Source: Deltaproteobacteria bacterium (GTDB lineage Bacteria > Myxococcota > Kuafuiibacteriia > Kuafuiibacteriales > Kuafuiibacteriaceae). Taken from it: a stretch of DNA of 64,000 nucleotides. Under the pieces are notes generated by a model that saw only the letters and a list, made by a program, of their open reading frames with translations, was not told where the DNA came from and made no database searches. Positions 1 through 64,000 of the stretch are shown here, piece by piece. Position numbers and translations under genes: made by a program. Location: positions 32,001 to 96,000 of the forward strand of contig JAVJQW010000043.1 of NCBI GenBank assembly GCA_040218735.1, in the 5' to 3' direction. The number at the start of each line of letters is the position of its first letter. The stretch's first letter is position 1.

Positions 1-627
1 GGACTTGCCGGCCAACTCGAATCGATCGCGCGCGAGAAGGAGTGGCCGGTCGACGTCCTGAGCTGCAGCTCCGCGCTGGAGATCGTCGGCGACGGCGGCC
101 CCGGTCCGCTCGGCGGTCTCGTGGTGAGCGTCGCCGCGTCCGGTCCGTTCCTCACCGACCTCATGCGTTGGACGGAGAGCAGCGTCGCCCAGCGCATCCC
201 GACGCTCCTGATCGGTGCGGGCCGTCCCGAGGACGAAGCCGCGGCGCGCATGGTGCTCGGTCGCGATCACGTGCAGTGGATCGGCGCCGAGCCGACGCCC
301 GTTCAGCTCGCCGAGTGGTTGGTCGTGGCGCTCGAGGTGCACGAGCTTCGTGTCTTCCGGTCGGAGCACGACAGCATCGCGCAGTCGCTCCGCGAAGCGC
401 GGATGCAGCTCTTCCACGGGTTCATCTCGACGTACGCGCCGCCGGAGGGACCGCCGTGCGGTCCGCCGCTCCCGACGACGATCGAAGAGATCCTTCGCCT
501 GCGCGACGCACGCTCGCAGTTCGAGCGCGCGCACATCCAAGCGGCCGTCCGCGAGTGGGGCAGTCTCAAGGACGCGTCGACCGCGCTCGGAATTTCGTAC
601 ACCAGCCTCTGGCGCCGTCTGCGCTGA
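1..627 (+). CDS. Fis-family HTH protein with degenerate receiver-like N-terminus (5' truncated by window)
   Basis: Frame open from base 1; C-terminal FERAHIQAAVREWGSLKDASTALGISYTSLWRRLR is a Fis-type HTH; no AAA+ domain visible. Confidence 0.65.
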   Translation, partial: GLAGQLESIAREKEWPVDVLSCSSALEIVGDGGPGPLGGLVVSVAASGPFLTDLMRWTESSVAQRIPTLLIGAGRPEDEAAARMVLGRDHVQWIGAEPTPVQLAEWLVVALEVHELRVFRSEHDSIAQSLREARMQLFHGFISTYAPPEGPPCGPPLPTTIEEILRLRDARSQFERAHIQAAVREWGSLKDASTALGISYTSLWRRLR

Positions 628-1197
628 TCACGCCTGCGGGATCGACCCGCTCACCAACAACCTCGGATCGATCCCCAGCACGGACAGCGCTGCGTCCCAG
701 CGTCCGTCGTACGGCGTGTCGAAGACGACGCGCTCGTCGAGGTCGACCGGGATCCACGCGCCCTGACGAATCTCTTCGTCGAGCTGCCCCGACCCCCAAC
801 CCGCGTAGCCGAGCACGAGCATGTGCCGGTCGGCGCGGTCGGTCTTCGCGATTGCTTCGAGCAGCTCGCGCGAGGCGCTCACGCGCAGGTGGCTGCTCAC
901 CTCGATCGTGTCGTCGTGCGGGACTGTACTTTGGGATGGGTCGAAGACGATCCAACCCGTGTGCGGCGCGACTGGCCCACCGACCAGGACCGGCATGTCC
1001 GGCGCAGGCTGGCTTTCATTTCCGAGCCCGAGCTCTTCGGCGACGCTGTCGAAAGTGATGTCTGCGGGCCGATTCACGATGAATCCGAGCGAGCCCTCGG
1101 CACGGTGGTCGACGAGGAGCACGACCGTCTGCGCGAAGTTCGGGTCGAGCAGGGACGGCGCAGCGACGAGGAAGCCCGGCGCGAGGTCGGAAGCCAT
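628..1197 (-). CDS. YqgE/AlgH family protein
   Basis: Motifs FLVAAPSLLDPNFAQTV, GFIVNRP, GGPV, LGYAGWGSGQLDEEI. Confidence 0.92.
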   Translation of the reverse strand: MASDLAPGFLVAAPSLLDPNFAQTVVLLVDHRAEGSLGFIVNRPADITFDSVAEELGLGNESQPAPDMPVLVGGPVAPHTGWIVFDPSQSTVPHDDTIEVSSHLRVSASRELLEAIAKTDRADRHMLVLGYAGWGSGQLDEEIRQGAWIPVDLDERVVFDTPYDGRWDAALSVLGIDPRLLVSGSIPQA

Positions 1198-1220
1198 AGC
1201 ATCAATCTGACACAGCGGAA

Positions 1221-2810
1221 GTGATGAGGGCTACTGACTCGCGTCCCGATGCATGCGGCGTTGCACCGATCGGTTCGGCGTTCCATGATGCGGATCGCTT
1301 GGCCGACGAGCTCGAAATCACCTCCCCAGGTGACCCGCAGAAGATCACGGCGGACCTCGTCGCGCCGGTCTTTCCTTGTCTCATCGTCCTCGCGGGCGAC
1401 AGCGCCGGACGCGTCTACGCCGTCGACAAGGGGGCGGTCATTGGACGCGGTCCCGAAGCGACGTTGCGCTTCCCCTACGAGGACGTTTCGCGATCCCACG
1501 CGGCGATCCTCATCGGCGAGGATGGTGAGCTGGAGATCGAGGATCTCCAAAGTCGAAACGGCGTCCGTCTCAACGGTGTACCGGTGCGACGTCAGGCGCT
1601 GCGCTTCGGCGATCGCATCACGATCGGCAACAGTGTCCTGCTGTTGTTCACGCAGCGTGACGGTCTCGAAGAGCAGCTTCTGCGATCACAGCGCCTCGAA
1701 TCGCTCGGTCGCCTCGCGGGCGGGATCGCACACGACTTCAACAACCTCCTGGGGACGGTGCTCACCAACATCTCGTTCCTGAGGGCGCTCGAACCCACGG
1801 CTCAGCTCGGGCAGGAAGACGTCATCGAGACCCTCGTCGACTCGGAGGCGGCGCTGCGGCGCGCGGCGGATCTCACCAGCCAGCTGCTCGGGTTTGCGCG
1901 GCGCGGAAAGTACAACGAGCAGCCGACGGACGTCGCGCAGCTGGTCGAGGACGTCGCGCGGTTGCTGCGTCGGACGTTGGACCGGCCGATGCAGATCATC
2001 CTGGACGTCGAGCCGCACCTCACCGTCCTCGGCGACGCGACCCAGCTCCACCAGGCGTTGATGAACATCTTCATCAACGCGCGGGACTCGATGCCCGACG
2101 GCGGGACGATCAACGTCACCGCGTCGCGGCGCGCGCCGGATCGGTCGACGCTCGTGATGAGTCACGAACACGTCGTCGTCGAGGTCGCGGACGAGGGGAC
2201 GGGGATGGACGACGAGACGGTCCGCCGGGCCTTCGAGCCGTTCTTCACGACCAAGGACGTCGGCAAGGGTACGGGGCTGGGTCTCGCGATGGTGTACGGC
2301 ATCGTCAAGAACCACGGCGGCGACGTGCTCGTGCAGAGCACCGTGGGCGTCGGGACGACGATGCGCATCGTGCTCCCGGCGTCGGACCCGCCGGAGGAGA
2401 TCATCGACGGTCGGCCGACCGCGACGTCGGAGGAGGTCTTCGTCGAGGCGCGGGTGCTGCTCGTCGACGACGAGGATCTGTTTCGTTCCAGTACACGTCG
2501 CCTTTTGGAACACCTCGGCTACGGCGTGGAGGTGGTGTCGAACGGTCCCGCCGCCATCGAGCGGATCCGCGAGGGCGCGGAGGTCGACCTCGTGCTCCTC
2601 GACCTGCAGATGCCGCAGATGAGCGGCGAGGAGACGCTCGAACGTCTGCTGGAGGTCGATCCGTACCTCCCCGTGGTGCTCGTCACGGCCTTCGCGGATG
2701 ACGGGCGCGCGCAGCGGGCGCTGAAGCGCGGCGCGCGGGGTTTGGTGCACAAGCCGTTCGACGTCGAGACGCTCATGCGGGCGATCAAGGCCGCGACCCT
2801 CGGAACCTGA
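1221..2810 (+). CDS. FHA-domain hybrid sensor histidine kinase/response regulator
   Basis: FHA (IGRG, VSRSHA, DLQSRNG); H-box AGGIAHDFNNLL; HATPase NARD, DEGTGM, PFFTTK, GTGLGL; C-terminal receiver LLDLQMP/KPF. Confidence 0.92.
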   Translation: MMRATDSRPDACGVAPIGSAFHDADRLADELEITSPGDPQKITADLVAPVFPCLIVLAGDSAGRVYAVDKGAVIGRGPEATLRFPYEDVSRSHAAILIGEDGELEIEDLQSRNGVRLNGVPVRRQALRFGDRITIGNSVLLLFTQRDGLEEQLLRSQRLESLGRLAGGIAHDFNNLLGTVLTNISFLRALEPTAQLGQEDVIETLVDSEAALRRAADLTSQLLGFARRGKYNEQPTDVAQLVEDVARLLRRTLDRPMQIILDVEPHLTVLGDATQLHQALMNIFINARDSMPDGGTINVTASRRAPDRSTLVMSHEHVVVEVADEGTGMDDETVRRAFEPFFTTKDVGKGTGLGLAMVYGIVKNHGGDVLVQSTVGVGTTMRIVLPASDPPEEIIDGRPTATSEEVFVEARVLLVDDEDLFRSSTRRLLEHLGYGVEVVSNGPAAIERIREGAEVDLVLLDLQMPQMSGEETLERLLEVDPYLPVVLVTAFADDGRAQRALKRGARGLVHKPFDVETLMRAIKAATLGT

Positions 2811-2863
2811 GCGTCGCCTCAAGTTCGCTCAGCGGGGGCCGATCCCACCACCACAGGAGACCC

Positions 2864-3878
2864 GTGGACCAGCGAAAGGACAACTTCGACGTCCTCGTCG
2901 TGGACGACGACGCCGTCACGCGGGCTCAGCTCCGCTTCCTCCTCATCCGCAACGGCTACGAAGTCACGGTGGCTTCGTCCGGTGAAGAAGGATGGGAGAA
3001 GCTGCAGCAGCGCCACTACCCGATCGTCATCACGGACTGGTCGATGCCGGGCATGAACGGCCCGGACCTCTGCAAGCTCGTTCGCGAGAACCTCGACGAC
3101 GAATACCTCTACATGATCCTGCTGACCGGCATGACCGAGAAGCAGCAGGTCGCGGTCGGTCTCGAGGCGGGCGCGGACGACTACATCACGAAGCCGTTCG
3201 ATTCGGGTGAGCTCCTTGCGCGCCTGCGCGTCGGGCGTCGCATCCTCACGCTTCAGCGTTCGATGCGCGAGACGCAAGCCAAGTTGCACGAGATGGCGCA
3301 CCAGGACGGCCTCACGAAGGTGATGAACCGACGCGCGATCGACGAGCAGCTCAACGAAGCCGTCGCGCGACTCGCACGTGCGACGCACCCGTCCACGGTC
3401 GCGTTGCTCGACATCGACTACTTCAAGAAGGTCAACGACACCTACGGCCACCAGGCGGGCGACGCGGTGCTGCAAGAGGTCGCCGGACGCATCAAGTCCA
3501 TCCTCCGCGGCTCCGACAAGATCGGACGCTACGGCGGTGAAGGAGTTCATCGCGGTCCTCGAGGGGGCGCCGGTCCACGACGCTCAGGAGGTCGCCGAGC
3601 GCATCCGCATGGCGGTCCAGGAGCTCCCTGTCGAGCACGGCGGCCAGGAGATCACCGTGACGATCAGCATCGGGCTCTGCGAAGCGCCCGCGGGCTACGT
3701 CGGTCCTGCGGCGCCGATCGTGGAGAAGGCCGACGAGGCGCTCTACGAGGCGAAGCGCGGCGGACGCAACCAGGTGGTGATCGCGGGGGCCCCTCGCGAG
3801 CCTGCGGAGACCGCCGACCCGGTGCACCTCATCACCTCCGCGACGAAGAAGACCGCTACCGCGGATCTCGCGAGCTGA
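2864..3878 (+). pseudogene. Receiver-GGDEF diguanylate cyclase with a +1 frameshift at the GGEEF motif (pseudogene or sequencing error)
   Basis: Receiver plus DIDYFKKVNDTYGH...RGSD..RYGGE in one frame; EFIAVL...ADEALYEAKRGGRN in another; junction ggt gaa g gag ttc at 3536-3548. Confidence 0.85.
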
Positions 3879-5124
3879 GTCGATCCGCGACGGACTTGGC
3901 GACCTGCGCGCTCGGCGTGAGCGGGTGGTTGAGCGCCGCGAGGTAGACGTCCTGCCACGTGCCGCTGAGCGCGGCCCGCACCGTGAGCTCCTCGTACGCC
4001 TTCACGTGTTGGATCAGGCCCCGGATCTCGGCGGGCAGCGGTGCCTGCGGGAGCGGCGTCGCGCCGTTCGCGCGGACGTTGCAGGGGACCTCGACGCAGG
4101 CGCCCGCGGGGAGCTCGCGCACGGTGTCGCCGTTTTGGGTGTCGACGATCAGTCGCGCCGGTTCGTCGAGCGTGATCGCTCGGATAATCTCGAGCGCGGC
4201 GTGTGAGTAGAACGCGCCGCCTCGTTGGGAGAGGAGCTCCGGGCGTTCGTCGTTCTGCGGGTCTGCGTAGTACGCGAGGAGCTCGTCTTCGATCGCCATG
4301 ACCTGCTGCGCGCGGAGCTGCTCCGCGGCGCGCTGCTCGGCGACGGTGTCCGGGTGCAAGTAGTAGTAGCGGAGGTAGTCGGACGGGATCATCCCGAGCG
4401 CGCGGAGCAGCTCGGGGGGGAAGTCGAGGTCGGGGAGGTTCGCCGGTTTGTGTCCGCTGTCGAGGAGCTTGGCGACGTCTTCGAGGAGGTCGCCGAGGCG
4501 CTCTTCGCCGTTCACGCGGACGCCGCGCACGAACGACAGGTGGTTCAGCCCGACGGAGTCGATCTCGACTTCGGCGGGGGAGACGCCGAGGTGCGCGGCG
4601 ATCTCCATGCGCTGCGACAGCGGGATGTTGCAGAGGCCGATGGTCGTGATGTCGGCGTGTTGGAGCAGCGCCTCGGTGACGATCGAGACGGGATTCGTGA
4701 AGTTGATGAGCGTGGCGTTCGGCGCGACGCGCTGGGTGCGGCGGGCGATGTCGAGGAGCACGGGCACGGTGCGGAGCGCTTTGCTGAACCCACCGACGCC
4801 GGTGGTCTCTTGCCCGATCACGCCGTGGTCGAGGCCGAGGCGCTCGTCTTCGAGGCGCGCGGCTTGGCCGCCGACGCGGATCTGCACGACGACGAAGTCG
4901 GCGCCGTCGACGGCCGCTTCGAGGGTGGTGGTGGTGGTGAGCTGCGTACGTTCGGTCTGGCGCGCGACCATGCGCCGGCAGAAGTCACCGACGACGGCGA
5001 GGCGCGGCTCGTCGATGTCGTAGAGGGTGACGGCGTCGAGCGCGAGCGCTTCGGCGCCCTCGGCGAGTCCGTGGAGCAGCTCGGGGGCGTAGGTCGAGCC
5101 TCCTCCGACGACGGCGATCTTCAT
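3856..5124 (-). CDS. Family 4 glycoside hydrolase (6-phospho-beta-glucosidase-like)
   Basis: MKIAVVGGGSTY, QIRVGG, GQETTGVGG, NFTNP, GLCN, GLNHL. Confidence 0.92.
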   Translation of the reverse strand: MKIAVVGGGSTYAPELLHGLAEGAEALALDAVTLYDIDEPRLAVVGDFCRRMVARQTERTQLTTTTTLEAAVDGADFVVVQIRVGGQAARLEDERLGLDHGVIGQETTGVGGFSKALRTVPVLLDIARRTQRVAPNATLINFTNPVSIVTEALLQHADITTIGLCNIPLSQRMEIAAHLGVSPAEVEIDSVGLNHLSFVRGVRVNGEERLGDLLEDVAKLLDSGHKPANLPDLDFPPELLRALGMIPSDYLRYYYLHPDTVAEQRAAEQLRAQQVMAIEDELLAYYADPQNDERPELLSQRGGAFYSHAALEIIRAITLDEPARLIVDTQNGDTVRELPAGACVEVPCNVRANGATPLPQAPLPAEIRGLIQHVKAYEELTVRAALSGTWQDVYLAALNHPLTPSAQVAKSVADRLSSRDPR

Positions 5125-5198
5125 GGCGTCACCGCATAACAGGGGGGTGGGGCGACAGGCCATGGACTTGCCGGGCGATTGAAGCGAAGAACGGGGCC

Positions 5199-6518
5199 GT
5201 GGGGTCGCTCTCGACGGGCGCCGTGTTGCGGTACGCGGTCGGTGGGGTAGGGCAGAGCGTCCTGCCGCTGCTGGTCGGGACGTGGCTCATCGCGTTCTAC
5301 ACGGAGCAAGAGCATGCGTACCTGCTGTCGGCCGGGGTGCTCGGCACGGTGGTGATGGTCGAGCGCATCTTCGGGGCGATCCTGGAGCCGCTGATCGGGT
5401 ACGCGAGTGATCGTACGGCGTCGCGGTTCGGGCGGCGCCGGCCGTGGATCGCGGTGGGGCTGCCGGTGTTGGTGGTCGCGTATTTCATGTTGTGGTCGCC
5501 GCCCGCGGCGGACGGTCTGAACGCGACGTCGACGATCGTGTGGGTCGCGGCGTGTTTCCTCTTCTACAACGCGGCCTACACGGCGGTGTTCGCGCCGTAC
5601 AACGCGTTGCTGCCGGAGCTGCACCGCGCGACGAAGGAGCGGCTGCGGCTGTCTTCGTGGATGGGGATCTTCGAGGTCCTCGGTCAGATCGCGGTGTCGG
5701 TCGGGGGGGCGGCGCTGATCGGCTTGGGGGCGGTCGCGTGGTGGGGGCTGTCGTTCTCTTCCGGCTTCGCGGTGCTGGCGGCGGTCGCGGTGGCGGTGAC
5801 GTTGGTGACGATGTTGCCGGTGGTGCTGTTCACGCGCGAGGTCTCCGCGGAGCCGGCGGCGGCGGAGCTGGGGCTGGTAGCGGCGCTGACGGCGTCCTTC
5901 GCGAACCGGCACTTCGTTCGCTACGCGGTGGGGCTGTTGGGTTTTCGGATCGCGACGAACCTGGTCCTCGCGGGCATCCCGTTCGTGGGGGTGAAGCTGA
6001 TGGGTTTGACGTCGGCCGAGACGAGCTACGTGCCCGCGGTGATCATCGTGGTGGCCGTGTTGGCGTTCCCGGTGGTGCAGCGGCTGGCGAACCGGCACGG
6101 CAAGGCGCGGGTGTTCCGGTGGGGTGGCGTCGGGTTCGTGGGGTTGCTGCCGCTGATGGGTCTGGTGGACCGGCTGGTGCTACCGCCGCTCGCGGTGGGC
6201 GGGGTGTTGTTCGCGTTGAGTGGGTTCTCGGTGGCGACGCTGCTGGTGCTGCCCCGCGCGTTGCTCGCGGACATCGTCGACCACGACGAGACGCGTACGG
6301 GCCTGCGCCGCGAGGCGATCTACACGGGGATGTCGGGCATCTTCGAGAAGCTGGGCATGGCGCTCTCCGCGGGCATCGCGGGGCTGATGCTGGAGCTGTT
6401 CGGCCAGACGTCGGGGAACCTGCTCGGCGTCCGCCTCCTGGGCGTGGCGGGCAGCGTGGTGCTGGCGTTGTCCCTCGCCGTGTTCCGCCGCTACGATCTG
6501 GCGCCCTCCGAGGCCTGA
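5199..6518 (+). CDS. MFS sugar transporter (GPH/MelB-like)
   Basis: Multiple TM helices; SDRTASRFGRRRPWI; ADIVDHDE..TGLRREAIY. Confidence 0.88.
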   Translation: MGSLSTGAVLRYAVGGVGQSVLPLLVGTWLIAFYTEQEHAYLLSAGVLGTVVMVERIFGAILEPLIGYASDRTASRFGRRRPWIAVGLPVLVVAYFMLWSPPAADGLNATSTIVWVAACFLFYNAAYTAVFAPYNALLPELHRATKERLRLSSWMGIFEVLGQIAVSVGGAALIGLGAVAWWGLSFSSGFAVLAAVAVAVTLVTMLPVVLFTREVSAEPAAAELGLVAALTASFANRHFVRYAVGLLGFRIATNLVLAGIPFVGVKLMGLTSAETSYVPAVIIVVAVLAFPVVQRLANRHGKARVFRWGGVGFVGLLPLMGLVDRLVLPPLAVGGVLFALSGFSVATLLVLPRALLADIVDHDETRTGLRREAIYTGMSGIFEKLGMALSAGIAGLMLELFGQTSGNLLGVRLLGVAGSVVLALSLAVFRRYDLAPSEA

Positions 6519-6604
6519 ATCGCGCATTTTGCGGCGATCCGGGGTCTCACGTATTCTCCGGGTGGCGGGGCGCCGATGGGGGGAGAAATCGCACGCGCGG
6601 TGTC

Positions 6605-6630
6605 AGGAGGCGGGGGAGGGCGACGTAGTC
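6605..6630 (+). promoter_or_regulatory. Putative ECF-sigma promoter AGGA-N15-CGTAGTC upstream of CHAT gene 1
   Basis: AGGA 6605-6608, CGTAGTC 6624-6630; same spacing recurs at 30034-30057 (+) and 38662-38687 (-). Confidence 0.55.
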
Positions 6631-6643
6631 CCATCGGGGACTG

Positions 6644-9355
6644 GTGCATCTTCTCCCGACCACGATGACCACCGCGAGCGACGCCCGCGGCGGGGTGCTG
6701 GCGCTCGGCGGCGTGGCCTTCATGCTCATGGCGGTCGCCGCCGCGTACCTGTGGCACGATCGCGGCGAGCCCGAGACGGCGGTCGCCGCCGCGGCGCCCG
6801 AGAAGCCGCTGAAGGTCTACTTCGGCGGCTGCCACGAGGTCCACGAGGGCCCGGTGTGCATGCTCAGCGGCACCGCGACGATCACGCTGTGGATGGAGGA
6901 CCCGGGGTACGAGCCCGTGGTGCTGGTGGATGGGCAAAAGGCTGTGACACGGGGTGCCCCGATCGACGGAGGTGTTCGCGTGCGAGTCGCCGTTTCATCC
7001 TCAGCCCGGCGTCTGACCATCGAACCCGATCGGTGGAACCTTCCCATTGAAAGCGCGCGGCATTTCCCAGCTGTCGACCGAATCCAAGCCGAGCGTATCG
7101 CACGGCCGGCCCACGCGCTCGCACAGGCTGTCCGCGCTAAGGATATCGCCCGTGATTCGCATGAACGCGCGGAACTGGCGTCGATGACCGCTCGGCTCCA
7201 CTACGACCTCAGGAATCGTGAGTGGAAAGACGACATCCTTCAATCCATCGAGCTACATCGCGTCAACGGATGTCTCACTGGAATGGCAAGAGACCTCGCG
7301 TTCGCTAGTCATCGCCTTCGCGATAATGGAGATATCGCGGGATCCCGTGATTCCCTCCGTCTGCTCGACGACGTTGCACGGAAGGCGCCGGAGTACAAAC
7401 TGGCGCATGCGTACTTCGACGCAATGCTCAAGAACCAGACTGGTGACACAAGAGCTGCTCTGGATGCACTCGACCACCTCAATCTGTGGTCCTACCGCCT
7501 TGCTGACCAAACATACCACGAGGCGTCAATATACCTAACCCTATTACTAATGTCCTTTCTTTCGCGTAGTTCGGAGACGCAACTGCTCCTCGAAAGACTC
7601 TCCGCGCAGGTGGCGAACACGCGAGAGCCCTGCGCAAAGGCTCGACTGCTAAATAACTTGGCGTGGTTCGGACGCGGTGTGGATGTCGATCGGAGCGTGC
7701 GTGCGGCGATGGAATCCGCACAAATCTACAGTGCTTCGTGCCCAAACGCCGAAGGCGATGTCCTCCTCCGGCTAACACTCGGGCGCCTCTACCTTCAGAA
7801 GGGTGATGCCGAATCGGTGCAGTCTACTCTGGCCTCGTTGGCGCGTTACTCACGGACCGAAATAAGCGCCCGTAATCAGATCGAGATTGATGACCTACGG
7901 GCGCACCTGGCTGCGCTCAATGGCGACGGAAACAGGGCTCTTCGGCTATTCGACTCAGTACGGCGTCGGACTGGGATTCACTATGAGGCCAAGCTCCATT
8001 GGAGCGCACTAGTTGGTATCGCAGCGGCGTACCTGCGTGACGGTCAAACGAGCCTTGCGGTCGAGACTCTACAGGAGGCAGAACGACTTGTGGATCTTCT
8101 TGTCCTTTCGATCCCACTCGGCGAAGGGAGGACTTCTTTCACAGACGAAATGGGTCGCTCATCAGAGATGCTGGTCGAGGTCCACCTCGACGACGGCGAT
8201 CTAGACGCAGCTATGAGAACCGCTGCAGCTAGTATCCGAAGAGCATCAAGCGCTCTTGCTCTGGCCGCGCGAGTGTCAGCGCTGCCAGCTGACATACGGG
8301 GCAGATTCCGAGATCGACTCGAATCCTACCGTGCGGATCGCCAGCAACTAGCGTCGATTGTTCGTGATGCCTGGAGACTGCCGACGACGCAGCGTCGGCG
8401 AATGGAACACCGCCGCCTGCGACTTGAAGCAAAGTTGACTCGGCATCTTGACGCAATGGTGTCCATGGCTGAGCTTGACTGGAGACAGGACGAACGGCCC
8501 CTTGAAACTACAAGTGGAGAACTCGTTCTCTATCCGACGGCCGATGGCTTTGTAGCGCTACTTCGCCTCTTCGGCGGCCTCGAGTGGACGAAGATATCCG
8601 GTGATCTGGAGACGAACCTGAGAGATTGGCTAGCGCTAAGTCTGAATCTCCGGGGCGGTGAGTTGCATCGACTTTTCGTACTTTCTCACCCAAAGCTGTT
8701 ACAGATACCAGTAGACCGGCTAGTCAGTCAGTTGTCGCCGTCTCCTGTCGTTACTGCCTACTCCGCCGGACTGTTGCAAGCACATCGGCCGAAGAGGCCA
8801 AAGCGAGCTCTTGTTGTCGGTGATCCGGACGGCACGCTGCCGCAATCGCGGTCTGAGATTGAAGTCGTGCGTCGACAATTGACTGCGAAGCGTTGGATGG
8901 TAGACGTGGTAGTAGGTGACGACGCCCGAAGGGAGACGATTCTCGCGAGCCTATCAGATGTGCGTTACGGCCTATTTCACTTCGCAGGACATTCAGCTTC
9001 ACGCGGGGTGTCGGGTTGGGAGAGCTATCTTAGGACGGCCGATTCCGACTCCATCACGGTTGCCGACATCTTTGCGCTCGAGTCGGTTCCCCCGGTTGTT
9101 GTGCTTTCCTCATGCGAAGGTGGCGGCGATGGGTTCTCGCCCGTTGGAATTGCTCAGGCGATGATTGCGCGCGGGGCAGTCGTGGTCATAGCAGCAACGC
9201 GTGATGTTGAGGACGGGTACGCAAGGAAGCTCGCCACCGAGCTGTATCGGCCGGAGGGTGAACTCCGGGTTGATGTCCGATTGGCTGAGCTAGGTTGGAA
9301 TGCACAGAATGTAGAAAACGCTCGTGCCGCTGGGTTTCGAACCTTTGTGAGGTAA
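6644..9355 (+). CDS. Membrane-anchored/exported TPR-CHAT (caspase-like) protease 1
   Basis: N-terminal hydrophobic helix; TPR-like helical middle; CHAT motifs ALVVGDPDGTLP, LFHFAGHS (His), VVLSSCEG (Cys). Confidence 0.88.
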   Translation: MHLLPTTMTTASDARGGVLALGGVAFMLMAVAAAYLWHDRGEPETAVAAAAPEKPLKVYFGGCHEVHEGPVCMLSGTATITLWMEDPGYEPVVLVDGQKAVTRGAPIDGGVRVRVAVSSSARRLTIEPDRWNLPIESARHFPAVDRIQAERIARPAHALAQAVRAKDIARDSHERAELASMTARLHYDLRNREWKDDILQSIELHRVNGCLTGMARDLAFASHRLRDNGDIAGSRDSLRLLDDVARKAPEYKLAHAYFDAMLKNQTGDTRAALDALDHLNLWSYRLADQTYHEASIYLTLLLMSFLSRSSETQLLLERLSAQVANTREPCAKARLLNNLAWFGRGVDVDRSVRAAMESAQIYSASCPNAEGDVLLRLTLGRLYLQKGDAESVQSTLASLARYSRTEISARNQIEIDDLRAHLAALNGDGNRALRLFDSVRRRTGIHYEAKLHWSALVGIAAAYLRDGQTSLAVETLQEAERLVDLLVLSIPLGEGRTSFTDEMGRSSEMLVEVHLDDGDLDAAMRTAAASIRRASSALALAARVSALPADIRGRFRDRLESYRADRQQLASIVRDAWRLPTTQRRRMEHRRLRLEAKLTRHLDAMVSMAELDWRQDERPLETTSGELVLYPTADGFVALLRLFGGLEWTKISGDLETNLRDWLALSLNLRGGELHRLFVLSHPKLLQIPVDRLVSQLSPSPVVTAYSAGLLQAHRPKRPKRALVVGDPDGTLPQSRSEIEVVRRQLTAKRWMVDVVVGDDARRETILASLSDVRYGLFHFAGHSASRGVSGWESYLRTADSDSITVADIFALESVPPVVVLSSCEGGGDGFSPVGIAQAMIARGAVVVIAATRDVEDGYARKLATELYRPEGELRVDVRLAELGWNAQNVENARAAGFRTFVR

Positions 9356-9362
9356 ATTTGAG

Positions 9363-9824
9363 ATGAGATACAAACTTCTGTTCTTGACGATTCTGACGGC
9401 TGCAAATGCTACTGCTTGCATTCCTGTCCATCGCTGCGACTGCTGTGAGAAAGTCGTTGTGAAATGCGCTGACGGGCGCGGGCAGTCTGGCGATGGTGGG
9501 CTCGGTCCCGTTGGGCCTGACGCTCCCTGCCCACCATGCACCCTCTACATCTCGGACACCCAGCTCCAGGGCGTCCTGGATCCCAAGTACTCGAAGCACG
9601 AGTACCCGTTCACCACCGCCACCCTCACGGTGTTCAACGCCGCGGCGAATCCGATCGGGCAGGCGGTCCTTCAACCTGATCACCAGTACGGGGGGACGAA
9701 CATCGACCAGAAGGTCGTGTTCGATACGCCGCTCGACACGAACGACATCAAGTCGGCGTCGATTCGGTGGATCGACAAGAACGGGCAGGCCCTCGAGCAG
9801 CCGAACATCATGCTCAAGCCCTGA
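9363..9824 (+). CDS. Small secreted/lipoprotein with PCPPC domain
   Basis: Signal peptide with ATAC lipobox-like site; paralogous to 9885-10274. Confidence 0.75.
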   Translation: MRYKLLFLTILTAANATACIPVHRCDCCEKVVVKCADGRGQSGDGGLGPVGPDAPCPPCTLYISDTQLQGVLDPKYSKHEYPFTTATLTVFNAAANPIGQAVLQPDHQYGGTNIDQKVVFDTPLDTNDIKSASIRWIDKNGQALEQPNIMLKP

Positions 9825-9849
9825 GTCGCACCTGCCCTCTCGGGCAGTG

Positions 9850-9877
9850 TTGCGCCCCCCCCCCCGCGGCCTAAGCT
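9850..9877 (+). promoter_or_regulatory. Putative sigma70-type promoter with C11 tract in the spacer
   Basis: TTGCGC 9850-9855, 16-nt spacer (C run 9855-9865), TAAGCT 9872-9877, ATG at 9885; preceded by hairpin ctgccc-tctc-gggcag. Confidence 0.45.
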
Positions 9878-9884
9878 CGCCGCC

Positions 9885-10274
9885 ATGAACACGTCCAAGA
9901 TGCTCATCATGGCGAGCGCGCTCGCGGCCGCCTTCGTCTGGGTCGCGCTACCCGCCGCACTGCTGAGCGCGAACCCGAACGTGTCGTGTCCACCCTGCAC
10001 CTACGACATCTCGCGCCAAGAGCTCACCGGCACCCTCGACCCCGGCTACACCGCGCACCCCTTCCCCTTCACCGGCATGACGCTCACGCTCGTGGACGGC
10101 TCCGACAACGTGCTCGACACGATCGCGGACCTCCCGCCGAGCTTTCAGTACGGTAGCACCGTGCTCGATCAGGTCATCGACACCGACGTCACCTCCGGCG
10201 TCGCCAAGGCTCAGCTCGAGTGGATGGACGACGACAACAACCCGGTCTCCCAGACGATCACCGTCGTCCCCTGA
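9885..10274 (+). CDS. Small secreted protein with CPPC domain (paralog of upstream gene)
   Basis: Signal peptide; CPPCTYDISRQELTGTLDPGY..PFPFT aligns with CPPCTLYISDTQLQGVLDPKY..EYPFT; both share QYG and a W..D motif. Confidence 0.78.
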   Translation: MNTSKMLIMASALAAAFVWVALPAALLSANPNVSCPPCTYDISRQELTGTLDPGYTAHPFPFTGMTLTLVDGSDNVLDTIADLPPSFQYGSTVLDQVIDTDVTSGVAKAQLEWMDDDNNPVSQTITVVP

Positions 10275-10287
10275 GATCCAGGCCCCC

Positions 10288-12093
10288 TCAGAACGCCGCG
10301 TCGATGCGGGCGTCCAGCACGTCCAGCGGCACGCTAGCGCCCGTGAGGACCACGTTGTGGAAGCGCTTCAGGTCGAAGGCGCTCCCCGCGCGGGCCTCGG
10401 CGCGTGCGCGGGCTGCGAGGATGCGGTTCATGCCCGTCGCGTACGCCGTCGCTTGGCCGGGCCAGCTGATGTAACGCGCCGTCTGGCCGTCGGCGGCGCC
10501 CTGCGGGAAGCCGACGTTCGTCTGCATGAACGTGCTCGCCCGCGCGAAGTCCCAACCCATCACGTGCAGCCCCGTGTCCATCACCAACCGCGCCGCGCGG
10601 AACGCCTCGTACTGGAGCCGGCCCAAGTCACCGTAGGCGTCCCCCGCGTACCAACCCAGATCCGCCGCCAAGCGCTCCGCGTAGAGCGCCCAACCCTCCG
10701 TGTACGCCGTGTGCCGAGTGATTCGTCGGAAGAACGGGAGATCCAGGTCTTGCATGATCCCAATCTGCAAGTGATGCCCCGGCAGCGCCTCGTGATACGC
10801 CAGCGTCTTCATCCCGAAGCGCGCCTCCCCGGACCCACCCACCGTAGCGTAGAACGCACCCGGGCGCGCCCCATCCAACGACGGCCCGATGTAGAACCCA
10901 CCGCTCGGCGCGCCGATCACCACCACGTCCGTCGAAGGCAACACATCGAACGCCTCCGCCAATCGCCCCTCCGCGTCCTCGATGATCCGCGTGTACTCAT
11001 CCAGAATCTCATCACCCGGAACCACCCCGCCGTCCGTCACCAGCTGCCCGTACAGCTCCTGCAACGGCGCATCGCGCCGGTAACCCAACCCCTCGAACGC
11101 ATCCCGCATCTGCACGTGAATCCGCTCCAGGTCCGCCAACCCCTGCGCGTGGATCTGCTCCGCCGTGCTCGAAGTCGTCGTGTGGTGCCGCAACGCCGCC
11201 GCGTAGTACGCCGCCCCGTTCGGCAACGCCCCGACGCCGACCTCCGCCGGCGCCATGCGCGCCACGCGCGCCAGCGCCGCATCGAGCCGCTCGTACGCCG
11301 GAATCACGTCCGTCTCGATCGCAAACTGCGCCGAGACCAGCAGCTCCGCGCGCACCGACGACGCCACGTCGATGCCCCCGATCTTCCGCGACAACGCCGC
11401 ATAATACGGCGTACTCAAATAACCCTGTAACCCCGCGTTCTGCACGCGGCCACGAATCCAACCCACCATCACGGCCGGCGGCGCGTATCCACGTGAAGCA
11501 CGCTCCTCCACCACCGCCGCGACCTGATCGAGCTTGTCATCCACCCGCCACAACCGAGCGATGTAAGCCTCTGCATCCGCCATCGTCTCGAGCGGATGAA
11601 TCTCCGTGAAGAACAGCTCCGTCTGCGCCGGCTCACCCGCGATGATCGGCGACATCAGATACGCGTGATCGCGCCACGCGTACGCCGAGAGCTGATCCTC
11701 CAGATACCAAAGGTAGACGTCGTAAGTGAGCTGCTGCTCCGCCGTCAGCGCGCCGCGGTCCACCGCCATCACCGCGTCGCGAATCACCTCCACCACCGCG
11801 TTGGTCTCGCCCGCGAACGCGTCCGAACGATCGTCCAACCGCACCGCGTCCTGCGGATACTTCGACTCCAACTGCAACTCGAACAAAGACTCCGGGCTCC
11901 GCCGCAACAAGTGCTCGAACGACAGCTCCACCAGCGCGTCGAACGCCAACCCCGACAGCGACGACGAAACCTCCGCCGCCGACGGCAACACGTGCGCCGG
12001 CGGCTCCGCGGGCCGCTCACGCGCAGGCCCGTCCGTCTTGTTGTCCCCGCTACACGCCGCGAGCAGCCCGAGGAACCAAAGAGCGCGCTTCAT
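10288..12093 (-). CDS. DUF885 family lipoprotein
   Basis: Start MKRALWFLGLLAAC (lipobox); HEALPGHHLQ, EGWALYAE, RLVMDTGLH, PGQATAY, FDLKRFH. Confidence 0.9.
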   Translation of the reverse strand: MKRALWFLGLLAACSGDNKTDGPARERPAEPPAHVLPSAAEVSSSLSGLAFDALVELSFEHLLRRSPESLFELQLESKYPQDAVRLDDRSDAFAGETNAVVEVIRDAVMAVDRGALTAEQQLTYDVYLWYLEDQLSAYAWRDHAYLMSPIIAGEPAQTELFFTEIHPLETMADAEAYIARLWRVDDKLDQVAAVVEERASRGYAPPAVMVGWIRGRVQNAGLQGYLSTPYYAALSRKIGGIDVASSVRAELLVSAQFAIETDVIPAYERLDAALARVARMAPAEVGVGALPNGAAYYAAALRHHTTTSSTAEQIHAQGLADLERIHVQMRDAFEGLGYRRDAPLQELYGQLVTDGGVVPGDEILDEYTRIIEDAEGRLAEAFDVLPSTDVVVIGAPSGGFYIGPSLDGARPGAFYATVGGSGEARFGMKTLAYHEALPGHHLQIGIMQDLDLPFFRRITRHTAYTEGWALYAERLAADLGWYAGDAYGDLGRLQYEAFRAARLVMDTGLHVMGWDFARASTFMQTNVGFPQGAADGQTARYISWPGQATAYATGMNRILAARARAEARAGSAFDLKRFHNVVLTGASVPLDVLDARIDAAF

Positions 12094-13265
12094 CCTGCGG
12101 ATGGTAACAAACGCACGAAGGCCGCGACGAAGAACCCGTCCGTGTCGTGCTCGTCCGGCCGCAGCGTCTCGCGCGGCGACGCACCCGGCCACACCGGCAC
12201 CGCTTCCACATCCGCCGACGCCTCGAACGCCGAAGCAACCTCCGCGTTCTCGGCCGACAGCAACGAACACGTCGCGTACACGATGCGCCCGCCCGGGCGA
12301 ACCAGCGAAAACGCCCGCCGCAGTAAATCCAGCTGCAGCGACGCCAACGACGCCACCTCCGCCGCCGACACCCGCCACTTCCGGTCCGGCCCGCGCCGCC
12401 ACGTCCCGGTCGCGGAACACGGCGCATCCACCAACACCCGATCCGCTCCACTCGACGGAGCCGACCCAGTCAGATCCACCACCCGCACCGACGGCGAATC
12501 GACACGCCCCAACCGAACCTCCAGATCGCGAAGCCGCGCGCCATCGACGTCACACGCCCACAGCGTCCCGGTGTCCTCCATCGCCGCCGCGAGCGCCAAA
12601 GTCTTACCGCCGGCGCCCGCGCACAGATCGATCACCGCCTCACCGGGCCGCGCGTCCACCGCCACCGCGACCATCTGGCTCGCCTCGTCCTGAACCTCGA
12701 ACGCCCCGTCGCGCCACGCCGCAGACCCGCGAATGTCCGGCCGCCCCGACAACCGCAGCGCACACGGCGCGAGCTGCCTCGGCGCGACGTCCATTCCCTC
12801 CGCGCGCAACCGCAAAGCCAACGTGTCCCGATCTCCGCGCGCACGAATCGCGATCGGCCCCGGCGTGTTCATCACCTCCGCGACCGCGAACGCCGAGTCA
12901 CCGAACTGCTGATACCAGTCCGCCGCGACGAAGTCCGGCAGCGAACCCCACACGCGAAGCCGCTCGACGACACCGGCGGGCCAATCTCCCCGTGCGACCG
13001 GGCCCGAACTCGGGCTCGGCGGCGGCAGCAAGTCATCTCGCCGATCGTACAACTCATGCCAACTCAGCTCCGGAAAGCGCGCCGCCAGATATTCCAACCG
13101 CACGCGATGACAACGCACCCCGTGCACCAGCTCCGCCACGCGCCGGCGTCCGTCGTTGTCCAGCTCCGGATGCGCGCGGAGCGTTCGCTTCAATACACGG
13201 TCCGCCGGCGCCCCCGCCTCCACGCGTTCGAGTGCGGAGGCCGCGATTACCTCCGCCAGCGCCAT
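12090..13265 (-). CDS. RsmB/NOP family SAM-dependent RNA methyltransferase
   Basis: EVQDEASQ, DLCAGAGGKT, LVDAPCSATG, YATCS, TDGFF. Confidence 0.92.
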   Translation of the reverse strand: MALAEVIAASALERVEAGAPADRVLKRTLRAHPELDNDGRRRVAELVHGVRCHRVRLEYLAARFPELSWHELYDRRDDLLPPPSPSSGPVARGDWPAGVVERLRVWGSLPDFVAADWYQQFGDSAFAVAEVMNTPGPIAIRARGDRDTLALRLRAEGMDVAPRQLAPCALRLSGRPDIRGSAAWRDGAFEVQDEASQMVAVAVDARPGEAVIDLCAGAGGKTLALAAAMEDTGTLWACDVDGARLRDLEVRLGRVDSPSVRVVDLTGSAPSSGADRVLVDAPCSATGTWRRGPDRKWRVSAAEVASLASLQLDLLRRAFSLVRPGGRIVYATCSLLSAENAEVASAFEASADVEAVPVWPGASPRETLRPDEHDTDGFFVAAFVRLLPSAG

Positions 13266-14593
13266 GCTCGACCGTGGACGCCGCGCGCCATGCGCAGCCC
13301 GAGGTTCACCATCAGGTCACCACCGTACGGTCCGAAGAACGCCATCACGTGGCTCTCGTAGTGGTGCATGTCGGCGGCGAGCTCGTCCGGCAGATCGTAG
13401 ACGCGCCGCGGGACGATGTACCCGACGTACGTCCCGTTGAAGCTCGTCACCGCCAGCTGAACGCCGTGTCGACGCGCGTCGCGCCGCATCGCCGCCGTGA
13501 GCTCCCCGCTCATCTCCGCCGGCATGAACGCCCAGACGGTGTGGTCGATCATGATCGATCCGAACGTCAGCACCGGCATGTCGACCAGCGCGGAGATCGG
13601 CGCGCCCCACACCATCACGTCGCGCGTCACGCGGTAACGAAACCGCGGCGTCGGCGCGTACGCCCTTGCGCTCGCCACCACCCCCGACGTCCGCGAACGC
13701 GCCGCCGCAATCCGCAGCGCCCGCCGCACCGCCGACACGAGTGGGTTCACGATCCAAGCGTGGGTCTTGCGCTCGTGTTTCGGGTTCGAGCTCCCCACCC
13801 CTCCGGCCGCGAAACCCAACAGATCGACATCGACCTTCGCCGCGACGTCCGCCGGATAGTCCCCCGAGAGCAACAAGTTCGAAGCGGGCCGCGTCACGGC
13901 GTGACAGCCATAAACCCACAGCGCGGCGACGCGCCCGTCCCGCACGCGCTCGAAGCGCAGCAGGAACAGCTCGTCGTCCACCGGCCCGTTCGTCTCGACG
14001 CGGTTTGCGATCAAAGAAGGCACTCGAACCGACGCGCTCCCGATGCGCGCCGGTTCCACCGCGGCCCACGCCTCCTTCGCCGCCCGCACGTGGGCGTCGA
14101 CCACCGTCTCGAACGCCGCATCCACGAACCCGCCGAACGCGATCTCCCAGAGCACACCCGGCACGAACCCACCCGGCCCGGAGTGCGTATGGGTCGCCGT
14201 GAAGAAGATCCGATCCGGCGGAACGTCCGACAGTCGCGAGGTCACCGCCGCGACCACCGCCGGATCCACCAAGAGCAAGTCCGCGGAGAACACGAGCACC
14301 CGGTGTTCACCGGCGCCGAACACAAACGCGCGCACGGCGACTTCGTCCGCGGTCCCCTCGTGCGGGGCGCCTTCGCGGTCGCCGTACCCGGCGAGCGGGG
14401 CTCCGGAGGGCACACGAATCGGCGCGCGCGCCCAGCCCGCGACGAACGTCCCTTCGCCGACCTCGGTGCCCCGCACCGCGCGCCCAATCGCGTCGACCGA
14501 GGCCACGAACGCGGGCTCGTCGAAGGGCTTCTTGCGATCCAACGGGGCGCACGCTGCGACGGCGATCAGACAGACGAGGATGGTGGTCCGCAT
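13247..14593 (-). CDS. Neutral/alkaline ceramidase N-terminal-domain lipoprotein
   Basis: Lipobox VAAC; PLAGYG, ATHTHSGPG, GCHA, SGDYP, NGTYVGY. Confidence 0.75.
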   Translation of the reverse strand: MRTTILVCLIAVAACAPLDRKKPFDEPAFVASVDAIGRAVRGTEVGEGTFVAGWARAPIRVPSGAPLAGYGDREGAPHEGTADEVAVRAFVFGAGEHRVLVFSADLLLVDPAVVAAVTSRLSDVPPDRIFFTATHTHSGPGGFVPGVLWEIAFGGFVDAAFETVVDAHVRAAKEAWAAVEPARIGSASVRVPSLIANRVETNGPVDDELFLLRFERVRDGRVAALWVYGCHAVTRPASNLLLSGDYPADVAAKVDVDLLGFAAGGVGSSNPKHERKTHAWIVNPLVSAVRRALRIAAARSRTSGVVASARAYAPTPRFRYRVTRDVMVWGAPISALVDMPVLTFGSIMIDHTVWAFMPAEMSGELTAAMRRDARRHGVQLAVTSFNGTYVGYIVPRRVYDLPDELAADMHHYESHVMAFFGPYGGDLMVNLGLRMARGVHGRAWRWRR

Positions 14594-14658
14594 CGGGGCG
14601 CGCCGACGATACCTCGAAAAAGAGGGCACGAACGGCCCCGGATCGGTATTCTTCGGCC

Positions 14659-15168
14659 ATGCGTAGTCTGAAGTGGATCGCCGCCGCGTCCCTCCTGTTC
14701 GCGTGTGCGGCGCCGTCGGAGCAGGTGAAGGTCGACGACTCGAAGGCGAAGAAACAGGACTACGTGAGCGAGGCCGACGGCCCGACGCCCGAACAGCAAG
14801 CCCACCTGAAGTTCGGCGGCGAGCGCGGCGACCAGCTGTCGTTCCCCGTCTTCCCGGCGGGCGAGGTGCGGTTCTTCGAGGCGGTGGAGGAGCGCGAGCG
14901 CGACGTCGAAGTCGGCGGCGCGAAGAAGCGCACGCCCGAGTTCTGCGAGATCGACCGCGACTGCAGCCGCGACGGTGACCGTTGCCTGAAGCCGGCCGGC
15001 TCACCCGGGACCCGCGGCGTCTGCGGAAAGACGAAGTCCAGCGCGGGGGGGACGGACAAGGCCTCGGGCTACGTCCAGAGCTGCAAGGAGACGTGGGAGT
15101 GCCCGGATCGGTACGACTGCGTGCTCGTGAATGGCCCGTTCGGCGTGTGCGTTCGCCTGTCGTCTTGA
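14659..15168 (+). CDS. Cys-rich lipoprotein of unknown function
   Basis: Lipobox LFAC; two C-terminal C..D.DC/C...EC modules. Confidence 0.7.
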   Translation: MRSLKWIAAASLLFACAAPSEQVKVDDSKAKKQDYVSEADGPTPEQQAHLKFGGERGDQLSFPVFPAGEVRFFEAVEERERDVEVGGAKKRTPEFCEIDRDCSRDGDRCLKPAGSPGTRGVCGKTKSSAGGTDKASGYVQSCKETWECPDRYDCVLVNGPFGVCVRLSS

Positions 15169-15198
15169 CCCCCGTCGGGGCCCTCGCAAGGATGCCCC

Positions 15199-16446
15199 GT
15201 GCTCGCGATTCTCGGCGGCGAAAAGGTTCGTACGGCCCCGTGGCCGACGTGGCCGGAGCGGGGTGAGCCCGAGGAGCGCGCGGTCCTCGAGGTCCTCCGT
15301 CGCGGTCAGTGGGGCGGCTACCCGGCGCCCGGCGTGGCCGCCAAGAAGTTCGGCGCCGCCTTCGCCGAGTACATCGGCGCGAAGCACACCGTGCTCGCAG
15401 CGAACGGGACCGTCACGCTCAAGATCGCGCTGCGCGCGCTCGGGGTGGGCGCGGGCGACGAGGTCATCGTCCCGGCCCTGACGTGGGTCGCGACGGCGGG
15501 CGCGGCCGCGTACGTGAACGCGGTGCCGGTGTTCGTGGATGTCGACGAGGCTTCGCTGTGCATCGACCCTGCGGCGATCGAGGCCGCCATCACCGACAAG
15601 ACCCGGGCGATCATTCCGGTGCACCTCGGCTCCGCGATGGCGGACATGGATGCGATCATGGACATCGCGAAGCGGCACGAGCTCGCGGTCATCGAGGACT
15701 GCGCGCACGCCCACGGCGCGAAGTGGAACGGGCGCGGCGCCGGGAGCATCGGTGACGTCGGGAGCTTCTCGTTTCAGTCGTCGAAGCTGCTCACCGCGGG
15801 AGAGGGGGGTGCGATCACCACCTCGAACGACGAGCTCGCCCAGCGCTGTCAGGCGCTCGTGAACTGCGGGCGCAAGGAGCCGGGCTACGATGGGTTCGAG
15901 GGTGCGGTCTTCGGCTGGAACGATCGCATCACGGAGCTGCAAGCCAGCTTGCTCTCCGCGCAACTCACCCGTTTGGACGGACAACACGAGCGCCGCAAGA
16001 AGAACGTCGCTCGCCTCGTCGCCGCGCTCGAGTCACGACCCGAGCTCGGACTCACCGTCCAGCGGCGGGACGAACGTATCACGCGCAAGACCGCGTATGA
16101 GTTGGTGTTGCTCTACGACAGCGAGGCGTACGGCGGCGTTCCGCGCGATAAGTTCGTGGAGGCGCTCACGGCGGAAGGTGTGCCCGCGGACGGTGACTTC
16201 TACGTCCCCATCCAGGACCGCATCGAAGAGATCTTCCCCCTGCGGGCATCGGAGTACCCGACCATTGCGCCGCGCTACGGCGCCGAGCTGAAGCCGGAGC
16301 ACGCGCCGTGTCCGGTGGCGACCCGCGCCGCGTACGAGCGCACCGTGTGGCTGCATCATTCACTGTTCCTCGGCGACCCGTCGGACGTCGACGACATCAT
16401 CGAGGCCATCGGCAAGATCCACGGAGCGGCGGATGCCCTCTCGTGA
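15199..16446 (+). CDS. DegT/DnrJ/EryC1/StrS PLP aminotransferase (RifK/BtrR-like subgroup)
   Basis: ANGT, EDCAHAHG, SFSFQSSKLLTAGEGG; N-terminal LAILGG..WPTWP. Confidence 0.92.
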   Translation: MLAILGGEKVRTAPWPTWPERGEPEERAVLEVLRRGQWGGYPAPGVAAKKFGAAFAEYIGAKHTVLAANGTVTLKIALRALGVGAGDEVIVPALTWVATAGAAAYVNAVPVFVDVDEASLCIDPAAIEAAITDKTRAIIPVHLGSAMADMDAIMDIAKRHELAVIEDCAHAHGAKWNGRGAGSIGDVGSFSFQSSKLLTAGEGGAITTSNDELAQRCQALVNCGRKEPGYDGFEGAVFGWNDRITELQASLLSAQLTRLDGQHERRKKNVARLVAALESRPELGLTVQRRDERITRKTAYELVLLYDSEAYGGVPRDKFVEALTAEGVPADGDFYVPIQDRIEEIFPLRASEYPTIAPRYGAELKPEHAPCPVATRAAYERTVWLHHSLFLGDPSDVDDIIEAIGKIHGAADALS

Positions 16447-17518
16447 CCCGGTTCGCTTCGGACTGATTGGGTCCGGATGGATCACCGAGCAGCACCTCGC
16501 GGCGTTCGCGCGAATCGACGAGGCCGAGGTCGTGGCGATCGCGGACGTACCGCGCGAGCGCGATCGACCGGGGCGCGGGGAGGCGCTCGCCGAGAAGAAC
16601 GGCGTCGACTACTTCGCCGACTACCGGCGGATGCTCGAGCACGAGGCGGTCGAGGCCGTGACCGTCGCGCTCCCGAACTCACTGCACGCGTCCGTCACGA
16701 TGGAGGCGCTCGCGGCGGACAAACACGTCGTGGTCGAGAAGCCGCTGTGTTTCACGTTGGAGGAGGCGGACGCCATCCTCGCCGCCGCGGCGGCGAAGGA
16801 CCTCGTCGTCGGGTACGCCGAGGAGCTCTGCTATTGCCCGAAGCTCGTCCGCGCGAAGGCGCTCGTACAGAGCGGAGCGATCGGCCGGATGTTCTGGCTC
16901 GACCAGCGCGAGATCCACGGCGGGCCCTACAGCGACTGGTTCTTCACGCCGGAGCTCGCGGGGGGCGGGGCGTTGATGGACATGGGCTGTCACGCGATCG
17001 CCTACGCGCTGTGGATGTTCGACAACGCTGAAGTGAAGAGCGTGACCGCGCACGTGGATCGACTGCGCCATCGCGCGCCGCTCGACGATCACGTGGAGCT
17101 CCGCATCGAGTTCGAAGGTGACCGCTTCGCCCGGCTCCTCGCAGGGTGGACGCTCCCCGGCGGAATGAGCTCCGCGGCGCGGCTCGTGGGTACGGAGGGC
17201 GTCGTGGATGTGGACCTCCTGGAGTCGAATGGGTTGTCGATGTTCTCGGAGCACGGCGCTCAGGATCACCCGGCGGGGTGGTCGCGGCCGGACTTCGAGT
17301 GGCTGTGGCAGAACGGCTACCCGCAGGAGATGGCGGACTTCGCGCGGGCGATACGCGACGGGACGAAGCCGCTGATGAGCGCCGAGGACGGTCGTCGGTC
17401 ACTCGAGATCATGTGGGCTGCGTACGTGTCGGCGGCCGAGCGGCGCACGGTGACGTTCCCGTTCACGCCGCCCGCCAACGCGCCATATCCCGCGGCGCCG
17501 TGGTTGGAGTCGCGATGA
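16433..17518 (+). CDS. Gfo/Idh/MocA family oxidoreductase
   Basis: GLIGSGWI, HVVVEKP, GGGALMDMGCH. Confidence 0.92.
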   Translation: MPSRDPVRFGLIGSGWITEQHLAAFARIDEAEVVAIADVPRERDRPGRGEALAEKNGVDYFADYRRMLEHEAVEAVTVALPNSLHASVTMEALAADKHVVVEKPLCFTLEEADAILAAAAAKDLVVGYAEELCYCPKLVRAKALVQSGAIGRMFWLDQREIHGGPYSDWFFTPELAGGGALMDMGCHAIAYALWMFDNAEVKSVTAHVDRLRHRAPLDDHVELRIEFEGDRFARLLAGWTLPGGMSSAARLVGTEGVVDVDLLESNGLSMFSEHGAQDHPAGWSRPDFEWLWQNGYPQEMADFARAIRDGTKPLMSAEDGRRSLEIMWAAYVSAAERRTVTFPFTPPANAPYPAAPWLESR

Positions 17519-18522
17519 AGCGTCACTTCCTCGGCGTCGACGGCGGAGGCACCAAGACGGTCGCCGTCATCTGCGACGAACGCGGTCACGTCGTGGGCGC
17601 GGGTCGTGCGGGCGGATGTAACTACCAGTCGATCGGAGAGCGCGCGGCGTCGAGTGAGTTGCGCGCCGCGGTCGAGTCCGCGCTCGGATCGGCGGGGTTG
17701 AAGATCGACGACATCGATTCGGCCGCGCTCGGCGTGGCCGGGGCGGACCGCGAAGAAGAGATGGCGATCGTCGAGAAGATGGTCGGCGGCGTCGTCCCGG
17801 TCGAGCGGGTGTTCGTGGAGAACGACGCGTTGCTCGTGCTGCGCGCGGCGACGCGCGACGCCGTTGGGGTGGGGCTCGTCGCGGGCACGGGAACCAACTG
17901 CGTCGGGCGTGATCGCTACGGGCGGCGTCATCAGATCGGCGGGATGGGTTACGTCTCCGGGGATGTCGGCTTCGCGGAGGACCTCGCGATGCGCGCGGTC
18001 GGTGGAGCGTGGATGGCGACCGACGGGCGAACGGGGCCTTCGACGTTGTCCTCCGCGATCGTCGAGACCCTCGGGCTGTCGCGCATCGAGGACACCCATC
18101 AGAAGCTCGTGCGCGGCGTCTTCCCGGAGTCACTGGTGCGGAAGATCGTGGCTTGTCTGTTCGCGCAGGCGCGCGCGAAGGACGGGCTCGCGCTGCGGAT
18201 CATCGAGGACACCGGGCGGCGCCTCGGCGCCGCTGCGGCAGCGTTGATGCGTACGCTCGTGCTGCGGGGCCCGAACGCCGTGGTCGTGCTCGGCGGCGCG
18301 ATGTTCCAGACGCCCGGGCACGAGGCGCTCGTCGAGGCCGCGGAGCGGCGCATCCGGGACACGGTCAACGAGGCGCACGTCGTGCTGCTCACGGTGAAGC
18401 CGGTGGTGGGTGCAGTGTTGTTCGCGCGGGACCTCGTGAACCACGCGCCGCTCGACTTTGCCACGACGCTCCGGAGTGAGGACGAGCGGATCGAAGCGTT
18501 GTGCCAAGGGGTGAGCGCGTGA
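17515..18522 (+). CDS. BadF/BadG/BcrA/BcrD family sugar kinase (GlcNAc kinase-like)
   Basis: Start MKRHFLGVDGGGTKT overlaps upstream stop (ATGA); ENDA, AGTGT, GGMG. Confidence 0.85.
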   Translation: MKRHFLGVDGGGTKTVAVICDERGHVVGAGRAGGCNYQSIGERAASSELRAAVESALGSAGLKIDDIDSAALGVAGADREEEMAIVEKMVGGVVPVERVFVENDALLVLRAATRDAVGVGLVAGTGTNCVGRDRYGRRHQIGGMGYVSGDVGFAEDLAMRAVGGAWMATDGRTGPSTLSSAIVETLGLSRIEDTHQKLVRGVFPESLVRKIVACLFAQARAKDGLALRIIEDTGRRLGAAAAALMRTLVLRGPNAVVVLGGAMFQTPGHEALVEAAERRIRDTVNEAHVVLLTVKPVVGAVLFARDLVNHAPLDFATTLRSEDERIEALCQGVSA

Positions 18523-19781
18523 AACCCAAGGCGCGCGATGGGTTGATCACCGCCGACCACACGCGTCGCGGGCGGCGTATCGTCACCGTGCTGGATCCCG
18601 AAACCCACCGCGTGACCGTTCTCGAACCTTGGGAGCACGCGGTGCTCGTCCTGTGCGACGGAACGCGGACGGCGGAGCAGGTCGCGGTGCTGATGCCCGA
18701 CGACGACGAAGTTACCGTCGACGCCGCCGCGGTGCGTTTGTGTTTCGAGTTGTTCCAGCGCGAGCAGGTCACGACGAGCGCGGCGCCGCGCCCACGTTCG
18801 GCGGGGCCTCGGACCCTCGCGAACCTGCAGCTCGCGTACGCGGAGTGGCACAAGGACCCCGTACGCACGAAGCAGATCCTCCTCGGGGAGGTCGAGCCGT
18901 TCCCGGCGCAGCCCGACGCGCTGTCGCCCGGTTTGTCGCCCACGGTCGCGCTGCCGGACGAGGAGCCCGCGCACCGCGTCGGGAGTGTGTTGGTCGCCGC
19001 GGACATCTCTTCGATGCCGACGGGCGCCGCGACGCCGATCGATCCCAGCGCGACCGACGAGATGGACGGCGCGCCGCCGAGCGCCCTGTACGAGCCGTTG
19101 CCGTCGAAGGACGCGCCGGAAGAGGACCTGGACCGTACCCACGATGCGGACCTCGTGCCGCCGCTGGAGCTCGAGGACGAACCCACCTTCGGTTACGCCA
19201 AACGTCCGGCCGATGAGGCGGCCTCGACGCTCTCCGAGCAGAACCAGCCCTCGCGTCCACGACGCGAGCGGGGCTCTCTCCCGGTCGCGCCGATGGATCC
19301 GGAGGACACCGAGGACATCACGTCGATGCCCAACAGCGCGGCTGCGGTGTTCGCTCGTCTTCGGCGCGCGGGGGTGGTCGCGCGGTCGACGCGTGAGTGG
19401 AAGGACCCGCGCGGCGAGGGGCGGCGTAAGAATCGCGCGTCCACGCAGGTGTTCGAGACCGGGCTCGAGCTGCTCGCGGCCGGGGATCTTCAGTTCGCGT
19501 TGGAGCACTTCCAGACGCTCCTCGAGCACATGCCCGGGTCGAGCCGCGTGTCGGCGTTCGTCCGGGCGATCGAAGCGGTGCGTCGGCAGCCTGCGTTCGA
19601 CACGGCGCCGATGGCGACGCCGGAGGAGGTCGCGCGCGCGCGCGCGATGTTGGATTCGTTCGAAGGTGCGATCGCGGAGGCCGTGCAGCGCGGTCAGTGC
19701 CCGAGTTGTTTTGCGGGCGTTTCGCCGGGTGACGAGGACTGTCCGCGTTGTGGGTTCGTGCTTCGGTCGGAGGAGTTTTGA
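18519..19781 (+). CDS. Hypothetical protein: PqqD/RRE-like N-terminus, low-complexity linker, TPR and C-terminal zinc ribbon
   Basis: GTGA overlap start; LVLCDGTRTAEQV; CPSC...CPRC. Confidence 0.65.
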   Translation: MKPKARDGLITADHTRRGRRIVTVLDPETHRVTVLEPWEHAVLVLCDGTRTAEQVAVLMPDDDEVTVDAAAVRLCFELFQREQVTTSAAPRPRSAGPRTLANLQLAYAEWHKDPVRTKQILLGEVEPFPAQPDALSPGLSPTVALPDEEPAHRVGSVLVAADISSMPTGAATPIDPSATDEMDGAPPSALYEPLPSKDAPEEDLDRTHDADLVPPLELEDEPTFGYAKRPADEAASTLSEQNQPSRPRRERGSLPVAPMDPEDTEDITSMPNSAAAVFARLRRAGVVARSTREWKDPRGEGRRKNRASTQVFETGLELLAAGDLQFALEHFQTLLEHMPGSSRVSAFVRAIEAVRRQPAFDTAPMATPEEVARARAMLDSFEGAIAEAVQRGQCPSCFAGVSPGDEDCPRCGFVLRSEEF

Positions 19782-20884
19782 AGGCGGCGCTCGTCGCGCT
19801 GCTGTTGCTCGCGACGCCGGAAGGTAGCGAAGCGGAGCGACGCTCGATGGCGCTCCTCGCCGCGGGAGACAAGGCCTTCGACAACCTCGAGTACGAGGAG
19901 GCCGCGAAGCGGTACTTGGAGGCGTACCGTCTGCTAGAGGCGGCGGGGGAGCGGAACCGCGCTCCGTTCCTCTACAACGCGGGCCTCGCCTACGAGCAGC
20001 TCGGTTCCTGTGAGAAGGCGGTCGTCCTGTTCGACCGCTACCTCGAGACCGAGCAGATGAGTGTGACGCGGGAGATCGCGGGGACGATCGACCGAGCGCG
20101 CCGATGCGCGCCGACGATCCGGATTCAGACGAACCCACCCGGTGCGTCCGTACTCATCGACGGCGTCTCCGTCGGAGCGTCGCCGCTCTCGGTTCCGGTG
20201 CGCGCCGGAGAGCACGTGCTTCGGTTCGAGATGGATGGGTATCGTTCGCTCGAGACCGCGCTGAACGTCGAAGAGGGGAGACCGCGCGCGGTGGTGGAGT
20301 CGTTGGCCGGGCGCGCGAAGTTGGGGCGCATCGACTTGGTCGTGCGGGATATCTCCGAGGTTTCCATCGACGACGAAGTCATCGGGAGAGGGCCGTTCGA
20401 GCGCCAGGTGAAGATCGCGCACGGCAAACACGACGTCCGTTTGAATCGACTGGGCTGTGAGCTCCGGGAGCTGGAGCTGAACGTCCCGCCGGGAGGTTCG
20501 GTCGAGGCCGCGTTCTCACCGGACTGCGTGGCGGTCCCCGCGCAGGAGCCTCCGCACGGCCCCTACGTCCGCGGGCGAGGCGGCTCGAACGCGCCCGCGT
20601 GGATCAGCGGAGGCATCGGTGTCGCCGCGCTCGCGGTGAGCGGCGTCTTCGTAGGTTTGTCGATCGACGGCCGCAACGCGGTGGACGCCGAGCTCGCGAA
20701 GCCCGACGACGTGCGCGTCGGCGCCGAGGTGCGCCGGCTCAACGACGACGTGGGACGTAACAACGTCGTCGCGGTCTCCGCGGGCGTCGCGGGGTTGGCG
20801 GCGTTGAGTTTGGCGGTGGTGCTCTGGGTGACTTCGCCCGAGCCGCTGGAGGCCACGGTCGCAGGCCCGACGGCGCGATTCTAG
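19778..20884 (+). CDS. TPR + PEGA domain protein
   Basis: TTG start after AGGAG; LYNAGLAYEQLG; TNPPGASVLIDG..G.SPL; C-terminal TM helices. Confidence 0.85.
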   Translation: MKAALVALLLLATPEGSEAERRSMALLAAGDKAFDNLEYEEAAKRYLEAYRLLEAAGERNRAPFLYNAGLAYEQLGSCEKAVVLFDRYLETEQMSVTREIAGTIDRARRCAPTIRIQTNPPGASVLIDGVSVGASPLSVPVRAGEHVLRFEMDGYRSLETALNVEEGRPRAVVESLAGRAKLGRIDLVVRDISEVSIDDEVIGRGPFERQVKIAHGKHDVRLNRLGCELRELELNVPPGGSVEAAFSPDCVAVPAQEPPHGPYVRGRGGSNAPAWISGGIGVAALAVSGVFVGLSIDGRNAVDAELAKPDDVRVGAEVRRLNDDVGRNNVVAVSAGVAGLAALSLAVVLWVTSPEPLEATVAGPTARF

Positions 20885-20937
20885 GAGGCGGCGGGGCATC
20901 GCGTGAGGTTCGAGGCCTTCGACGCATAGAGCCTCGT

Positions 20938-22533
20938 ATGAACAACGTTGAACGGTTTACCGCCGCGTGCCTCGCGCTGCTCGTGCCCGCGAGCGCATTC
21001 GCCGCCAAGGAAGACTTCCACGACGTGGCGGAGATGGAGGCGGCCGTCGACGTGCTCGACGGCGGCGCGGGAGGCATGCTCCGCGTCTTCACGATCGGGA
21101 CGACGCCCCTCGGCCACGACATTCGCGCCGTCCTCCTCAGCGAGGACCGCCCCAGCGGGCACGACGCCGCGGGCAACGCGGACCGGCCCGCGCTGTTGAT
21201 CGAGTGCGGAACCCACGCGCGGGAGTGGGCGTCGCCCGAGATGTGCCTCCACCTGCTGCAGAGCATCTCGTTCGCGTACTTCCTCGACGCGCTGCTCGGG
21301 ACGACGGTGGTCGAGGACATCGCAGCGGAGGCGGACATCTGGATCATCCCGATGGTGAATCCGGACGGGCGCCAGTACGACGACGCGACGGGCGGAGACC
21401 CGGAGGTGTACTGGACGTCGACGATCTGGCACCCCGCGTCCAGCTCCGACAGCAACGGGTGGCGCACGAACGCTCAGACGTTGAGTTGTCCGGGTGGGTT
21501 GTTCGGTCTCGGGGTGGGAATCGATCTCAATCGCGCCTACTCCCAAGGGTGGTCCTCGGGCGATGGGAACTGTCTGAGTAACAAGTTTCACGGTGACTTC
21601 CCGTTCGAAGCGGTCGAGGCTCAGCACATGCGGAAGTTCGTGAACAACCGCATGATTTCGATGTCGATGTCGGTGCACAGCTATAGCCCGTGCGTCGGCG
21701 CTCAGAACGGGGACGCCGACGTCCCGCAGAACTTCCGCGACGTGTTCAACGGCATCGTCGTCGAACCGGAGGGGCAGCTCGACTACGCGGCCGGGACTTG
21801 CGAAGGCAAAGGCGTCGGTCAGTTCACCGGGTGGATGGCCAAACCCTCCGACACCGCCGGTGCAGCCGACCACAGCACGACTCGCGCGGCGGTGTCGATG
21901 CTCCTCGAGCTCCCGCCGGACGGCGCCGCCTACGACGACACCGCGAGCCCGTCGCCGTACCGCTTCGACCCGTTCGATGCGTCCAACCCCTTCCACCCGA
22001 GCGATACCGACTATGCGTCGGACGTCGCGCCCGCGTTCTACAACGCGATGCTCTACCTCATGAGACAGGCGCGCTCGCCGTGGTGTGCCATCGATCCGAG
22101 CACGCTCCTCCCGGACGCGAGCTGCGTGCAGGACTTCGGTCTCACGGGTGCGAAGATCGCGAACTGTCGCAACTGCGTCGGGCTCCTCGACAACGACGTT
22201 CGTGCCGGCGAGGTCGTCGAGGTCATGCCGGCGGGCGATCGGCGCGTCGTCTACCGCGTGCAGAACTTCGACGCGGTGACCGCTTCTCCCCAGACCGTCC
22301 GCGTGACTACAGTCATCAGCTCGCGCACCGCCTGGCCGAACCCGTACACGAACGACCTCGTGGAAGCGCGAACCTACGACCTCGATGCGCTCGAAGGTGC
22401 GACCGACGGCATCCCGTTCACGTTCATCGCGGGGCGTGAGTACATGATCGGAATCTACGCGTACCCGATGAGTTACTCGGGTGACACGGAGCCGGACAAC
22501 AACACGCAGCTGTTCCGCTTCGAGGTTCAGTGA
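20938..22533 (+). CDS. Secreted M14 zinc carboxypeptidase
   Basis: Signal peptide; GTHAREW, PMVNPDG, GIDLNR, SVHSY. Confidence 0.88.
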   Translation: MNNVERFTAACLALLVPASAFAAKEDFHDVAEMEAAVDVLDGGAGGMLRVFTIGTTPLGHDIRAVLLSEDRPSGHDAAGNADRPALLIECGTHAREWASPEMCLHLLQSISFAYFLDALLGTTVVEDIAAEADIWIIPMVNPDGRQYDDATGGDPEVYWTSTIWHPASSSDSNGWRTNAQTLSCPGGLFGLGVGIDLNRAYSQGWSSGDGNCLSNKFHGDFPFEAVEAQHMRKFVNNRMISMSMSVHSYSPCVGAQNGDADVPQNFRDVFNGIVVEPEGQLDYAAGTCEGKGVGQFTGWMAKPSDTAGAADHSTTRAAVSMLLELPPDGAAYDDTASPSPYRFDPFDASNPFHPSDTDYASDVAPAFYNAMLYLMRQARSPWCAIDPSTLLPDASCVQDFGLTGAKIANCRNCVGLLDNDVRAGEVVEVMPAGDRRVVYRVQNFDAVTASPQTVRVTTVISSRTAWPNPYTNDLVEARTYDLDALEGATDGIPFTFIAGREYMIGIYAYPMSYSGDTEPDNNTQLFRFEVQ

Positions 22534-23564
22534 GAGGGGGTGGCGTAGAGCCGTCCACCGTCGAGCGCGACGTGGACGGTTCCGCCCCCGTGCACCGGCG
22601 TCGACCTCCCGACGTCCGCGCGCAGCGTGCCCGCCAACGTCTCGATTTCCAGCTCAGTGCGTTCGCCGAGGAACGTCGCGCGGGTGACGCGGCCTTCGAT
22701 ACCGCCGTCGGCGAGGCGCACGTCTTCGGGTCGTACGCCGAGCACGACGGACTGGGCGTCCGTCGCCGAGGTCACGGGGAGCTCGAAGCCCTGGACCCGC
22801 GCGCGGCCCTCACCGGTGCGCTCCACACCTTCGAGGATCGAGAGGCGCCCCACGAACTTCGCCACCGCGAGCGACGCCGGCTCCGCGTAGATCTCCCGCG
22901 GCGGCGCGACCTGCGCGATCACGCCGTCGAGGACGACCGCGACCCGGTCACTCACCGCGAACGCCTCCGGCTGGTCGTGCGTGACGTAGAGCGAGGTGAT
23001 CCCGACCTGCTTCGCGAGCACGCGGATCTCGTGGCGCATCTCTTCGCGCAGCTTCGCGTCGAGGTTGGACAGCGGCTCATCGAACAACAGGAGCTTCGGC
23101 TCCGCGACCAGCGCGCGCGCCAGCGCCACGCGCTGTTGCTGCCCTCCGGACAACGTGTCGGGGAAGCGGTCGCCCATGCCGCCCAGCCGCACCAGCTCCA
23201 GCGTTCGGTCCGCGCGCGCCCCGGCGTCGCCGTTCTTCGCCAGCTTCAGCGGGTACGCGACGTTGTCGCGGACGTTTTTGTGCGGCCACACTGCGTACGA
23301 CTGAAAGACCATCCCGATGCGGCGAGCCTCGGGCGGAAGATCGACGGCGTCGCTCTTCACGGTCTGGCCGGCGATCGTGATCGTCCCCGAGTCGGGTGTC
23401 TCGAGCCCCGCGACCATCCGCAGCGCCGTCGTCTTCCCGCAGCCCGAGGGGCCGAGCAGGGCGACGATCTCCCCCGCCTCCAGCGCGATCTCGAGACCGC
23501 GCACCACGTGGTTGTCGCCGAAGCGTTTGTGAATCGCTCGAAGCTCGAGCCCTGACTCGCTCAC
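22527..23564 (-). CDS. ABC transporter ATP-binding protein (FbpC/PotA-like)
   Basis: GPSGCGKT, LSGGQQQRVALARA, DEPLSNLD. Confidence 0.93.
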   Translation of the reverse strand: MSESGLELRAIHKRFGDNHVVRGLEIALEAGEIVALLGPSGCGKTTALRMVAGLETPDSGTITIAGQTVKSDAVDLPPEARRIGMVFQSYAVWPHKNVRDNVAYPLKLAKNGDAGARADRTLELVRLGGMGDRFPDTLSGGQQQRVALARALVAEPKLLLFDEPLSNLDAKLREEMRHEIRVLAKQVGITSLYVTHDQPEAFAVSDRVAVVLDGVIAQVAPPREIYAEPASLAVAKFVGRLSILEGVERTGEGRARVQGFELPVTSATDAQSVVLGVRPEDVRLADGGIEGRVTRATFLGERTELEIETLAGTLRADVGRSTPVHGGGTVHVALDGGRLYATPSH

Positions 23565-25240
23565 GTCGTTCGTCTCCTCGAAAGTCGTCGCGACAGGAAG
23601 TCACCGACGAGCGCGATCCCCACCACCAACGTCGCCACCACACTCGCCGCCGGCGGGTCCGCGTAGCTCTGTAGCTCGAACAGCAGCGTCCCCGCGGTCT
23701 GCGTGTGCGCGCCGAACAGCAGCACACTCATCGTCAGCTCCGACAGGCACGGCAGCGCCACGACCACGAACGCCGCGAGCACCGCGGGGGACACCAGCGG
23801 CAGCAACACGTCGACCGTGCCGCGGAGCGGTCCTGCGCCGGACGTCCGCGCGGCCTCCTCCAACGAAGGGTGGATCTGATCGAGCGCCGCGCGCGCACCG
23901 CGCACACCGAACGCGAGGTACTTCACGCCGTACGCCACGATCAGCAATCCGAGCGTCCCCGGCAGGTAGAGCGCGAACGTCACGCGGTCCGCGACGATGA
24001 CGCGGTACTCCAGCGAGAACGCGAGCAGCAGCCCGATCGCCAATACGGTCCCCGGCACCGCGTAGGGCGCGGACGCGAGGAACGACACGACGGCGCCGGC
24101 GCGTCGTGTGACCTTCGCCATGCGCGCGACGACCAGGCCGAGCACCGCGACGAGCGCGCCGGTGAGGAGCGCCAACACGATCGAGTGCACGAACGCTCCG
24201 AGTGTCTCCTCGCGCGCGAGCACGTTGTTCCAGTGCACGAAGGACAGCGTCCCGGGCTCCGCGAACGACTTCGCCAGTGAGGTCCACGCGATCGTCGACA
24301 GCGGCAGGACGATTGCGGTCAGCGCGAACAACGCGAGCCCCGCGCGCACGAAGAACCTCAGCGGACCGAGGCGCACGAGGGAAGGGCGCGACGACTTACC
24401 CGAGACCTGCACCGTCGATCGCCGCTTCGCGAGCCAGCTCGACGCGGCCTGCGCGAGGCCCGACGTCGCGAGCAACACGATCGCCAACGCCGCGGCGCGC
24501 GCGAGCATGTCCTCGCCGCCGAGCGTCGTGTAGCGGAAGATGCGCGTGGTCAGGAAGTACACCGGCGGCGACGCCACGGACCCCAGCAGGTACGGCACGC
24601 CGAACGCGGCCGTCGCGAACACGAACACCAACCCCGCCGCCGCCGCCATCGAGGGGAGGACGAGGGGGATCGTCACGTCGATCAACACCCGCACCGGCCC
24701 GGCGCCCGCGGTGCGCGCCGCCTCCTCCAGCGCCGGGTCGGCGCGCGACAACGAAGCTCGCACGGCGAGCAACACAAACGGATAGGAGGCGGTGACGAGC
24801 ACCAGCACGATGCCGTCGAGCCCGTACAGATCGACCCATGGCGCGGATGCGATTCGATTCAGTAGACCGTTGCGCCCGTTGCCGAGTAGGGCCCACGCCA
24901 TCGCGAGTAGGTAGGGCGGAACGGCGAGCGGCAGCGTGAGCAACGCACCGGTCGCGCCGCGTGTGCGCTCGGAGACAAACGCGTCCGTGCGTTCGACGAC
25001 CCACGCGAGCGTCGCACCGAGCGGCACTGCGAGTCCCGTCACCCAGCCCGCGAGGACCAGCGTGTTGAACCACGCTTCGTGTGCGCCCGGCTCCGCGAGC
25101 TCGGCGAGCAAGGGCGCACCGCCGTCGGCGAGCGCGGTCCGCAGCACCGCGGCGAGCGGCCACACCGCGAACAGCAACAACGCCGCCGTCGCGCCGACGC
25201 CGATCGACACGTACGAAAGCGAAAGACGGCGGCGACTCAA
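23561..25240 (-). CDS. Iron(III)-type ABC transporter permease
   Basis: Two LEEAART.GA loops; many TMs; start inferred from TTGA overlap. Confidence 0.85.
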   Translation of the reverse strand: MSRRRLSLSYVSIGVGATAALLLFAVWPLAAVLRTALADGGAPLLAELAEPGAHEAWFNTLVLAGWVTGLAVPLGATLAWVVERTDAFVSERTRGATGALLTLPLAVPPYLLAMAWALLGNGRNGLLNRIASAPWVDLYGLDGIVLVLVTASYPFVLLAVRASLSRADPALEEAARTAGAGPVRVLIDVTIPLVLPSMAAAAGLVFVFATAAFGVPYLLGSVASPPVYFLTTRIFRYTTLGGEDMLARAAALAIVLLATSGLAQAASSWLAKRRSTVQVSGKSSRPSLVRLGPLRFFVRAGLALFALTAIVLPLSTIAWTSLAKSFAEPGTLSFVHWNNVLAREETLGAFVHSIVLALLTGALVAVLGLVVARMAKVTRRAGAVVSFLASAPYAVPGTVLAIGLLLAFSLEYRVIVADRVTFALYLPGTLGLLIVAYGVKYLAFGVRGARAALDQIHPSLEEAARTSGAGPLRGTVDVLLPLVSPAVLAAFVVVALPCLSELTMSVLLFGAHTQTAGTLLFELQSYADPPAASVVATLVVGIALVGDFLSRRLSRRRTT

Positions 25241-26271
25241 TGGCCACCCATGATCGCGCTGAACTTCTCGCGCAGCGTCTGGGACTGGTCGACCGCAGCG
25301 TGCACGAAGTCGTCGGTCCACTGGTACTTCGTGTCGAGGAGTTTCGGCAGCGGCGGCGCACCGGTCGGCGGTTCCAGCGTGTCGAACGGGGCGTGCATCA
25401 GACCGTCCACGATCTTCTCCTGCGCAGCCTTGGACAGCAGCACCTCGTACACCGCCCGCGCCGCGACCGGGTTCGGTCCCTTGGCGAGGAGCGCGATCGG
25501 GCCGGGGATGATCACCGCGCCTTCCTCCGGGAGCTTCCACTTCACCGGCGTGCCGCGCTTCTCGGCGGCGAGGACGTTTTCGAGGAGAACAAAACCGACG
25601 TGGTGCTCACCGCTCTCGAGGCGGGTGAGCGTCGACGAGTTGCCGCCCGATGCGATCGTGTTCACCGCTTTCATCCGCTGCATGACGTCCTCGCCGTGGG
25701 TGTGGACGAGGAATGCGAGCGTCGTGAACGTGGTTCCGGAACCGAGCGGGTCCGGCGTGGTGACACGTCCGACGAACCGCTCGTCGAAGAGATCCAAGAA
25801 GGTCCGCGGGACCTCATCGGGCTTCACGTGTTCCTCGTTGTACGCCAACACCATCGTCGAGATCCGCGACGTGACGAAGTAGCCGCGCGGGTCGACCAGC
25901 GTTCGTGGCATGGCGAGCGCGGGGATCGGCGCGAAGGCTGCGAGGTGCCGCTCCTCGGCGAGGCGCCGGTACCACAGCGGGTCGGACGTCATGACCAAGT
26001 CGGCGCTCGGGGTCCCGGCGGTGAGCTCCGCGTCGAGGCGCGTCGCGAGTTTTTCGCTGCCGCCCTGCAGCCACTCGACCTCGACCTCGGGCAGCGCCTC
26101 CGCGAGGATGGGCTTCATCGCGTCGATCACGTGGCGGTACATCGACGTGTAGACGGTGACGCGCCCGGTCGGTTGGGTGTCGGCGGCCTGCTGACGGACC
26201 CGAGGCGCGCCGACCTCGACGCGACACGCGGAGAGGACGAGGAGCCCGGTCACCACCAACACACGCGACAC
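25237..26271 (-). CDS. ABC transporter substrate-binding lipoprotein (Fe3+/thiamine-like)
   Basis: Lipobox LSAC; VTVYTS, PDPLGSGT, PEEGAV. Confidence 0.88.
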   Translation of the reverse strand: MSRVLVVTGLLVLSACRVEVGAPRVRQQAADTQPTGRVTVYTSMYRHVIDAMKPILAEALPEVEVEWLQGGSEKLATRLDAELTAGTPSADLVMTSDPLWYRRLAEERHLAAFAPIPALAMPRTLVDPRGYFVTSRISTMVLAYNEEHVKPDEVPRTFLDLFDERFVGRVTTPDPLGSGTTFTTLAFLVHTHGEDVMQRMKAVNTIASGGNSSTLTRLESGEHHVGFVLLENVLAAEKRGTPVKWKLPEEGAVIIPGPIALLAKGPNPVAARAVYEVLLSKAAQEKIVDGLMHAPFDTLEPPTGAPPLPKLLDTKYQWTDDFVHAAVDQSQTLREKFSAIMGGH

Positions 26272-26360
26272 GCGCCCCTTGTTTCGGGTTTGGGAGCGGC
26301 GATCAAGCTCTCAGGTTCGGTTGACGGGTTCGCGGGGCCGCTGCTACGTGCCGAGGGCTG

Positions 26361-27974
26361 ATGTCGATGCGCTGGGTCATCTGTACGGTCCTGACGGCGC
26401 TGGCGGGCATCGCCTGTAAGAACGGCAAACAGGCCCCCTCGGCGGCGCAGGCGTCCCGAGGCTTCGAGCCCGCGCGCAAGGCCGAGATCTACTTCTCCAC
26501 GGAGGTCGCGGGGTACGTCGAGCCCTGCGGGTGCACGACCAAACCGCTCGGCGGCGTTCAGCGCCTCGCGACGGTCGTGCGGCGCGGGCACGAGCACCGC
26601 GCGGTCGTCGACGCCGGCAACCTGCTGTTCCCGCCCGACGGCGTGAACGACGTGACCCGTGAGCAGCACATCCTCAAGGCGAAGATCCTCGGCCGGGTGT
26701 ACCGGCAGCTCGGAGCGGTGGCGCTGAACGTGGGGCCGTCGGATCTCGCGGACGGCGCCGACTTCCTCCAGAACCTGCAGCAGGAGGGGGCGACGCCGTT
26801 CGTCTCGGCGAACGTGCGCCCCGCCGAGGAGACGGGGCCGACGATCGCGCGTTCGTTCGTGCGGAAGATCGGGGCGATCAAGGTCGGGTTCACCGGCGTC
26901 GCGCCGCCCGAGAAGATCGCGAGCACGAAGGCGGCCGTCACGGTCATCGAGTACGCGCCGGGTGTCGCGTCGGAGGTGAAGGTGCTGCGCGACGAGGGCG
27001 CAGAGGTCGTCGTGGTGCTCGCGCACCTGTCCCTCGTCGACGCGAAGGCGTTGGCGAAGGCGGTGCCGAACATCGACGTCATCCTCCGTGCGCCGGGGAC
27101 GCCGATCGAGCGTGACCCGGCGGGGCCCGTGCGCGAGGGCAAGGTGATCATCGCGGAGGCGGGCTCGCAGGGGCAGCACATCGGGCGCCTGACGCTCGCG
27201 TTCGGTGCGGACGCCCCGGAGCGTCCGCTGGTGCTCGACGACGCGGGTGCGGCGGAGCTCAAACGACGCCAGCTCGCGGAGCGGAAGATCCGCGCCTACC
27301 AGATGGAGGTCGACGCGTGGAGCGTGGACCCGAAGAAGGCCGAAGCGGTGAAGGCGAAGAAGGCGCAAATCGCGCAGATTCAGGCGGACCTCGATCGTCC
27401 GCTGCCACCGTCACCGCCGCCGTCGGGTCCGCACGTGCGCGTCGACATCGTGCGGCTCACGGAAGACATCCCTTCGGACCCGGCGATGACCAAGCTCCTC
27501 GAGGTCTACTACCGCGAGCTGCACGCGATGAACCTGACCAAAGGTGACACGGAAAAGTGCGCGCCGAAGGAAGGCGCTGCCACATTCGTCGGTACGGCCA
27601 AGTGTGTGGAGTGCCACGAGGAGGCCTACGCGTTCTGGAAGAAGACGAAGCATGCGAAGGCGTGGGCGACGCTCGAAGACGACGGCAAGCACTTCGATCT
27701 AACCTGCATCGGCTGCCACACCGTGGGGTACGAGCAGGCGGGCGGGTTCTGTCGGCTCGCGGACGTGAAGGGGTATGAGGACGTCGGGTGCGAGAACTGC
27801 CACGGGCCGGGCTCGATACACATCGAGGACCAGGACCCGTCGTCCATCGAGCTCGAGGCGCCCGAGTCGACGTGCGCCGACGGGTGTCACGTGCCCGAGC
27901 ACAGCGACGCGTTCGTCTACGAGAAGTACCTGCGTGAGATCACCGGACCGGGGCACGAGCTCGACGAGAGTTGA
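26361..27974 (+). CDS. UshA-like (5'-nucleotidase fold) domain fused to multiheme cytochrome c (c554-like)
   Basis: Lipobox; GYVEPCGC..PLGG, VDAGN, VSAN, LAHL; heme motifs CVECH, CIGCH, CENCH, CADGCH. Confidence 0.82.
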   Translation: MSMRWVICTVLTALAGIACKNGKQAPSAAQASRGFEPARKAEIYFSTEVAGYVEPCGCTTKPLGGVQRLATVVRRGHEHRAVVDAGNLLFPPDGVNDVTREQHILKAKILGRVYRQLGAVALNVGPSDLADGADFLQNLQQEGATPFVSANVRPAEETGPTIARSFVRKIGAIKVGFTGVAPPEKIASTKAAVTVIEYAPGVASEVKVLRDEGAEVVVVLAHLSLVDAKALAKAVPNIDVILRAPGTPIERDPAGPVREGKVIIAEAGSQGQHIGRLTLAFGADAPERPLVLDDAGAAELKRRQLAERKIRAYQMEVDAWSVDPKKAEAVKAKKAQIAQIQADLDRPLPPSPPPSGPHVRVDIVRLTEDIPSDPAMTKLLEVYYRELHAMNLTKGDTEKCAPKEGAATFVGTAKCVECHEEAYAFWKKTKHAKAWATLEDDGKHFDLTCIGCHTVGYEQAGGFCRLADVKGYEDVGCENCHGPGSIHIEDQDPSSIELEAPESTCADGCHVPEHSDAFVYEKYLREITGPGHELDES

Positions 27975-29454
27975 GCTGTTCGCGCTGACCGCGCTGTTCA
28001 TGAGCGCGTGTCGGTTGGGGGCGCCGTCGCCGATCGAGTCGACGGTGCCGCCGGTGGTGATCCACGAGCCCTTCTACGCGCCCGAGTCCGTGGAGCGGCT
28101 CGGCGATCTGTATGGCGCGACGGACACGGCTTCGACGGCGGAGATCTTCGTGGCGTTCGCGGAGGACGTCGCGGAGGACGTGCCGCTCGCGGGGGACGTC
28201 GTCGTTGCGCCGATCCTCGCGGTGACGGGTACCGTCGTCACGTACGACATCCCGATGTCCGACGACCCGCGCGTCGACGAGTGGGTCGAGTACCTCACGG
28301 GGCGTGGGCGGATCTGGTTCGAGCGATGGTTGGCGCGGTCGACGCGTTACGTGCCGATCTTCTGGCGGATCCTCGATCAGTACGGGCTCCCGAAGGACCT
28401 GGTGTTCCTCTCGATGATCGAGAGTGGTTTCTCGCCGCGCGCGTACTCTTGGGCGCACGCGGCGGGGGCGTGGCAGTTCATGCCGTTCACGGGGCGGCGC
28501 TTCGGATTGAAGATCGGGTTCTGGGTCGACGAGCGCCGTGACTTCGAGCGCGCGACGCACGCGGCGGCGCGGTTGTTGTCGGCGCTCTACGCGCAGTTCG
28601 ACGACTGGTTCCTCGCGTGGGCCGCGTACAACGCGGGGACGGGGCGAATGAACAAGGCGATCCGTCGCGCGCGGACGGAGGACTTCTGGAGGTTGTCGCG
28701 GACGTGGCACCTGAAGAAGGAGACGCGCCACTACGTGCCGAAGATGTTGGCGGCGGCGCGCATCTCGAAGTCGCCGACGGCGTACGGGTTCGAGGAGGTC
28801 GACTATCTGCCCGAGCTGGAGTGGGAAGTGCTGACGGTGACGGTGGCGACCGACCTGAAGACACTCGCCGCGGCGTGCGGCGAGGTGCAGCTCGAGCGGA
28901 TGCAGATGTTGAACCCGGAGCTGCGTTGTGACGTGACGCCGCCGGGGCGTCGTTATCCGGCGCGCGTCCCGCGCGGGGCGGCGAAGACTTGTGAGGCCGG
29001 GCTCGCGGCGTTGGGGGCGTCGCGGATGACGTACCGGCACCACGAAGTGCAGCGGAAGGATTCGCTCGAAACGATCGCGGCGACGTACCACACGACGACG
29101 GAGGCGATAAGTACATTCAATGGAATGAACGAGTTCGGCGTGCAGGCGTTCGACGAGATCATCGTGCCGGTTCCGATTGCGATGAACGATGTCGTTCCGA
29201 TCCGTGAGCCGCCGGATCGGCGCTACCGTCCTTCGAAGTACGGGCCGGAGGGCGCGCAGGTGATCACACACGTCGTGCGACGCGGCGAGTCGTTGTGGCG
29301 TATCGCGCGTCGGTACCGTGTGAGCCTCAAGAAGCTGCGGCTGTGGAACGGATTGTGGCGATCTTCGCGGCTCCGGATCGGGCAGAAGCTCAAGATCTAC
29401 CGCGGGGGTGGTGGGGCCCCGAGCGGGCCGAAGCGCCGTCGGCGCCGACTCTGA
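27964..29454 (+). CDS. MltD-like lytic transglycosylase with LysM domains (start uncertain; first ATG at 28000)
   Basis: MIESGF, AAGAWQFMP, VDERRD, AAYNAG, ETRHYVPK; LysM HVVRRGESLWRIARRY. Confidence 0.85.
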   Translation, partial: TRVELFALTALFMSACRLGAPSPIESTVPPVVIHEPFYAPESVERLGDLYGATDTASTAEIFVAFAEDVAEDVPLAGDVVVAPILAVTGTVVTYDIPMSDDPRVDEWVEYLTGRGRIWFERWLARSTRYVPIFWRILDQYGLPKDLVFLSMIESGFSPRAYSWAHAAGAWQFMPFTGRRFGLKIGFWVDERRDFERATHAAARLLSALYAQFDDWFLAWAAYNAGTGRMNKAIRRARTEDFWRLSRTWHLKKETRHYVPKMLAAARISKSPTAYGFEEVDYLPELEWEVLTVTVATDLKTLAAACGEVQLERMQMLNPELRCDVTPPGRRYPARVPRGAAKTCEAGLAALGASRMTYRHHEVQRKDSLETIAATYHTTTEAISTFNGMNEFGVQAFDEIIVPVPIAMNDVVPIREPPDRRYRPSKYGPEGAQVITHVVRRGESLWRIARRYRVSLKKLRLWNGLWRSSRLRIGQKLKIYRGGGGAPSGPKRRRRRL

Positions 29455-29582
29455 TTCTCTAGTAGATCTAGCGTGTTATGTGGCCTGTGGACCGCAGACC
29501 CGCATGGCTTCAACGTTTGCGCGGGCCCCCAAGACCTTGGGGGTGGCGCGTTCGGGACCCTCCAGATGTTGTGTTGTAGGGC

Positions 29583-29611
29583 TTGACAGACCCTAGGTCG
29601 GCCTTTAGAGG
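29583..29611 (+). promoter_or_regulatory. Putative sigma70 promoter of HU gene
   Basis: TTGACA-N17-TAGAGG; AGGAGG RBS at about 29645. Confidence 0.5.
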
Positions 29612-29659
29612 TCGACTTCAGGCGGGCCCGAGGGCCAGCCCCATAGGAGGTTCGAATCA

Positions 29660-29932
29660 ATGACGAAAGCAGAGCTCCTCGAGGCGATCGCAAAAGGTAA
29701 CCCCGAGCTGACCAAGAAGCAGGTGACCTCGGTCGTCGAGTCCGTGTTCTCGACCATGACCACGGCCATCAAGAAGCAGAAGAAGTTCTCGTACCCCGGC
29801 TTCGGCTCGTTCGAAGTCCGCACGCGCAAGGCGCGCATGGGCCGCAACCCGCAGACCGGTGAGACGATGAAGATCAAGGCGTCGAAGACGGTCGGCTTCA
29901 AGCCCGCGAAGGCCCTGAAGGACATCCTTTAG
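29660..29932 (+). CDS. hup: HU family DNA-binding protein
   Basis: MTKAELL..., GFGSF, RMGRNPQTGE, FKPAKALKD. Confidence 0.95.
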   Translation: MTKAELLEAIAKGNPELTKKQVTSVVESVFSTMTTAIKKQKKFSYPGFGSFEVRTRKARMGRNPQTGETMKIKASKTVGFKPAKALKDIL

Positions 29933-29984
29933 GCGCACGCACGAACTCGGTCCTCTTGCGGAGGACCAGGATGGCTCGTTAGGC

Positions 29985-30030
29985 GGGCCCCGGACCTTCG
30001 CGGTCCGGGGCCCTTTTTTTCGTTTTTTTT
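29985..30030 (+). terminator. Rho-independent terminator after HU
   Basis: Perfect 12-bp stem gggccccggacc/ggtccggggccc, 5-nt loop, followed by T7-cg-T8. Confidence 0.9.
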
Positions 30031-30033
30031 GAA

Positions 30034-30057
30034 AGGACGTCCGAGCGGCTCGCGTAG
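30034..30057 (+). promoter_or_regulatory. Putative ECF-sigma promoter AGGA-N15-CGTAG upstream of CHAT/anti-sigma/S8/sigma operon
   Basis: AGGA 30034-30037, CGTAG 30053-30057; immediately after a strong terminator, so the operon likely needs its own promoter here. Confidence 0.6.
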
Positions 30058-30069
30058 GCCCCTTCGGCC

Positions 30070-32727
30070 GTGCTCGCCTGGACTTCACCTTCGCTGGGCT
30101 CCCGCGTGCCGATCGCGGCGTTGGCCGGGCTGGTCGCGGCGGTGGTTGGACTCGACGGTCCACCGCACACCTCGGCGCGTGCGCAGCTGCTGGGGTTCGT
30201 TGCGGTCGAGCGCGACGCGGATGGCTTGGTCTACGTCTTCGACGCCGAGCACACGCCGTTCGTCGTCGCGGACGCGGCGCCCGAACGTGTCGAGCTCGCG
30301 GCGGACGTGCTCCCGCATCCAAGCGATTGTTCTGCGCGCTGTCGCATCGACGTCACGTTCCCGAGTCGCGCCGAGCTGCAGACGTTCGTGGTCGACGACC
30401 ACATCTGGCGCGTTCGCGTCGTGCCCTCGCGGTGGCCATCGCTCGACGCTGCACGCGAGGCGGCGGACGCTGACCGTTGGGGCGACGCGTTCGCCGCGCT
30501 CGACGCCATCCGCCCCAAGGATCGGCTGGAGCGGATCGCCGTCGCGACGGCCGCCGCCTCGTTCGCGCGTCGACGCGGAGACACCGCCGGATACGTCGAA
30601 GCCGTCGAACGGTGGGGCCGCCTCGCCCGGCGCCTCGACGTCCCGAGCGAGGTGAGCCGCTCGCTCCGCACGCAGGCCTTCTTGGCGTTCTACCGCCGCG
30701 ACTTCGACGCGGTGTTTCCGCTCTTGGATCGCGCCGAGGTCATCGACGCCGACATCGCCAATACTTCGGGCCTCGTTCGCGCTGCCGCCTATCGCAGCCT
30801 GACGCTGCGAGAGCTCGGTCGTTTCCGCGACGGGATGCAAGTAGCCGAGGAAGGCCGACGCCTCGCGCTCGACGTCGGGCTCACGGAAGACGCGGGGACG
30901 CTCGGCGCCGCGATCGCGCGCATCGCGCTGCACTCGGGCGACTACACACGTGCGCTGAAGGAGCTCGACCTCGCCGCTGATCGCGTCGCGCCGCACGAGC
31001 GCGCAGGGGTGCTCGTCGAACGCGGCTGGACGCTCGCCTCTGCGATGGTCGCGGGCGCCATCGAGGTCGACTGGTCGAAGCCGCGCGCCGACTTCGAACG
31101 TGCGTTGCGCCTCGCGAGACGCGACGGCTTGCCGGTCCCGGAAGCCAACGCGCTCGTCGATCTCGCGTGGCTCGATCACCTCGAGGGTCGCGATGCCGCC
31201 GCGGCGCGCCTGCAGGGCCTCGATCTCGAAGCGCACCCCGTCGCGCAGGTCTTCGTGCAGATCGTGGTCGCCACGCGTGCGCGGGAGGAGGGGCGGTTAG
31301 CCGATGCCCGGGCGGGGTTCGAGCGGGCGCTCGCGATGGCGCACGCGGGCAGCGACGAGACCTCCAACCTGGCCTGGCGCGCGACGTACGGTCTCGCGAA
31401 GACCGCGGCGGCGGCGGGCGAAGACGCTCGCGCCGCACAGCTGTTCGATCGTGCGCTCGACGCGCTCGATCGCATCGCGCGCCACGTCGAGATCCATCGT
31501 GCGCGGGCGTTGTTCGCGCAGGATCGCGCGGGGCTCGTCGACGATGCCATCCGCGCTCACCTGTCGCGGGGTGACGTCGCTCGGGCGATGGTCGTGGCGG
31601 ATCGCGCGCGGCTCCTCGTGCTCGAACCGCTCGCATACCGCTCGGCGCTGGAGGGGCTGGACGAATCGCAGCGGTCGGCCTGGCGGCGCGCGGTCTTCGA
31701 CTACGAACGGACGCGCGGCATCTACGAACGGCGCGCGGGCGGGGCGGAGCTGATCCCCGCCTCCCGGCTCGACGCCTATCACCGCGAGACCGAGCGCCAG
31801 CGCGAAGAGCTCCAGGTGCGATTCGACGCGGCGACGGCGATCCTCGACGCGAGCGGCGTCGTCGCGGACTCGGTTCGACTCGGAACGGACGACATCACCG
31901 CCCGCGTCGGACCGGGCCAAGGGCTGCTCTACTTTCACGCCGCCGCCGACGGGACGTACGTCGCGTTCTTCGTGACCGAGGAGCGCATCGAATACGTGGT
32001 GCAATCCGAACCGACGCCCGGGGCTTGGGCGCAGTCGGTTGCGAAGATTTCCCACCTCACGATCGTCCCGCCGCCGGGGCCGGACCCGTGGAGCGCGACG
32101 CACCTCGCACCCGACGCGTTTGCGCCGACGTCGATCTCCTTTCTCCCGCTCGCTGGCCTCCTCGGTCGTCGTGAACAGGCCAACCGCGACGGGCGTCCGG
32201 TCATCGTCGCGGATCCGCAGAGCAACCTCGAAGCGGCGCGCCGCGAGGTCGAGGCGCTGCACCCCGGCGCCCTACGTCTGGTCGGACCCACCGCGACCCG
32301 GCGCGCCGTGCTCGGTGCGCTCGACGGCGCGACGCACTTTCACTTCTCGGGCCACGGGGCGCTCCAGGCCGACCGCCCCTGGGACGCTCGACTGCTCCTC
32401 GCCGCCGGTGAGTCACTCTCCGTCGAAGACCTGCTCATCGTCCGTCCGTCCGTCGCCCACGTCGTTCTGATCGGCTGCCGCACCGGGCGCTCCGCGAAGC
32501 TGAGCCGGACGGCTTACCTCGGGCTCGCGGAGGCGTTCCTCCTCGTGAGCGCCTCGTCCGTCGTCGCGAGCACACGCGACGTCGAGGACGAGTTGTCGCG
32601 ACGGTTCGTGCGGGCGTTCTACGCGGCGGGCGGTGCCGACGATCCGTTCCGCGCGTACGCGACGGTGGCCCGCGACGATCCGCGGCTCGCCCGCCCGTTC
32701 TACGTCGCTGGAGCACCGCGCCCATGA
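30070..32727 (+). CDS. Exported TPR-CHAT (caspase-like) protease 2
   Basis: N-terminal hydrophobic segment; TPR helices; VIVADPQSNL, HFHFSGHG (His), VVLIGCRTG (Cys), GLAEAFL. Confidence 0.9.
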   Translation: MLAWTSPSLGSRVPIAALAGLVAAVVGLDGPPHTSARAQLLGFVAVERDADGLVYVFDAEHTPFVVADAAPERVELAADVLPHPSDCSARCRIDVTFPSRAELQTFVVDDHIWRVRVVPSRWPSLDAAREAADADRWGDAFAALDAIRPKDRLERIAVATAAASFARRRGDTAGYVEAVERWGRLARRLDVPSEVSRSLRTQAFLAFYRRDFDAVFPLLDRAEVIDADIANTSGLVRAAAYRSLTLRELGRFRDGMQVAEEGRRLALDVGLTEDAGTLGAAIARIALHSGDYTRALKELDLAADRVAPHERAGVLVERGWTLASAMVAGAIEVDWSKPRADFERALRLARRDGLPVPEANALVDLAWLDHLEGRDAAAARLQGLDLEAHPVAQVFVQIVVATRAREEGRLADARAGFERALAMAHAGSDETSNLAWRATYGLAKTAAAAGEDARAAQLFDRALDALDRIARHVEIHRARALFAQDRAGLVDDAIRAHLSRGDVARAMVVADRARLLVLEPLAYRSALEGLDESQRSAWRRAVFDYERTRGIYERRAGGAELIPASRLDAYHRETERQREELQVRFDAATAILDASGVVADSVRLGTDDITARVGPGQGLLYFHAAADGTYVAFFVTEERIEYVVQSEPTPGAWAQSVAKISHLTIVPPPGPDPWSATHLAPDAFAPTSISFLPLAGLLGRREQANRDGRPVIVADPQSNLEAARREVEALHPGALRLVGPTATRRAVLGALDGATHFHFSGHGALQADRPWDARLLLAAGESLSVEDLLIVRPSVAHVVLIGCRTGRSAKLSRTAYLGLAEAFLLVSASSVVASTRDVEDELSRRFVRAFYAAGGADDPFRAYATVARDDPRLARPFYVAGAPRP

Positions 32728-33410
32728 ACGACGAGCGCCTGGACTCGCTCCTCGCGCAGGGGCCCGAGCCGGGACCCGAGGGGACCCACGTGGACGACGG
32801 CAAGCTCGTCGCGTTCCGGGAAGGGCGGCTCGGTGCCGACGAGATCAATGACGTCGAGGCACACCTCTCTGCGTGTCGCGATTGCCGTGAGCTACTCGAA
32901 GAGCTCGCCGTCGACGTCGAGCCCGAGCTGTTCGACCGCGCGCGCGCGGCGGCGCGAAGAAACCGACGCTCCGGGCGTGCGCTCGTCGTCGGCCTCGCGC
33001 TCGCGGCGGCGACGCTCGCGGCGTTCTTCCTCCCGCGCAACGGCCCGTTGCCACCCTACGCGGTGGAGGGGCCGATGGGGGGCCTCACCACGGTGCGCGG
33101 TACGTCGCCCGGCGGCGAGGTCTTCGTTCCGGCGAGCCGCGTCAAGATCCTGCTGAGGCCGGAGCGACCCACACGTCCCCCACGCTTGACCGTGTTCGTC
33201 GTCGATCTCGACGGCACCGACGTCCGCGCGCCCGAGGGCGTCGTCACCGCCGGCGAGCAAGGCGGCTTCAGGGTCGAGTTCACGGCTCGGGATCTATTCA
33301 AGCGAACGTTCGGCACACGCACGGTCCGGCTCGTGCTGTCGGACGGCGCCGCCGAAACGCAGTTCGAGGTCGCGGTCGACTACCGCGAGGAAAGAGGGAG
33401 TGAGAGATGA
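32724..33410 (+). CDS. Putative zinc-binding (zf-HC2/ZAS) membrane anti-sigma factor
   Basis: H..........VEAHLSACRDC (HxxxCxxC); single TM ALVVGLALAAATLAAFFL; C-terminal extracytoplasmic domain; ATGA coupling. Confidence 0.8.
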   Translation: MNDERLDSLLAQGPEPGPEGTHVDDGKLVAFREGRLGADEINDVEAHLSACRDCRELLEELAVDVEPELFDRARAAARRNRRSGRALVVGLALAAATLAAFFLPRNGPLPPYAVEGPMGGLTTVRGTSPGGEVFVPASRVKILLRPERPTRPPRLTVFVVDLDGTDVRAPEGVVTAGEQGGFRVEFTARDLFKRTFGTRTVRLVLSDGAAETQFEVAVDYREERGSER

Positions 33411-35698
33411 AACGCCGACAAGCCACCCTGACGGTGCTGATCGTATCGGCGCTGGCGTGCACGACCGCGTCGGAGCCGACGCAGCCCACGGAGAGCGCAT
33501 CGAGGATCCGCGAGCTCGGCCGCCCGTGTCGCTCCGACGCGTTCTTCGTCGACATCCCCGTGAAGCTGGCGATTCCGTCGCACTGGCGGAACGCAGGCTT
33601 CCTCTCGGCGCTCGAAACCAACCTCGAAGCGCTCGCCAACGCGCCGGGCAAGCCGTGGTTCTGTGGTTCGGGCGCGATCACTTGTCCGACGAACGCGGTG
33701 ATCGTCGAAGCCACGTCGCTGCTCCCCGAGCGCTCGACCCCTGCCTGGCGAGCCGACGGTCACCTGCGGCACTTCCGCGTGAAGTTCCGGGAGGCCGGCG
33801 GAGACGGGACGCCGCTCTCCGTTCGGCACCTCGAGCAGTGCAAGGTGGTCGCGACGATCCGCGACGAGTTCGCGCTCGTCGCAGGCGTCGTCGCCGCCGA
33901 CACCCTGTTGGTCGGACGTGAGTGCGACGCATCGGTGGCGGGCGTCGAGGGCGCGCCGAGCGACGAGATGCTCTCGTGGCACCTCACTCGCATCGGACTT
34001 CCGGCCTCCGTGACCGCGGTCGAGCCTCCCGCCTCGTCCACCGTCGACCTCGGGCTCGTCGACTCGGGTGTCATCCCTGAGGTGCAGGCTTCGATCGGCG
34101 TGGCGTCCGAAGACGACCTCGTCGCCGCTCCCGGCCGTCACGTTCACGGGACCGCGCTGGCGATCCTCGCCCGGCAGGTCGCGCCGGAGGCTGCGCTTCG
34201 ATCCGTGCGGGTCCTCGACGCCGGTGGATCCGGGACCAGCGGTGCGCTCGCGCTCGGCCTCGACCAGCTGCTCTTCGACACCACGTCCACGCAGCCGCTG
34301 GTGATCAACCTGAGCCTCGGATGGCCGAAGCAGCTCAGCAACAGCGCCGCGCTGGTCGGTCTCAGCTGCCAGACCCACGAGGACCCGTACGGCGAAGCCG
34401 TGCGCTACGTCCTCGACGTCGCACAGCGCATCGACGCCGCCGGGACCCGTCCGATCTTCGTGGCCTCGTCGGCCGGCAACCTGCCCCTGCCTCCGGACGA
34501 CGCGTTGTTCCCGAACACCGACGGGATGTACGGCCCGGACCCCGACTGCAGCGAGCCCGAGCCGAAGCTCTTCTTCCCCGCCGAGTGGAGCCGCACCGAC
34601 ACCTGCCGCATCGATGTCACGCGGCGCGAGCGCGTCAGCGTTGCGGTGAGCGCGACCGACGACCAAAACCACCGCGCACAGATCTCCATCCCCGGGACGG
34701 AGACGCCGATCGTCGCGCCGGGGCAGCACGTCTACGCCGCCGACGAAGCCGCGCCGCTCACTTCGACGGCCCCGGTGTGTGGCGGAGCGTCGATGGCGTT
34801 CCCGCCGACGGTCACGTTGCCCGTCGCGCTGACGGGGACGTCGGTCAGCTCCGTGTTGGTGTCCGCCGCGGCCGCGCGAGCCCAAGCCGCGTTGATGGCT
34901 GCGGGTGGCGTTCCACTGAAGCGAACCCCGCTCGCTCGCCTGATCTACCTGACGGGGCGCCCCGTGTGTCGCAACACGGCCGAAGGGACGCCGGTGCGCA
35001 TGCTCGACGTCGCGCGTCTGGACGCAGCCATCGCGAACTGTCCGTCCCTCGTTCAGTGCGCGGCGGCCGTTCCGTCTTCCAACGAGTCGATCATCGATAA
35101 ATGGACGCTCGCGGAGTGCAGCATCGAGATCGCCGCCTGCTCCGCGTTGGGCGGGACGCCACCGTGCACGCAGCCGACCTCGGTCGAGTGGCCCAGCGCC
35201 TATATGAACACGCGGGCCGTCTGCAAGCTCGACGTCATCGACGAGCCGCTGAAGCTCGTCTCGAGCTGCACGCCCAACTGTCCCTTCAACAACGGACGTG
35301 ACCGCGCGCTGGTCGGCTCGTTGGGACCGCAGCCCGGCAGCCCGCTCTGCCCGGACTGCCCCGCGCTGATCGACGCGCAGGCGCCGGCCGCCCACCTCGT
35401 CCTCGAGTTGGAGGACACCTACGAGCCGGAGACGACGCTCGCGAACCCGTTCCTCCTGATCTCCGGTCCGCACCCGACGACCGGGCACGTCCAGAAGTTC
35501 CACATCGATCTGTCGAAGGACACGCCGCCGCACATCTGGGTGCCGGGCGCGCACCTCGAGCTCACCGTCTCGCTCGACGGTCCGCAGATCGACTGGGGTC
35601 AGGTCGACGCGATCGATGCCGCGCTCGTCGTCGGCGTCACGCCGCCGGGAGGCAAGGCGTCGACGGACTACTCGCCGCTGCGCGTGGGGCCGCTCTGA
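33407..35698 (+). CDS. S8 (subtilisin-like) serine protease lipoprotein with Cys-rich C-terminal domain
   Basis: Lipobox ALAC; triad LVDSG (D), HGTA (H), GTSVSS (S); VINLSLG, SAGN; C-terminal GPQPGSPLCPDC. Confidence 0.88.
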   Translation: MKRRQATLTVLIVSALACTTASEPTQPTESASRIRELGRPCRSDAFFVDIPVKLAIPSHWRNAGFLSALETNLEALANAPGKPWFCGSGAITCPTNAVIVEATSLLPERSTPAWRADGHLRHFRVKFREAGGDGTPLSVRHLEQCKVVATIRDEFALVAGVVAADTLLVGRECDASVAGVEGAPSDEMLSWHLTRIGLPASVTAVEPPASSTVDLGLVDSGVIPEVQASIGVASEDDLVAAPGRHVHGTALAILARQVAPEAALRSVRVLDAGGSGTSGALALGLDQLLFDTTSTQPLVINLSLGWPKQLSNSAALVGLSCQTHEDPYGEAVRYVLDVAQRIDAAGTRPIFVASSAGNLPLPPDDALFPNTDGMYGPDPDCSEPEPKLFFPAEWSRTDTCRIDVTRRERVSVAVSATDDQNHRAQISIPGTETPIVAPGQHVYAADEAAPLTSTAPVCGGASMAFPPTVTLPVALTGTSVSSVLVSAAAARAQAALMAAGGVPLKRTPLARLIYLTGRPVCRNTAEGTPVRMLDVARLDAAIANCPSLVQCAAAVPSSNESIIDKWTLAECSIEIAACSALGGTPPCTQPTSVEWPSAYMNTRAVCKLDVIDEPLKLVSSCTPNCPFNNGRDRALVGSLGPQPGSPLCPDCPALIDAQAPAAHLVLELEDTYEPETTLANPFLLISGPHPTTGHVQKFHIDLSKDTPPHIWVPGAHLELTVSLDGPQIDWGQVDAIDAALVVGVTPPGGKASTDYSPLRVGPL

Positions 35699-35709
35699 GC
35701 GAGTGACCC

Positions 35710-36294
35710 ATGTCCGTCGACGACCGCCAGATCGTCCGCCGCGCGTTCGCGGATGAGGACGACGAAGCGCTGGAGCAGCTGCTCTGTCGCCTCGTTCCCA
35801 TCATCCGCGCGCGCGCCGCGCGGGCGCTGCGAAGAGGCCCGATCGGCGCGCACGACGTCGCGGACCTGGTCCAGGAGATCTGGATTGCGCTGATCGCCGA
35901 CGGCGGTCGCCGTCTGCTGACCTACGACCCCGCGCACGGCCTCACCCTCGAAGGTTTCGTCGGGTTGATCGCCGAGCGTGAGATCGCTTCGATGCAACGT
36001 AAGGTCCTCGCGAAGAAACGCGGCGGCGATCTCCGAATCGTGAGCGACGATGGCCTCACTGTCGCGGCGTGCGGCGGCAACCCCGAGGACGAGGCGGTCA
36101 CCAACGACCTCGCCGCCCGCCTCGCGGCGCACCTCGACGCGCAGCTCCCGGTGCGCGGTCGCCTCGTCTGGCGGCTCGCGTTCAACGACGGTCAGTCGAC
36201 CGCCGAGGTCGCGCGCAACATGGGCGTCAGCCAACAGGTCGTCTACAACTGGCAGCACAAGATTCGCGCGTTGGCGCGTGCGTTCCTGAAGTGA
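35710..36294 (+). CDS. ECF RNA polymerase sigma factor
   Basis: Region 2 DVADLVQEIWIAL; region 4 LP...RLVWRL...GQSTAEVARNMGVS. Confidence 0.88.
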   Translation: MSVDDRQIVRRAFADEDDEALEQLLCRLVPIIRARAARALRRGPIGAHDVADLVQEIWIALIADGGRRLLTYDPAHGLTLEGFVGLIAEREIASMQRKVLAKKRGGDLRIVSDDGLTVAACGGNPEDEAVTNDLAARLAAHLDAQLPVRGRLVWRLAFNDGQSTAEVARNMGVSQQVVYNWQHKIRALARAFLK

Positions 36295-36349
36295 GGCGGG
36301 GCGGGGTGGGGTGGGCCGGGAGCATCGCGCCCCCGGCCCGAGGCTCGGG

Positions 36350-38614
36350 TCACCGCGAGAAGGGCGAGTCCATGCCTTGGTGGAGCTGCTGCCGCAGCAG
36401 GGTGGTGTTGCCGTCCACGACGTAGCCGTACACCGCACCGCCAGGGAGGTTCAGGCCCAACGCGGTCGGCGTCAGCGATTCGGGCGCGCCGACGAACAGG
36501 CGCATCCGCTCGGCGCCGTACACCCCGCCGACCCCCGCGACCAGCGGGTCGATGTGCACCCAACCCGACGCCAGCGACATCCCGAAGCGCTTGGCGTTCG
36601 AGACCGTCAGCAGGTCAGGTCCGTTGCTGACGTTCCAGGTGGTGACGAGGACGCGCTCGACGCGCCCGTCGCCGTCGAAGGGGGCGCCCACGATGATGTC
36701 GTCATCGCCGTCCGCGTCGATGTCCGCGGCGAGCACGGCGTGACCGTAGCGCCCGCCGTCCACGCTGCCGTGGGCGTCGCCGGCCGCGAAGACCGTGCAC
36801 CCCGAGCCGAAGATCTTCTGATAGACCACCACCCGACCCACCTCGGCGTTGCCGCTGCGGTAGCGCGGGGCGCCGATGATCAACTCGTCGGCGGACTCGA
36901 ACTTGCCGCGCACGTTGCCGGTCGTCATGGAGAATCCGAACTCGCTGTTCGACGTCGGCGGCGTGATGTGCTGGTGGGGTTGGAAGTACTGCAAGCCGCC
37001 ACCGCAGAACACGTAGACGTGCTCGCGACCGTAGGCCGGCGCGGCGATCGCGACGTCGGCGTTCCCATCGCCGTCGAAGTCTCCGGTGGTGACCGCGGCG
37101 CCGAGCGTGAAGGGCGGCGTGCCGCCCAGGCCGCTGACGTCGAGGGGGGCCCCCAGGGCCGTGCCGCTGGGATCCAACGTATCGCCGATGAAGAAGTAGG
37201 CTCTGCCGGTCCCGAAGCCGGAGCTCGCCCGAGGAGCGCCGACGATCAGCTCGTCCGTGCCGTTGCCGTTGCCGTCGCCCGTCGCGAGGGCGGCGCCGAA
37301 CCAGTCGCCGCTGGCCTCGGCGACGCCGGAGATCGAGCTGCCGCTGAGGATGCGCCACGGGGTCAGAGGCTCGTAGTCGCTGTCGACGCACGTCGGGCAG
37401 TTCGTGTCCGTCGCTTGCGGTTGCATGTTGGCCTGGGCGAACTGGCCGCCGCCGAAGATCGAGACCGTGCCGGACGCGATGCCGAACGGGCTGAGCGCGC
37501 CGGGCGCGCCGACGGCGAGGTCGGGGAACTGATCTCCGTCGAAGTCACCCACCGCGAGCGCGGCGCCGAAGCGATCGTCGTTGCCGTGCAGGCCGCCGAC
37601 GTCCGCGTAGCGCAGGACGCGCCAGGGGACGGGCGTGCGCGCGGTGCCCTTGTAGACGAGCACGGCGCCGAACGTCGTCGAGCCGGGTCCGGCCTCACCG
37701 GGCACGCCGACGGCGATGTCGTCGTAGCCGTCCTGGTCGAAGTCGGCGACGACCATCGCTGCGCCCATGTCCTCGTTCGGGAGCGGTGTGCTCAGCGGCT
37801 CGGCGTACATCAACCACAGCGCGTTGATGTCGTGTTTGGTCGGGAGGTTGTTCGTCGCGATGGCGGTCTGGGTGCCCGGCACGTCCGGGGCGGTGTCGAC
37901 ACCGGCGCGGGCCTTCAGCGTCTGATTCGTCGTGACGTAACCCTCGGTCGTGAGTGACGTCGTGGTCTCGCAGACGAACTGCGGAGGCGTCACCGTGTAG
38001 TCCCAGACCGGCGTGCAGAACAGGTTCGTGCCGTAGTGCATGACCGACTGGTGGTCGTAGGGCGTGAGCTTCGAGTGGTCGTTCGGATCCTTGATTTCGA
38101 AGTTGTGCGCCTTGTCAGCGATGTTGGCGTGGATCACCGTGACGTAGTCGTCCCGGTCGGGCCGTTGGTGCTCGTGCCTCAGGCCGAGGATGTGGCCGAC
38201 CTCGTGAATCGCCGTGCGTACGCCTGCGTTGTCCGTGAGGTGGACGACCGACTTTCCGCCGCCCGTACCGTTCTTGGCGTGTGACCCGCCGTTCGTGTCG
38301 GGCTCGCGCTGGAACAGGATGTAGTCGCCGCTGCCGCTCGGGACCTGGATGAACTGAAGCGGCACGCGCGCTTCGAGGGCGTCGACCGCTTGTTCGACGG
38401 CGCCGACGACGTCCGCGGGGAGCACCTTGTCGGCGTCGGACCCCGAGTAATACGTGTACTGGACGACGTTGCTCGGCCAGCGCGTCCCGAGGTCGTTCCT
38501 CGCGTAGACCTCGTCGGTCGTCGTCTCGGCCTCCACCGCTTCGGGCAGCTCACCCGAGCAGGCCGTGAGCCACAGCGTCGCCCACGCGAGGTGAGTCTTG
38601 GTTGGATGTTTCAT
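36350..38614 (-). CDS. Astacin (M12A) metalloprotease lipoprotein with FG-GAP repeats
   Basis: Lipobox LTAC; HEVGHILGLRHEHQRPDRD, Met-turn SVMHY; repeated FGAALAxGDFDGDxxxDLxVGAP. Confidence 0.92.
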   Translation of the reverse strand: MKHPTKTHLAWATLWLTACSGELPEAVEAETTTDEVYARNDLGTRWPSNVVQYTYYSGSDADKVLPADVVGAVEQAVDALEARVPLQFIQVPSGSGDYILFQREPDTNGGSHAKNGTGGGKSVVHLTDNAGVRTAIHEVGHILGLRHEHQRPDRDDYVTVIHANIADKAHNFEIKDPNDHSKLTPYDHQSVMHYGTNLFCTPVWDYTVTPPQFVCETTTSLTTEGYVTTNQTLKARAGVDTAPDVPGTQTAIATNNLPTKHDINALWLMYAEPLSTPLPNEDMGAAMVVADFDQDGYDDIAVGVPGEAGPGSTTFGAVLVYKGTARTPVPWRVLRYADVGGLHGNDDRFGAALAVGDFDGDQFPDLAVGAPGALSPFGIASGTVSIFGGGQFAQANMQPQATDTNCPTCVDSDYEPLTPWRILSGSSISGVAEASGDWFGAALATGDGNGNGTDELIVGAPRASSGFGTGRAYFFIGDTLDPSGTALGAPLDVSGLGGTPPFTLGAAVTTGDFDGDGNADVAIAAPAYGREHVYVFCGGGLQYFQPHQHITPPTSNSEFGFSMTTGNVRGKFESADELIIGAPRYRSGNAEVGRVVVYQKIFGSGCTVFAAGDAHGSVDGGRYGHAVLAADIDADGDDDIIVGAPFDGDGRVERVLVTTWNVSNGPDLLTVSNAKRFGMSLASGWVHIDPLVAGVGGVYGAERMRLFVGAPESLTPTALGLNLPGGAVYGYVVDGNTTLLRQQLHQGMDSPFSR

Positions 38615-38661
38615 GGTCGTTCCTTCCTCGAGCGCGCGGGGGGGCGCATCGATCTGGGGCC

Positions 38662-38687
38662 GACTACGGGAGGTGGGGGCCGTTCCT
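38662..38687 (-). promoter_or_regulatory. Putative ECF-sigma promoter AGGA-N15-CGTAGTC upstream of astacin gene
   Basis: Reverse strand AAAGGA-acggcccccacctcc-CGTAGTC; same spacing as copies at 6605 and 30034. Confidence 0.55.
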
Positions 38688-38722
38688 TTTCTGCGGTCGG
38701 GCTTCGAGGGTTTTCGATCTGC

Positions 38723-38742
38723 TTGACTGACGAGTCAATCAA
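38723..38742. promoter_or_regulatory. 20-bp palindromic operator (TetR/FadR-like) upstream of beta-oxidation genes
   Basis: TTGACTGAC-GA-GTCAATCAA, 9-bp arms with one mismatch, 17 nt before the ATG. Confidence 0.65.
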
Positions 38743-38759
38743 TCCCAACAAGGGGACCC

Positions 38760-41702
38760 ATGGGGACCCTCCGCTTCGACGGTAAGACCGTCATCGTCAC
38801 CGGCGCCGGCAACGGGCTCGGCCGCGCGCACGCGCTCCTGTTCGGGAGCCGCGGCGCGAACGTCGTGGTCAACGACCTCGGCGGGAGCATGCACGGCGGG
38901 GGCAAGAGCAGCGCCGCCGCCGACGAGGTGGTCGAGCAGATCAAGGCGGCGGGCGGGAACGCGGTCGCGAACTACGACTCGGTCGAGGACGGCGCGAGCA
39001 TCGTGAAGACGGCGATGGACGCGTTCGGGCGGGTCGACGTGCTCGTGAACAACGCGGGCATCCTCCGCGACAAGTCGTTCGCGAAGATGACGGAGGAGGA
39101 CTGGGAGCTCGTCTACCGCGTGCACGTCCTCGGCGCGTTCCGTGTGACGCACGCGGTCTGGCCGATCATGCGCGAGCAGCAGTATGGGCGCATCGTCATG
39201 ACCGCGTCGGCGGCCGGGCTGTACGGCAACTTCGGACAGGCGAACTACGCGATGGCGAAGCTCGGGCTCGCGGGCTTTTCGAACACCCTCGCGATCGAGG
39301 GCCGCACGAAAAACGTGCACGTGAACACGATCGCGCCGATCGCCGGCTCACGGCTGACCGAGACGGTGATGCCGCAGGAGCTCGTCGACGCGCTGAAGCC
39401 CGAGTACGTCTCGCCGCTCGTCGCGTACCTCTGCCACGAGGACACCGAGGAGACGGGCGGCATCTTCGAGGTGGGCGGTGGGTTCTTCGGCAAGCTGCGC
39501 TGGGAGCGCAGCGTTGGATCGATGACGCGGCTTGGGCGAGAGATCACGCCCGAGATCGTCGCGAGCCACTGGGACAGCATCGCGGGCTTCGACGAGACGA
39601 CGCACCCCGCGGACGTGATGGGGTCGATGCAGCCGATCGTCGAGAACGTCAGCGCCGGTCCGAGCCGGGGCGGCAACGAATTCATCGACGTCGACGCCGC
39701 GCTCGGCGCCGAGCTCCCGGCGGTGAAGACGAAGTACGACGAGCGCGACCTCGCGCTCTACGCGTTGGGCGTGGGGGCCGCGGAGGACCCGTCGGGCGCG
39801 GACCTCCCGCTCGTGTACGAGCTGCACAACGAGGGCTTCAAGGCGCTGCCGACCTATGCGGTGGTGCCCGCGGTGAACGCGTTCCTGAACGCGATGAAGG
39901 ACGGCCTCAGCGTGCCCGGGTTGAACTACGGGCTCGACCGCGTCCTGCACGGCGAGCAGCGCACGACGCTGATTCGCCCGCTGCCGAAGAACGCGACGCT
40001 CACGCACAAGGCGCGCGTGAAGAACATCTTCGACAAAGGCAAACACGGGATCGTCGAGATCGAGACGAAGACCTACGACGAAGACGACGATCTGCTGTGC
40101 ATCAACGAGATCGTGATCGTCGTGCGCGGCGCCGGCGGTTGGGGCGGTGAGCGTGGCGAGTCGAGCGAGGCGAAGCCGATCCCCGAGACGAAGCCGGACG
40201 CTGTCGTCGAGGAGAAGACCCACGACAACCAAGCGCTGCTCTACCGCCTCTCCGGGGACTGGAACCCGCTGCACGCCGATCCGCAGTTCGCGAAGATGTT
40301 CGGCTTCGACCGGCCGATCCTCCACGGGCTCTGCACGCTCGGCTTCGCGGGGCGGCACGTGGTGCAGGCGTTCGCGAACAACGACCCGCGCTACGTGAAG
40401 CGCATCGGCGTTCGGTTCGCGGACAGCGTGTTCCCGGGCGAGACGCTCGTGACCGAGATGTGGAAGCAGGACGGCGCGATTCGTTTCGTGACGAAGGCGA
40501 AGGAGCGCGACTCGGTGGTGCTCAAGGACGGCGTCATCGAGCTGTTCGACGAGATTCCGAAGAAGGCACCGAAGTCGAAGACGATCGAGCTGCCGGTCTC
40601 CGACGAAGGCGCGACCGCGGTGCCGACGAGCGCGGACGTGTTCACGGCGATTCGGCGTTACATCGAAGCGAATCCGTCGCTCGCGAAGAACGTGCAGACG
40701 GTGTTCCGCTTCGAACTGTCGAACCCCGGTAGCGCGTGGACGATCGATCTGAAGAAGGGCGAGGTGCACGTCGGGCGGGACGGCGATGCAGACACCACGC
40801 TCGCGCTGACCGACGACGACTTCATGAAGATGTGCACCGGCGAGGCCGACGCACAGAAGATGTTCATGAACGGGCAGCTGAAGATCACGGGCAACGTGAT
40901 GGCGTCGCAGAAGCTGGAGTTCCTGAAGAAGCTCGACCCCGCGTGGGTGTTCGAGGCGGCCGCGGAGCGAGGTGGCGGCGCGGCGCCGGTCGTGAGCGAC
41001 GAGCCCACGAGCTGGGACGTCTTCATCGCGATCGAGGACCACGTGAAGCGGAACCCGGACCTCGTCGCGAAGATCGGCATGGTCTACCGCTTCGACCTCA
41101 CGGACCCGAGCACCACGTGGACAATCGATCTGAAGAACGGCGCGGTCGTCGAGGGGGCGCCCGCGAGCGCGGACTGCACGCTCACGCTATCGGACGCCGA
41201 CTTCATGGCGATGACCAAGGGCGAGGCGGATCCGCAGAAGCTCTTCATGGGTGGGCAGCTGAAGATCAGCGGCAACATCATGGCGTCGCAGAAGCTCGAG
41301 TTCCTGCAGAAGATGGATCCCGAGGAAGCGAAGGCCGCGGTGATCGCGGCGCGCAAGGCGGGGCGCGGACCTTCGGCGAACGAAACGACGACCGCGGACG
41401 CGCCTTCGGCCTCGCAGGCGGAGGCGATCGCGAAGCAGATCGAGGCGCAGCTCGCGGAGGCGAAGGACCTCGCGGGGACGGTTCAGATCCTGCTGACGGA
41501 TCCGGACGCGGCGATGACGGTCGACGCGTCGGCGGTGAAGCTGGAGCGCGCGTCGGAACCGTCGGCGACGGTCACGGTTGCGCAGGACGACCTGCTCGGC
41601 CTGTTGAAGAAGGAGAAGTCCGCGCAGGAGCTGTTCCAGCGCGGCGAGCTCAGGATCGACGGTGACCTCGACGTCGCCCGACGCCTCTGGTTCATTCGGT
41701 AA
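38760..41702 (+). CDS. Peroxisomal-type multifunctional enzyme 2 homolog (SDR + MaoC hydratase 2 + three SCP2 domains)
   Basis: [28 protein letters not shown]; [18 protein letters not shown]; SCP2 [24 protein letters not shown]. Confidence 0.92.
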
Positions 41703-41716
41703 AGGAGATCGAGAGC

Positions 41717-42898
41717 ATGAAACGCAAAACGAACGTCATCGGCGTGGGCATGATCAAATTCGCGAAGCCCGGCGCGAGCGACGACTACCACGTGATGGCG
41801 AAGAACGCGGCGCACGCCGCGCTCGAAGACGCCTCGGTCCCCTACGACGCCGTCGAGCAGGCGTACGCCGGTTACGTCTACGGCGACAGCACCTGCGGGC
41901 AGCGCGCGCTGTACGAGGTCGGGCTCACGGGCATCCCGGTGTTCAACGTGAACAACAACTGCTCGACCGGTTCGACCGCGTTGATGCTCGGGCGTCAGGC
42001 GATCGAAGCGGGCGTCGCGGAGTGTGTGTTGGTCGTCGGCTTCGAGAAGATGGAGCGCGGCGCACTCGGCGCGAAGTACACCGACCGTACGAGCCCGATC
42101 GAGCTGCACGCCAACGTGATGAGCAAGGTGCAGGGCTTCTCGAACGCGCCGCCGACCGCGCAGATGTTCGGCGGGGCGGGGCGTGAGTACCGTTGGAAAC
42201 ACGGCACGAAGCGCGAGACGTTCGCGAAGATCTCCTCCAAGGCGCGCTCCCACGCGGCCAACAACCCGTACGCGTTGTTCAACCAGCCGCTGACGGTGGA
42301 AGAGGTCATGGCGTCGCCCGAGGTGTTCGATCCGCTGACGCGGTTCCAGTGCTGCCCGCCCACGTGCGGTGCGGCGGCGGCGGTCCTCGCGTCCGAAGAG
42401 TTCGCGAAGAAACACAACATCGACAACCCGGTCTACATCGCGTCGCAGGCGATGACGACGGACTACGCGTCGTCGTTCGAGTCGGACTCGATGATCAAGA
42501 TGGTCGGCTTCGACATGACGAAGAACGCCGCGAAGAAGGTCTACGAGGACACGGGCATCGGGCCGGACGACGTCGACGTCGTCGAGCTGCACGACTGCTT
42601 CACCGCGAACGAGCTGCTCACCTACGAGGCGCTCGGGCTGTGCGACGAGGGCCAGGCCGAGAAGTTCATCTGGGACGGCGACAACACGTACGGCGGCAAG
42701 TTCGTCACGAACCCGTCCGGTGGCCTCCTCTCGAAGGGGCACCCCCTCGGCGCGACGGGCCTCGCGCAGTGCACGGAGCTCGTGTGGCAGCTGCGCGGAC
42801 AGGCCGACAAGCGCCAGGTCGACGGCGCGCGCGTCGCGCTCCAGCACAACCTCGGCCTCGGCGGCGCCTGCGTGGTGACGATGTACCGCAGGGATTAG
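41717..42898 (+). CDS. SCPx-type thiolase (lipid-transfer protein family)
   Basis: [40 protein letters not shown]. Confidence 0.92.
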
Positions 42899-42908
42899 AC
42901 TGGAGGGC

Positions 42909-43754
42909 GTGCGCGCGCTCCTCGTTGGTCTGGTCCTCCTCCCGACGGCGGCCGTCGCTGCGCCGCCGTCGGTCCAACCCGGCCAGCAGTACCCCGGCCC
43001 CGCGACGGTCCGCTTCGACGCGGTCGGCGTGGACATGAAGATCCCCGCGAAGTGGATCGGCGCGATGGCGCCGAACGGGGAGGCGTTCCTGCTCGTCTCG
43101 AAGACCGAGCCGGGGATGATCGTCGCGACGGGTGAGCCGGAGTCGAGCGTCGCGAAGGTGAAGGCTTCGATGTCGGAGGCGTTCCCGCTCGAGGACGTGA
43201 CGCTGACGCCGACGGGTGCGCCCAAGGTGAAGGGCCATCGCGTGACGCAGAGTTACTCGGGGAGCGGGGGCAAGCAGCCGCTGATCGGAGAGGCGGCGGC
43301 GATCGTGAAGGGCGGCGTCGCAGTGGGGTTCGTCGCGGTCGGTCCGAAGTCGGCGCAGCAGGCGCACAAGAAGCTCGTCGCGCGGCTCGTGAAGAACGTG
43401 CGCTTCCTCCCGAAGCCCAAGGCCGGAGACACCGGCGGTGGCGCGTGGCATCAGAAGCTCACGGGGTACGCGCTCGAGCACCTGCGGACGAGCGGCGGCC
43501 TGTCGACGCGCCACACGATCCACCTCTGTCGCAACGGGACGTTCTCCTCGTCCGGCGGCGACAGCTACCTGTCGGGCGGCTTCTCGGCGGTGGGTTCGAG
43601 CGGCAGCTCGGGCACGTGGCGCATCGCGGGCTCGACGCTCACGCTGACCCACCGCGGCGGCGGCACGACGAAGCATGCGATCACCGCGAAGGGGAGCAAG
43701 ACGTTCCTCGACGGGACGCGCTACTTCGTCGCGAACCCGGCGAGCTGTCGCTGA
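42909..43754 (+). CDS. Secreted hypothetical protein
   Basis: GGAGG RBS, signal peptide, host-like codon bias. Confidence 0.7.
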   Translation: MRALLVGLVLLPTAAVAAPPSVQPGQQYPGPATVRFDAVGVDMKIPAKWIGAMAPNGEAFLLVSKTEPGMIVATGEPESSVAKVKASMSEAFPLEDVTLTPTGAPKVKGHRVTQSYSGSGGKQPLIGEAAAIVKGGVAVGFVAVGPKSAQQAHKKLVARLVKNVRFLPKPKAGDTGGGAWHQKLTGYALEHLRTSGGLSTRHTIHLCRNGTFSSSGGDSYLSGGFSAVGSSGSSGTWRIAGSTLTLTHRGGGTTKHAITAKGSKTFLDGTRYFVANPASCR

Positions 43755-43777
43755 GCCGGGGCGTCCGGTTCGACGTG

Positions 43778-44275
43778 TCAGAGCGCGTCGATGTGCTCGA
43801 TGAGGATCTGGCTCCAGGGACCGTAGCGCGCTCTGTCGTGCGCGAGGTCGCCCGGGCCGCTCACGCCGTGGGCGGAGCTCGGCGGGAGCCGCTCCTTCAG
43901 GCGACCGACGTAGACGAGACCGACGCCGTCGTCCTGAATGATCCCCACGAGTCGCCAGCTCGTCAGCAGGTCGGGGGCGATCGTCGGGGCGACGAGCTGC
44001 TCCGCGACGCGATCGATCGCCTCGTCGAGGAAGAGCGGCGGGTCACGCTCCGGCCACGCGAGGGGGTGCCGCAGGACGAGGCTGGGGCCGCGGTGCGTCA
44101 GCCACGCGTGGTTGTGGTGGAACGCAGCGACGATCTCGATCTCGGCGAGGCCTGGGCCCGGCACTTCGAGTTCGACGCAAGCGTAGTGCCGTTCGATCTC
44201 CTCGCGAGGGAGGGCGACGAAGGGCCGCGCCCCCAGCTGCGCGGCGAGGGCTCGAGGGGAGAGGGCGAGGTGCAC
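43778..44275 (-). CDS. Hypothetical protein, possibly degenerate NUDIX-like phosphoesterase
   Basis: Fills the intergenic gap; GIIQDD.VGLVY and WSQILIE resemble that family; start uncertain. Confidence 0.45.
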   Translation of the reverse strand: MHLALSPRALAAQLGARPFVALPREEIERHYACVELEVPGPGLAEIEIVAAFHHNHAWLTHRGPSLVLRHPLAWPERDPPLFLDEAIDRVAEQLVAPTIAPDLLTSWRLVGIIQDDGVGLVYVGRLKERLPPSSAHGVSGPGDLAHDRARYGPWSQILIEHIDAL

Positions 44276-44283
44276 GACCGTGA

Positions 44284-45036
44284 TTAGGGGGTGAGGCCGC
44301 AGCGGTCCGCGGCCATCGACGCGAAGTCGCAGCAGTCGTCCTGCGAGCGCACGCCGAAGGTGGTGCCGACGCGCGCGCCCTGCACGCAGGTGCACACCCA
44401 GATCATGCCGGCGGACGTGGAGGCTTCGCTGCACTCGATGGCGGCGTCGCCGGAGCTCTGCGGGCAGGTCTGCGAGATCTCCGCGAAGCACGTCGGTTCG
44501 GGAGCGACGGTGGATGTGCCCGCGTCGCGGATCGGGGGCGGCTCGACGGAGCCGCCGCAGGAGACGCTCGGTGAGCAGTCACAGTCCTCTTGGGCTTGGA
44601 AGCTATCGATGCACCGGCCGAAGAAATCGGGGAAGTCGTTTTCGTCGCAGGTCGACGGGCTCTGCAAGATGCATTGCAAGGTCGCGTCGAACTCCGAGAG
44701 GCAGCCGGCGGCTTCGGCTTCGGCGCGAGACTCGGCGCCTTCCATGAGGCAGTCACCTTCGTTCTCGACGCAGGGGATGGCGTCGAACTTGTCGCAGACC
44801 TGACGGATCTCGTTGGTCGGCGCGCCGACGTTGACGTTGATCGGCTCGGGCGGCGTGAAGACCTGGATGCAGGTGCTGTTCGCGCAAGCCAGGCTGCACG
44901 AGCAGTCGGCGCTCGTCACGCAGGCGCCGCCGGCGGGGGAGGTGCCGCACATCGCGGGGGTGCCCAAGTCGGTCGGGTCGCGGCTGCCGAGGCAGCCGGC
45001 GAGGAGGAGGGCCAGGAGGACTACGGAGCGTCGCAC
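44284..45036 (-). CDS. Cys-rich lipoprotein
   Basis: VRRSVVLLALLLAGC lipobox; many Cys. Confidence 0.72.
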   Translation of the reverse strand: MRRSVVLLALLLAGCLGSRDPTDLGTPAMCGTSPAGGACVTSADCSCSLACANSTCIQVFTPPEPINVNVGAPTNEIRQVCDKFDAIPCVENEGDCLMEGAESRAEAEAAGCLSEFDATLQCILQSPSTCDENDFPDFFGRCIDSFQAQEDCDCSPSVSCGGSVEPPPIRDAGTSTVAPEPTCFAEISQTCPQSSGDAAIECSEASTSAGMIWVCTCVQGARVGTTFGVRSQDDCCDFASMAADRCGLTP

Positions 45037-45064
45037 GCGATCGTTGTACCCGACTTTTTGGGGT

Positions 45065-45487
45065 TCAGGCGTCAGGGAGCGCGTGGAGCAGCTCGAGCAG
45101 ATCGAAGCCGAGCTCGCCGTAGGCGTGCGCCATGTGGGCGAGGTACTCGGGGCAAGGTGCGTTGCGCGGTTGGTCGGAGCGGCGGACGTAGGTCCACAGC
45201 GTCTCGCCGGCGATCTCGATCTCGACGCGGTGGTAGTTGCCTTCGAAATCGTCGAGGCGGGCGAGCGCCTCGTCGGCGAGCGCGTAGATCCGGCCCGCCA
45301 CGGAGCGGCCGGGGTTCGGGACGATCGTCGCGACGCCACCCTCTCGCCAGTTCTTCGAGGTGCCGGCGAAGACGAGGCGGTAGCCGTCGAGGCGGGCGGC
45401 ACCCCGATCCTCGATGGTCATGTCGCAGCGATCCTGCATCTGCTGCGGGTTCAGGTTCGAACCGTAGGCGAAGTACCGAGCCAACAC
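45065..45487 (-). CDS. Gamma-glutamylcyclotransferase family protein
   Basis: YFAYGSNL, GVATIVP, LDDFEG.Y. Confidence 0.88.
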   Translation of the reverse strand: MLARYFAYGSNLNPQQMQDRCDMTIEDRGAARLDGYRLVFAGTSKNWREGGVATIVPNPGRSVAGRIYALADEALARLDDFEGNYHRVEIEIAGETLWTYVRRSDQPRNAPCPEYLAHMAHAYGELGFDLLELLHALPDA

Positions 45488-45514
45488 GCTACTTGTACCG
45501 AGCCCGGCGAAATC

Positions 45515-45543
45515 TTGTTTACTGAACAAAAGTGCGGTATATC
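45515..45543 (+). promoter_or_regulatory. Putative promoter with LexA-like box between -35 and -10
   Basis: TTGTTT 45515-45520, ACTGAAC-AAAA-GTGCGGT 45521-45538, TATATC 45538-45543, ATG at 45551. Confidence 0.6.
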
Positions 45544-45550
45544 GATCGGG

Positions 45551-46243
45551 ATGTCCACGGCGGCCCGTACCACCGACCTCGACGCGATTCGCGCCCTCCT
45601 GAAGAAGAAGGCGCCCTTCGTCGGAGAGCGGGGCGGCCGGCCGACGGGCGTGCCCGAGCTCGACCGCCTCCTCGGGGGCGGCTTCGTGAAGGGCGGCATC
45701 ACCGTGCTGACCGGGCTCCCCGGTTCGGGACGGATGTCGATCGCCGCGCGGCTCCTCGCGGAGGAGACGCACCGGCGACCCGTGGCGTGGATCGACGCCA
45801 AGGGCACGCTCTACCCGCCGGCCCTCGCGAACCTCGGCGTTCGTTTGAATCGAATGCTGATAGTGCGCGGCGCGAAGGACCGATCCGTCTACGCGGCGGA
45901 GCAGATCATCGCGTCGCGGGCGTTCGGGGTCGTCATCGCCATAGGGCTCGACGGCCAGCTCGACGACGCGCGCGCGCGCCGGCTGCAGACGGTGACGGAG
46001 GGGACGGACACGACCACCGTGTTGATCCTCGAGCCGCGCGCCGCGGAGCGCTTCGGCAACGCGGTGATGAAGCTGTCGATGACGCGCCGGGCGACCTCGA
46101 TGATCGTGCAGGTCGACAAGGATCGCACCGGCGCCGCCGGGCGGCGCGCGACGATCTCGAACGCGGTGACGGGGTTCAGTCCGTCTCGGGATGTGTTGGA
46201 CGAGGTGGCTCCGGTGCCGGTGCCGATGGCTTATGCCGGGTGA
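45551..46243 (+). CDS. ImuA-like / inactive RecA-fold protein
   Basis: PTGVPELDRLLGGG, degenerate Walker A GLPGSGRMS, VAWID...LYPPALANLGVRLNRML, ARRLQ. Confidence 0.78.
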   Translation: MSTAARTTDLDAIRALLKKKAPFVGERGGRPTGVPELDRLLGGGFVKGGITVLTGLPGSGRMSIAARLLAEETHRRPVAWIDAKGTLYPPALANLGVRLNRMLIVRGAKDRSVYAAEQIIASRAFGVVIAIGLDGQLDDARARRLQTVTEGTDTTTVLILEPRAAERFGNAVMKLSMTRRATSMIVQVDKDRTGAAGRRATISNAVTGFSPSRDVLDEVAPVPVPMAYAG

Positions 46244-47434
46244 TCAGCTCACGCGCTCCAAGACGACCGCGATCCCCTGGCCGCCGCCGATGCACGCCGA
46301 GCCGACCGCGTAGCGGCCCTCGCGGCGCTGGAGCTCGTAGACGAGGTGCGACGTGATGCGCGCGCCCGAGGCGCCCAGCGGGTGGCCGAGCGCGATCGCG
46401 CCGCCGTTCACGTTCGTCTTCTCGCGCGGCAGGCCGAGCTCCTTCTCGACCGCGATGTACTGCGGCGCGAAGGCTTCGTTCACCTCGAAGACGTCGATCT
46501 GGTCCTGCTCGAGGCCGGCGCGCCCCAGCGCCTTCTTGATCGCCGGCGCCGGGCCGATGCCCATGATCTTCGGGTCCACGCCCGTGATGCCCCAGTCGAC
46601 CAGACGCGCGAGCGGACGCAGGCCCTTCTTCTCCGCCGCCTCGCGCGACGCGATGACCAACGACGCCGCGCCGTCACAGATGCCCGACGCGTTGCCGGCC
46701 GTGACCACGCCGTCCTTCTTGAAGACCGGGCGGAGCTTCGAGAGGATCTCGAGCGTCGTGTCGCCGCGCGGGTGCTCGTCGGTGTCGAACTGCACCTCGC
46801 CCTTGCGCGTCTTCAACGTGACCGGGACGATCTCGTCGGCGAACTTGCCGGCCTTGTTGGCCTCGGCCCACGTCTGCTGCGAGCGCAGCGCGTAGGTGTC
46901 CGCCGCCTCCCGCGTGATGTCGTACTTCTCGGCGAGGTTCTCCGCCGTGATCGCCATCGGGCAGCCGCAGTACGAGTCCGTCAGCGAGGCCCACAGCGAG
47001 TCCGCGAGCTCCGGCGACTTGCCGAACGGGAGCCCCCAGCGCGCGCCGTACACGACGTGCGGCGCCTGCGACATGTTCTCGGCGCCACCCACGAGACAAA
47101 TCTCGGCGTCGCCCAAGAGGATCTGCTCGGCGCCCGTCACCACGGACTGAAAGCCCGAGCCGCACAGCCGGTTCACCGTCAGCGCCGGCACCTCCTGCGG
47201 CACCCCGGCGCGCAGGCCCACGTGGCGCGCGTGGTAGATCGCGTCGGCCGACGTCTGCTGAACGTTCCCGAAGACGACGTGGTCGACGTCCTCCGGCTTC
47301 ACTTCGGCCTGCGCGAGCGCCGCCTTGGACGACTCCACCGCCAGGTCCGTCGCGGTCAGGTCCTTGAGCTTGCCGCCGAACGTGCCGAACGCCGTGCGCT
47401 TGGCCCCTACGATCCAGATCTCTCGTTTGGTCAT
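46244..47434 (-). CDS. Acetyl-CoA C-acyltransferase (thiolase)
   Basis: NRLCGSG, VNEAFA, GHPLGASG, CIGGGQG. Confidence 0.95.
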   Translation of the reverse strand: MTKREIWIVGAKRTAFGTFGGKLKDLTATDLAVESSKAALAQAEVKPEDVDHVVFGNVQQTSADAIYHARHVGLRAGVPQEVPALTVNRLCGSGFQSVVTGAEQILLGDAEICLVGGAENMSQAPHVVYGARWGLPFGKSPELADSLWASLTDSYCGCPMAITAENLAEKYDITREAADTYALRSQQTWAEANKAGKFADEIVPVTLKTRKGEVQFDTDEHPRGDTTLEILSKLRPVFKKDGVVTAGNASGICDGAASLVIASREAAEKKGLRPLARLVDWGITGVDPKIMGIGPAPAIKKALGRAGLEQDQIDVFEVNEAFAPQYIAVEKELGLPREKTNVNGGAIALGHPLGASGARITSHLVYELQRREGRYAVGSACIGGGQGIAVVLERVS

Positions 47435-47482
47435 GCTCCCGTTCTTTCCAAAACGGGCGCAGATCCGCAATTCAGATCGAGC

Positions 47483-47893
47483 CTAGATGTGGCGCTTCGG
47501 CGGGGGCGGGAGCTCCGGGGGGGCCTCCTCCGCATCGACCGCCTCCGGGCGCTTCTTGCGCACCAGGCGATCCGCGCTCTTCCGGCCCAGGTGCTCGCCC
47601 GCCATCTGCCCCATCATCCCGCCGCAGAACGCGCCCGCGAGGCGGCCCACGCCGGGGAACCAGATGCCGGCCAGAGAGCCGATCGCCGCGCCGCCGACCG
47701 TGCCGGTCAACGAGCCGAGGTGCACTCCCGCGCGACGCTTGAACTCCTCCTCGGAGATCTCCCCCGATTGGAACTTGTAGGCTTCCTGACCGAAACGAAT
47801 GCCGAGCGCCATCGCGGCCGCGACGGCCATCGGGCTCTTGAGCCGGTCGCTCACCCAGTCGGGGAGCTTCGGCAGCTTGGGGACTTTGGGCAT
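47483..47893 (-). CDS. Glycine-zipper protein (paralog B)
   Basis: GEISEEEFKRRAGVHLGSLTGTVGGAAIG...GGMMGQMAG. Confidence 0.75.
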   Translation of the reverse strand: MPKVPKLPKLPDWVSDRLKSPMAVAAAMALGIRFGQEAYKFQSGEISEEEFKRRAGVHLGSLTGTVGGAAIGSLAGIWFPGVGRLAGAFCGGMMGQMAGEHLGRKSADRLVRKKRPEAVDAEEAPPELPPPPKRHI

Positions 47894-47905
47894 GGGCCCG
47901 TACCT

Positions 47906-48334
47906 CTAGAGGTGGCGCTTGATGGGTTCGGGGCGCGCCGGGCCCTCTTCGGCCGCCGGGGATTCGGGCGTTTCACCCTGCGCGGAGCGGCTGCGCACCA
48001 GCTCTTCGGCGCGCTCGACGGCTTCGCGGCCGATCCGGCCGCCCGCCATCTCACCGACCATGCCCCCGGCGAAGGTCCCGATGATCGTCCCGATGCCGGG
48101 GACCACGGAGCCGGCCGCCGCGCCCGCCGCGGCGCCCGCGAGGCCGCCGCCCAGCGTGCCCAGGTGGCTACCGGTGCGCTTGCGGAACTCGGGCGGGTCG
48201 ATCTCGCCCTTCTTGAGGGAGAAGGCGTCCTTCCCGACGCGGAACGAGAGGGACAGGGTGCTGACCACCATGACCGGGTGACGCGTCAGACGACGCAGGA
48301 TTCGCTCGGGCAGGGTACGCTTCAGTGCTCGCAT
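47906..48334 (-). CDS. Glycine-zipper protein (paralog A)
   Basis: GEIDPPEFRKRTGSHLGTLGGGLAGAAAG...GGMVGEMAG. Confidence 0.75.
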   Translation of the reverse strand: MRALKRTLPERILRRLTRHPVMVVSTLSLSFRVGKDAFSLKKGEIDPPEFRKRTGSHLGTLGGGLAGAAAGAAAGSVVPGIGTIIGTFAGGMVGEMAGGRIGREAVERAEELVRSRSAQGETPESPAAEEGPARPEPIKRHL

Positions 48335-48381
48335 TCAACGGGTCTCCTGGGCAGCACGCCCATGATAGCACGAGCCGTCGA

Positions 48382-48627
48382 TCACCCCGAATGAGGGGCG
48401 ATCCGCCACAGCTCGGCCTCGTGAGAGATCTCTTCGGCCATCTTGTAGGCGGTGTAAGCGGCGACGATGTGGCAGACCCAACCGATGGCGCCCCCGGTCC
48501 CCACCCAGAAGCCGGGGGTGATGACCAGCCAGAACAGGCCGCGCAAGAAGTGTCCGTTGTAGATCTGCCCCAGGCCGGGGATGAGGAACGAGAGGACGGC
48601 CGCGAGGCCGGGGTTCTTGATGTCCAT
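48382..48627 (-). CDS. Small membrane protein (TM2-like)
   Basis: KNPGLAAVLSFLIPGLGQIYNG motif. Confidence 0.8.
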   Translation of the reverse strand: MDIKNPGLAAVLSFLIPGLGQIYNGHFLRGLFWLVITPGFWVGTGGAIGWVCHIVAAYTAYKMAEEISHEAELWRIAPHSG

Positions 48628-48753
48628 GCCCTCTCAAATTAGGTCCCCGCGCCGCCTCGTCCAGTGACGGCCCTCCCGTTCAACACCGCGGCGCTGTTCG
48701 CTATTCACCTTCCGCCCCTCGCCGTGGTACCGCCGCCGCGCGGAGGTTCGAAC

Positions 48754-51425
<2,672 letters not shown>

Positions 51426-51429
<4 letters not shown>

Positions 51430-52877
51430 CCCGAGCCCGACTATTCGCCGTGGCGCTGCTCGCCGCGGCGTGCGCCGAGGATGTGCCCGGCACGCCGCCG
51501 CCGGAGCAGGAGGTGTACTTCCCGCTCGGCGCCGAGGTCGTCACGCTCGACGACGCGGGCGAAGTGCTCGTCGTCGTGAACAGCAACTTCGACCAGCGCT
51601 ACAACGCCGGCTACGTCAGCACGTACAGCGTCGAGACGCTGACCTCGCTCGCCGGCTCCGGTGACGTGACGACGTTCGTCGACAGCCTCGAGGCCGCCTT
51701 CATCAGTCGCGTGCGCATCGAACAGTTCGGCGGCGACATCACGCTCAGCGACGGGACGCCACGTCGGGTCTTCGTCGCGTCGCGCGGGCGCAACGTCGTC
51801 ACGATGATCGGCCTCGCCGAAGACGGGACGCTGTTCTGTGACGACAGCCCTTCCGCGAAGCGCAGCGACGCCTTCGACTGCACGGCGGCGCACGAGGTGC
51901 GTACGTTTGCGGACGATCCGTTCCCCGTCGCGTTCGTTCCGCAGGACGGCGCCGGAAACGCCGTGGCGACGCTCGCCGTCGGGCACCTCACGGTGCGCGA
52001 CCTGGGCATCCGGAGCGACGCGGTCGTTCGGACCATCGAGTATCCGCGGTACGAAGAACGCGTCGCGCAGGACGTCGACCCCGAGGTCCACGTCTTCGAT
52101 CCGACCGAGACGAGCACCATCGGCCGCGAGGGCTTCTCGCAGGCCCAGTTCTCCAACAACGGCGGCGTCGCGGGGCTGGTGTTCTCGCCGCAGGCCGGGT
52201 TCGCTGCCACCGATGGCTCGCCGGCGGGCCGACTGCTCATCGCCTCCGCCGGGCAGCTGAACGTCTCCAACTCCCTCACGATCATCGCCGGGATCTTCGA
52301 AGACGGTGTCCTGCGGGCGAGCGGCACGCCGCTAGCGCTCGACGTCGCGACCTCCGCGATCCAGACCCGAGGCATCCGCGCCACCGCAGACGGTCGCCGC
52401 GCGTACGTCGGGATTCGCTTCCAGGAGGGGCAGACGATCACGCAGTTCAACTCGGGCGTCGCGATCGTCGACACGTCGTCGGCGTCGCCGCAGTTCGTGT
52501 CGGTGTTCGAGGTCGGCGAGGAGGGCTCGCGCCCCTCGCTCGTCGAGCGCGCCGACGCGCGGCTCCTCTACATCCCGGACCTGCGCCTCGACCGCATCTT
52601 CATCCTCGACGTCACCAACGACGAGCCGACGCTCGTGGGCAGCATCGTCGGTCGCGCGAACCGCGTGGTGAACGGCGAGCAGATCCAGGCGCGCACGCTC
52701 GCGTCGCCCGCGCAGGTTGCGTTCACGGCGGACGGCAACTTCGGGTTCGTGACCAACTTCCTCAACAGCACGATCGCCGTGCTGGATACGAGCGATCCGG
52801 ACCCGCGCAAACACCGGGTGATCGCCCGCCTCGGTCGCAACATCGATCCCGAAGGCGACATGGAGATGCCGCAGTGA
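51426..52877 (+). CDS. Lipoprotein, likely beta-propeller (YncE-like)
   Basis: Lipobox LAAAC; VNSNFDQRYNAG; beta-rich repeats; GTGA coupling to ppdK. Confidence 0.72.
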
Positions 52878-55153
52878 AACGCGCCGCCGTCATCCTGACC
52901 CTCGCCGCGTTGGTGTGGGGCTGCGACCAGGACCCGCCCGTGGAGAGCGCGAACATGCGTCGGCCGTCGGGGCTGCTCGCGATCGATCGCACGGTGTCGG
53001 AGACCTCGACCCGCTCCGACGTCCTGATCGTCGACTCCGAAGCCCAGGGCGTTCGTGTCCTGCAGTACCTCCACACCGACGACGGCGGCCTCGGGAAGCG
53101 CTTCCTCCCCGGACCGGTCGTCTTTTTCCCGCTGCTGGTCGCCGCGCCCGGGTATCCGACGCGTATCGCGATGAACGACGACGCCAACCGCGCCTTCGTC
53201 ATCGCGACCGTCGATGTGGGGCTCGACCTCGACACCGTGCGCGAGGGGCGAAGCTACGTTCACGTGCTCGACGTCCCGGAGCTGTCGACGACGGACCGCA
53301 TCACGCCGAACGACCACGTCCTGATCAACAGCCTCGACATCACGGAGCCGGAGCCGGGCGAAGTGTTCGTGCCCGTCGACATCGTCTCGCTCGGCGAGGT
53401 CGGCACGGGGACCTCGGCGGCGGACCGTGTCGCGGTCGGCTTCGACGCGCTGGGCTCGGGGGCAGGGCGCGTCGCCGTCTACGATTTCCTCCACAGCATC
53501 GCGGTGGGCTCGGCCGATCTCACGATCGAGCCGGTCGGCGTCTACGAGGTGCCGGGGGGCGTCTCCGATCTCGAGGTGCACAACGGTCGCGTCTACACCA
53601 CGAGCATCTTCGACAGCGCGACGAGCGCGCTGGCCAACGTCGTGACGGAGGTGCATCCGCTGCTCGGGGCCGTCCGCTCGTTGAACGCGGGCGGACCGAC
53701 GAGCGGTCTGCTCTCCGCGGGGCCGTTCGGGTTGCTCGCGCTCCGCGCCGACATCCCGTCGGTGGTGGTGTTCGACGGGGACCCCCTGAACCGCGCGACG
53801 CGCGTCTATCCTTCTCCGTACACGCCCTTGGAGGAGCGTGGTCAGGGGGGCGACGAGCTCGGGCGCATCGATCTTCGTGACTCCCCGCTGGGTCCCGCGG
53901 CCTTCGCGCCCAACGTTCCGATCCTGACCGTCAGCTCCGCGACGAGCGGCGAGAACGCGCCGGTGGTGATGGTGACGCACGCGAACGGGTTTGCTTCGTT
54001 CCTCTACGCGTCGGCCGACGATCCGAGCTCACCCGAGACGTTCGGCCTGGGGGTGGTGTCGGAGCCCGCGCCGACCGGCATCTATCTCGCGAACGGCGTG
54101 GCGAGCATCGCCGGGTGTGTCGCGGACACGACGCTCGACGTGGGCGACGCCAACCCCGAGTGTGAGGAGCCCATCGTCCAGGTCGCGACGCCCGGAGCGG
54201 GGCGGTATCGCGCGCGCTTCCGTGGGGCGATGGTCCGTTCGCGGAACGGGAACTGGGCGCCGACTTCCGCCTCGGAGCCGCGGGGCATCCTGTCGGACTA
54301 CGCGGGGATTTCGTACGTCGATCGGCAGGTTCGGGCGGGCGATCTCGTGAAGATGACGGCGCTCGACTTCGCGAACTGCCGAGGCGAAGACGACGAGGCT
54401 CCCGACGAGATCGAATACGACGGGGTCGTCACCGTGGTTCGCGACACTTCGGTCGAGATCGAGCTCACCGACGCGGCGCCGGGCTGCACCACGGGATCGT
54501 TCGACGTGTTCTTCTACGAGATCTTCCCGAGCGGCGATGAAGGCGTGCTCGTACAGCTCAGCGCCGGCGCGATCGTGGACGTCATCGAGCGTGTCCCCAG
54601 CACGCCGACGGAAGTCGCGCAGCAGGTCCGCATGACCTTCGGCGGCTCGCGACGCCCGAATGGGCTCCCGCCGCCGCTGGCCTTCGACCTCCTGACGAAC
54701 GATGCGTGCTCGCCGGGGACCACCGGAGACATCTGCAGCAGCTTGCTGGAGTGCGGGGCGGGGTGGGGCTGCGTCGCGCCGAACTTCAACTCGACGACCG
54801 AGGAGGAGGAGGAGGAGACCCCCGAGCCCACGGACGGCGAGCACGTCCCGACCCGCGTCGCGGGGCTGGCGCGCTGCGAGCCCTCGGTGTGCCCGCAGGC
54901 CGTGGGCACCTGCATGACCACGGCGTTCGACCGCGGTTGCCCGGGGCTGGAGGTCACGGTGCTCGGAACGCTCTCCGCGGAGGCGGATCTGAAGCAGGAC
55001 TCGGGTCAGCTGGCCTCTTCGGTGCCCTCTGCGGCCCCGGACGACGCCGTCTCGTTCGACGCCGGGCGGCACTTCCTGGTCTCCTATCCGGGCGCACGGA
55101 GCGTCGTCGAGGTCCGCACGGGATCCACGCTGGTCTTCGACCAGATCCGCTGA
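52874..55153 (+). CDS. Large lipoprotein of unknown function (beta-rich, Cys-rich insert)
   Basis: Lipobox VWGC; coupled to the previous gene. Confidence 0.72.
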   Translation: MKRAAVILTLAALVWGCDQDPPVESANMRRPSGLLAIDRTVSETSTRSDVLIVDSEAQGVRVLQYLHTDDGGLGKRFLPGPVVFFPLLVAAPGYPTRIAMNDDANRAFVIATVDVGLDLDTVREGRSYVHVLDVPELSTTDRITPNDHVLINSLDITEPEPGEVFVPVDIVSLGEVGTGTSAADRVAVGFDALGSGAGRVAVYDFLHSIAVGSADLTIEPVGVYEVPGGVSDLEVHNGRVYTTSIFDSATSALANVVTEVHPLLGAVRSLNAGGPTSGLLSAGPFGLLALRADIPSVVVFDGDPLNRATRVYPSPYTPLEERGQGGDELGRIDLRDSPLGPAAFAPNVPILTVSSATSGENAPVVMVTHANGFASFLYASADDPSSPETFGLGVVSEPAPTGIYLANGVASIAGCVADTTLDVGDANPECEEPIVQVATPGAGRYRARFRGAMVRSRNGNWAPTSASEPRGILSDYAGISYVDRQVRAGDLVKMTALDFANCRGEDDEAPDEIEYDGVVTVVRDTSVEIELTDAAPGCTTGSFDVFFYEIFPSGDEGVLVQLSAGAIVDVIERVPSTPTEVAQQVRMTFGGSRRPNGLPPPLAFDLLTNDACSPGTTGDICSSLLECGAGWGCVAPNFNSTTEEEEEETPEPTDGEHVPTRVAGLARCEPSVCPQAVGTCMTTAFDRGCPGLEVTVLGTLSAEADLKQDSGQLASSVPSAAPDDAVSFDAGRHFLVSYPGARSVVEVRTGSTLVFDQIR

Positions 55154-55243
55154 CGGCACCAAAACTTCACGATTCAGCACCCCGGGGCGGTCGACAACTT
55201 GTGGCGACCCTTGGGTTTGCTACACTCCGACGGCAAATTCGCC

Positions 55244-57394
55244 ATGTTCCAGATCACGATCAACGAAAAGGGCGGGCCGGCGAAGCAAGAGAGCTTCGAC
55301 AAGACCGAGATCACGATCGGCCGAGTGCAGGGCAACGATGTGATCCTTCCGAAGGGCAACATCTCCAAGCGCCACTCGCGGATCGTGCTCAAGGACAACA
55401 AGTTCATCATCGTCGACCTCAAGTCGACGAACGGGACGTACGTCAACGGCAAGAAGATCACTGCGCCGCAGGTGGTCAAATCGACCGACAAGATCTACAT
55501 CGGCGACTTCACCCTTCAGCTCCAGCCCTCGAACGGTGCAGCCCCTGCGCCCGAACCTGTGGAGGCGAGCCCCCGCGGTCGCAGCGCGGCCGCCGACGAA
55601 GGCATCGATCTGTTTGGCGGTGACGCCGCGGACGACGAGCCGGAACCCGCCGGCGGTGGCGTCCCCGGCCTGATCGACGACAACTTCGATCAAGAGTTCG
55701 ACGCGCCCGACCCGGCGCCCAAGCTGCCGAAGCCCAAGCGCGCCTCGCGCCTTCCGGAGCCGGAGCCCGAGCCGGAGCCGGAGCCCGATCTGGAGCCCGC
55801 CGCCGAGCTCGACCTCGGGGGCGAAGACTTCGACGACGCGGATCTCGACGGCGACTTCGATCTCCCCGAGCCCGAGCCGGAACCCGACCTCGAGCCGGAA
55901 CCCGAGCCGGAGCCGCCCCGCGCGGCCGTCGTGCCGATGAAGAAGAAGGCGAGCGCACGGGGGGCGCCCTCGCGCGTGCGGCCGTCACCCAAGCGCGCGG
56001 AGCCGGAGCCCGAGCCCGACGACTTCTTCGACGACGCGCCCGAAGACGACTTCGACGACGCGCCGCAGACCGCGCTCCCGTCCGCCGCGCCCGTCGCACC
56101 GCTCGCGCCCGCTGCGCCGGTGGCCGCCGTCGCGGCGGCGGCGCCGATGGATCGCGAGGAAGCGGTGCGCCTGTGCCACTTGTATGTGGTCGACGCGCTC
56201 GGCCTCGCGGGGATGGAGCTTTCGGCGCTCCCGAGCCAGCGCAGCCGCGCCGTGCAGATCGCCGAGGCCTGGGTCGCGCGCCAGCAGCGCATCGGGCGGA
56301 TCGATCCGCTCGACGCCGAGGACCTCGCCGAAGAGGCCGCGAGCCTCGCGGTCGACCTGTCGCTCGTCCTCGACCTCGTGCAGGACGAGACGGTCGTCGA
56401 GATCGCGGTGACCCACGACCGGCAGGTGCTCGCGGATCGCGAAGGTCGGCTCGAGCCGATCGACCGGATGATCAGCAGCGAGGACCAGGTCGTCGCGTTG
56501 ATCCGACGCCTCGCGGCGCTCGGTGGGCAGTCGCCGACCGCAGAGCACCCCCTCGTCGACGTGCGGCTGCGGGACGGCGCGCGGGTCGTCGCGTCGTTGC
56601 CGCCGCTGTCGTTCCGCGGGCCGACGCTCTCGTACCGGAAGACGACGCGCGACTTCTACACGCTGGACCGTTTGTTCGAGGAGTACTCGACGATCTCGGA
56701 GGGGATGCTCCGGTTCATCGACTACTGCGTGCGCTTCAAGCAGAACCTGCTCTTGTCGGTCGCGCCGGGCGTGACGCCCACCGCGACGATGAACGCGCTC
56801 GTCGCGCAGATGGCGCCCGACGAGCGGATCGTCAGCATCGAGACGGGCATCGAGCTGCACCTCGCTTCGCACAAGAACGTCACGGCGCTCGAGCGCTGCG
56901 GTGACATCAACGACGCTCAGCTCGTCGACCACGCGCTTGCGCTCCAGGCCGACCGCATCGTGATCGGCTCCCTCGCCGGGTCGTCCTGCGGACGCGTGCT
57001 CGAGGCGATCGCGGGTCCGCTGGAGGGATCGGTCGCGGGGTACTCGGCGTCGACGCCGGAGGCCGCGCTGGATCGCATCGCCAAGCGAGAGCTCGCGCCG
57101 GCGCTCGGCGGTGACGTCGCGGAGGCACGTCGGATCGTCGCCCAGGCGTTCCCGGTGGTGCTGCAGGAGCAGAAGTTCCTCGACAACAGTCGGCGCATCA
57201 CCAAGATCAGCGAGATCCTCGTCGACGACGGCGAGGTCCGCGTTCAGGACATCTTCCAGTTCAAGCCCGAGGGTGTGGACGAGAACCAGATCGTGACCGG
57301 CTCGTTCTCCGCGACCGGGCACGTGCCGCGTTTCCTCGAAGAGTTGGTGGACCGGGGTGAGGCCGACGTGGACATGGACATCTTCAAGAGCTGA
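55244..57394 (+). CDS. FHA domain + degenerate TadA/CpaF-like secretion ATPase
   Basis: FHA IGRVQGND..SKRH..DLKSTNGT; PLVDVRLRDGARV...PPLS..GPTLS.RK; ERIVSIE..EL; SRRITKISE; Walker A/B not intact. Confidence 0.85.
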   Translation: MFQITINEKGGPAKQESFDKTEITIGRVQGNDVILPKGNISKRHSRIVLKDNKFIIVDLKSTNGTYVNGKKITAPQVVKSTDKIYIGDFTLQLQPSNGAAPAPEPVEASPRGRSAAADEGIDLFGGDAADDEPEPAGGGVPGLIDDNFDQEFDAPDPAPKLPKPKRASRLPEPEPEPEPEPDLEPAAELDLGGEDFDDADLDGDFDLPEPEPEPDLEPEPEPEPPRAAVVPMKKKASARGAPSRVRPSPKRAEPEPEPDDFFDDAPEDDFDDAPQTALPSAAPVAPLAPAAPVAAVAAAAPMDREEAVRLCHLYVVDALGLAGMELSALPSQRSRAVQIAEAWVARQQRIGRIDPLDAEDLAEEAASLAVDLSLVLDLVQDETVVEIAVTHDRQVLADREGRLEPIDRMISSEDQVVALIRRLAALGGQSPTAEHPLVDVRLRDGARVVASLPPLSFRGPTLSYRKTTRDFYTLDRLFEEYSTISEGMLRFIDYCVRFKQNLLLSVAPGVTPTATMNALVAQMAPDERIVSIETGIELHLASHKNVTALERCGDINDAQLVDHALALQADRIVIGSLAGSSCGRVLEAIAGPLEGSVAGYSASTPEAALDRIAKRELAPALGGDVAEARRIVAQAFPVVLQEQKFLDNSRRITKISEILVDDGEVRVQDIFQFKPEGVDENQIVTGSFSATGHVPRFLEELVDRGEADVDMDIFKS
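55750..56020 (+). repeat. Pro-Glu (gagccg/gagccc) low-complexity coding repeats
   Basis: Several PEPEPEPE runs in an acidic linker. Confidence 0.7.
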
Positions 57395-57396
57395 CC

Positions 57397-59790
57397 TTGC
57401 CCAAGGCCGCGCGCTTCTTTCTCATCGTCAAAGCGCCCAACGGCGACGTACGTGAGGTTCCGCTCGGGGGCCACGCGATCGTCGTCGGTCGCGACGAGAG
57501 CGCGGACATCCGCGTCGACGACAAGAAGGTCTCGCGGCGCCACGCGGCGTTCAAGCTGATCGACAACGAGCCCTGGGTCGAAGACCTCGGCAGCAGCAAC
57601 GGCGTTCGGCTGAACGGGAAGAAGATCAACCGGCGCGCGCGGTTCGACTACGGATCGTCGGTCCGCGTCGGTGGGTTCGTCGTCACGCTGAAGGACGACG
57701 TCGAGGACACCGGCGCGTCGGTGCTCGACGAACACGTCGACGGTCCGCCGCAGCAAACCCGTTCTCCGCGCATCGTGGAGCGTCGCCCGGAGCCGAAGCC
57801 CGAGACGCACCCGATGTTGTTTGGCATCGACCCGCCCGTCGAGGGGAAGCAGTTCGCGCTGCACAAGGGCGAGAACATCGTCGGTCGGCTCGAGGAGTGC
57901 GACGTCCCGATCCTCGACGGCTCGGTGTCGCGTCAGCACGCGCGCATCCTGTACGCGAAGGACCGCGTCACGGTGACCGATCTCGGCTCGTCGAACGGGG
58001 TGTTCGTGAACGAGGTCCGCGTCGACATGGCGCAGCTCGCGGACGCGGACAAACTTCGGATCGGCAACGTCGGTTTCTCGGTGTCGTTGCCGCCCGCGCT
58101 CGCGAAGAACCCGGCGCCGCTCGCGACGCGGGCGCGCGCGAAGAAGACGCCGTCACGTTCGAAGAAGTGGTTGGTGCTCGGCGCGGTCGGTCTGTTCTCT
58201 GCGGCCTTCATCGTGTCGGCGGCGCTGTTCTGGCGTCACCGCGCGCAGGCGGCCGGGGAGGCCGATCCATTCGCGCGTTTCCTACCGAGCTCGTCGGAGC
58301 GTGACGCGGGCGCTTCGCCCGACATCGTGGTCGCGGCCGCCGGCGATGATCGCGACGGTGGCGACGCGGTCGAGGCGCCGCCCCCCGTCGAGACGCCGCC
58401 GCCTCCGGTCGAGGCGCCGCCGCCGGTCGAGGCGCCACCGCCGCCTCCGCCGCCGGTGGAGCCACCGCCGCCTCCGGTCGAGCCTCCGCCTCCGGTCGCT
58501 GCGCCGCCCGTGGAGCCGCCTCCGCCGGTCACCGCGCCCGCGGTGGCGACGGGGTTGGTGGGCACGGCGACGTCGCCGTTTTCACGTCGCGGCGTCGACG
58601 GGCTGCCGTTGAACCTGCCGATCGTCGATTCGGAGTTCGACTTCGACGCGTTCGTCGCGGCGCGGATGGACGAGGCGAAGGCCTGTCAGGAGAAGACGGA
58701 CTGGAGGTGCCTGCAGGGGGCGGTGAAGGAGATCCTCGCGGTCGACCCCATCCACGAAGAAGCGGGTGTCCTCGAGAAGAAGGTCGTCCTCTACGAGGCC
58801 GCGGAGCAGGCGCTGCAGAAGGCCGAGGGGCTCGCGAAGAAAGGCGAGTACGCGGCGGCGTACGACGTGCTCGAAAACGTCCCGCAGGAGCTCCCGCAGG
58901 CGGGCCCCGCGCAGACGCGCGCGAAGGAGCTGCGGCACCTCGCGGTCGAGGACCTGCTCGCGAAGGCGGAGCGCGAGGCGAAGTCGCGCGGCACGTGGCG
59001 GAAGGCGCACAAGCGTTACAAGCAGGCGCTGGTGCTGGAGCCCGACAACACGGAGGCGCTCGGTGGGTTACGCGGCGTCGAGCGGAAGATGCGCCGCAAG
59101 AACATCAACTTCGCCGCGTACAACCCGCGGCGGCACAGTCAGGTCGGGACGAAGGCGGACGTTCCGGGCCCCGAGCTCGACGTCGCGATCGTGCGCCACT
59201 TCGACGGCGACAAGGAGCTCGCGAAGATCGCGAAGATCTATCGCCGCGGCGCGATCGACAAGGCGCGCCGCAAAGCAGACAGCGTGTCGAAGCGCGGTCC
59301 TGGTGTGCGCCGTCGCCGCGCGAAGCGCCTGAGCAAGACGCTCAAGGACATCGAGCGGCGCTTCACGCGCGTGCGCTCCGAGATCAGCAACGACCCGGCG
59401 CGGGCGTGGTCGATGCTGCGCGCGCTCCAAGACGCGGAGAAGGCGTTGCTCCCCTCGGGGGTGAAGTCGTTCGTCGTGCGTGAGCTCGAAGTGAGTTTGT
59501 CCGAGGCCTACGCGGACCAGGGCGCGTCGATGTTCGACCGCGGTCGCTACGAGGACGCCTTCGAGCGTTGGGAGTCCGGGTACAAGCTCGACATGACGAA
59601 CCCGAAGGTCGTCGCCGGCCTGAAGAAGCTCGAGGCCCGCGCCGAGCAGTACGCTCAGGAGGCGGAGCTCGCCGCACAGCGCGGGGAGCCGGACGTGTGT
59701 GAGAAGTGGAAACGCATCACGCGCATGACGAACGCCAACAGCGACGTCCACCAGAAGGCGCGCAAGAAGGCGCTGCTCGTCTGCGGTTGA
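57397..59790 (+). CDS. Double-FHA, TM, Pro-rich linker, TPR protein
   Basis: Two FHA domains (VSRRHA..DLGSSNG; VSRQHA..DLGSSNG), TM, VEAPPP repeats, TPR helices. Confidence 0.85.
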   Translation: MPKAARFFLIVKAPNGDVREVPLGGHAIVVGRDESADIRVDDKKVSRRHAAFKLIDNEPWVEDLGSSNGVRLNGKKINRRARFDYGSSVRVGGFVVTLKDDVEDTGASVLDEHVDGPPQQTRSPRIVERRPEPKPETHPMLFGIDPPVEGKQFALHKGENIVGRLEECDVPILDGSVSRQHARILYAKDRVTVTDLGSSNGVFVNEVRVDMAQLADADKLRIGNVGFSVSLPPALAKNPAPLATRARAKKTPSRSKKWLVLGAVGLFSAAFIVSAALFWRHRAQAAGEADPFARFLPSSSERDAGASPDIVVAAAGDDRDGGDAVEAPPPVETPPPPVEAPPPVEAPPPPPPPVEPPPPPVEPPPPVAAPPVEPPPPVTAPAVATGLVGTATSPFSRRGVDGLPLNLPIVDSEFDFDAFVAARMDEAKACQEKTDWRCLQGAVKEILAVDPIHEEAGVLEKKVVLYEAAEQALQKAEGLAKKGEYAAAYDVLENVPQELPQAGPAQTRAKELRHLAVEDLLAKAEREAKSRGTWRKAHKRYKQALVLEPDNTEALGGLRGVERKMRRKNINFAAYNPRRHSQVGTKADVPGPELDVAIVRHFDGDKELAKIAKIYRRGAIDKARRKADSVSKRGPGVRRRRAKRLSKTLKDIERRFTRVRSEISNDPARAWSMLRALQDAEKALLPSGVKSFVVRELEVSLSEAYADQGASMFDRGRYEDAFERWESGYKLDMTNPKVVAGLKKLEARAEQYAQEAELAAQRGEPDVCEKWKRITRMTNANSDVHQKARKKALLVCG
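58368..58535 (+). repeat. VE(A/T)PPP coding tandem repeats
   Basis: Imperfect gtcgag(gcg)ccgccgccg units. Confidence 0.7.
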
Positions 59791-59793
59791 GCG

Positions 59794-60429
59794 TCAGGGA
59801 CCGAGCTCACCGCGGCCGGCGCGGATGTCTTCGATCTTCTTCCGCATCCGCGACAGCAGCTCCTCGAAGCCTTCCTTCTCGATCAGCTTACGGAACTGCG
59901 AGCGGTAGGTCCGGACGGTCGAGACGTCGTCGATGGCGACGTCGTACACGTGCCAGCGGCCGTCGTGCCAGATCGTCGAGAACTCGAGGATGGCGACCTG
60001 CTTGTCGGCCTGGACGCGAGCGGAGACCTTGCCCTTCTTGCCCGAGATCTCTTCCTCCAGCCACTTGATCTCGATCTTCTTGGGCTTCTTGACGTCGCCC
60101 TTCGACGCGATCTTCAGCTTGCTGCGGTAGGAGGTCTCGATCATCTCGCGGAGGATCGCGGAGAACTCCTTCTTCTGCTTGTCGTCGATCTTGCTCCACT
60201 GGCGGCCGAGGGAGCGCTTGGTCATCTCGGGCCAGTCGAGCATGTCGTCGATCAGCGCCTTCGACTTCGCGTTCCAGGACTCGACGTCCTTCGACTTCGA
60301 CTCCTTCTCGGCGAGCTTGCGGCCCTCCTCGACCTTCTTCTCCAGCCAGGGGCGCGGGGAGGGGAGGTCGGCCGCGAACACGGGGCTGGCGACGAAGGTG
60401 AGCGCAAAGAAGGCAATTGGGGCACGCAT
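59794..60429 (-). CDS. MlaC/Ttg2D family phospholipid-binding protein
   Basis: Signal peptide; SLGRQW, W.VYDVAIDDVSTVRTYRSQF. Confidence 0.88.
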   Translation of the reverse strand: MRAPIAFFALTFVASPVFAADLPSPRPWLEKKVEEGRKLAEKESKSKDVESWNAKSKALIDDMLDWPEMTKRSLGRQWSKIDDKQKKEFSAILREMIETSYRSKLKIASKGDVKKPKKIEIKWLEEEISGKKGKVSARVQADKQVAILEFSTIWHDGRWHVYDVAIDDVSTVRTYRSQFRKLIEKEGFEELLSRMRKKIEDIRAGRGELGP

Positions 60430-60495
60430 GCGGATACTCCTCATTCGTGGTTTATGACGCACGAGGCAAGGCCTTCATGCACGCTGTGGCCGGCC

Positions 60496-61947
60496 TCACT
60501 CGCCGCCGCTGCGCGCCTGCACCAATCGTCCGGTGGCGCGGCTCAGCTCCGTGAGGCGGATCAACGTGTCGAAGCGTGTCCGCTGGAGGTCGGCCTCCGA
60601 GGCGGCCCAGGCGAGGAACGCGTCGATCAGCTCGTCCGCGGCGCCCGTACCGATGTCGTAGGCGAGGCTCGACGCCGTCAGCCAGCCGCGCGCGGTGCGG
60701 TTCGCGCGCTCGAGCTTCGCGATGCGGTCGTAGCCGCCGCTGATCTCGATGTGGATCCGCTGCACGTCGAGCTCGACCGCCTGCTCCGCGAGGCGCGTCT
60801 GCGCGATGCGCACCTTCGCCTCGGCCTCCGCCTGCTCGAGCAACGCGAGCTTCTGGAAGATGTCGAGCTCGATGCGTACGCCGAGCCCGGCCGCGAGGTT
60901 GAAGAAGTTGAACGGGTCGTTCACGAACGGGTTCGTCTGGTTCGTCGCGTTACTCGTGTACGCCCACTGCAACACCCCGCCGAGGTAGATGTCCGGGTAG
61001 AACTGACGCCGCCGCAGCTCGGCGAACGCCTCGGTCGCCTTCACGATCTCCCGCAGCGCGAGCAGCTCGGGCCGACCGCCCTGCGCGGACTCCGTGGCTT
61101 CGAACAGGCTCGGGATCTTGTCGGGGAGATCGGCCAGCTCGGCGTCCGCGACCTCCAACCGGCGGCTCTGATCCCACCCCATCAACAACCGCAGCGCGCG
61201 CAGCGCGATCTCGCGCGCTTGCTTCGCCTCCGTCTCGCGCACGAGCAGCGTCGACAGCGCGTACTTCAACCGCAGCCGATCGTTCTCCGTGACCTGCGGC
61301 GAGTCGTTGTCGAGGAGCTCCTCGATCTTCTCGAGCACCTTCTCGAGGGTCCCGCGTCCGTCGTCGAGTGAGTTCAGGAACGTGCGCGTCAGCTGGTACG
61401 CCCAGAACGCGCGCGTCACGTTCACGACGACCTCCGCCTCCGTCACCGTGCGCTGGTGTCCGGCCGCCCGCACGACGTGCGACGCCGCCTCCTTGCCCTT
61501 GGAGATCTTCCCGAACGTGTAGAGCGGGAGGAACGCTTCGCCGTTCACGCGGAAGCCCACGCCCAGCTCACCGAAGTCGAAGTCCCCCTCCAGCGACGCC
61601 GGCGTCGCCGTCGACGGATCGTTCGTGACCACCGTACGCGCCTCGGGGGTGGGGCCGCCGAACAGCGAGTTCAAGGTCATCCGCGGGTACGCCTGGCTCG
61701 CCGCGAACGAGTACAGCGCCTCGGCCTGTTCGATCTGGGCCTTCGCGACGTCGATCTGCCAGCTGCGCGCGAGCGCCTCGTGCACCATCGACTCGAGGTC
61801 CCACTTCCCGGTCGCGGTCTCGGTCAGCGCGAGGGTGCTCGTCTCGGACAGACGGAACGTCATCGTGTCCGAGGTGTCGTCCGCGTAGGCCGACCCCCCG
61901 AGGCAGCACAGCGCGACCACGATCGGGATGGACGAAGTGAACCGCAT
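60496..61947 (-). CDS. TolC family outer membrane protein
   Basis: Signal peptide; PLYTFGKI, RPEL, FYPDI; helical repeats. Confidence 0.85.
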   Translation of the reverse strand: MRFTSSIPIVVALCCLGGSAYADDTSDTMTFRLSETSTLALTETATGKWDLESMVHEALARSWQIDVAKAQIEQAEALYSFAASQAYPRMTLNSLFGGPTPEARTVVTNDPSTATPASLEGDFDFGELGVGFRVNGEAFLPLYTFGKISKGKEAASHVVRAAGHQRTVTEAEVVVNVTRAFWAYQLTRTFLNSLDDGRGTLEKVLEKIEELLDNDSPQVTENDRLRLKYALSTLLVRETEAKQAREIALRALRLLMGWDQSRRLEVADAELADLPDKIPSLFEATESAQGGRPELLALREIVKATEAFAELRRRQFYPDIYLGGVLQWAYTSNATNQTNPFVNDPFNFFNLAAGLGVRIELDIFQKLALLEQAEAEAKVRIAQTRLAEQAVELDVQRIHIEISGGYDRIAKLERANRTARGWLTASSLAYDIGTGAADELIDAFLAWAASEADLQRTRFDTLIRLTELSRATGRLVQARSGGE

Positions 61948-62007
61948 CGACGATTCTCTCGCCGCGCGTAACAGACACGTGGGTGCCAGGCAACTCGCGC
62001 TCGCGGT

Positions 62008-62370
62008 GTGTTCGTCCGCACCGGCCCGAATACCGTGAAGCACCTCCGCGCCGCCGTCGTCATCGTCGCCTCGATCGGTATCGCCGCCGGCCTCGCCGCC
62101 GCGGGGCTCGCCCGTTGGGGCGTCGCGGCCGGTGTCGGCGCCGCGCTGGTCACGCTCGGCGTCGCTCTCGTGCGCGGCCACGGCCCACGTCGCGCCGCCG
62201 GGGCGGGGGCCGTCGCGGGGCTCGCGGGTGTGCTGCTCCACGTGTTCTTCGCGGAGTCGTTGGGGGCGGGCCTCCCGGAGGTCCGCGCGGTGGCGTCGGG
62301 CATCGGCTTGGCGCCGGGGGTCACCGCGGTGATCGCGTTCTGGGCGTGGTGGGATCACCCGCGCCGCTGA
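62008..62370 (+). CDS. Small membrane protein
   Basis: About four hydrophobic segments filling the gap between minus-strand genes. Confidence 0.55.
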   Translation: MFVRTGPNTVKHLRAAVVIVASIGIAAGLAAAGLARWGVAAGVGAALVTLGVALVRGHGPRRAAGAGAVAGLAGVLLHVFFAESLGAGLPEVRAVASGIGLAPGVTAVIAFWAWWDHPRR

Positions 62371-62377
62371 CCGTGCG

Positions 62378-64000
62378 TCAAGTCCGCTTGCGGTAGCGCT
62401 CTTTGCGCTCCTTGTTCAGCGTGCGGCGCACCTTCTTGGGGAGGTGGTTGTAGAGCGCGCCGAGGATGCGGTTCTGCCCGAGCTGCGAAGAGGCCTGCGC
62501 GAGGCGCCCGGTCTTGGTCACGTCGTCCGCGACGACCAGGAACGCGGCGTCCACGAGCGGCAGCAACAGGTTCGTGTCCGCGAAGGGCGTCACGGACGGG
62601 GCGTCGAGCACCGCGATGTCCACGGTGTTCACGAGCTCGGCGATCAGCGTCTTGAACCGCGGCGAGGCGAGCACCTCCCCCGGGTGCGGGTGTCGGCCCC
62701 CGGCCGGGAGGATGACGAGGTTGCGGTCCGCGATCTTGAGGACGGAGTTGGCGAGGTCCGCGCGGCCCTCCACCACGCCGAGCACGCCCTGCCGCTCGTC
62801 GATCCCCAGCAGCTCCGCGAACCGCGGGAAACGGAAGTCCGCCTCCATCAGCGCGACGCGCCGGTGCGTGTCCTCCGCCAACGCAAACGCGAGGTTCATC
62901 GCGGCGGTGGTCTTTCCGGTGAGCGGCTCGGGGCTCGTGACCATGTACGCGCGGTAGCCGAGGTTCTTCGCGAACTCCTCGATGCGCGCCGCGAGGAGGC
63001 GCGTCGACGTGGCGTAGGTGCCGTCCGGCTCCCGGAGGATCTGCGTCGCCGCGTCGTGTCCGGCCTTGGACGAGATCTCCTGGATGGTGCGGCGAACACC
63101 ACCGGCGACACCGTGGTCCTGCTTCCTTTGAATGGAACGCCTGCCCGTCGCCGCCGGGTCCGGTGCGCGTCGTCCGTCGTCTCCCCAGGCGTTGCCGCGA
63201 CGCGGGGTCGGGGCGGGCGCCGGTGCGGGAGCGGGCGCGCGGGCGTCACCCGGCGCGATCGTGTCTCCCCAGGCGTTGCGTTTCTTGTCGGCGGGGCGCT
63301 CGACGAGGGCGCGGTCGGCCGGGTCCCCCCACCGGTTGGCGGAGGGGAGGTCGTCGCTCGTCGGCATCGTCTGGTCCGCCGCACCGTCCCCCCACGCGTT
63401 CGACCCGCGGCTCGGCGTGGAGCGGGGCTCCAGCGGGATGACCTCCGCCGGGGTCGACGCGCCCGCGCCCGTGGCGAAGTCCGGCCGCGCGGACATCGAC
63501 GACTTGCCGGCCCCGGGCATCGGCGCCATCTGCGACTCGGGCTGCGCGAGCACCTCGGGGAGCGCGCCGGCGTTCGTCGGGCGCGGCTCGATCTTCTTGG
63601 CGCGGTCCCACGCGCTGCCGCTCTTCTTGGGTTTGCGTTCGTTGAACGGGACGGCGACCGGGCGGCCGTCCTGCCACTGGACGCCGATCGTCCGCTCTTC
63701 GTGGAGCGGCTCCTCACCGACGGGCTTCACGTCGACGTTCTCGAGCACCGGTTCGTTCAGCACCGACGGTGCGACCGGCGCGCGCTCACCGCGGAGGCGG
63801 CTGCGTGCGAGATCGCGGAGGTCGTCGGGCGGTCGATCGCCCGCGATGGTCGCCGCCTGCGACAGCTCGATCAGATCCTCGCTCGACGATTCGGCGGGGA
63901 GCATGTCCTCGCTGCGGAACTCGACCGGCTGCGCGTGCACGCTGGTGATCATGTCCGCTTCCTCCTCGGGGAGGACGAACGCGCCGGTCTCGCGGAGTTT
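62378..64000 (-). CDS. CpsD/CapB-like (BY-kinase/MinD superfamily) P-loop protein with long disordered N-terminus (5' beyond window)
   Basis: VTSPEPLTGKTT, LMEADFRFP, VLDAPS; frame open to window edge. Confidence 0.82.
   Translation of the reverse strand, partial: KLRETGAFVLPEEEADMITSVHAQPVEFRSEDMLPAESSSEDLIELSQAATIAGDRPPDDLRDLARSRLRGERAPVAPSVLNEPVLENVDVKPVGEEPLHEERTIGVQWQDGRPVAVPFNERKPKKSGSAWDRAKKIEPRPTNAGALPEVLAQPESQMAPMPGAGKSSMSARPDFATGAGASTPAEVIPLEPRSTPSRGSNAWGDGAADQTMPTSDDLPSANRWGDPADRALVERPADKKRNAWGDTIAPGDARAPAPAPAPAPTPRRGNAWGDDGRRAPDPAATGRRSIQRKQDHGVAGGVRRTIQEISSKAGHDAATQILREPDGTYATSTRLLAARIEEFAKNLGYRAYMVTSPEPLTGKTTAAMNLAFALAEDTHRRVALMEADFRFPRFAELLGIDERQGVLGVVEGRADLANSVLKIADRNLVILPAGGRHPHPGEVLASPRFKTLIAELVNTVDIAVLDAPSVTPFADTNLLLPLVDAAFLVVADDVTKTGRLAQASSQLGQNRILGALYNHLPKKVRRTLNKERKERYRKRT

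Follow-up and report, generated by a model that had tools for sequence, protein, structure and literature searches.

The motif AGGA-N15-CGTAG is probably the local, conserved ECF-type promoter of a module that encodes a CHAT protein, an anti-sigma factor, an S8 subtilase-like protein and an ECF sigma factor, and it would drive both the operon of this module and a convergent astacin gene. The evidence comes from sequence comparison within the window (the whole stretch of 64,000 nucleotides that was analysed) and with related genomes. An earlier note had proposed that the sigma factor encoded at 35710 drives its own operon together with a set of secreted proteases. The operon as a target is supported by a conserved promoter-like element and the astacin gene by a high-ranking site; by contrast, the copy before a second CHAT gene lacks the A-run of the other sites, and the site before an M14 peptidase gene is noise.

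The module and the region just upstream of it contain the following features.

29660-29932: HU-like gene upstream of the CHAT-2 operon (HU family, Pfam PF00216, E 8e-32)
29985-30013, forward strand: intrinsic terminator of the HU-like gene (12-pair stem with 11 G-C pairs, then a T-run), which parts this gene from the CHAT-2 operon
30029-30057, forward strand: predicted ECF-type promoter of the CHAT-2 operon, based on the exact motif and on conservation in homologous upstream regions
30070-32727, forward strand: first operon gene, encoding CHAT-2, an exported TPR-CHAT caspase-like protease (PF12770, E 5.7e-21)
32724-33410, forward strand: single-pass zinc-binding anti-sigma factor (zf-HC2, PF13490, E 8.8e-5)
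33407-35698, forward strand: S8 subtilase-like lipoprotein (PF00082, E 6.3e-8)
35710-36294, forward strand: ECF sigma factor (TIGR02937, E 8.4e-15; PF07638, E 2.5e-5)

CHAT-2 is a separate protein of 885 aa with a hydrophobic N-terminus. Its HFxGH motif and a cysteine (H758, H762 and C803) are invariant in nine aligned homologs, and the His-Cys dyad is intact. The translated anti-sigma factor has 228 aa, a zf-HC2 domain with an H-x3-C-x2-C motif and one hydrophobic helix. The S8 protein has a lipobox-like Cys at the end of its signal peptide, and its residues D219, H247, N358 and S479 are invariant in eight homologs. The sigma factor matches general sigma-70/ECF families only (NCBIfam, Pfam).

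The element before the CHAT-2 operon looks like an autoregulated ECF promoter. It consists of a short A-run and GGA as the -35 part (AGGA at 30034-30037), a 15-nt spacer and CGTAG as the -10 part (30053-30057). The element lies just past the terminator and upstream of the unit that encodes the sigma factor; the position before this unit recurs in homologous clusters. The first GTG of the long CHAT-2 reading frame lies 12 nt past the -10 5-mer; in seven other clusters the gap is 8-16 nt, so that the start codon falls within this distance in 8 of 18 sites examined. The region is identical in the covering DNA contigs of four runs, an observation made uninformative by the equal identity of its flanks.

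An exact pattern scan recovers the three intergenic copies of the motif that were reported earlier, with correct coordinates and letters. The claim that all copies are intergenic fails, since the window holds five, two of which had been overlooked in coding DNA.

6605-6628, forward strand: copy before CHAT-1, exact motif without an A-run
30034-30057, forward strand: copy before CHAT-2
38664-38687, reverse strand: copy before the astacin gene
43803-43826, forward strand: exact copy antisense inside a coding reading frame (gene calls), taken as chance
62994-63017, forward strand: exact copy antisense inside a coding reading frame (gene calls, Pfam match), taken as chance

Each intergenic copy faces the next gene, these being CHAT-1, CHAT-2 and the astacin/FG-GAP gene as identified by Pfam. 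It is very improbable that these three copies are chance matches to a pattern chosen by eye, although the two coding copies and the raw counts do speak for chance. Shuffling predicts 0.23 exact matches per window, a figure judged too low; the 250 matches found in the 11.6 Mb genome correspond to about 1.4 per 64 kb. When the spacing is varied, there are 214 matches for N12, 250 for N15, 257 for N18 and 258 for N21, as against 13-50 for other spacings. Because of this 3-base periodicity, most genome-wide matches must be regarded as codon artefacts, and N15 is unremarkable overall. In intergenic DNA, as defined by a crude and probably over-calling gene caller (9,289 ORFs, 94.8% coding), N15 gives seven exact matches and 12 other spacings give 0-6 (N18 six, N14 five).

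Position and orientation argue the other way. Five of the seven intergenic N15 matches lie no more than 150 nt upstream of a start on the same strand, and three of those five fall in the window, which is 0.55% of the genome. In a post hoc control on 25 upstream regions of the window, a comparable shared pair arose in 2.5% of 200 shuffles, where any 4-mer and 5-mer with at least four A/T letters, 13-19 nt apart and common to at least three regions, was counted.

Comparative data largely exclude a chance origin of all three copies. The CHAT/anti-sigma/S8/ECF cluster is present four times in the host genome. It was also found in 8 of the 20 class genomes and in 12 of 401 genomes sampled from the phylum. 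A profile search of genome contigs with the S8 alignment returned just nine loci, most of them not new, with relatives from Polyangia, Myxococcota and Nannocystaceae. Of 19 regions upstream of homologous genes, 16 contain the pattern A[GA][GA]N-N15-NGTAN, and these represent 12 of 15 loci; shuffled regions give a mean of about two (maximum five). Two limits apply: the pattern was drawn up after several sites were known and so is fitted to them, and many loci are related (three genomes come from a single genus, and divergent pairs have one intergenic region in common). The three regions that lack the element under this pattern are C61 and C54 of the host genome and one in genome G002.

Columns that the pattern leaves unconstrained are also conserved. 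Among the 15 sites from outside the window, A occupies the three places that precede the 4-mer in 14, 15 and 15 cases and the two places further upstream in 11 and 9, and an A stands immediately 5' of GTA in 12. The A-run, the G and GTA are thus conserved at a spacing of N15, while the spacers are unconserved and their columns carry little information. The CHAT-2 promoter and locus L039, where the element reads AGGC-N15-AGTAA, have homologous spacers. That unrelated spacers separate the same half-sites at most of the loci tells against chance. The consensus appears to be roughly GAAAAAG(G/A)N - 15 nt - (A/C)GTA(G/C/A), with AGGA-N15-CGTAG as its local spelling. AGGA as such, the first half of the motif noted earlier, gives way to an A-run followed by G as the conserved -35 part.

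The element also accompanies rearranged genes. In a second family of clusters the gene order differs, and the element stands before both divergent units (anti-sigma-ECF-CHAT on one strand, S8 on the other). Genome G001, of the same genus as the host, carries an exact AGGA-N15-CGTAG with a different spacer before a distinct paralogous operon.

Two further features place the astacin gene next to the CHAT-2 operon.

36350-38614, reverse strand: astacin (M12A) and FG-GAP lipoprotein (PF01400, E 7e-23; PF01839, E 2.2e-39; lipoprotein-like signal peptide)
38664-38690, reverse strand: predicted ECF-type promoter of the astacin gene (A-run and GGAAC, 15-nt spacer, CGTAG)

The gene is convergent with the CHAT-2 operon, its site is 2.4 kb from the local sigma gene, and its ATG follows 49 nt downstream of the site, preceded by a purine-rich stretch. 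A family matrix was built from the 15 related sites outside the window, excluding the window's own sites and penalising T heavily. With this matrix the astacin site scores 17.06 bits, which ranks 11th of 23.2 million genome positions and 8th among intergenic ones; it is the sole match above 12 bits in the window. Such a rank is hard to reconcile with coincidence. The CHAT-2 site scores just 0.06 bits (rank 22,113) on the same strict matrix, owing to a T in place of A ahead of the short A-run; given the penalty on T, low scores of this kind do not rule out function. On this sequence evidence the astacin/FG-GAP gene is a likely output of the regulon. A search of the 19 other class genomes detected no homolog of the astacin at E <= 1e-40, which leaves nothing with which to footprint its promoter. 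Among the differences listed between DNA contigs of near-identical strains, the A-run at 38687 is one base shorter in three strains.

Other matches were set aside. The M14 variant AGGT-N15-CATAG (20906-20929, forward strand), presented earlier as a further copy, has two mismatches and is one of 341 window matches at this level (two mismatches or fewer), compared to 160 in shuffles; its matrix score is -9.05 bits, and it is put down to chance. The same applies to two other intergenic exact motifs, on C8 (before a 155-aa ORF) and C9 (before a 1,963-aa ORF), neither ORF belonging to a known family, and to looser AAAGG-N16-nGTA[GAC] matches at C57 (weak CARDB), C61:52586 (Ser/Thr kinase) and C70 (CNNM transporter). 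No link to the CHAT/S8/ECF module was seen for any of these five. In G001, a pattern made of AGGA-N15-CGTAG and two flanking letters matched 55 times and its reversed control 42 times, which is uninformative.

The copy before CHAT-1 lies in a region that may be structured.

6602-6669, forward strand: predicted long hairpin that covers the CHAT-1 motif, its spacer and a conserved ATG at 6665
6665-9355, forward strand: CHAT-1, a membrane-anchored TPR-CHAT protein (PF12770, E 4e-18) with a probable start at ATG 6665

ATG 6665 is conserved in the G001 ortholog, where an alternative GTG at 6644 is TTG. The gene has a GC3 of 0.62, compared to 0.85-0.92 in neighbouring genes. Two metagenome scans, which used the CHAT-1 protein and the alignment of the two sequences respectively, found no relatives beyond this ortholog, so that the alignment consists of two sequences, and no Rfam family reached its gathering score within the window.

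Whether the CHAT-1 copy is a third target of the ECF promoter system is about evenly balanced. There is an equal chance that the match is coincidental: the site would then lie in a structured 5' leader whose transcription begins further upstream, and the hairpin would mask the start at 6665. Its matrix score of -4.39 bits is no better than those of the coding copies (-2.16 and -7.12), and it has no A-run. The motif block agrees with that of the G001 ortholog at 34/35 positions, the two proteins being 43% identical, and this conservation takes in the entire spacer, unlike that of the other sites. The leader folds better than shuffles in both genomes, with z-scores of -2.7 in the window and -4.25 in G001 (0 of 200 G001 shuffles fold as well). 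Among the 24 consensus pairs, the spacer shows a single substitution, which is compensated (G-C to C-G), and a G-U pair is replaced by G-C; as covariation, one compensatory pair in two sequences is weak. Two more conserved blocks upstream (6527-6533 and 6549-6556) could be another CHAT-1 promoter, but a consensus scan found no sigma-70-like promoter upstream of the gene in either genome. On the side of a promoter, the G001 ortholog retains both half-sites in a genome that also has the exact motif at one operon. Moreover, with five oriented upstream N15 matches and about 21 CHAT-domain regions genome-wide, a chance match before a CHAT gene is arithmetically unlikely. Promoter and hairpin are also compatible, as a transcript that starts past CGTAG would be made without the 5' arm of the hairpin.

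The preferred reading assigns the window sites to the sigma factor at 35710 by proximity only. The element may instead be real and yet be read by another factor, such as one of the three paralogous sigmas, in which case there would be no private local regulon; this is considered unlikely. The existence of four paralogous clusters in the host genome allows for it, as does the near-identical element with GGTAG before the C59 operon of the same genome. The G001 operon with the exact motif points in the same direction, since it belongs to a distinct paralog lineage whose S8 protein is 36-38% identical to all four host S8 proteins. Against this, the element stays with the cluster in two families, even where genes have been rearranged, and the astacin site is close to the local sigma gene. 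The paralogous locus C61 also argues for locus-specific pairing of sigma and promoter: there the element precedes both the operon and a divergent gene for a secreted M4 metalloprotease, and the two copies have variant -10 sequences in common (ACGAC and ACTAC).

If the local sigma factor does read these sites, a mechanism can be outlined. The anti-sigma factor would hold the sigma factor at the membrane, and periplasmic proteolysis involving the CHAT protein, the S8 protein or both would free it. The free sigma factor may then direct RNA polymerase to its own operon promoter at 30029-30057, just past the terminator, giving an mRNA that is leaderless or has a very short leader. It would also direct transcription of the convergent astacin/FG-GAP gene from 38664-38690.

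A broader combination of these observations carries a small probability. In it, four modules would be insulated from each other by small changes in the -10 part (nGTAG for the window and C59 modules, ACnAC for C61), each producing its own leaderless operon mRNA and a neighbouring metalloprotease, and the CHAT-1 promoter would lie inside the leader hairpin. Such parallel modules could form a set of periplasmic, protease-gated switches for extracellular proteolysis, with astacin as the output in the window and M4 at C61. At CHAT-1, sigma-dependent transcripts would start within the hairpin and so might escape the start-codon masking that affects transcripts from an upstream promoter.

If true, the result would provide a testable promoter consensus for a split, DdvA-like sigma switch of Myxococcota that is gated by TPR-CHAT and subtilase proteins, and secreted metalloproteases would be the first likely output genes of such a switch. 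Related groups have so far been described by gene neighbourhoods only. Four paralogous sigma/promoter pairs in one genome would also be a natural set for studying how ECF promoter specificity diverges. The general understanding of how ECF promoters function is unchanged.

The classical ECF promoter of the sigma-W type is TGAAAC-N16-CGTA. The element described here resembles it in having an A-rich -35 part that ends in a single G or C, a CGTA-type -10 part and, if AAAAAG is taken as the -35 hexamer, a spacer of about 16-17 nt. The two differ in sigma family and in gene content, and they resemble each other in general promoter architecture only.

In the papers examined on ECF sigma factors associated with CHAT, subtilase and anti-sigma genes, including part of the supplement of PMC7826278, no description of this promoter was found. 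A described group with a similar neighbourhood is ECF54, in which, according to the portions of the sources used, the sigma gene lies beside those for a subtilase and a TPR/CHAT protein and proteolytic control has been proposed (Casas-Pastor et al. 2021, PMC7826278; PMC8999054). Pfam identifies both kinds of gene here too. Membership in ECF54 is not supported by the other points of the group description in the consulted parts of PMC7826278: ECF54 is 100% Actinobacteria, whereas this module is from Myxococcota; it has no anti-sigma factor, whereas a zf-HC2 anti-sigma factor is present here; and neither its carboxypeptidase-regulatory-like domain protein at +1 nor its predicted promoter, GTATCAG (-35) and CTCC (-10), has a counterpart.

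Another parallel can be found in DdvS/DdvA of Myxococcus xanthus, also a member of the Myxococcota, as portrayed in the excerpts used of PMC6061681 and PMC11506125. ECF sigma factors have bipartite -35/-10 promoters with spacers of 14-17 bp and are often autoregulated, and the GTAA-N16-CGT promoters of DdvS were mapped by 5' RACE (PMC6061681). Both systems comprise an ECF sigma factor, a single-pass zinc-binding anti-sigma factor and a periplasmic TPR-CHAT module, with a peptidase gene within the operon. Shared as well, though predicted here, are bipartite autoregulatory promoters with a GT-containing -10 part that also drive neighbouring genes, and one start site at or beside the start codon (PMC6061681, PMC11506125). 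A search of PDB sequences with the sigma factor at 35710 gave three matches at E <= 1e-3, the best being 9isn_F, 'ECF sigma factor' (2.3e-8); none is named DdvS, whose presence in the set is unconfirmed. The two systems differ in several respects. In DdvA the TPR-CHAT module is fused to the anti-sigma factor and its active site is described as incomplete, whereas CHAT-2 is an exported protein of its own with an intact dyad (PMC6061681, PMC11506125). The S8 subtilase-like gene is a fixed cluster member only in the present module, and its promoter has an A-run and GGA - N15 - CGTAG in place of GTAA-N16-CGT (PMC6061681). Finally, the outputs of DdvS/DdvA are CBASS or CRISPR genes, while those predicted here are secreted metalloproteases (PMC6061681, PMC11506125).

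The earlier note had drawn a candidate regulon around the motif AGGA-N15-CGTAG, read as the ECF promoter of both TPR-CHAT genes (CHAT-1 and CHAT-2) and of secreted proteases. What holds of it, on comparative grounds, is a predicted ECF promoter that would autoregulate the CHAT-2 operon and drive a secreted astacin protease. A pattern scan of both strands finds five exact copies in the window. The three intergenic, gene-directed copies that had been reported are present, but not all copies are intergenic: two unlisted ones lie antisense inside coding ORFs.

Motif copies and the M14 variant, with scores on the family matrix (a promoter matrix built from 15 sites of homologous clusters, window sites left out) and ranks among the 23.2 million positions of both genome strands.
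6605-6628, plus strand: intergenic, directed at CHAT-1 (TPR-CHAT gene); -4.39 bits, rank 94,454
30034-30057, plus strand: intergenic, directed at CHAT-2 (second TPR-CHAT gene); 0.06 bits, rank 22,113
38664-38687, minus strand: intergenic, directed at the astacin/FG-GAP gene; 17.06 bits, rank 11 (8th among intergenic positions)
43803, plus strand: antisense within a coding ORF; -2.16 bits, rank 46,884
62994, plus strand: antisense within a coding ORF; -7.12 bits, rank 208,779
20906-20929: M14 variant; -9.05 bits, rank 353,620

Shuffling predicts 0.23 exact copies per window, which is too low as a measure of chance. The whole genome (11.6 Mb, 69% G+C) contains 250 matches with the N15 spacing, and other spacings give 214 (N12), 257 (N18) and 258 (N21), against 13-50 for non-multiples of three. 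Because the counts peak at spacings divisible by three, most genome copies are by-products of codon usage. With a crude, self-written codon-usage gene caller, which probably over-calls (9,289 ORFs, with 94.8% of the genome taken as coding), seven N15 matches are intergenic, compared with 0-6 at twelve other spacings. Five of the seven lie at most 150 nt 5' of a start codon on the same strand, and the window supplies three of these five. Further intergenic matches in the genome stand before unrelated genes and appear to be coincidental. As a control for post hoc choice, all pairs of a 4-mer and a 5-mer separated by 13-19 nt were enumerated across the window's 25 upstream regions; a pair that has four or more A/T letters and is common to at least three regions arose in 2.5% of 200 shuffles. 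On the window alone, then, the recurrence is real and modestly beyond chance, though less clean than claimed. Elsewhere in the genome the motif is mostly a coding artefact.

CHAT-2 opens an operon of four genes.

30070-32727: CHAT-2, TPR-CHAT protein (Pfam)
32724-33410: zf-HC2 anti-sigma factor, 228 aa, one hydrophobic helix
33407-35698: S8 subtilase-like lipoprotein
35710-36294: ECF sigma factor

The His-Cys dyad of the CHAT domain is kept in all nine aligned homologs, and the subtilase Asp, His, Asn and Ser in all eight. Three more clusters with unchanged gene order occur on other contigs of the same genome (C61, C59 and C54). A scan of genome records gave nine loci; within the class, 8 of 20 genomes encode the S8-like protein, and across the phylum 12 of 401 sampled ones do. 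A second family carries anti-sigma, ECF and CHAT genes on one strand and a divergent S8 gene on the other. The same genome also holds further ECF-led runs on contigs C67 (80488-86479) and C50 (30291-34342), in which the ECF gene is followed by an ORF of 227-243 aa and then CHAT, with one extra ORF between ECF and CHAT in C67; their sigma factors and that of the window share 34-35% identity.

Upstream regions of these clusters can be compared directly (19 regions, 15 loci). Of the 19, 16 contain the pattern A[GA][GA]N-N15-NGTAN, against about 2 and at most 5 in mononucleotide shuffles; it was written after several sites had been seen and is thus fitted to them, and the loci are kin (three genomes are of a single genus, and the two members of each divergent pair have one intergenic region in common), so that the counts overstate independence. 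It is missing from the regions of C61, C54 and G002, another genome compared. Columns that the pattern leaves free are also conserved in the 15 non-window sites: A occupies the three bases preceding the 4-mer in 14, 15 and 15 sites, the two bases further 5' in 11 and 9, and the base preceding GTA in 12, while the spacer columns hold little information. What is conserved at -35 is therefore an A-run and then a G, rather than the tetramer AGGA itself; at -10 the core is GTA.

Several features fit a promoter. The same-genus genome G001 carries the exact motif, with an unrelated spacer, 5' of an operon whose S8 protein shares no more than 36-38% identity with any of the four in the genome studied here. 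In the second family, the element stands before both divergent transcription units. The first start codon of a long ORF lies 8-16 nt past the -10 5-mer in 8 of 18 sites (12 nt at CHAT-2), suggesting that operon mRNAs are leaderless or nearly so; leaders of 37-58 nt precede the S8 and astacin genes.

The CHAT-2 site itself scores low because the T-run of a terminator occupies most of its A-run. This predicted terminator (12 pairs) belongs to an HU-like gene 5' of the operon and stops 16 nt short of the motif region. Homology is visible between the CHAT-2 spacer and the spacer of locus L039 (element AGGC-N15-AGTAA), and the CHAT-2 motif is still regarded as the predicted promoter of the operon despite its score.

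On the minus strand, the astacin gene (36350-38614) converges with the operon, and its product has a lipoprotein-like signal peptide. The site of this gene, 2.4 kb from the sigma gene, is the sole window match above 12 bits. Among the differences listed for near-identical strains from other metagenome runs are a 1-base shorter A-run at 38687, in the predicted astacin promoter, and a 5-base deletion at 36303, between the sigma and astacin genes. The astacin domain reaches 95.7 bits against the NCBIfam LegP metalloprotease, below the cut-off of 300, which indicates a shared astacin fold family and not LegP membership. At C61, the element lies 5' of the operon and 5' of a divergent gene for a 1,190-aa M4 thermolysin-like protein, both copies with variant -10 elements (ACGAC and ACTAC); this paralogous locus thus appears to repeat the output logic of operon plus metalloprotease. 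The ATG of the M4 gene (L094, C61 301000-304748) is just 7 nt past the -10-like 5-mer, suggesting a leaderless mRNA.

The proposed variant before the M14 peptidase gene was wrong. It has two mismatches, is one of 341 such matches in the window (160 in shuffles), and scores lowest of the six sites. A PEGA-domain protein gene (19748-20884) lies directly 5' of the M14 gene; elsewhere in the genome, a gene that follows an A-run/GTAC match encodes a PEGA domain fused to a Ser/Thr kinase (L091, C61 52500-54574).

CHAT-1 is harder to place: one coding copy outscores its site and the other scores lower. The sole ortholog found, in G001 (43% protein identity), shares a 35-nt upstream block with 34 identities that takes in both half-sites, AGGA and CGTAG, and the complete spacer; the remaining intergenic region is far less similar. 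By arithmetic, a chance copy 5' of one of about 21 CHAT-domain regions is unlikely (the genome has 21 CHAT-domain matches). The conserved spacer is unlike other sites of the element, and two sequences give a hint that the block is a structured leader, with transcription starting further upstream, rather than a simple promoter. A long hairpin is predicted at 6602-6669, taking in the conserved ATG at 6665; its folding z-score is -2.7 in the window and -4.25 in G001, and the lone spacer substitution is compensated (G-C to C-G). Further upstream, TTTTGCG (6527-6533) and TCACGTAT (6549-6556), which includes a CGTA, are conserved between this genome and G001 and could be another promoter, but a consensus sigma-70 scan gave no match upstream of the hairpin in either genome. 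The odds that the CHAT-1 site is an ECF promoter seem about even. The gene is atypical in composition (6944-9355), for which reason the gene caller missed it: GC3 is 0.62 overall (0.94 in the first 300 nt, then 0.53-0.64) against 0.85-0.92 in its neighbours. It could have been acquired recently or be chimeric.

No description of this promoter was found in the literature covered, which includes part of the ECF classification supplement. ECF54 shares the subtilase/CHAT neighbourhood with the window. It is described as actinobacterial, as lacking an anti-sigma factor and as using a GTATCAG/CTCC promoter (PMC7826278 supplement, PMC8999054); the window does not fit that description on any of the three points. 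A PDB sequence search with the window's sigma factor gave three matches at E <= 1e-3, none of them named DdvS; the best is 9isn_F, an 'ECF sigma factor' (2.3e-8). The closest characterised system is DdvS/DdvA of M. xanthus, in which a zinc anti-sigma factor bearing a periplasmic TPR-CHAT domain partners an ECF sigma factor (PMC6061681, PMC11506125). Its GTAA-N16-CGT promoters were mapped by 5' RACE, and neighbouring genes are driven too (PMC6061681). In the window, by contrast, the CHAT protein is separate from the anti-sigma factor and retains its His-Cys dyad, the cluster has a subtilase as a constant component, and the -35 element differs from GTAA.

What the first reader, a model, noticed from the sequence alone, without database searches (positions are those of the whole stretch)
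9363..10274. Two stand-alone CPPC-domain secreted proteins resemble the subtilase C-terminal domain
Seen: the two small genes after CHAT-1 are paralogs (CPPCT..IS...L.G.LDP.Y..H..PFT..TLT). The lead-in of the first, LGPVGPDAPCPPC, mirrors LGPQPGSPLCPDC, which starts the roughly 125-aa C-terminal domain of the S8 protease in the CHAT-2 operon; all three are followed by a beta-rich domain of similar length. So each CHAT locus carries a CPxC domain, protease-fused in one and free in the other. Inference: this domain is the cognate ligand, activator, substrate or inhibitor of the TPR-CHAT.
Basis: partly seen in the sequence, partly recalled or inferred. Interest (0 to 1): 0.75.

Follow-up and report, generated by a model that had tools for sequence, protein, structure and literature searches.

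The report
Free copies of a protease-partner domain
Two small exported proteins encoded after a caspase-like periplasmic protease are free-standing copies of an undescribed domain that otherwise forms the tail of the subtilisin-like protease partnering such enzymes, so this domain is a good candidate for the piece the caspase-like protease recognises.

Summary
Genes 9363-9824 and 9885-10274 are real paralogs (39% identity, E 3e-21). Each has an export signal, a CPPC motif and a beta-rich domain of about 95 aa.

Pairwise and shallow-profile comparisons with the window's own S8 tail fail (E 0.23 and 2.5; hhalign 0.7-1.7%). With deeper alignments, 33 small proteins against 12 or 21 S8 tails, hhalign gives 94% probability (E 1e-7, 99-101 collinear columns). 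Reversed and shuffled controls score 0.6% or less. Most of the signal comes from the P-x-P...C-P-x-C lead-in. The rest alone gives P 0.0014.

The domain is tied to CHAT genes:
- All 9 S8 genes carrying it in this genome sit beside a TPR-CHAT gene with an ECF sigma and an anti-sigma. I read 24 S8 genes in the genome.
- The two free copies follow CHAT-1.
- A distant metagenome locus repeats the pattern: sigma, anti-sigma, TPR-CHAT, then two free copies.

What the domain does (ligand, substrate or inhibitor) is untested. A complex prediction gave no verdict.

Earlier notes of this scan report the sigma/anti-sigma/CHAT/S8 cassette on other DNA. A word search of those notes found none on the domain or its free form. 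The family has no Pfam or PDB match.

Verdict: a new variant of a known kind.

The parts
6644..9355 (+). CHAT-1: membrane-anchored periplasmic TPR-CHAT caspase-like protease (903 aa). The His783/Cys824 dyad is conserved. Residues 51-100 are a conserved juxtamembrane segment and the body is divergent.
   Evidence: Pfam CHAT E 4e-18. H783 and C824 are invariant in 6 orthologs. Residues 51-100 are 92-96% identical in 3 of 5 orthologs, while bins after residue 100 are 12-72%. GC3 is 0.97 for codons 1-95 and 0.57 for the body.
9363..9824 (+). Small-1 (153 aa). It has a lipoprotein-like signal (…ATAC, Cys19), a Cys-rich stretch HRCDCCEKVVVKC, a Gly/Pro linker, CPPC at 9528-9539, and then the beta-domain to the stop.
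   Evidence: ORF and translation. Paralogy with small-2 E 3e-21. Three long-form homologs (P0001, P0002, P0004) are 75-81% identical overall, with an almost invariant CxxC domain. GC3 is 0.55 for codons 1-55 and 0.89 for the CxxC domain. Lipobox-like Cys.
9885..10274 (+). Small-2 (129 aa). It has a signal peptide, CPPC at 9987-9998, and then the beta-domain to the stop.
   Evidence: ORF. Homologs P0006, P0007 and P0008. GC3 0.92. NCBI locus tags of P0004 and P0006 are consecutive, which indicates the tandem pair in another assembly.
30070..32727 (+). CHAT-2: second periplasmic TPR-CHAT protease (885 aa).
   Evidence: Pfam CHAT E 5.7e-21. It is 31% identical to CHAT-1 over the CHAT domain, E 2e-15.
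32724..33410 (+). Zinc-finger (zf-HC2) membrane anti-sigma factor.
   Evidence: Pfam zf-HC2 E 8.8e-5. A hydrophobic segment was found by script.
33407..35698 (+). S8 subtilase lipoprotein (763 aa). Stretches of sequence sit where the Asp/His/Ser catalytic motifs are expected.
   Evidence: Pfam Peptidase_S8 E 6.3e-8. LVDSGV, HVHGTA and GTSVSS are read in the translation. Assigning these to the catalytic triad is from my recall of subtilase motifs.
35330..35698 (+). C-terminal CxxC beta-domain of the S8. The lead-in QPGSPLCPDC starts at residue 642, and CPDC lies at 35348-35359.
   Evidence: Motif position. Best own-genome match of the S8-tail profile, E 2.9e-27. hhalign to the small-protein family 94%.
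35710..36294 (+). ECF sigma factor that closes the CHAT-2 cassette.
   Evidence: Pfam Sigma70_ECF E 2.5e-5.

Best explanation
Small-1 and small-2 are exported single-domain proteins. Small-1 looks like a lipoprotein and small-2 has an ordinary signal peptide. Their domain starts with P-x-P...C-P-x-C and continues as a beta-sandwich of about 95 aa. It is the same domain that forms the C-terminal tail of the S8 subtilases encoded next to periplasmic TPR-CHAT proteases in ECF sigma / anti-sigma cassettes.

In the CHAT-1 locus, and independently in metagenome locus L006, the S8 enzyme is absent and two free copies of its tail domain stand in its place.

I read the domain as the CHAT-facing module of the partner protein: the part that the TPR-CHAT protease binds, either as a docking ligand or as a (pseudo)substrate. 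On this reading the free copies are protease-less partners that occupy or regulate CHAT-1 in the periplasm.

Shown: gene reality, paralogy, family-level similarity to the S8 tails, and strict gene linkage to CHAT.

Inferred: physical contact with the CHAT protein and the direction of regulation.

My odds: real exported family 0.95; homologous to the S8 tail 0.8; works with the TPR-CHAT 0.7; acts by direct binding as a ligand or pseudosubstrate 0.3-0.4.
For: Reality of the genes and the family:
- Small-1 vs small-2: 39% identity, E 3e-21.
- Six homologs in other assemblies, in two subfamilies.
- An exhaustive profile search found 29 proteins at E<=1e-3. Of these, 28 are stand-alone proteins of 83-165 aa.
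- 29 of 33 aligned members keep the CxxC pair, and at least 17 of 33 have a lipobox-like Cys.

Similarity to the S8 tails:
- hhalign of 33 small proteins vs 12 S8 tails: 94.3%, E 1.1e-7, 99 columns from the lead-in to the C-terminus.
- vs 21 tails: 94.2%, 101 columns.
- The result is robust: 95.7% without any window sequence, 93.0% with distant members only, 92.9% with genus members only.
- Controls: reversed 0.6% or less, 20 shuffles 0.2% or less, anti-sigma periplasmic domains 0.1%.
- With the lead-in cut off, the same register persists: score 21.4, P 0.0014, against a maximum of 11.0 in 30 shuffles.
- The S8-tail HMM hits the small-1 ORF at E 0.0063 in the CHAT-neighbourhood ORF set.

Linkage to CHAT:
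- A genome-wide profile search found 9 S8 tails. All 9 lie within about 3.5 kb of, and on the same strand as, one of 21 CHAT genes. All 9 also have a sigma and an anti-sigma within 9 kb.
- By my reading of the 27 Pfam S8 matches there are 24 S8 genes in the genome.
- L006 encodes ECF sigma, anti-sigma, a 919-aa TPR-CHAT (25% identical to CHAT-1, E 4e-24) and then two tandem family members with CNIC and CNAC.
- In 13 CHAT-1-like loci of other genomes that I extended, the downstream gene is an S8 in 12. Eleven of those 12 carry the QP...C..C lead-in.
Against: - Most of the hhalign score comes from the short Pro/Cys lead-in (46.8 falls to 17.8-21.4 without it). The beta part alone reaches only 4-18% probability.
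- The window's own S8 tail is not detectably similar on its own.
- HMM-to-sequence searches do not cross the two groups at genome or database scale.
- Context could be obtained for only 2 loci of the distant small-protein relatives. In one of them (L007, 1.2 kb) the upstream gene is not a CHAT.
- The small-1 beta-domain is nearly invariant while the CHAT-1 body diverges to 12-72% per bin. That is not what a co-evolving, allele-specific interface predicts.
- The CHAT-1 locus has no sigma or anti-sigma within 9 kb, so its output is unknown.
Confidence: 0.6

Rival explanations
1. The small proteins are substrates or outputs rather than binding regulators. CHAT-1 cuts them in the flexible Gly/Pro linker just before the CxxC. 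This releases the beta-domain from its lipid anchor, and by analogy CHAT clips the tail off the S8 to activate or release it.
For: A disordered Gly/Pro-rich linker precedes the CxxC in the small lipoproteins. A conserved PQP-rich stretch precedes it in the S8s. The DdvA paper proposes that a periplasmic CHAT cuts a flexible linker (PMC11506125, passages read). The linkage evidence is the same as for the best explanation.
Against: No cleavage site is known, and nothing here separates a substrate from a ligand. Small-2 has an ordinary signal peptide and almost no linker, so there is little to cut.
Confidence: 0.2
2. The resemblance to the S8 tail is convergent, a shared Pro-rich CxxC lead-in on unrelated small beta-sandwiches. 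The small proteins are lineage-specific periplasmic lipoproteins that merely travel with CHAT-1.
For: Removing the lead-in drops hhalign to 4-18% probability. There is no pairwise similarity to the window's S8. The fold searches return only generic sandwiches. Twenty-six CHAT-1-like loci from other genomes or elsewhere in this genome hold no small family member in the sequence fetched, up to 1.5 kb of flank.
Against: The alignment is collinear over 99-101 columns and ends at both C-termini. The lead-in-free part still beats all 30 shuffles (21.4 vs 11.0 or less). An upstream Cys 21-23 residues before the CxxC is shared by small-1 and the S8s. Both groups sit in the same position next to TPR-CHAT genes, including in L006 at 25% CHAT identity.
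Confidence: 0.15
3. The CxxC pair is the functional core. The domain is a periplasmic thiol-disulfide or metal (for example copper or zinc) sensor that reports envelope redox or metal stress. Its link to CHAT/S8 is as the input sensor of the cassette, not as a docking handle.
For: The first Cys is nearly invariant and the pair is kept in 29 of 33 small proteins and in all 21 S8 tails used. Extra Cys clusters occur in small-1 and some relatives. CHAT-1 keeps a conserved Cys pair (C63, C72) in its conserved N-terminal segment.
Against: There is no match to thioredoxin-like, Dsb or metal-binding Pfam families in 33 of 33 members at E<=1. Four of 33 members lack the pair. An exported CxxC may simply be a structural disulfide.
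Confidence: 0.1

Closest known systems
[quoted passage not shown]
   Same: Both involve a periplasmic, membrane-tethered TPR-CHAT with a His-Cys dyad, tied to an ECF sigma / zinc anti-sigma pair. The authors expect the signal to be a periplasmic protein that docks on the TPR-CHAT.
   Different: In the window the CHAT protein, the anti-sigma and the sigma are separate genes (CHAT-2 locus), and an S8 protease with the CxxC tail is added. CHAT-1 has no sigma or anti-sigma nearby and has two free CxxC proteins instead. The passages I read mention no CxxC-domain partner for DdvA.
ECF sigma / anti-sigma / TPR-CHAT / S8 four-gene cassette
   Same: The CHAT-2 locus has all four genes. Nine such cassettes exist in this genome.
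   Different: Those descriptions do not mention the S8 C-terminal CxxC domain or a free-standing form. A word search of the scan's notes found none, and literature searches found none. ECF54 is actinobacterial and has no putative anti-sigma (PMC7826278; the review PMC8999054 likewise says it is regulated without an anti-sigma).
Small dedicated protease partners encoded next to their protease (staphostatins, chagasin-type inhibitors, securin for separase). Staphostatins and chagasin are recalled from memory. Securin is named as the separase inhibitor in PMC11506125.
   Same: These are small beta-rich proteins, or pseudosubstrates, encoded or acting with one cysteine protease. The size and position directly downstream are similar.
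   Different: No sequence or family match to any inhibitor family was found (Pfam; PDB sequences). The fold evidence is inconclusive, and inhibition was not tested.

Membership tests
CHAT-associated S8 C-terminal CxxC beta-domain (unnamed; defined here from 21 S8 tails) | Lead-in with Pro-rich stretch and C-(P)-x-x-C about 95-125 aa before the C-terminus | tested here: met
   Small-1 has GPVGPDAPCPPC and small-2 has NPNVSCPPC. Thirteen of 14 S8s have the QP...C..C lead-in, and so do 8 of 8 further own-genome S8s.
CHAT-associated S8 C-terminal CxxC beta-domain (unnamed; defined here from 21 S8 tails) | Profile-level sequence similarity over the whole domain | tested here: met
   hhalign 94.3% and 94.2%, E about 1e-7, 99-101 columns. 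Controls gave 0.6% or less. The part after the CxxC alone is weak (P 0.0014-0.01).
CHAT-associated S8 C-terminal CxxC beta-domain (unnamed; defined here from 21 S8 tails) | Gene lies beside a TPR-CHAT gene | tested here: met
   Small-1 and small-2 directly follow CHAT-1. All 9 S8 tails in the genome are CHAT-adjacent. L006 shows the same arrangement.
CHAT-associated S8 C-terminal CxxC beta-domain (unnamed; defined here from 21 S8 tails) | Same three-dimensional fold | tested here: inconclusive
ECF sigma / anti-sigma / TPR-CHAT / S8 cassette | All four genes present in one locus | tested here: not met
   The CHAT-1 locus has no sigma, anti-sigma or S8 catalytic gene within 9 kb. The CHAT-2 locus meets this feature.
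DdvA-type anti-sigma factors | Cytoplasmic zinc-binding anti-sigma domain fused to the periplasmic TPR-CHAT | tested here: not met
   CHAT-1 and CHAT-2 show only CHAT/TPR Pfam hits and a short N-terminus before the membrane segment. The zf-HC2 domain is on a separate gene at 32724-33410.
Thioredoxin-like / Dsb CxxC oxidoreductases | Thioredoxin-fold family match around the CxxC | tested here: not met
   No Pfam family was shared by more than 1 of 33 members at E<=1, and none was thioredoxin-like. The predicted secondary structure after the CxxC is all-beta.
Known protease-inhibitor families (chagasin, staphostatin, subtilisin-inhibitor types) | Sequence or fold match to a curated inhibitor family | tested here: inconclusive
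   No Pfam hit and no PDB sequence hit (best E 0.85, an antibody chain). The fold search was run on a low-confidence model only.

The most novel reading that the evidence does not exclude
The CxxC beta-domain is the dedicated recognition handle of periplasmic TPR-CHAT proteases. Fused to an S8, it couples the two proteases of a sigma-switch cassette. As free lipoproteins (small-1, small-2 and the L006 pair), it has become a stand-alone regulator or pseudosubstrate of an orphan CHAT.

In the CHAT-1 locus a low-GC3 cassette (about 6929-9527) swaps the CHAT body together with the Cys-rich N-terminus of small-1. Meanwhile the CHAT N-terminal segment and the CxxC domain stay fixed. That would make the locus a polymorphic lock-and-key pair built on a constant docking domain.
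Probability: 0.2. Interest if true: 0.8.

Novelty: new variant of a known kind. Interest (0 to 1): 0.6.

Why it matters
Periplasmic TPR-CHAT proteases are now known to gate an ECF sigma factor that switches on phage defence in Myxococcus (DdvA). What they bind or cut is unknown, and the authors of that work expect a periplasmic protein partner.

This finding points to a concrete candidate. It is a previously unannotated domain of about 100 aa that accompanies these proteases either as the tail of their S8 partner or as free small proteins.

A free, soluble 10-kDa domain is much easier to test for binding, cleavage or inhibition than a 760-aa lipoprotein protease. With nine paralogous cassettes plus one S8-less variant in a single genome, cognate versus non-cognate specificity can also be tested.

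Tried and rejected
- Direct BLASTP of either small protein against the window's S8 was not significant.
- hhalign against a 2-sequence S8-tail profile or the single sequence gave 0.7-1.7%. These shallow profiles lacked power.
- The own-genome HMM of the two paralogs gave a third hit, which is an antisense frame over another gene.
- P0055 (1324 aa) from the exhaustive search is a leucine-rich-repeat protein. I treat it as spurious.
- Pfam on all 33 members, a PDB sequence search and the ESM Atlas gave no usable relative (top score 0.83, no stored model).
- Fold searches of both models returned only generic sandwiches.
- Complex prediction with CHAT-1 residues 46-903 and small-1 residues 20-153 gave no verdict (score 0.01 against a mark of 0.32, controls not run).
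- The search for related loci failed or found nothing with A2, A4, A6 and A7. Only A8 gave loci.
- Searches of 20 genomes of the family and 401 of the phylum found the small proteins only in the window's genus. Only 10 candidates per genome were scored.
- phmmer with the window's S8 against the downstream ORFs of the other loci found nothing at E<=1e-3, although Pfam of 13 of them S8.
- The anti-sigma periplasmic domain is not related to the CxxC domain (0.1%).
- Pairwise identity among the 9 paralogous S8s is 22% in the tail against 33% in the catalytic part. This is suggestive of divergence but not decisive.

Full report
**The genes**

The window is high in G+C. It holds CHAT-1 (6644-9355, 903 aa; Pfam CHAT E 4e-18). 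Small-1 (9363-9824, 153 aa) starts 8 nt after the CHAT-1 stop, and small-2 (9885-10274, 129 aa) follows a 60-nt spacer. A DUF885 gene converges on them.

Small-1 begins with a lipoprotein-like signal ending in Cys19. It continues with HRCDCCEKVVVKC, a Gly/Pro linker, CPPC and a beta-rich domain. Small-2 has a plain signal peptide, CPPC and the same domain.

The two are paralogs: 40 of 103 identities, E 3e-21. GC3 of the CxxC-domain frames is 0.89 and 0.92, as in neighbouring native genes.

Six homologs from other assemblies fall into the same two subfamilies. Two of them carry consecutive NCBI locus tags, which indicates a tandem pair in that assembly.

**The second locus**

The CHAT-2 locus reads as follows:
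- CHAT-2, 30070-32727
- a zf-HC2 anti-sigma, 32724-33410
- an S8 lipoprotein, 33407-35698
- an ECF sigma, 35710-36294

The S8 carries LGPQPGSPLCPDC 125 aa before its end.

**Is the S8 tail the same domain?**

Direct tests fail:
- BLASTP gives E 0.23 and 2.5.
- hhalign of 8 or 33 small proteins against a 2-sequence S8-tail profile gives 1.7% and 0.8%.
- An HMM of the paralogs does not find the S8 in the genome at E<=10.
- An exhaustive profile search of 1.84 billion representatives returns 29 proteins at E<=1e-3 and none is an S8. Of these, 28 are 83-165 aa, and one is a 1324-aa leucine-rich-repeat protein that I treat as spurious.

The picture changed when I collected more S8 tails. CHAT-1-like proteins occur in 20 of 301 genomes of the phylum at E<=1e-20.

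I tabulated 27 of the fetched loci, all outside CHAT-1's own locus. From these I extended 13, the ones where a long same-strand ORF ran off the end downstream of the CHAT gene. Among the 14 loci not extended, some had sigma/anti-sigma-like ORFs downstream and some stopped at a contig end.

In 12 of the 13 extended loci, that downstream gene is an S8. Eleven of those 12 carry a QP...C..C lead-in 107-125 aa before the C-terminus. So do the window's S8 and P0010, at 134 aa.

An alignment of 12 such tails (A9) against the 33 small proteins (A4) gives hhalign probability 94.3%, E 1.1e-7. The 99 aligned columns run from the lead-in to both C-termini.

Controls and robustness:
- Two reversed alignments give 0.6% or less, and 20 column shuffles give 0.2% or less, with scores of 7.0-14.4 against 46.8.
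- The periplasmic domains of the cassette anti-sigma factors, taken from the 15 anti-sigma ORFs found near CHAT genes, give 0.1%.
- The result survives removal of all window sequences (95.7%), use of distant members only (93.0%) and use of genus members only (92.9%).
- With 21 tails it is 94.2% over 101 columns.

The caveat is that the lead-in carries most of the score. After cutting both alignments behind the CxxC, the same register is recovered but weakly: score 17.8, P 0.01. With 21 tails it is 21.4, P 0.0014, against a maximum of 11.0 in 30 shuffles.

Structure could not settle the question. The two models are poor (pLDDT 60.0 and 64.7) and match only generic beta-sandwiches.

I put homology at about 0.8.

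**Linkage to CHAT**

A genome-wide search with the S8-tail profile finds 9 tails. Each lies within about 3.5 kb of, and on the same strand as, one of the 21 CHAT genes. Each also has an ECF sigma and an anti-sigma within 9 kb.

By my reading of the 27 Pfam S8 matches, the genome has 24 S8 genes. The 9 with the tail are all CHAT-adjacent. One further CHAT-adjacent S8 (contig C23, 441-aa frame) was not hit by the tail profile. None of the 14 S8 genes away from CHAT genes was hit by it.

CHAT-1 is the only CHAT locus with free copies, and it has no sigma or anti-sigma within 9 kb.

Independent support comes from metagenome locus L006, found through a distant family member. It encodes an ECF sigma, an anti-sigma-like membrane protein, a 919-aa TPR-CHAT and then two tandem small family members with CNIC and CNAC. 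That TPR-CHAT is 25% identical to CHAT-1 (E 4e-24).

A second locus, L007, is only 1.2 kb long. Its upstream gene is not a CHAT, and its member lacks the full Cys pair.

In the window's genus, synteny is conserved as far as the fragments allow:
- The CHAT ortholog in G011 ends at a contig end, with an ATG 5 nt after its stop.
- Another G011 contig starts with the small-2 tail followed by the DUF885 ortholog (69% identity).
- CHAT-1 orthologs sit on contigs whose lengths equal those that hold the small-protein homologs, in 4 of 4 cases.

**Mechanism**

The closest characterised system is DdvA/DdvS of Myxococcus xanthus. There a periplasmic TPR-CHAT is fused to a zinc anti-sigma, and the trigger is thought to be a periplasmic protein docking on the TPR-CHAT (PMC11506125, abstract and passages).

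A review notes subtilase and CHAT genes around ECF54 sigma factors (PMC8999054, passage). ECF54 is actinobacterial (PMC7826278, passages).

Earlier notes of this scan describe the four-gene sigma/anti-sigma/CHAT/S8 cassette in at least 7 other genomes. None mentions the tail domain. Five literature searches found no description of it.

The domain is present wherever these S8s pair with a CHAT. It can also persist alone when the S8 enzyme is gone. The most economical reading is therefore that it is the part of the partner that the TPR-CHAT engages, and that the free copies are protease-less partners that bind or are processed by CHAT-1.

Binding was not shown, and a complex prediction returned no verdict.

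One observation cuts against a finely co-evolving interface. The small-1 CxxC domain is nearly invariant among its long-form homologs, while the CHAT-1 body is 12-72% identical per 50-aa bin.

The conserved pieces are CHAT-1 residues 51-100 (92-96% identical in 3 of 5 orthologs), the CxxC domain and small-2. The variable pieces, the CHAT body and the first 55 codons of small-1, share a low GC3 of 0.55-0.57, against 0.89-0.97 in the flanks.

If the beta-domain contacts CHAT-1, it more likely contacts a conserved surface. The Cys-rich N-terminus of small-1 is the part that travels with the variable body.

**Verdict**

The homology claim is supported at family level, with a stated weakness. The CHAT linkage is strongly supported, and the function is still inferred.

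The family is absent from Pfam and from PDB sequences. I class the finding as a new variant of a known kind: a DdvA-like sigma-switch cassette whose S8 partner is replaced by free copies of its tail domain.

Noticed in passing
window 6929-9527: There is a sharp compositional mosaic. GC3 is about 0.56 across the CHAT-1 body and the first 55 codons of small-1, against 0.89-0.97 in CHAT-1 codons 1-95, the small-1 CxxC domain and small-2. The right-hand junction falls at the CPPC codons. Protein identity to orthologs shows the same mosaic.
   Followed up: partly
own genome, outside the window (contigs C50, C54 twice, C58, C59, C61, C64, C67) plus window 30070-36294: The genome holds nine paralogous ECF sigma / anti-sigma / TPR-CHAT / S8-with-CxxC-tail cassettes. 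Seven further CHAT loci have a sigma and/or an anti-sigma but no S8 tail.
   Followed up: partly
own genome C23:85586-87719: An S8 gene (441-aa frame) lies next to a CHAT gene and an ECF sigma, but the tail profile did not hit it. It may be a truncated or tail-less variant.
   Followed up: no
L044 (G011:C1354:7150-9716): The S8 downstream of a CHAT homolog lacks the QP...CxxC lead-in. Its open frame runs into a stretch matching an AI-2E transporter family, which may reflect a frameshift, a fusion or an assembly join.
   Followed up: no
window 9858-9867: A run of ten C lies in the 60-nt spacer between small-1 and small-2.
   Followed up: no
window 36350-38614 (-): An astacin-type metalloprotease with five FG-GAP repeats is encoded convergently, right after the ECF sigma of the CHAT-2 cassette.
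   Followed up: no
window 38760-41702 (+): A 980-aa multifunctional-enzyme-2-like protein (short-chain dehydrogenase plus hydratase) carries three SCP2 sterol-carrier domains.
   Followed up: no
window 29660-29932 (+): An HU-type DNA-binding protein gene sits immediately upstream of CHAT-2.
   Followed up: no
L006 7201-8400: The two small CxxC genes of the metagenome locus have lower G+C (0.60-0.64) than the rest of that contig (0.66-0.74).
   Followed up: no
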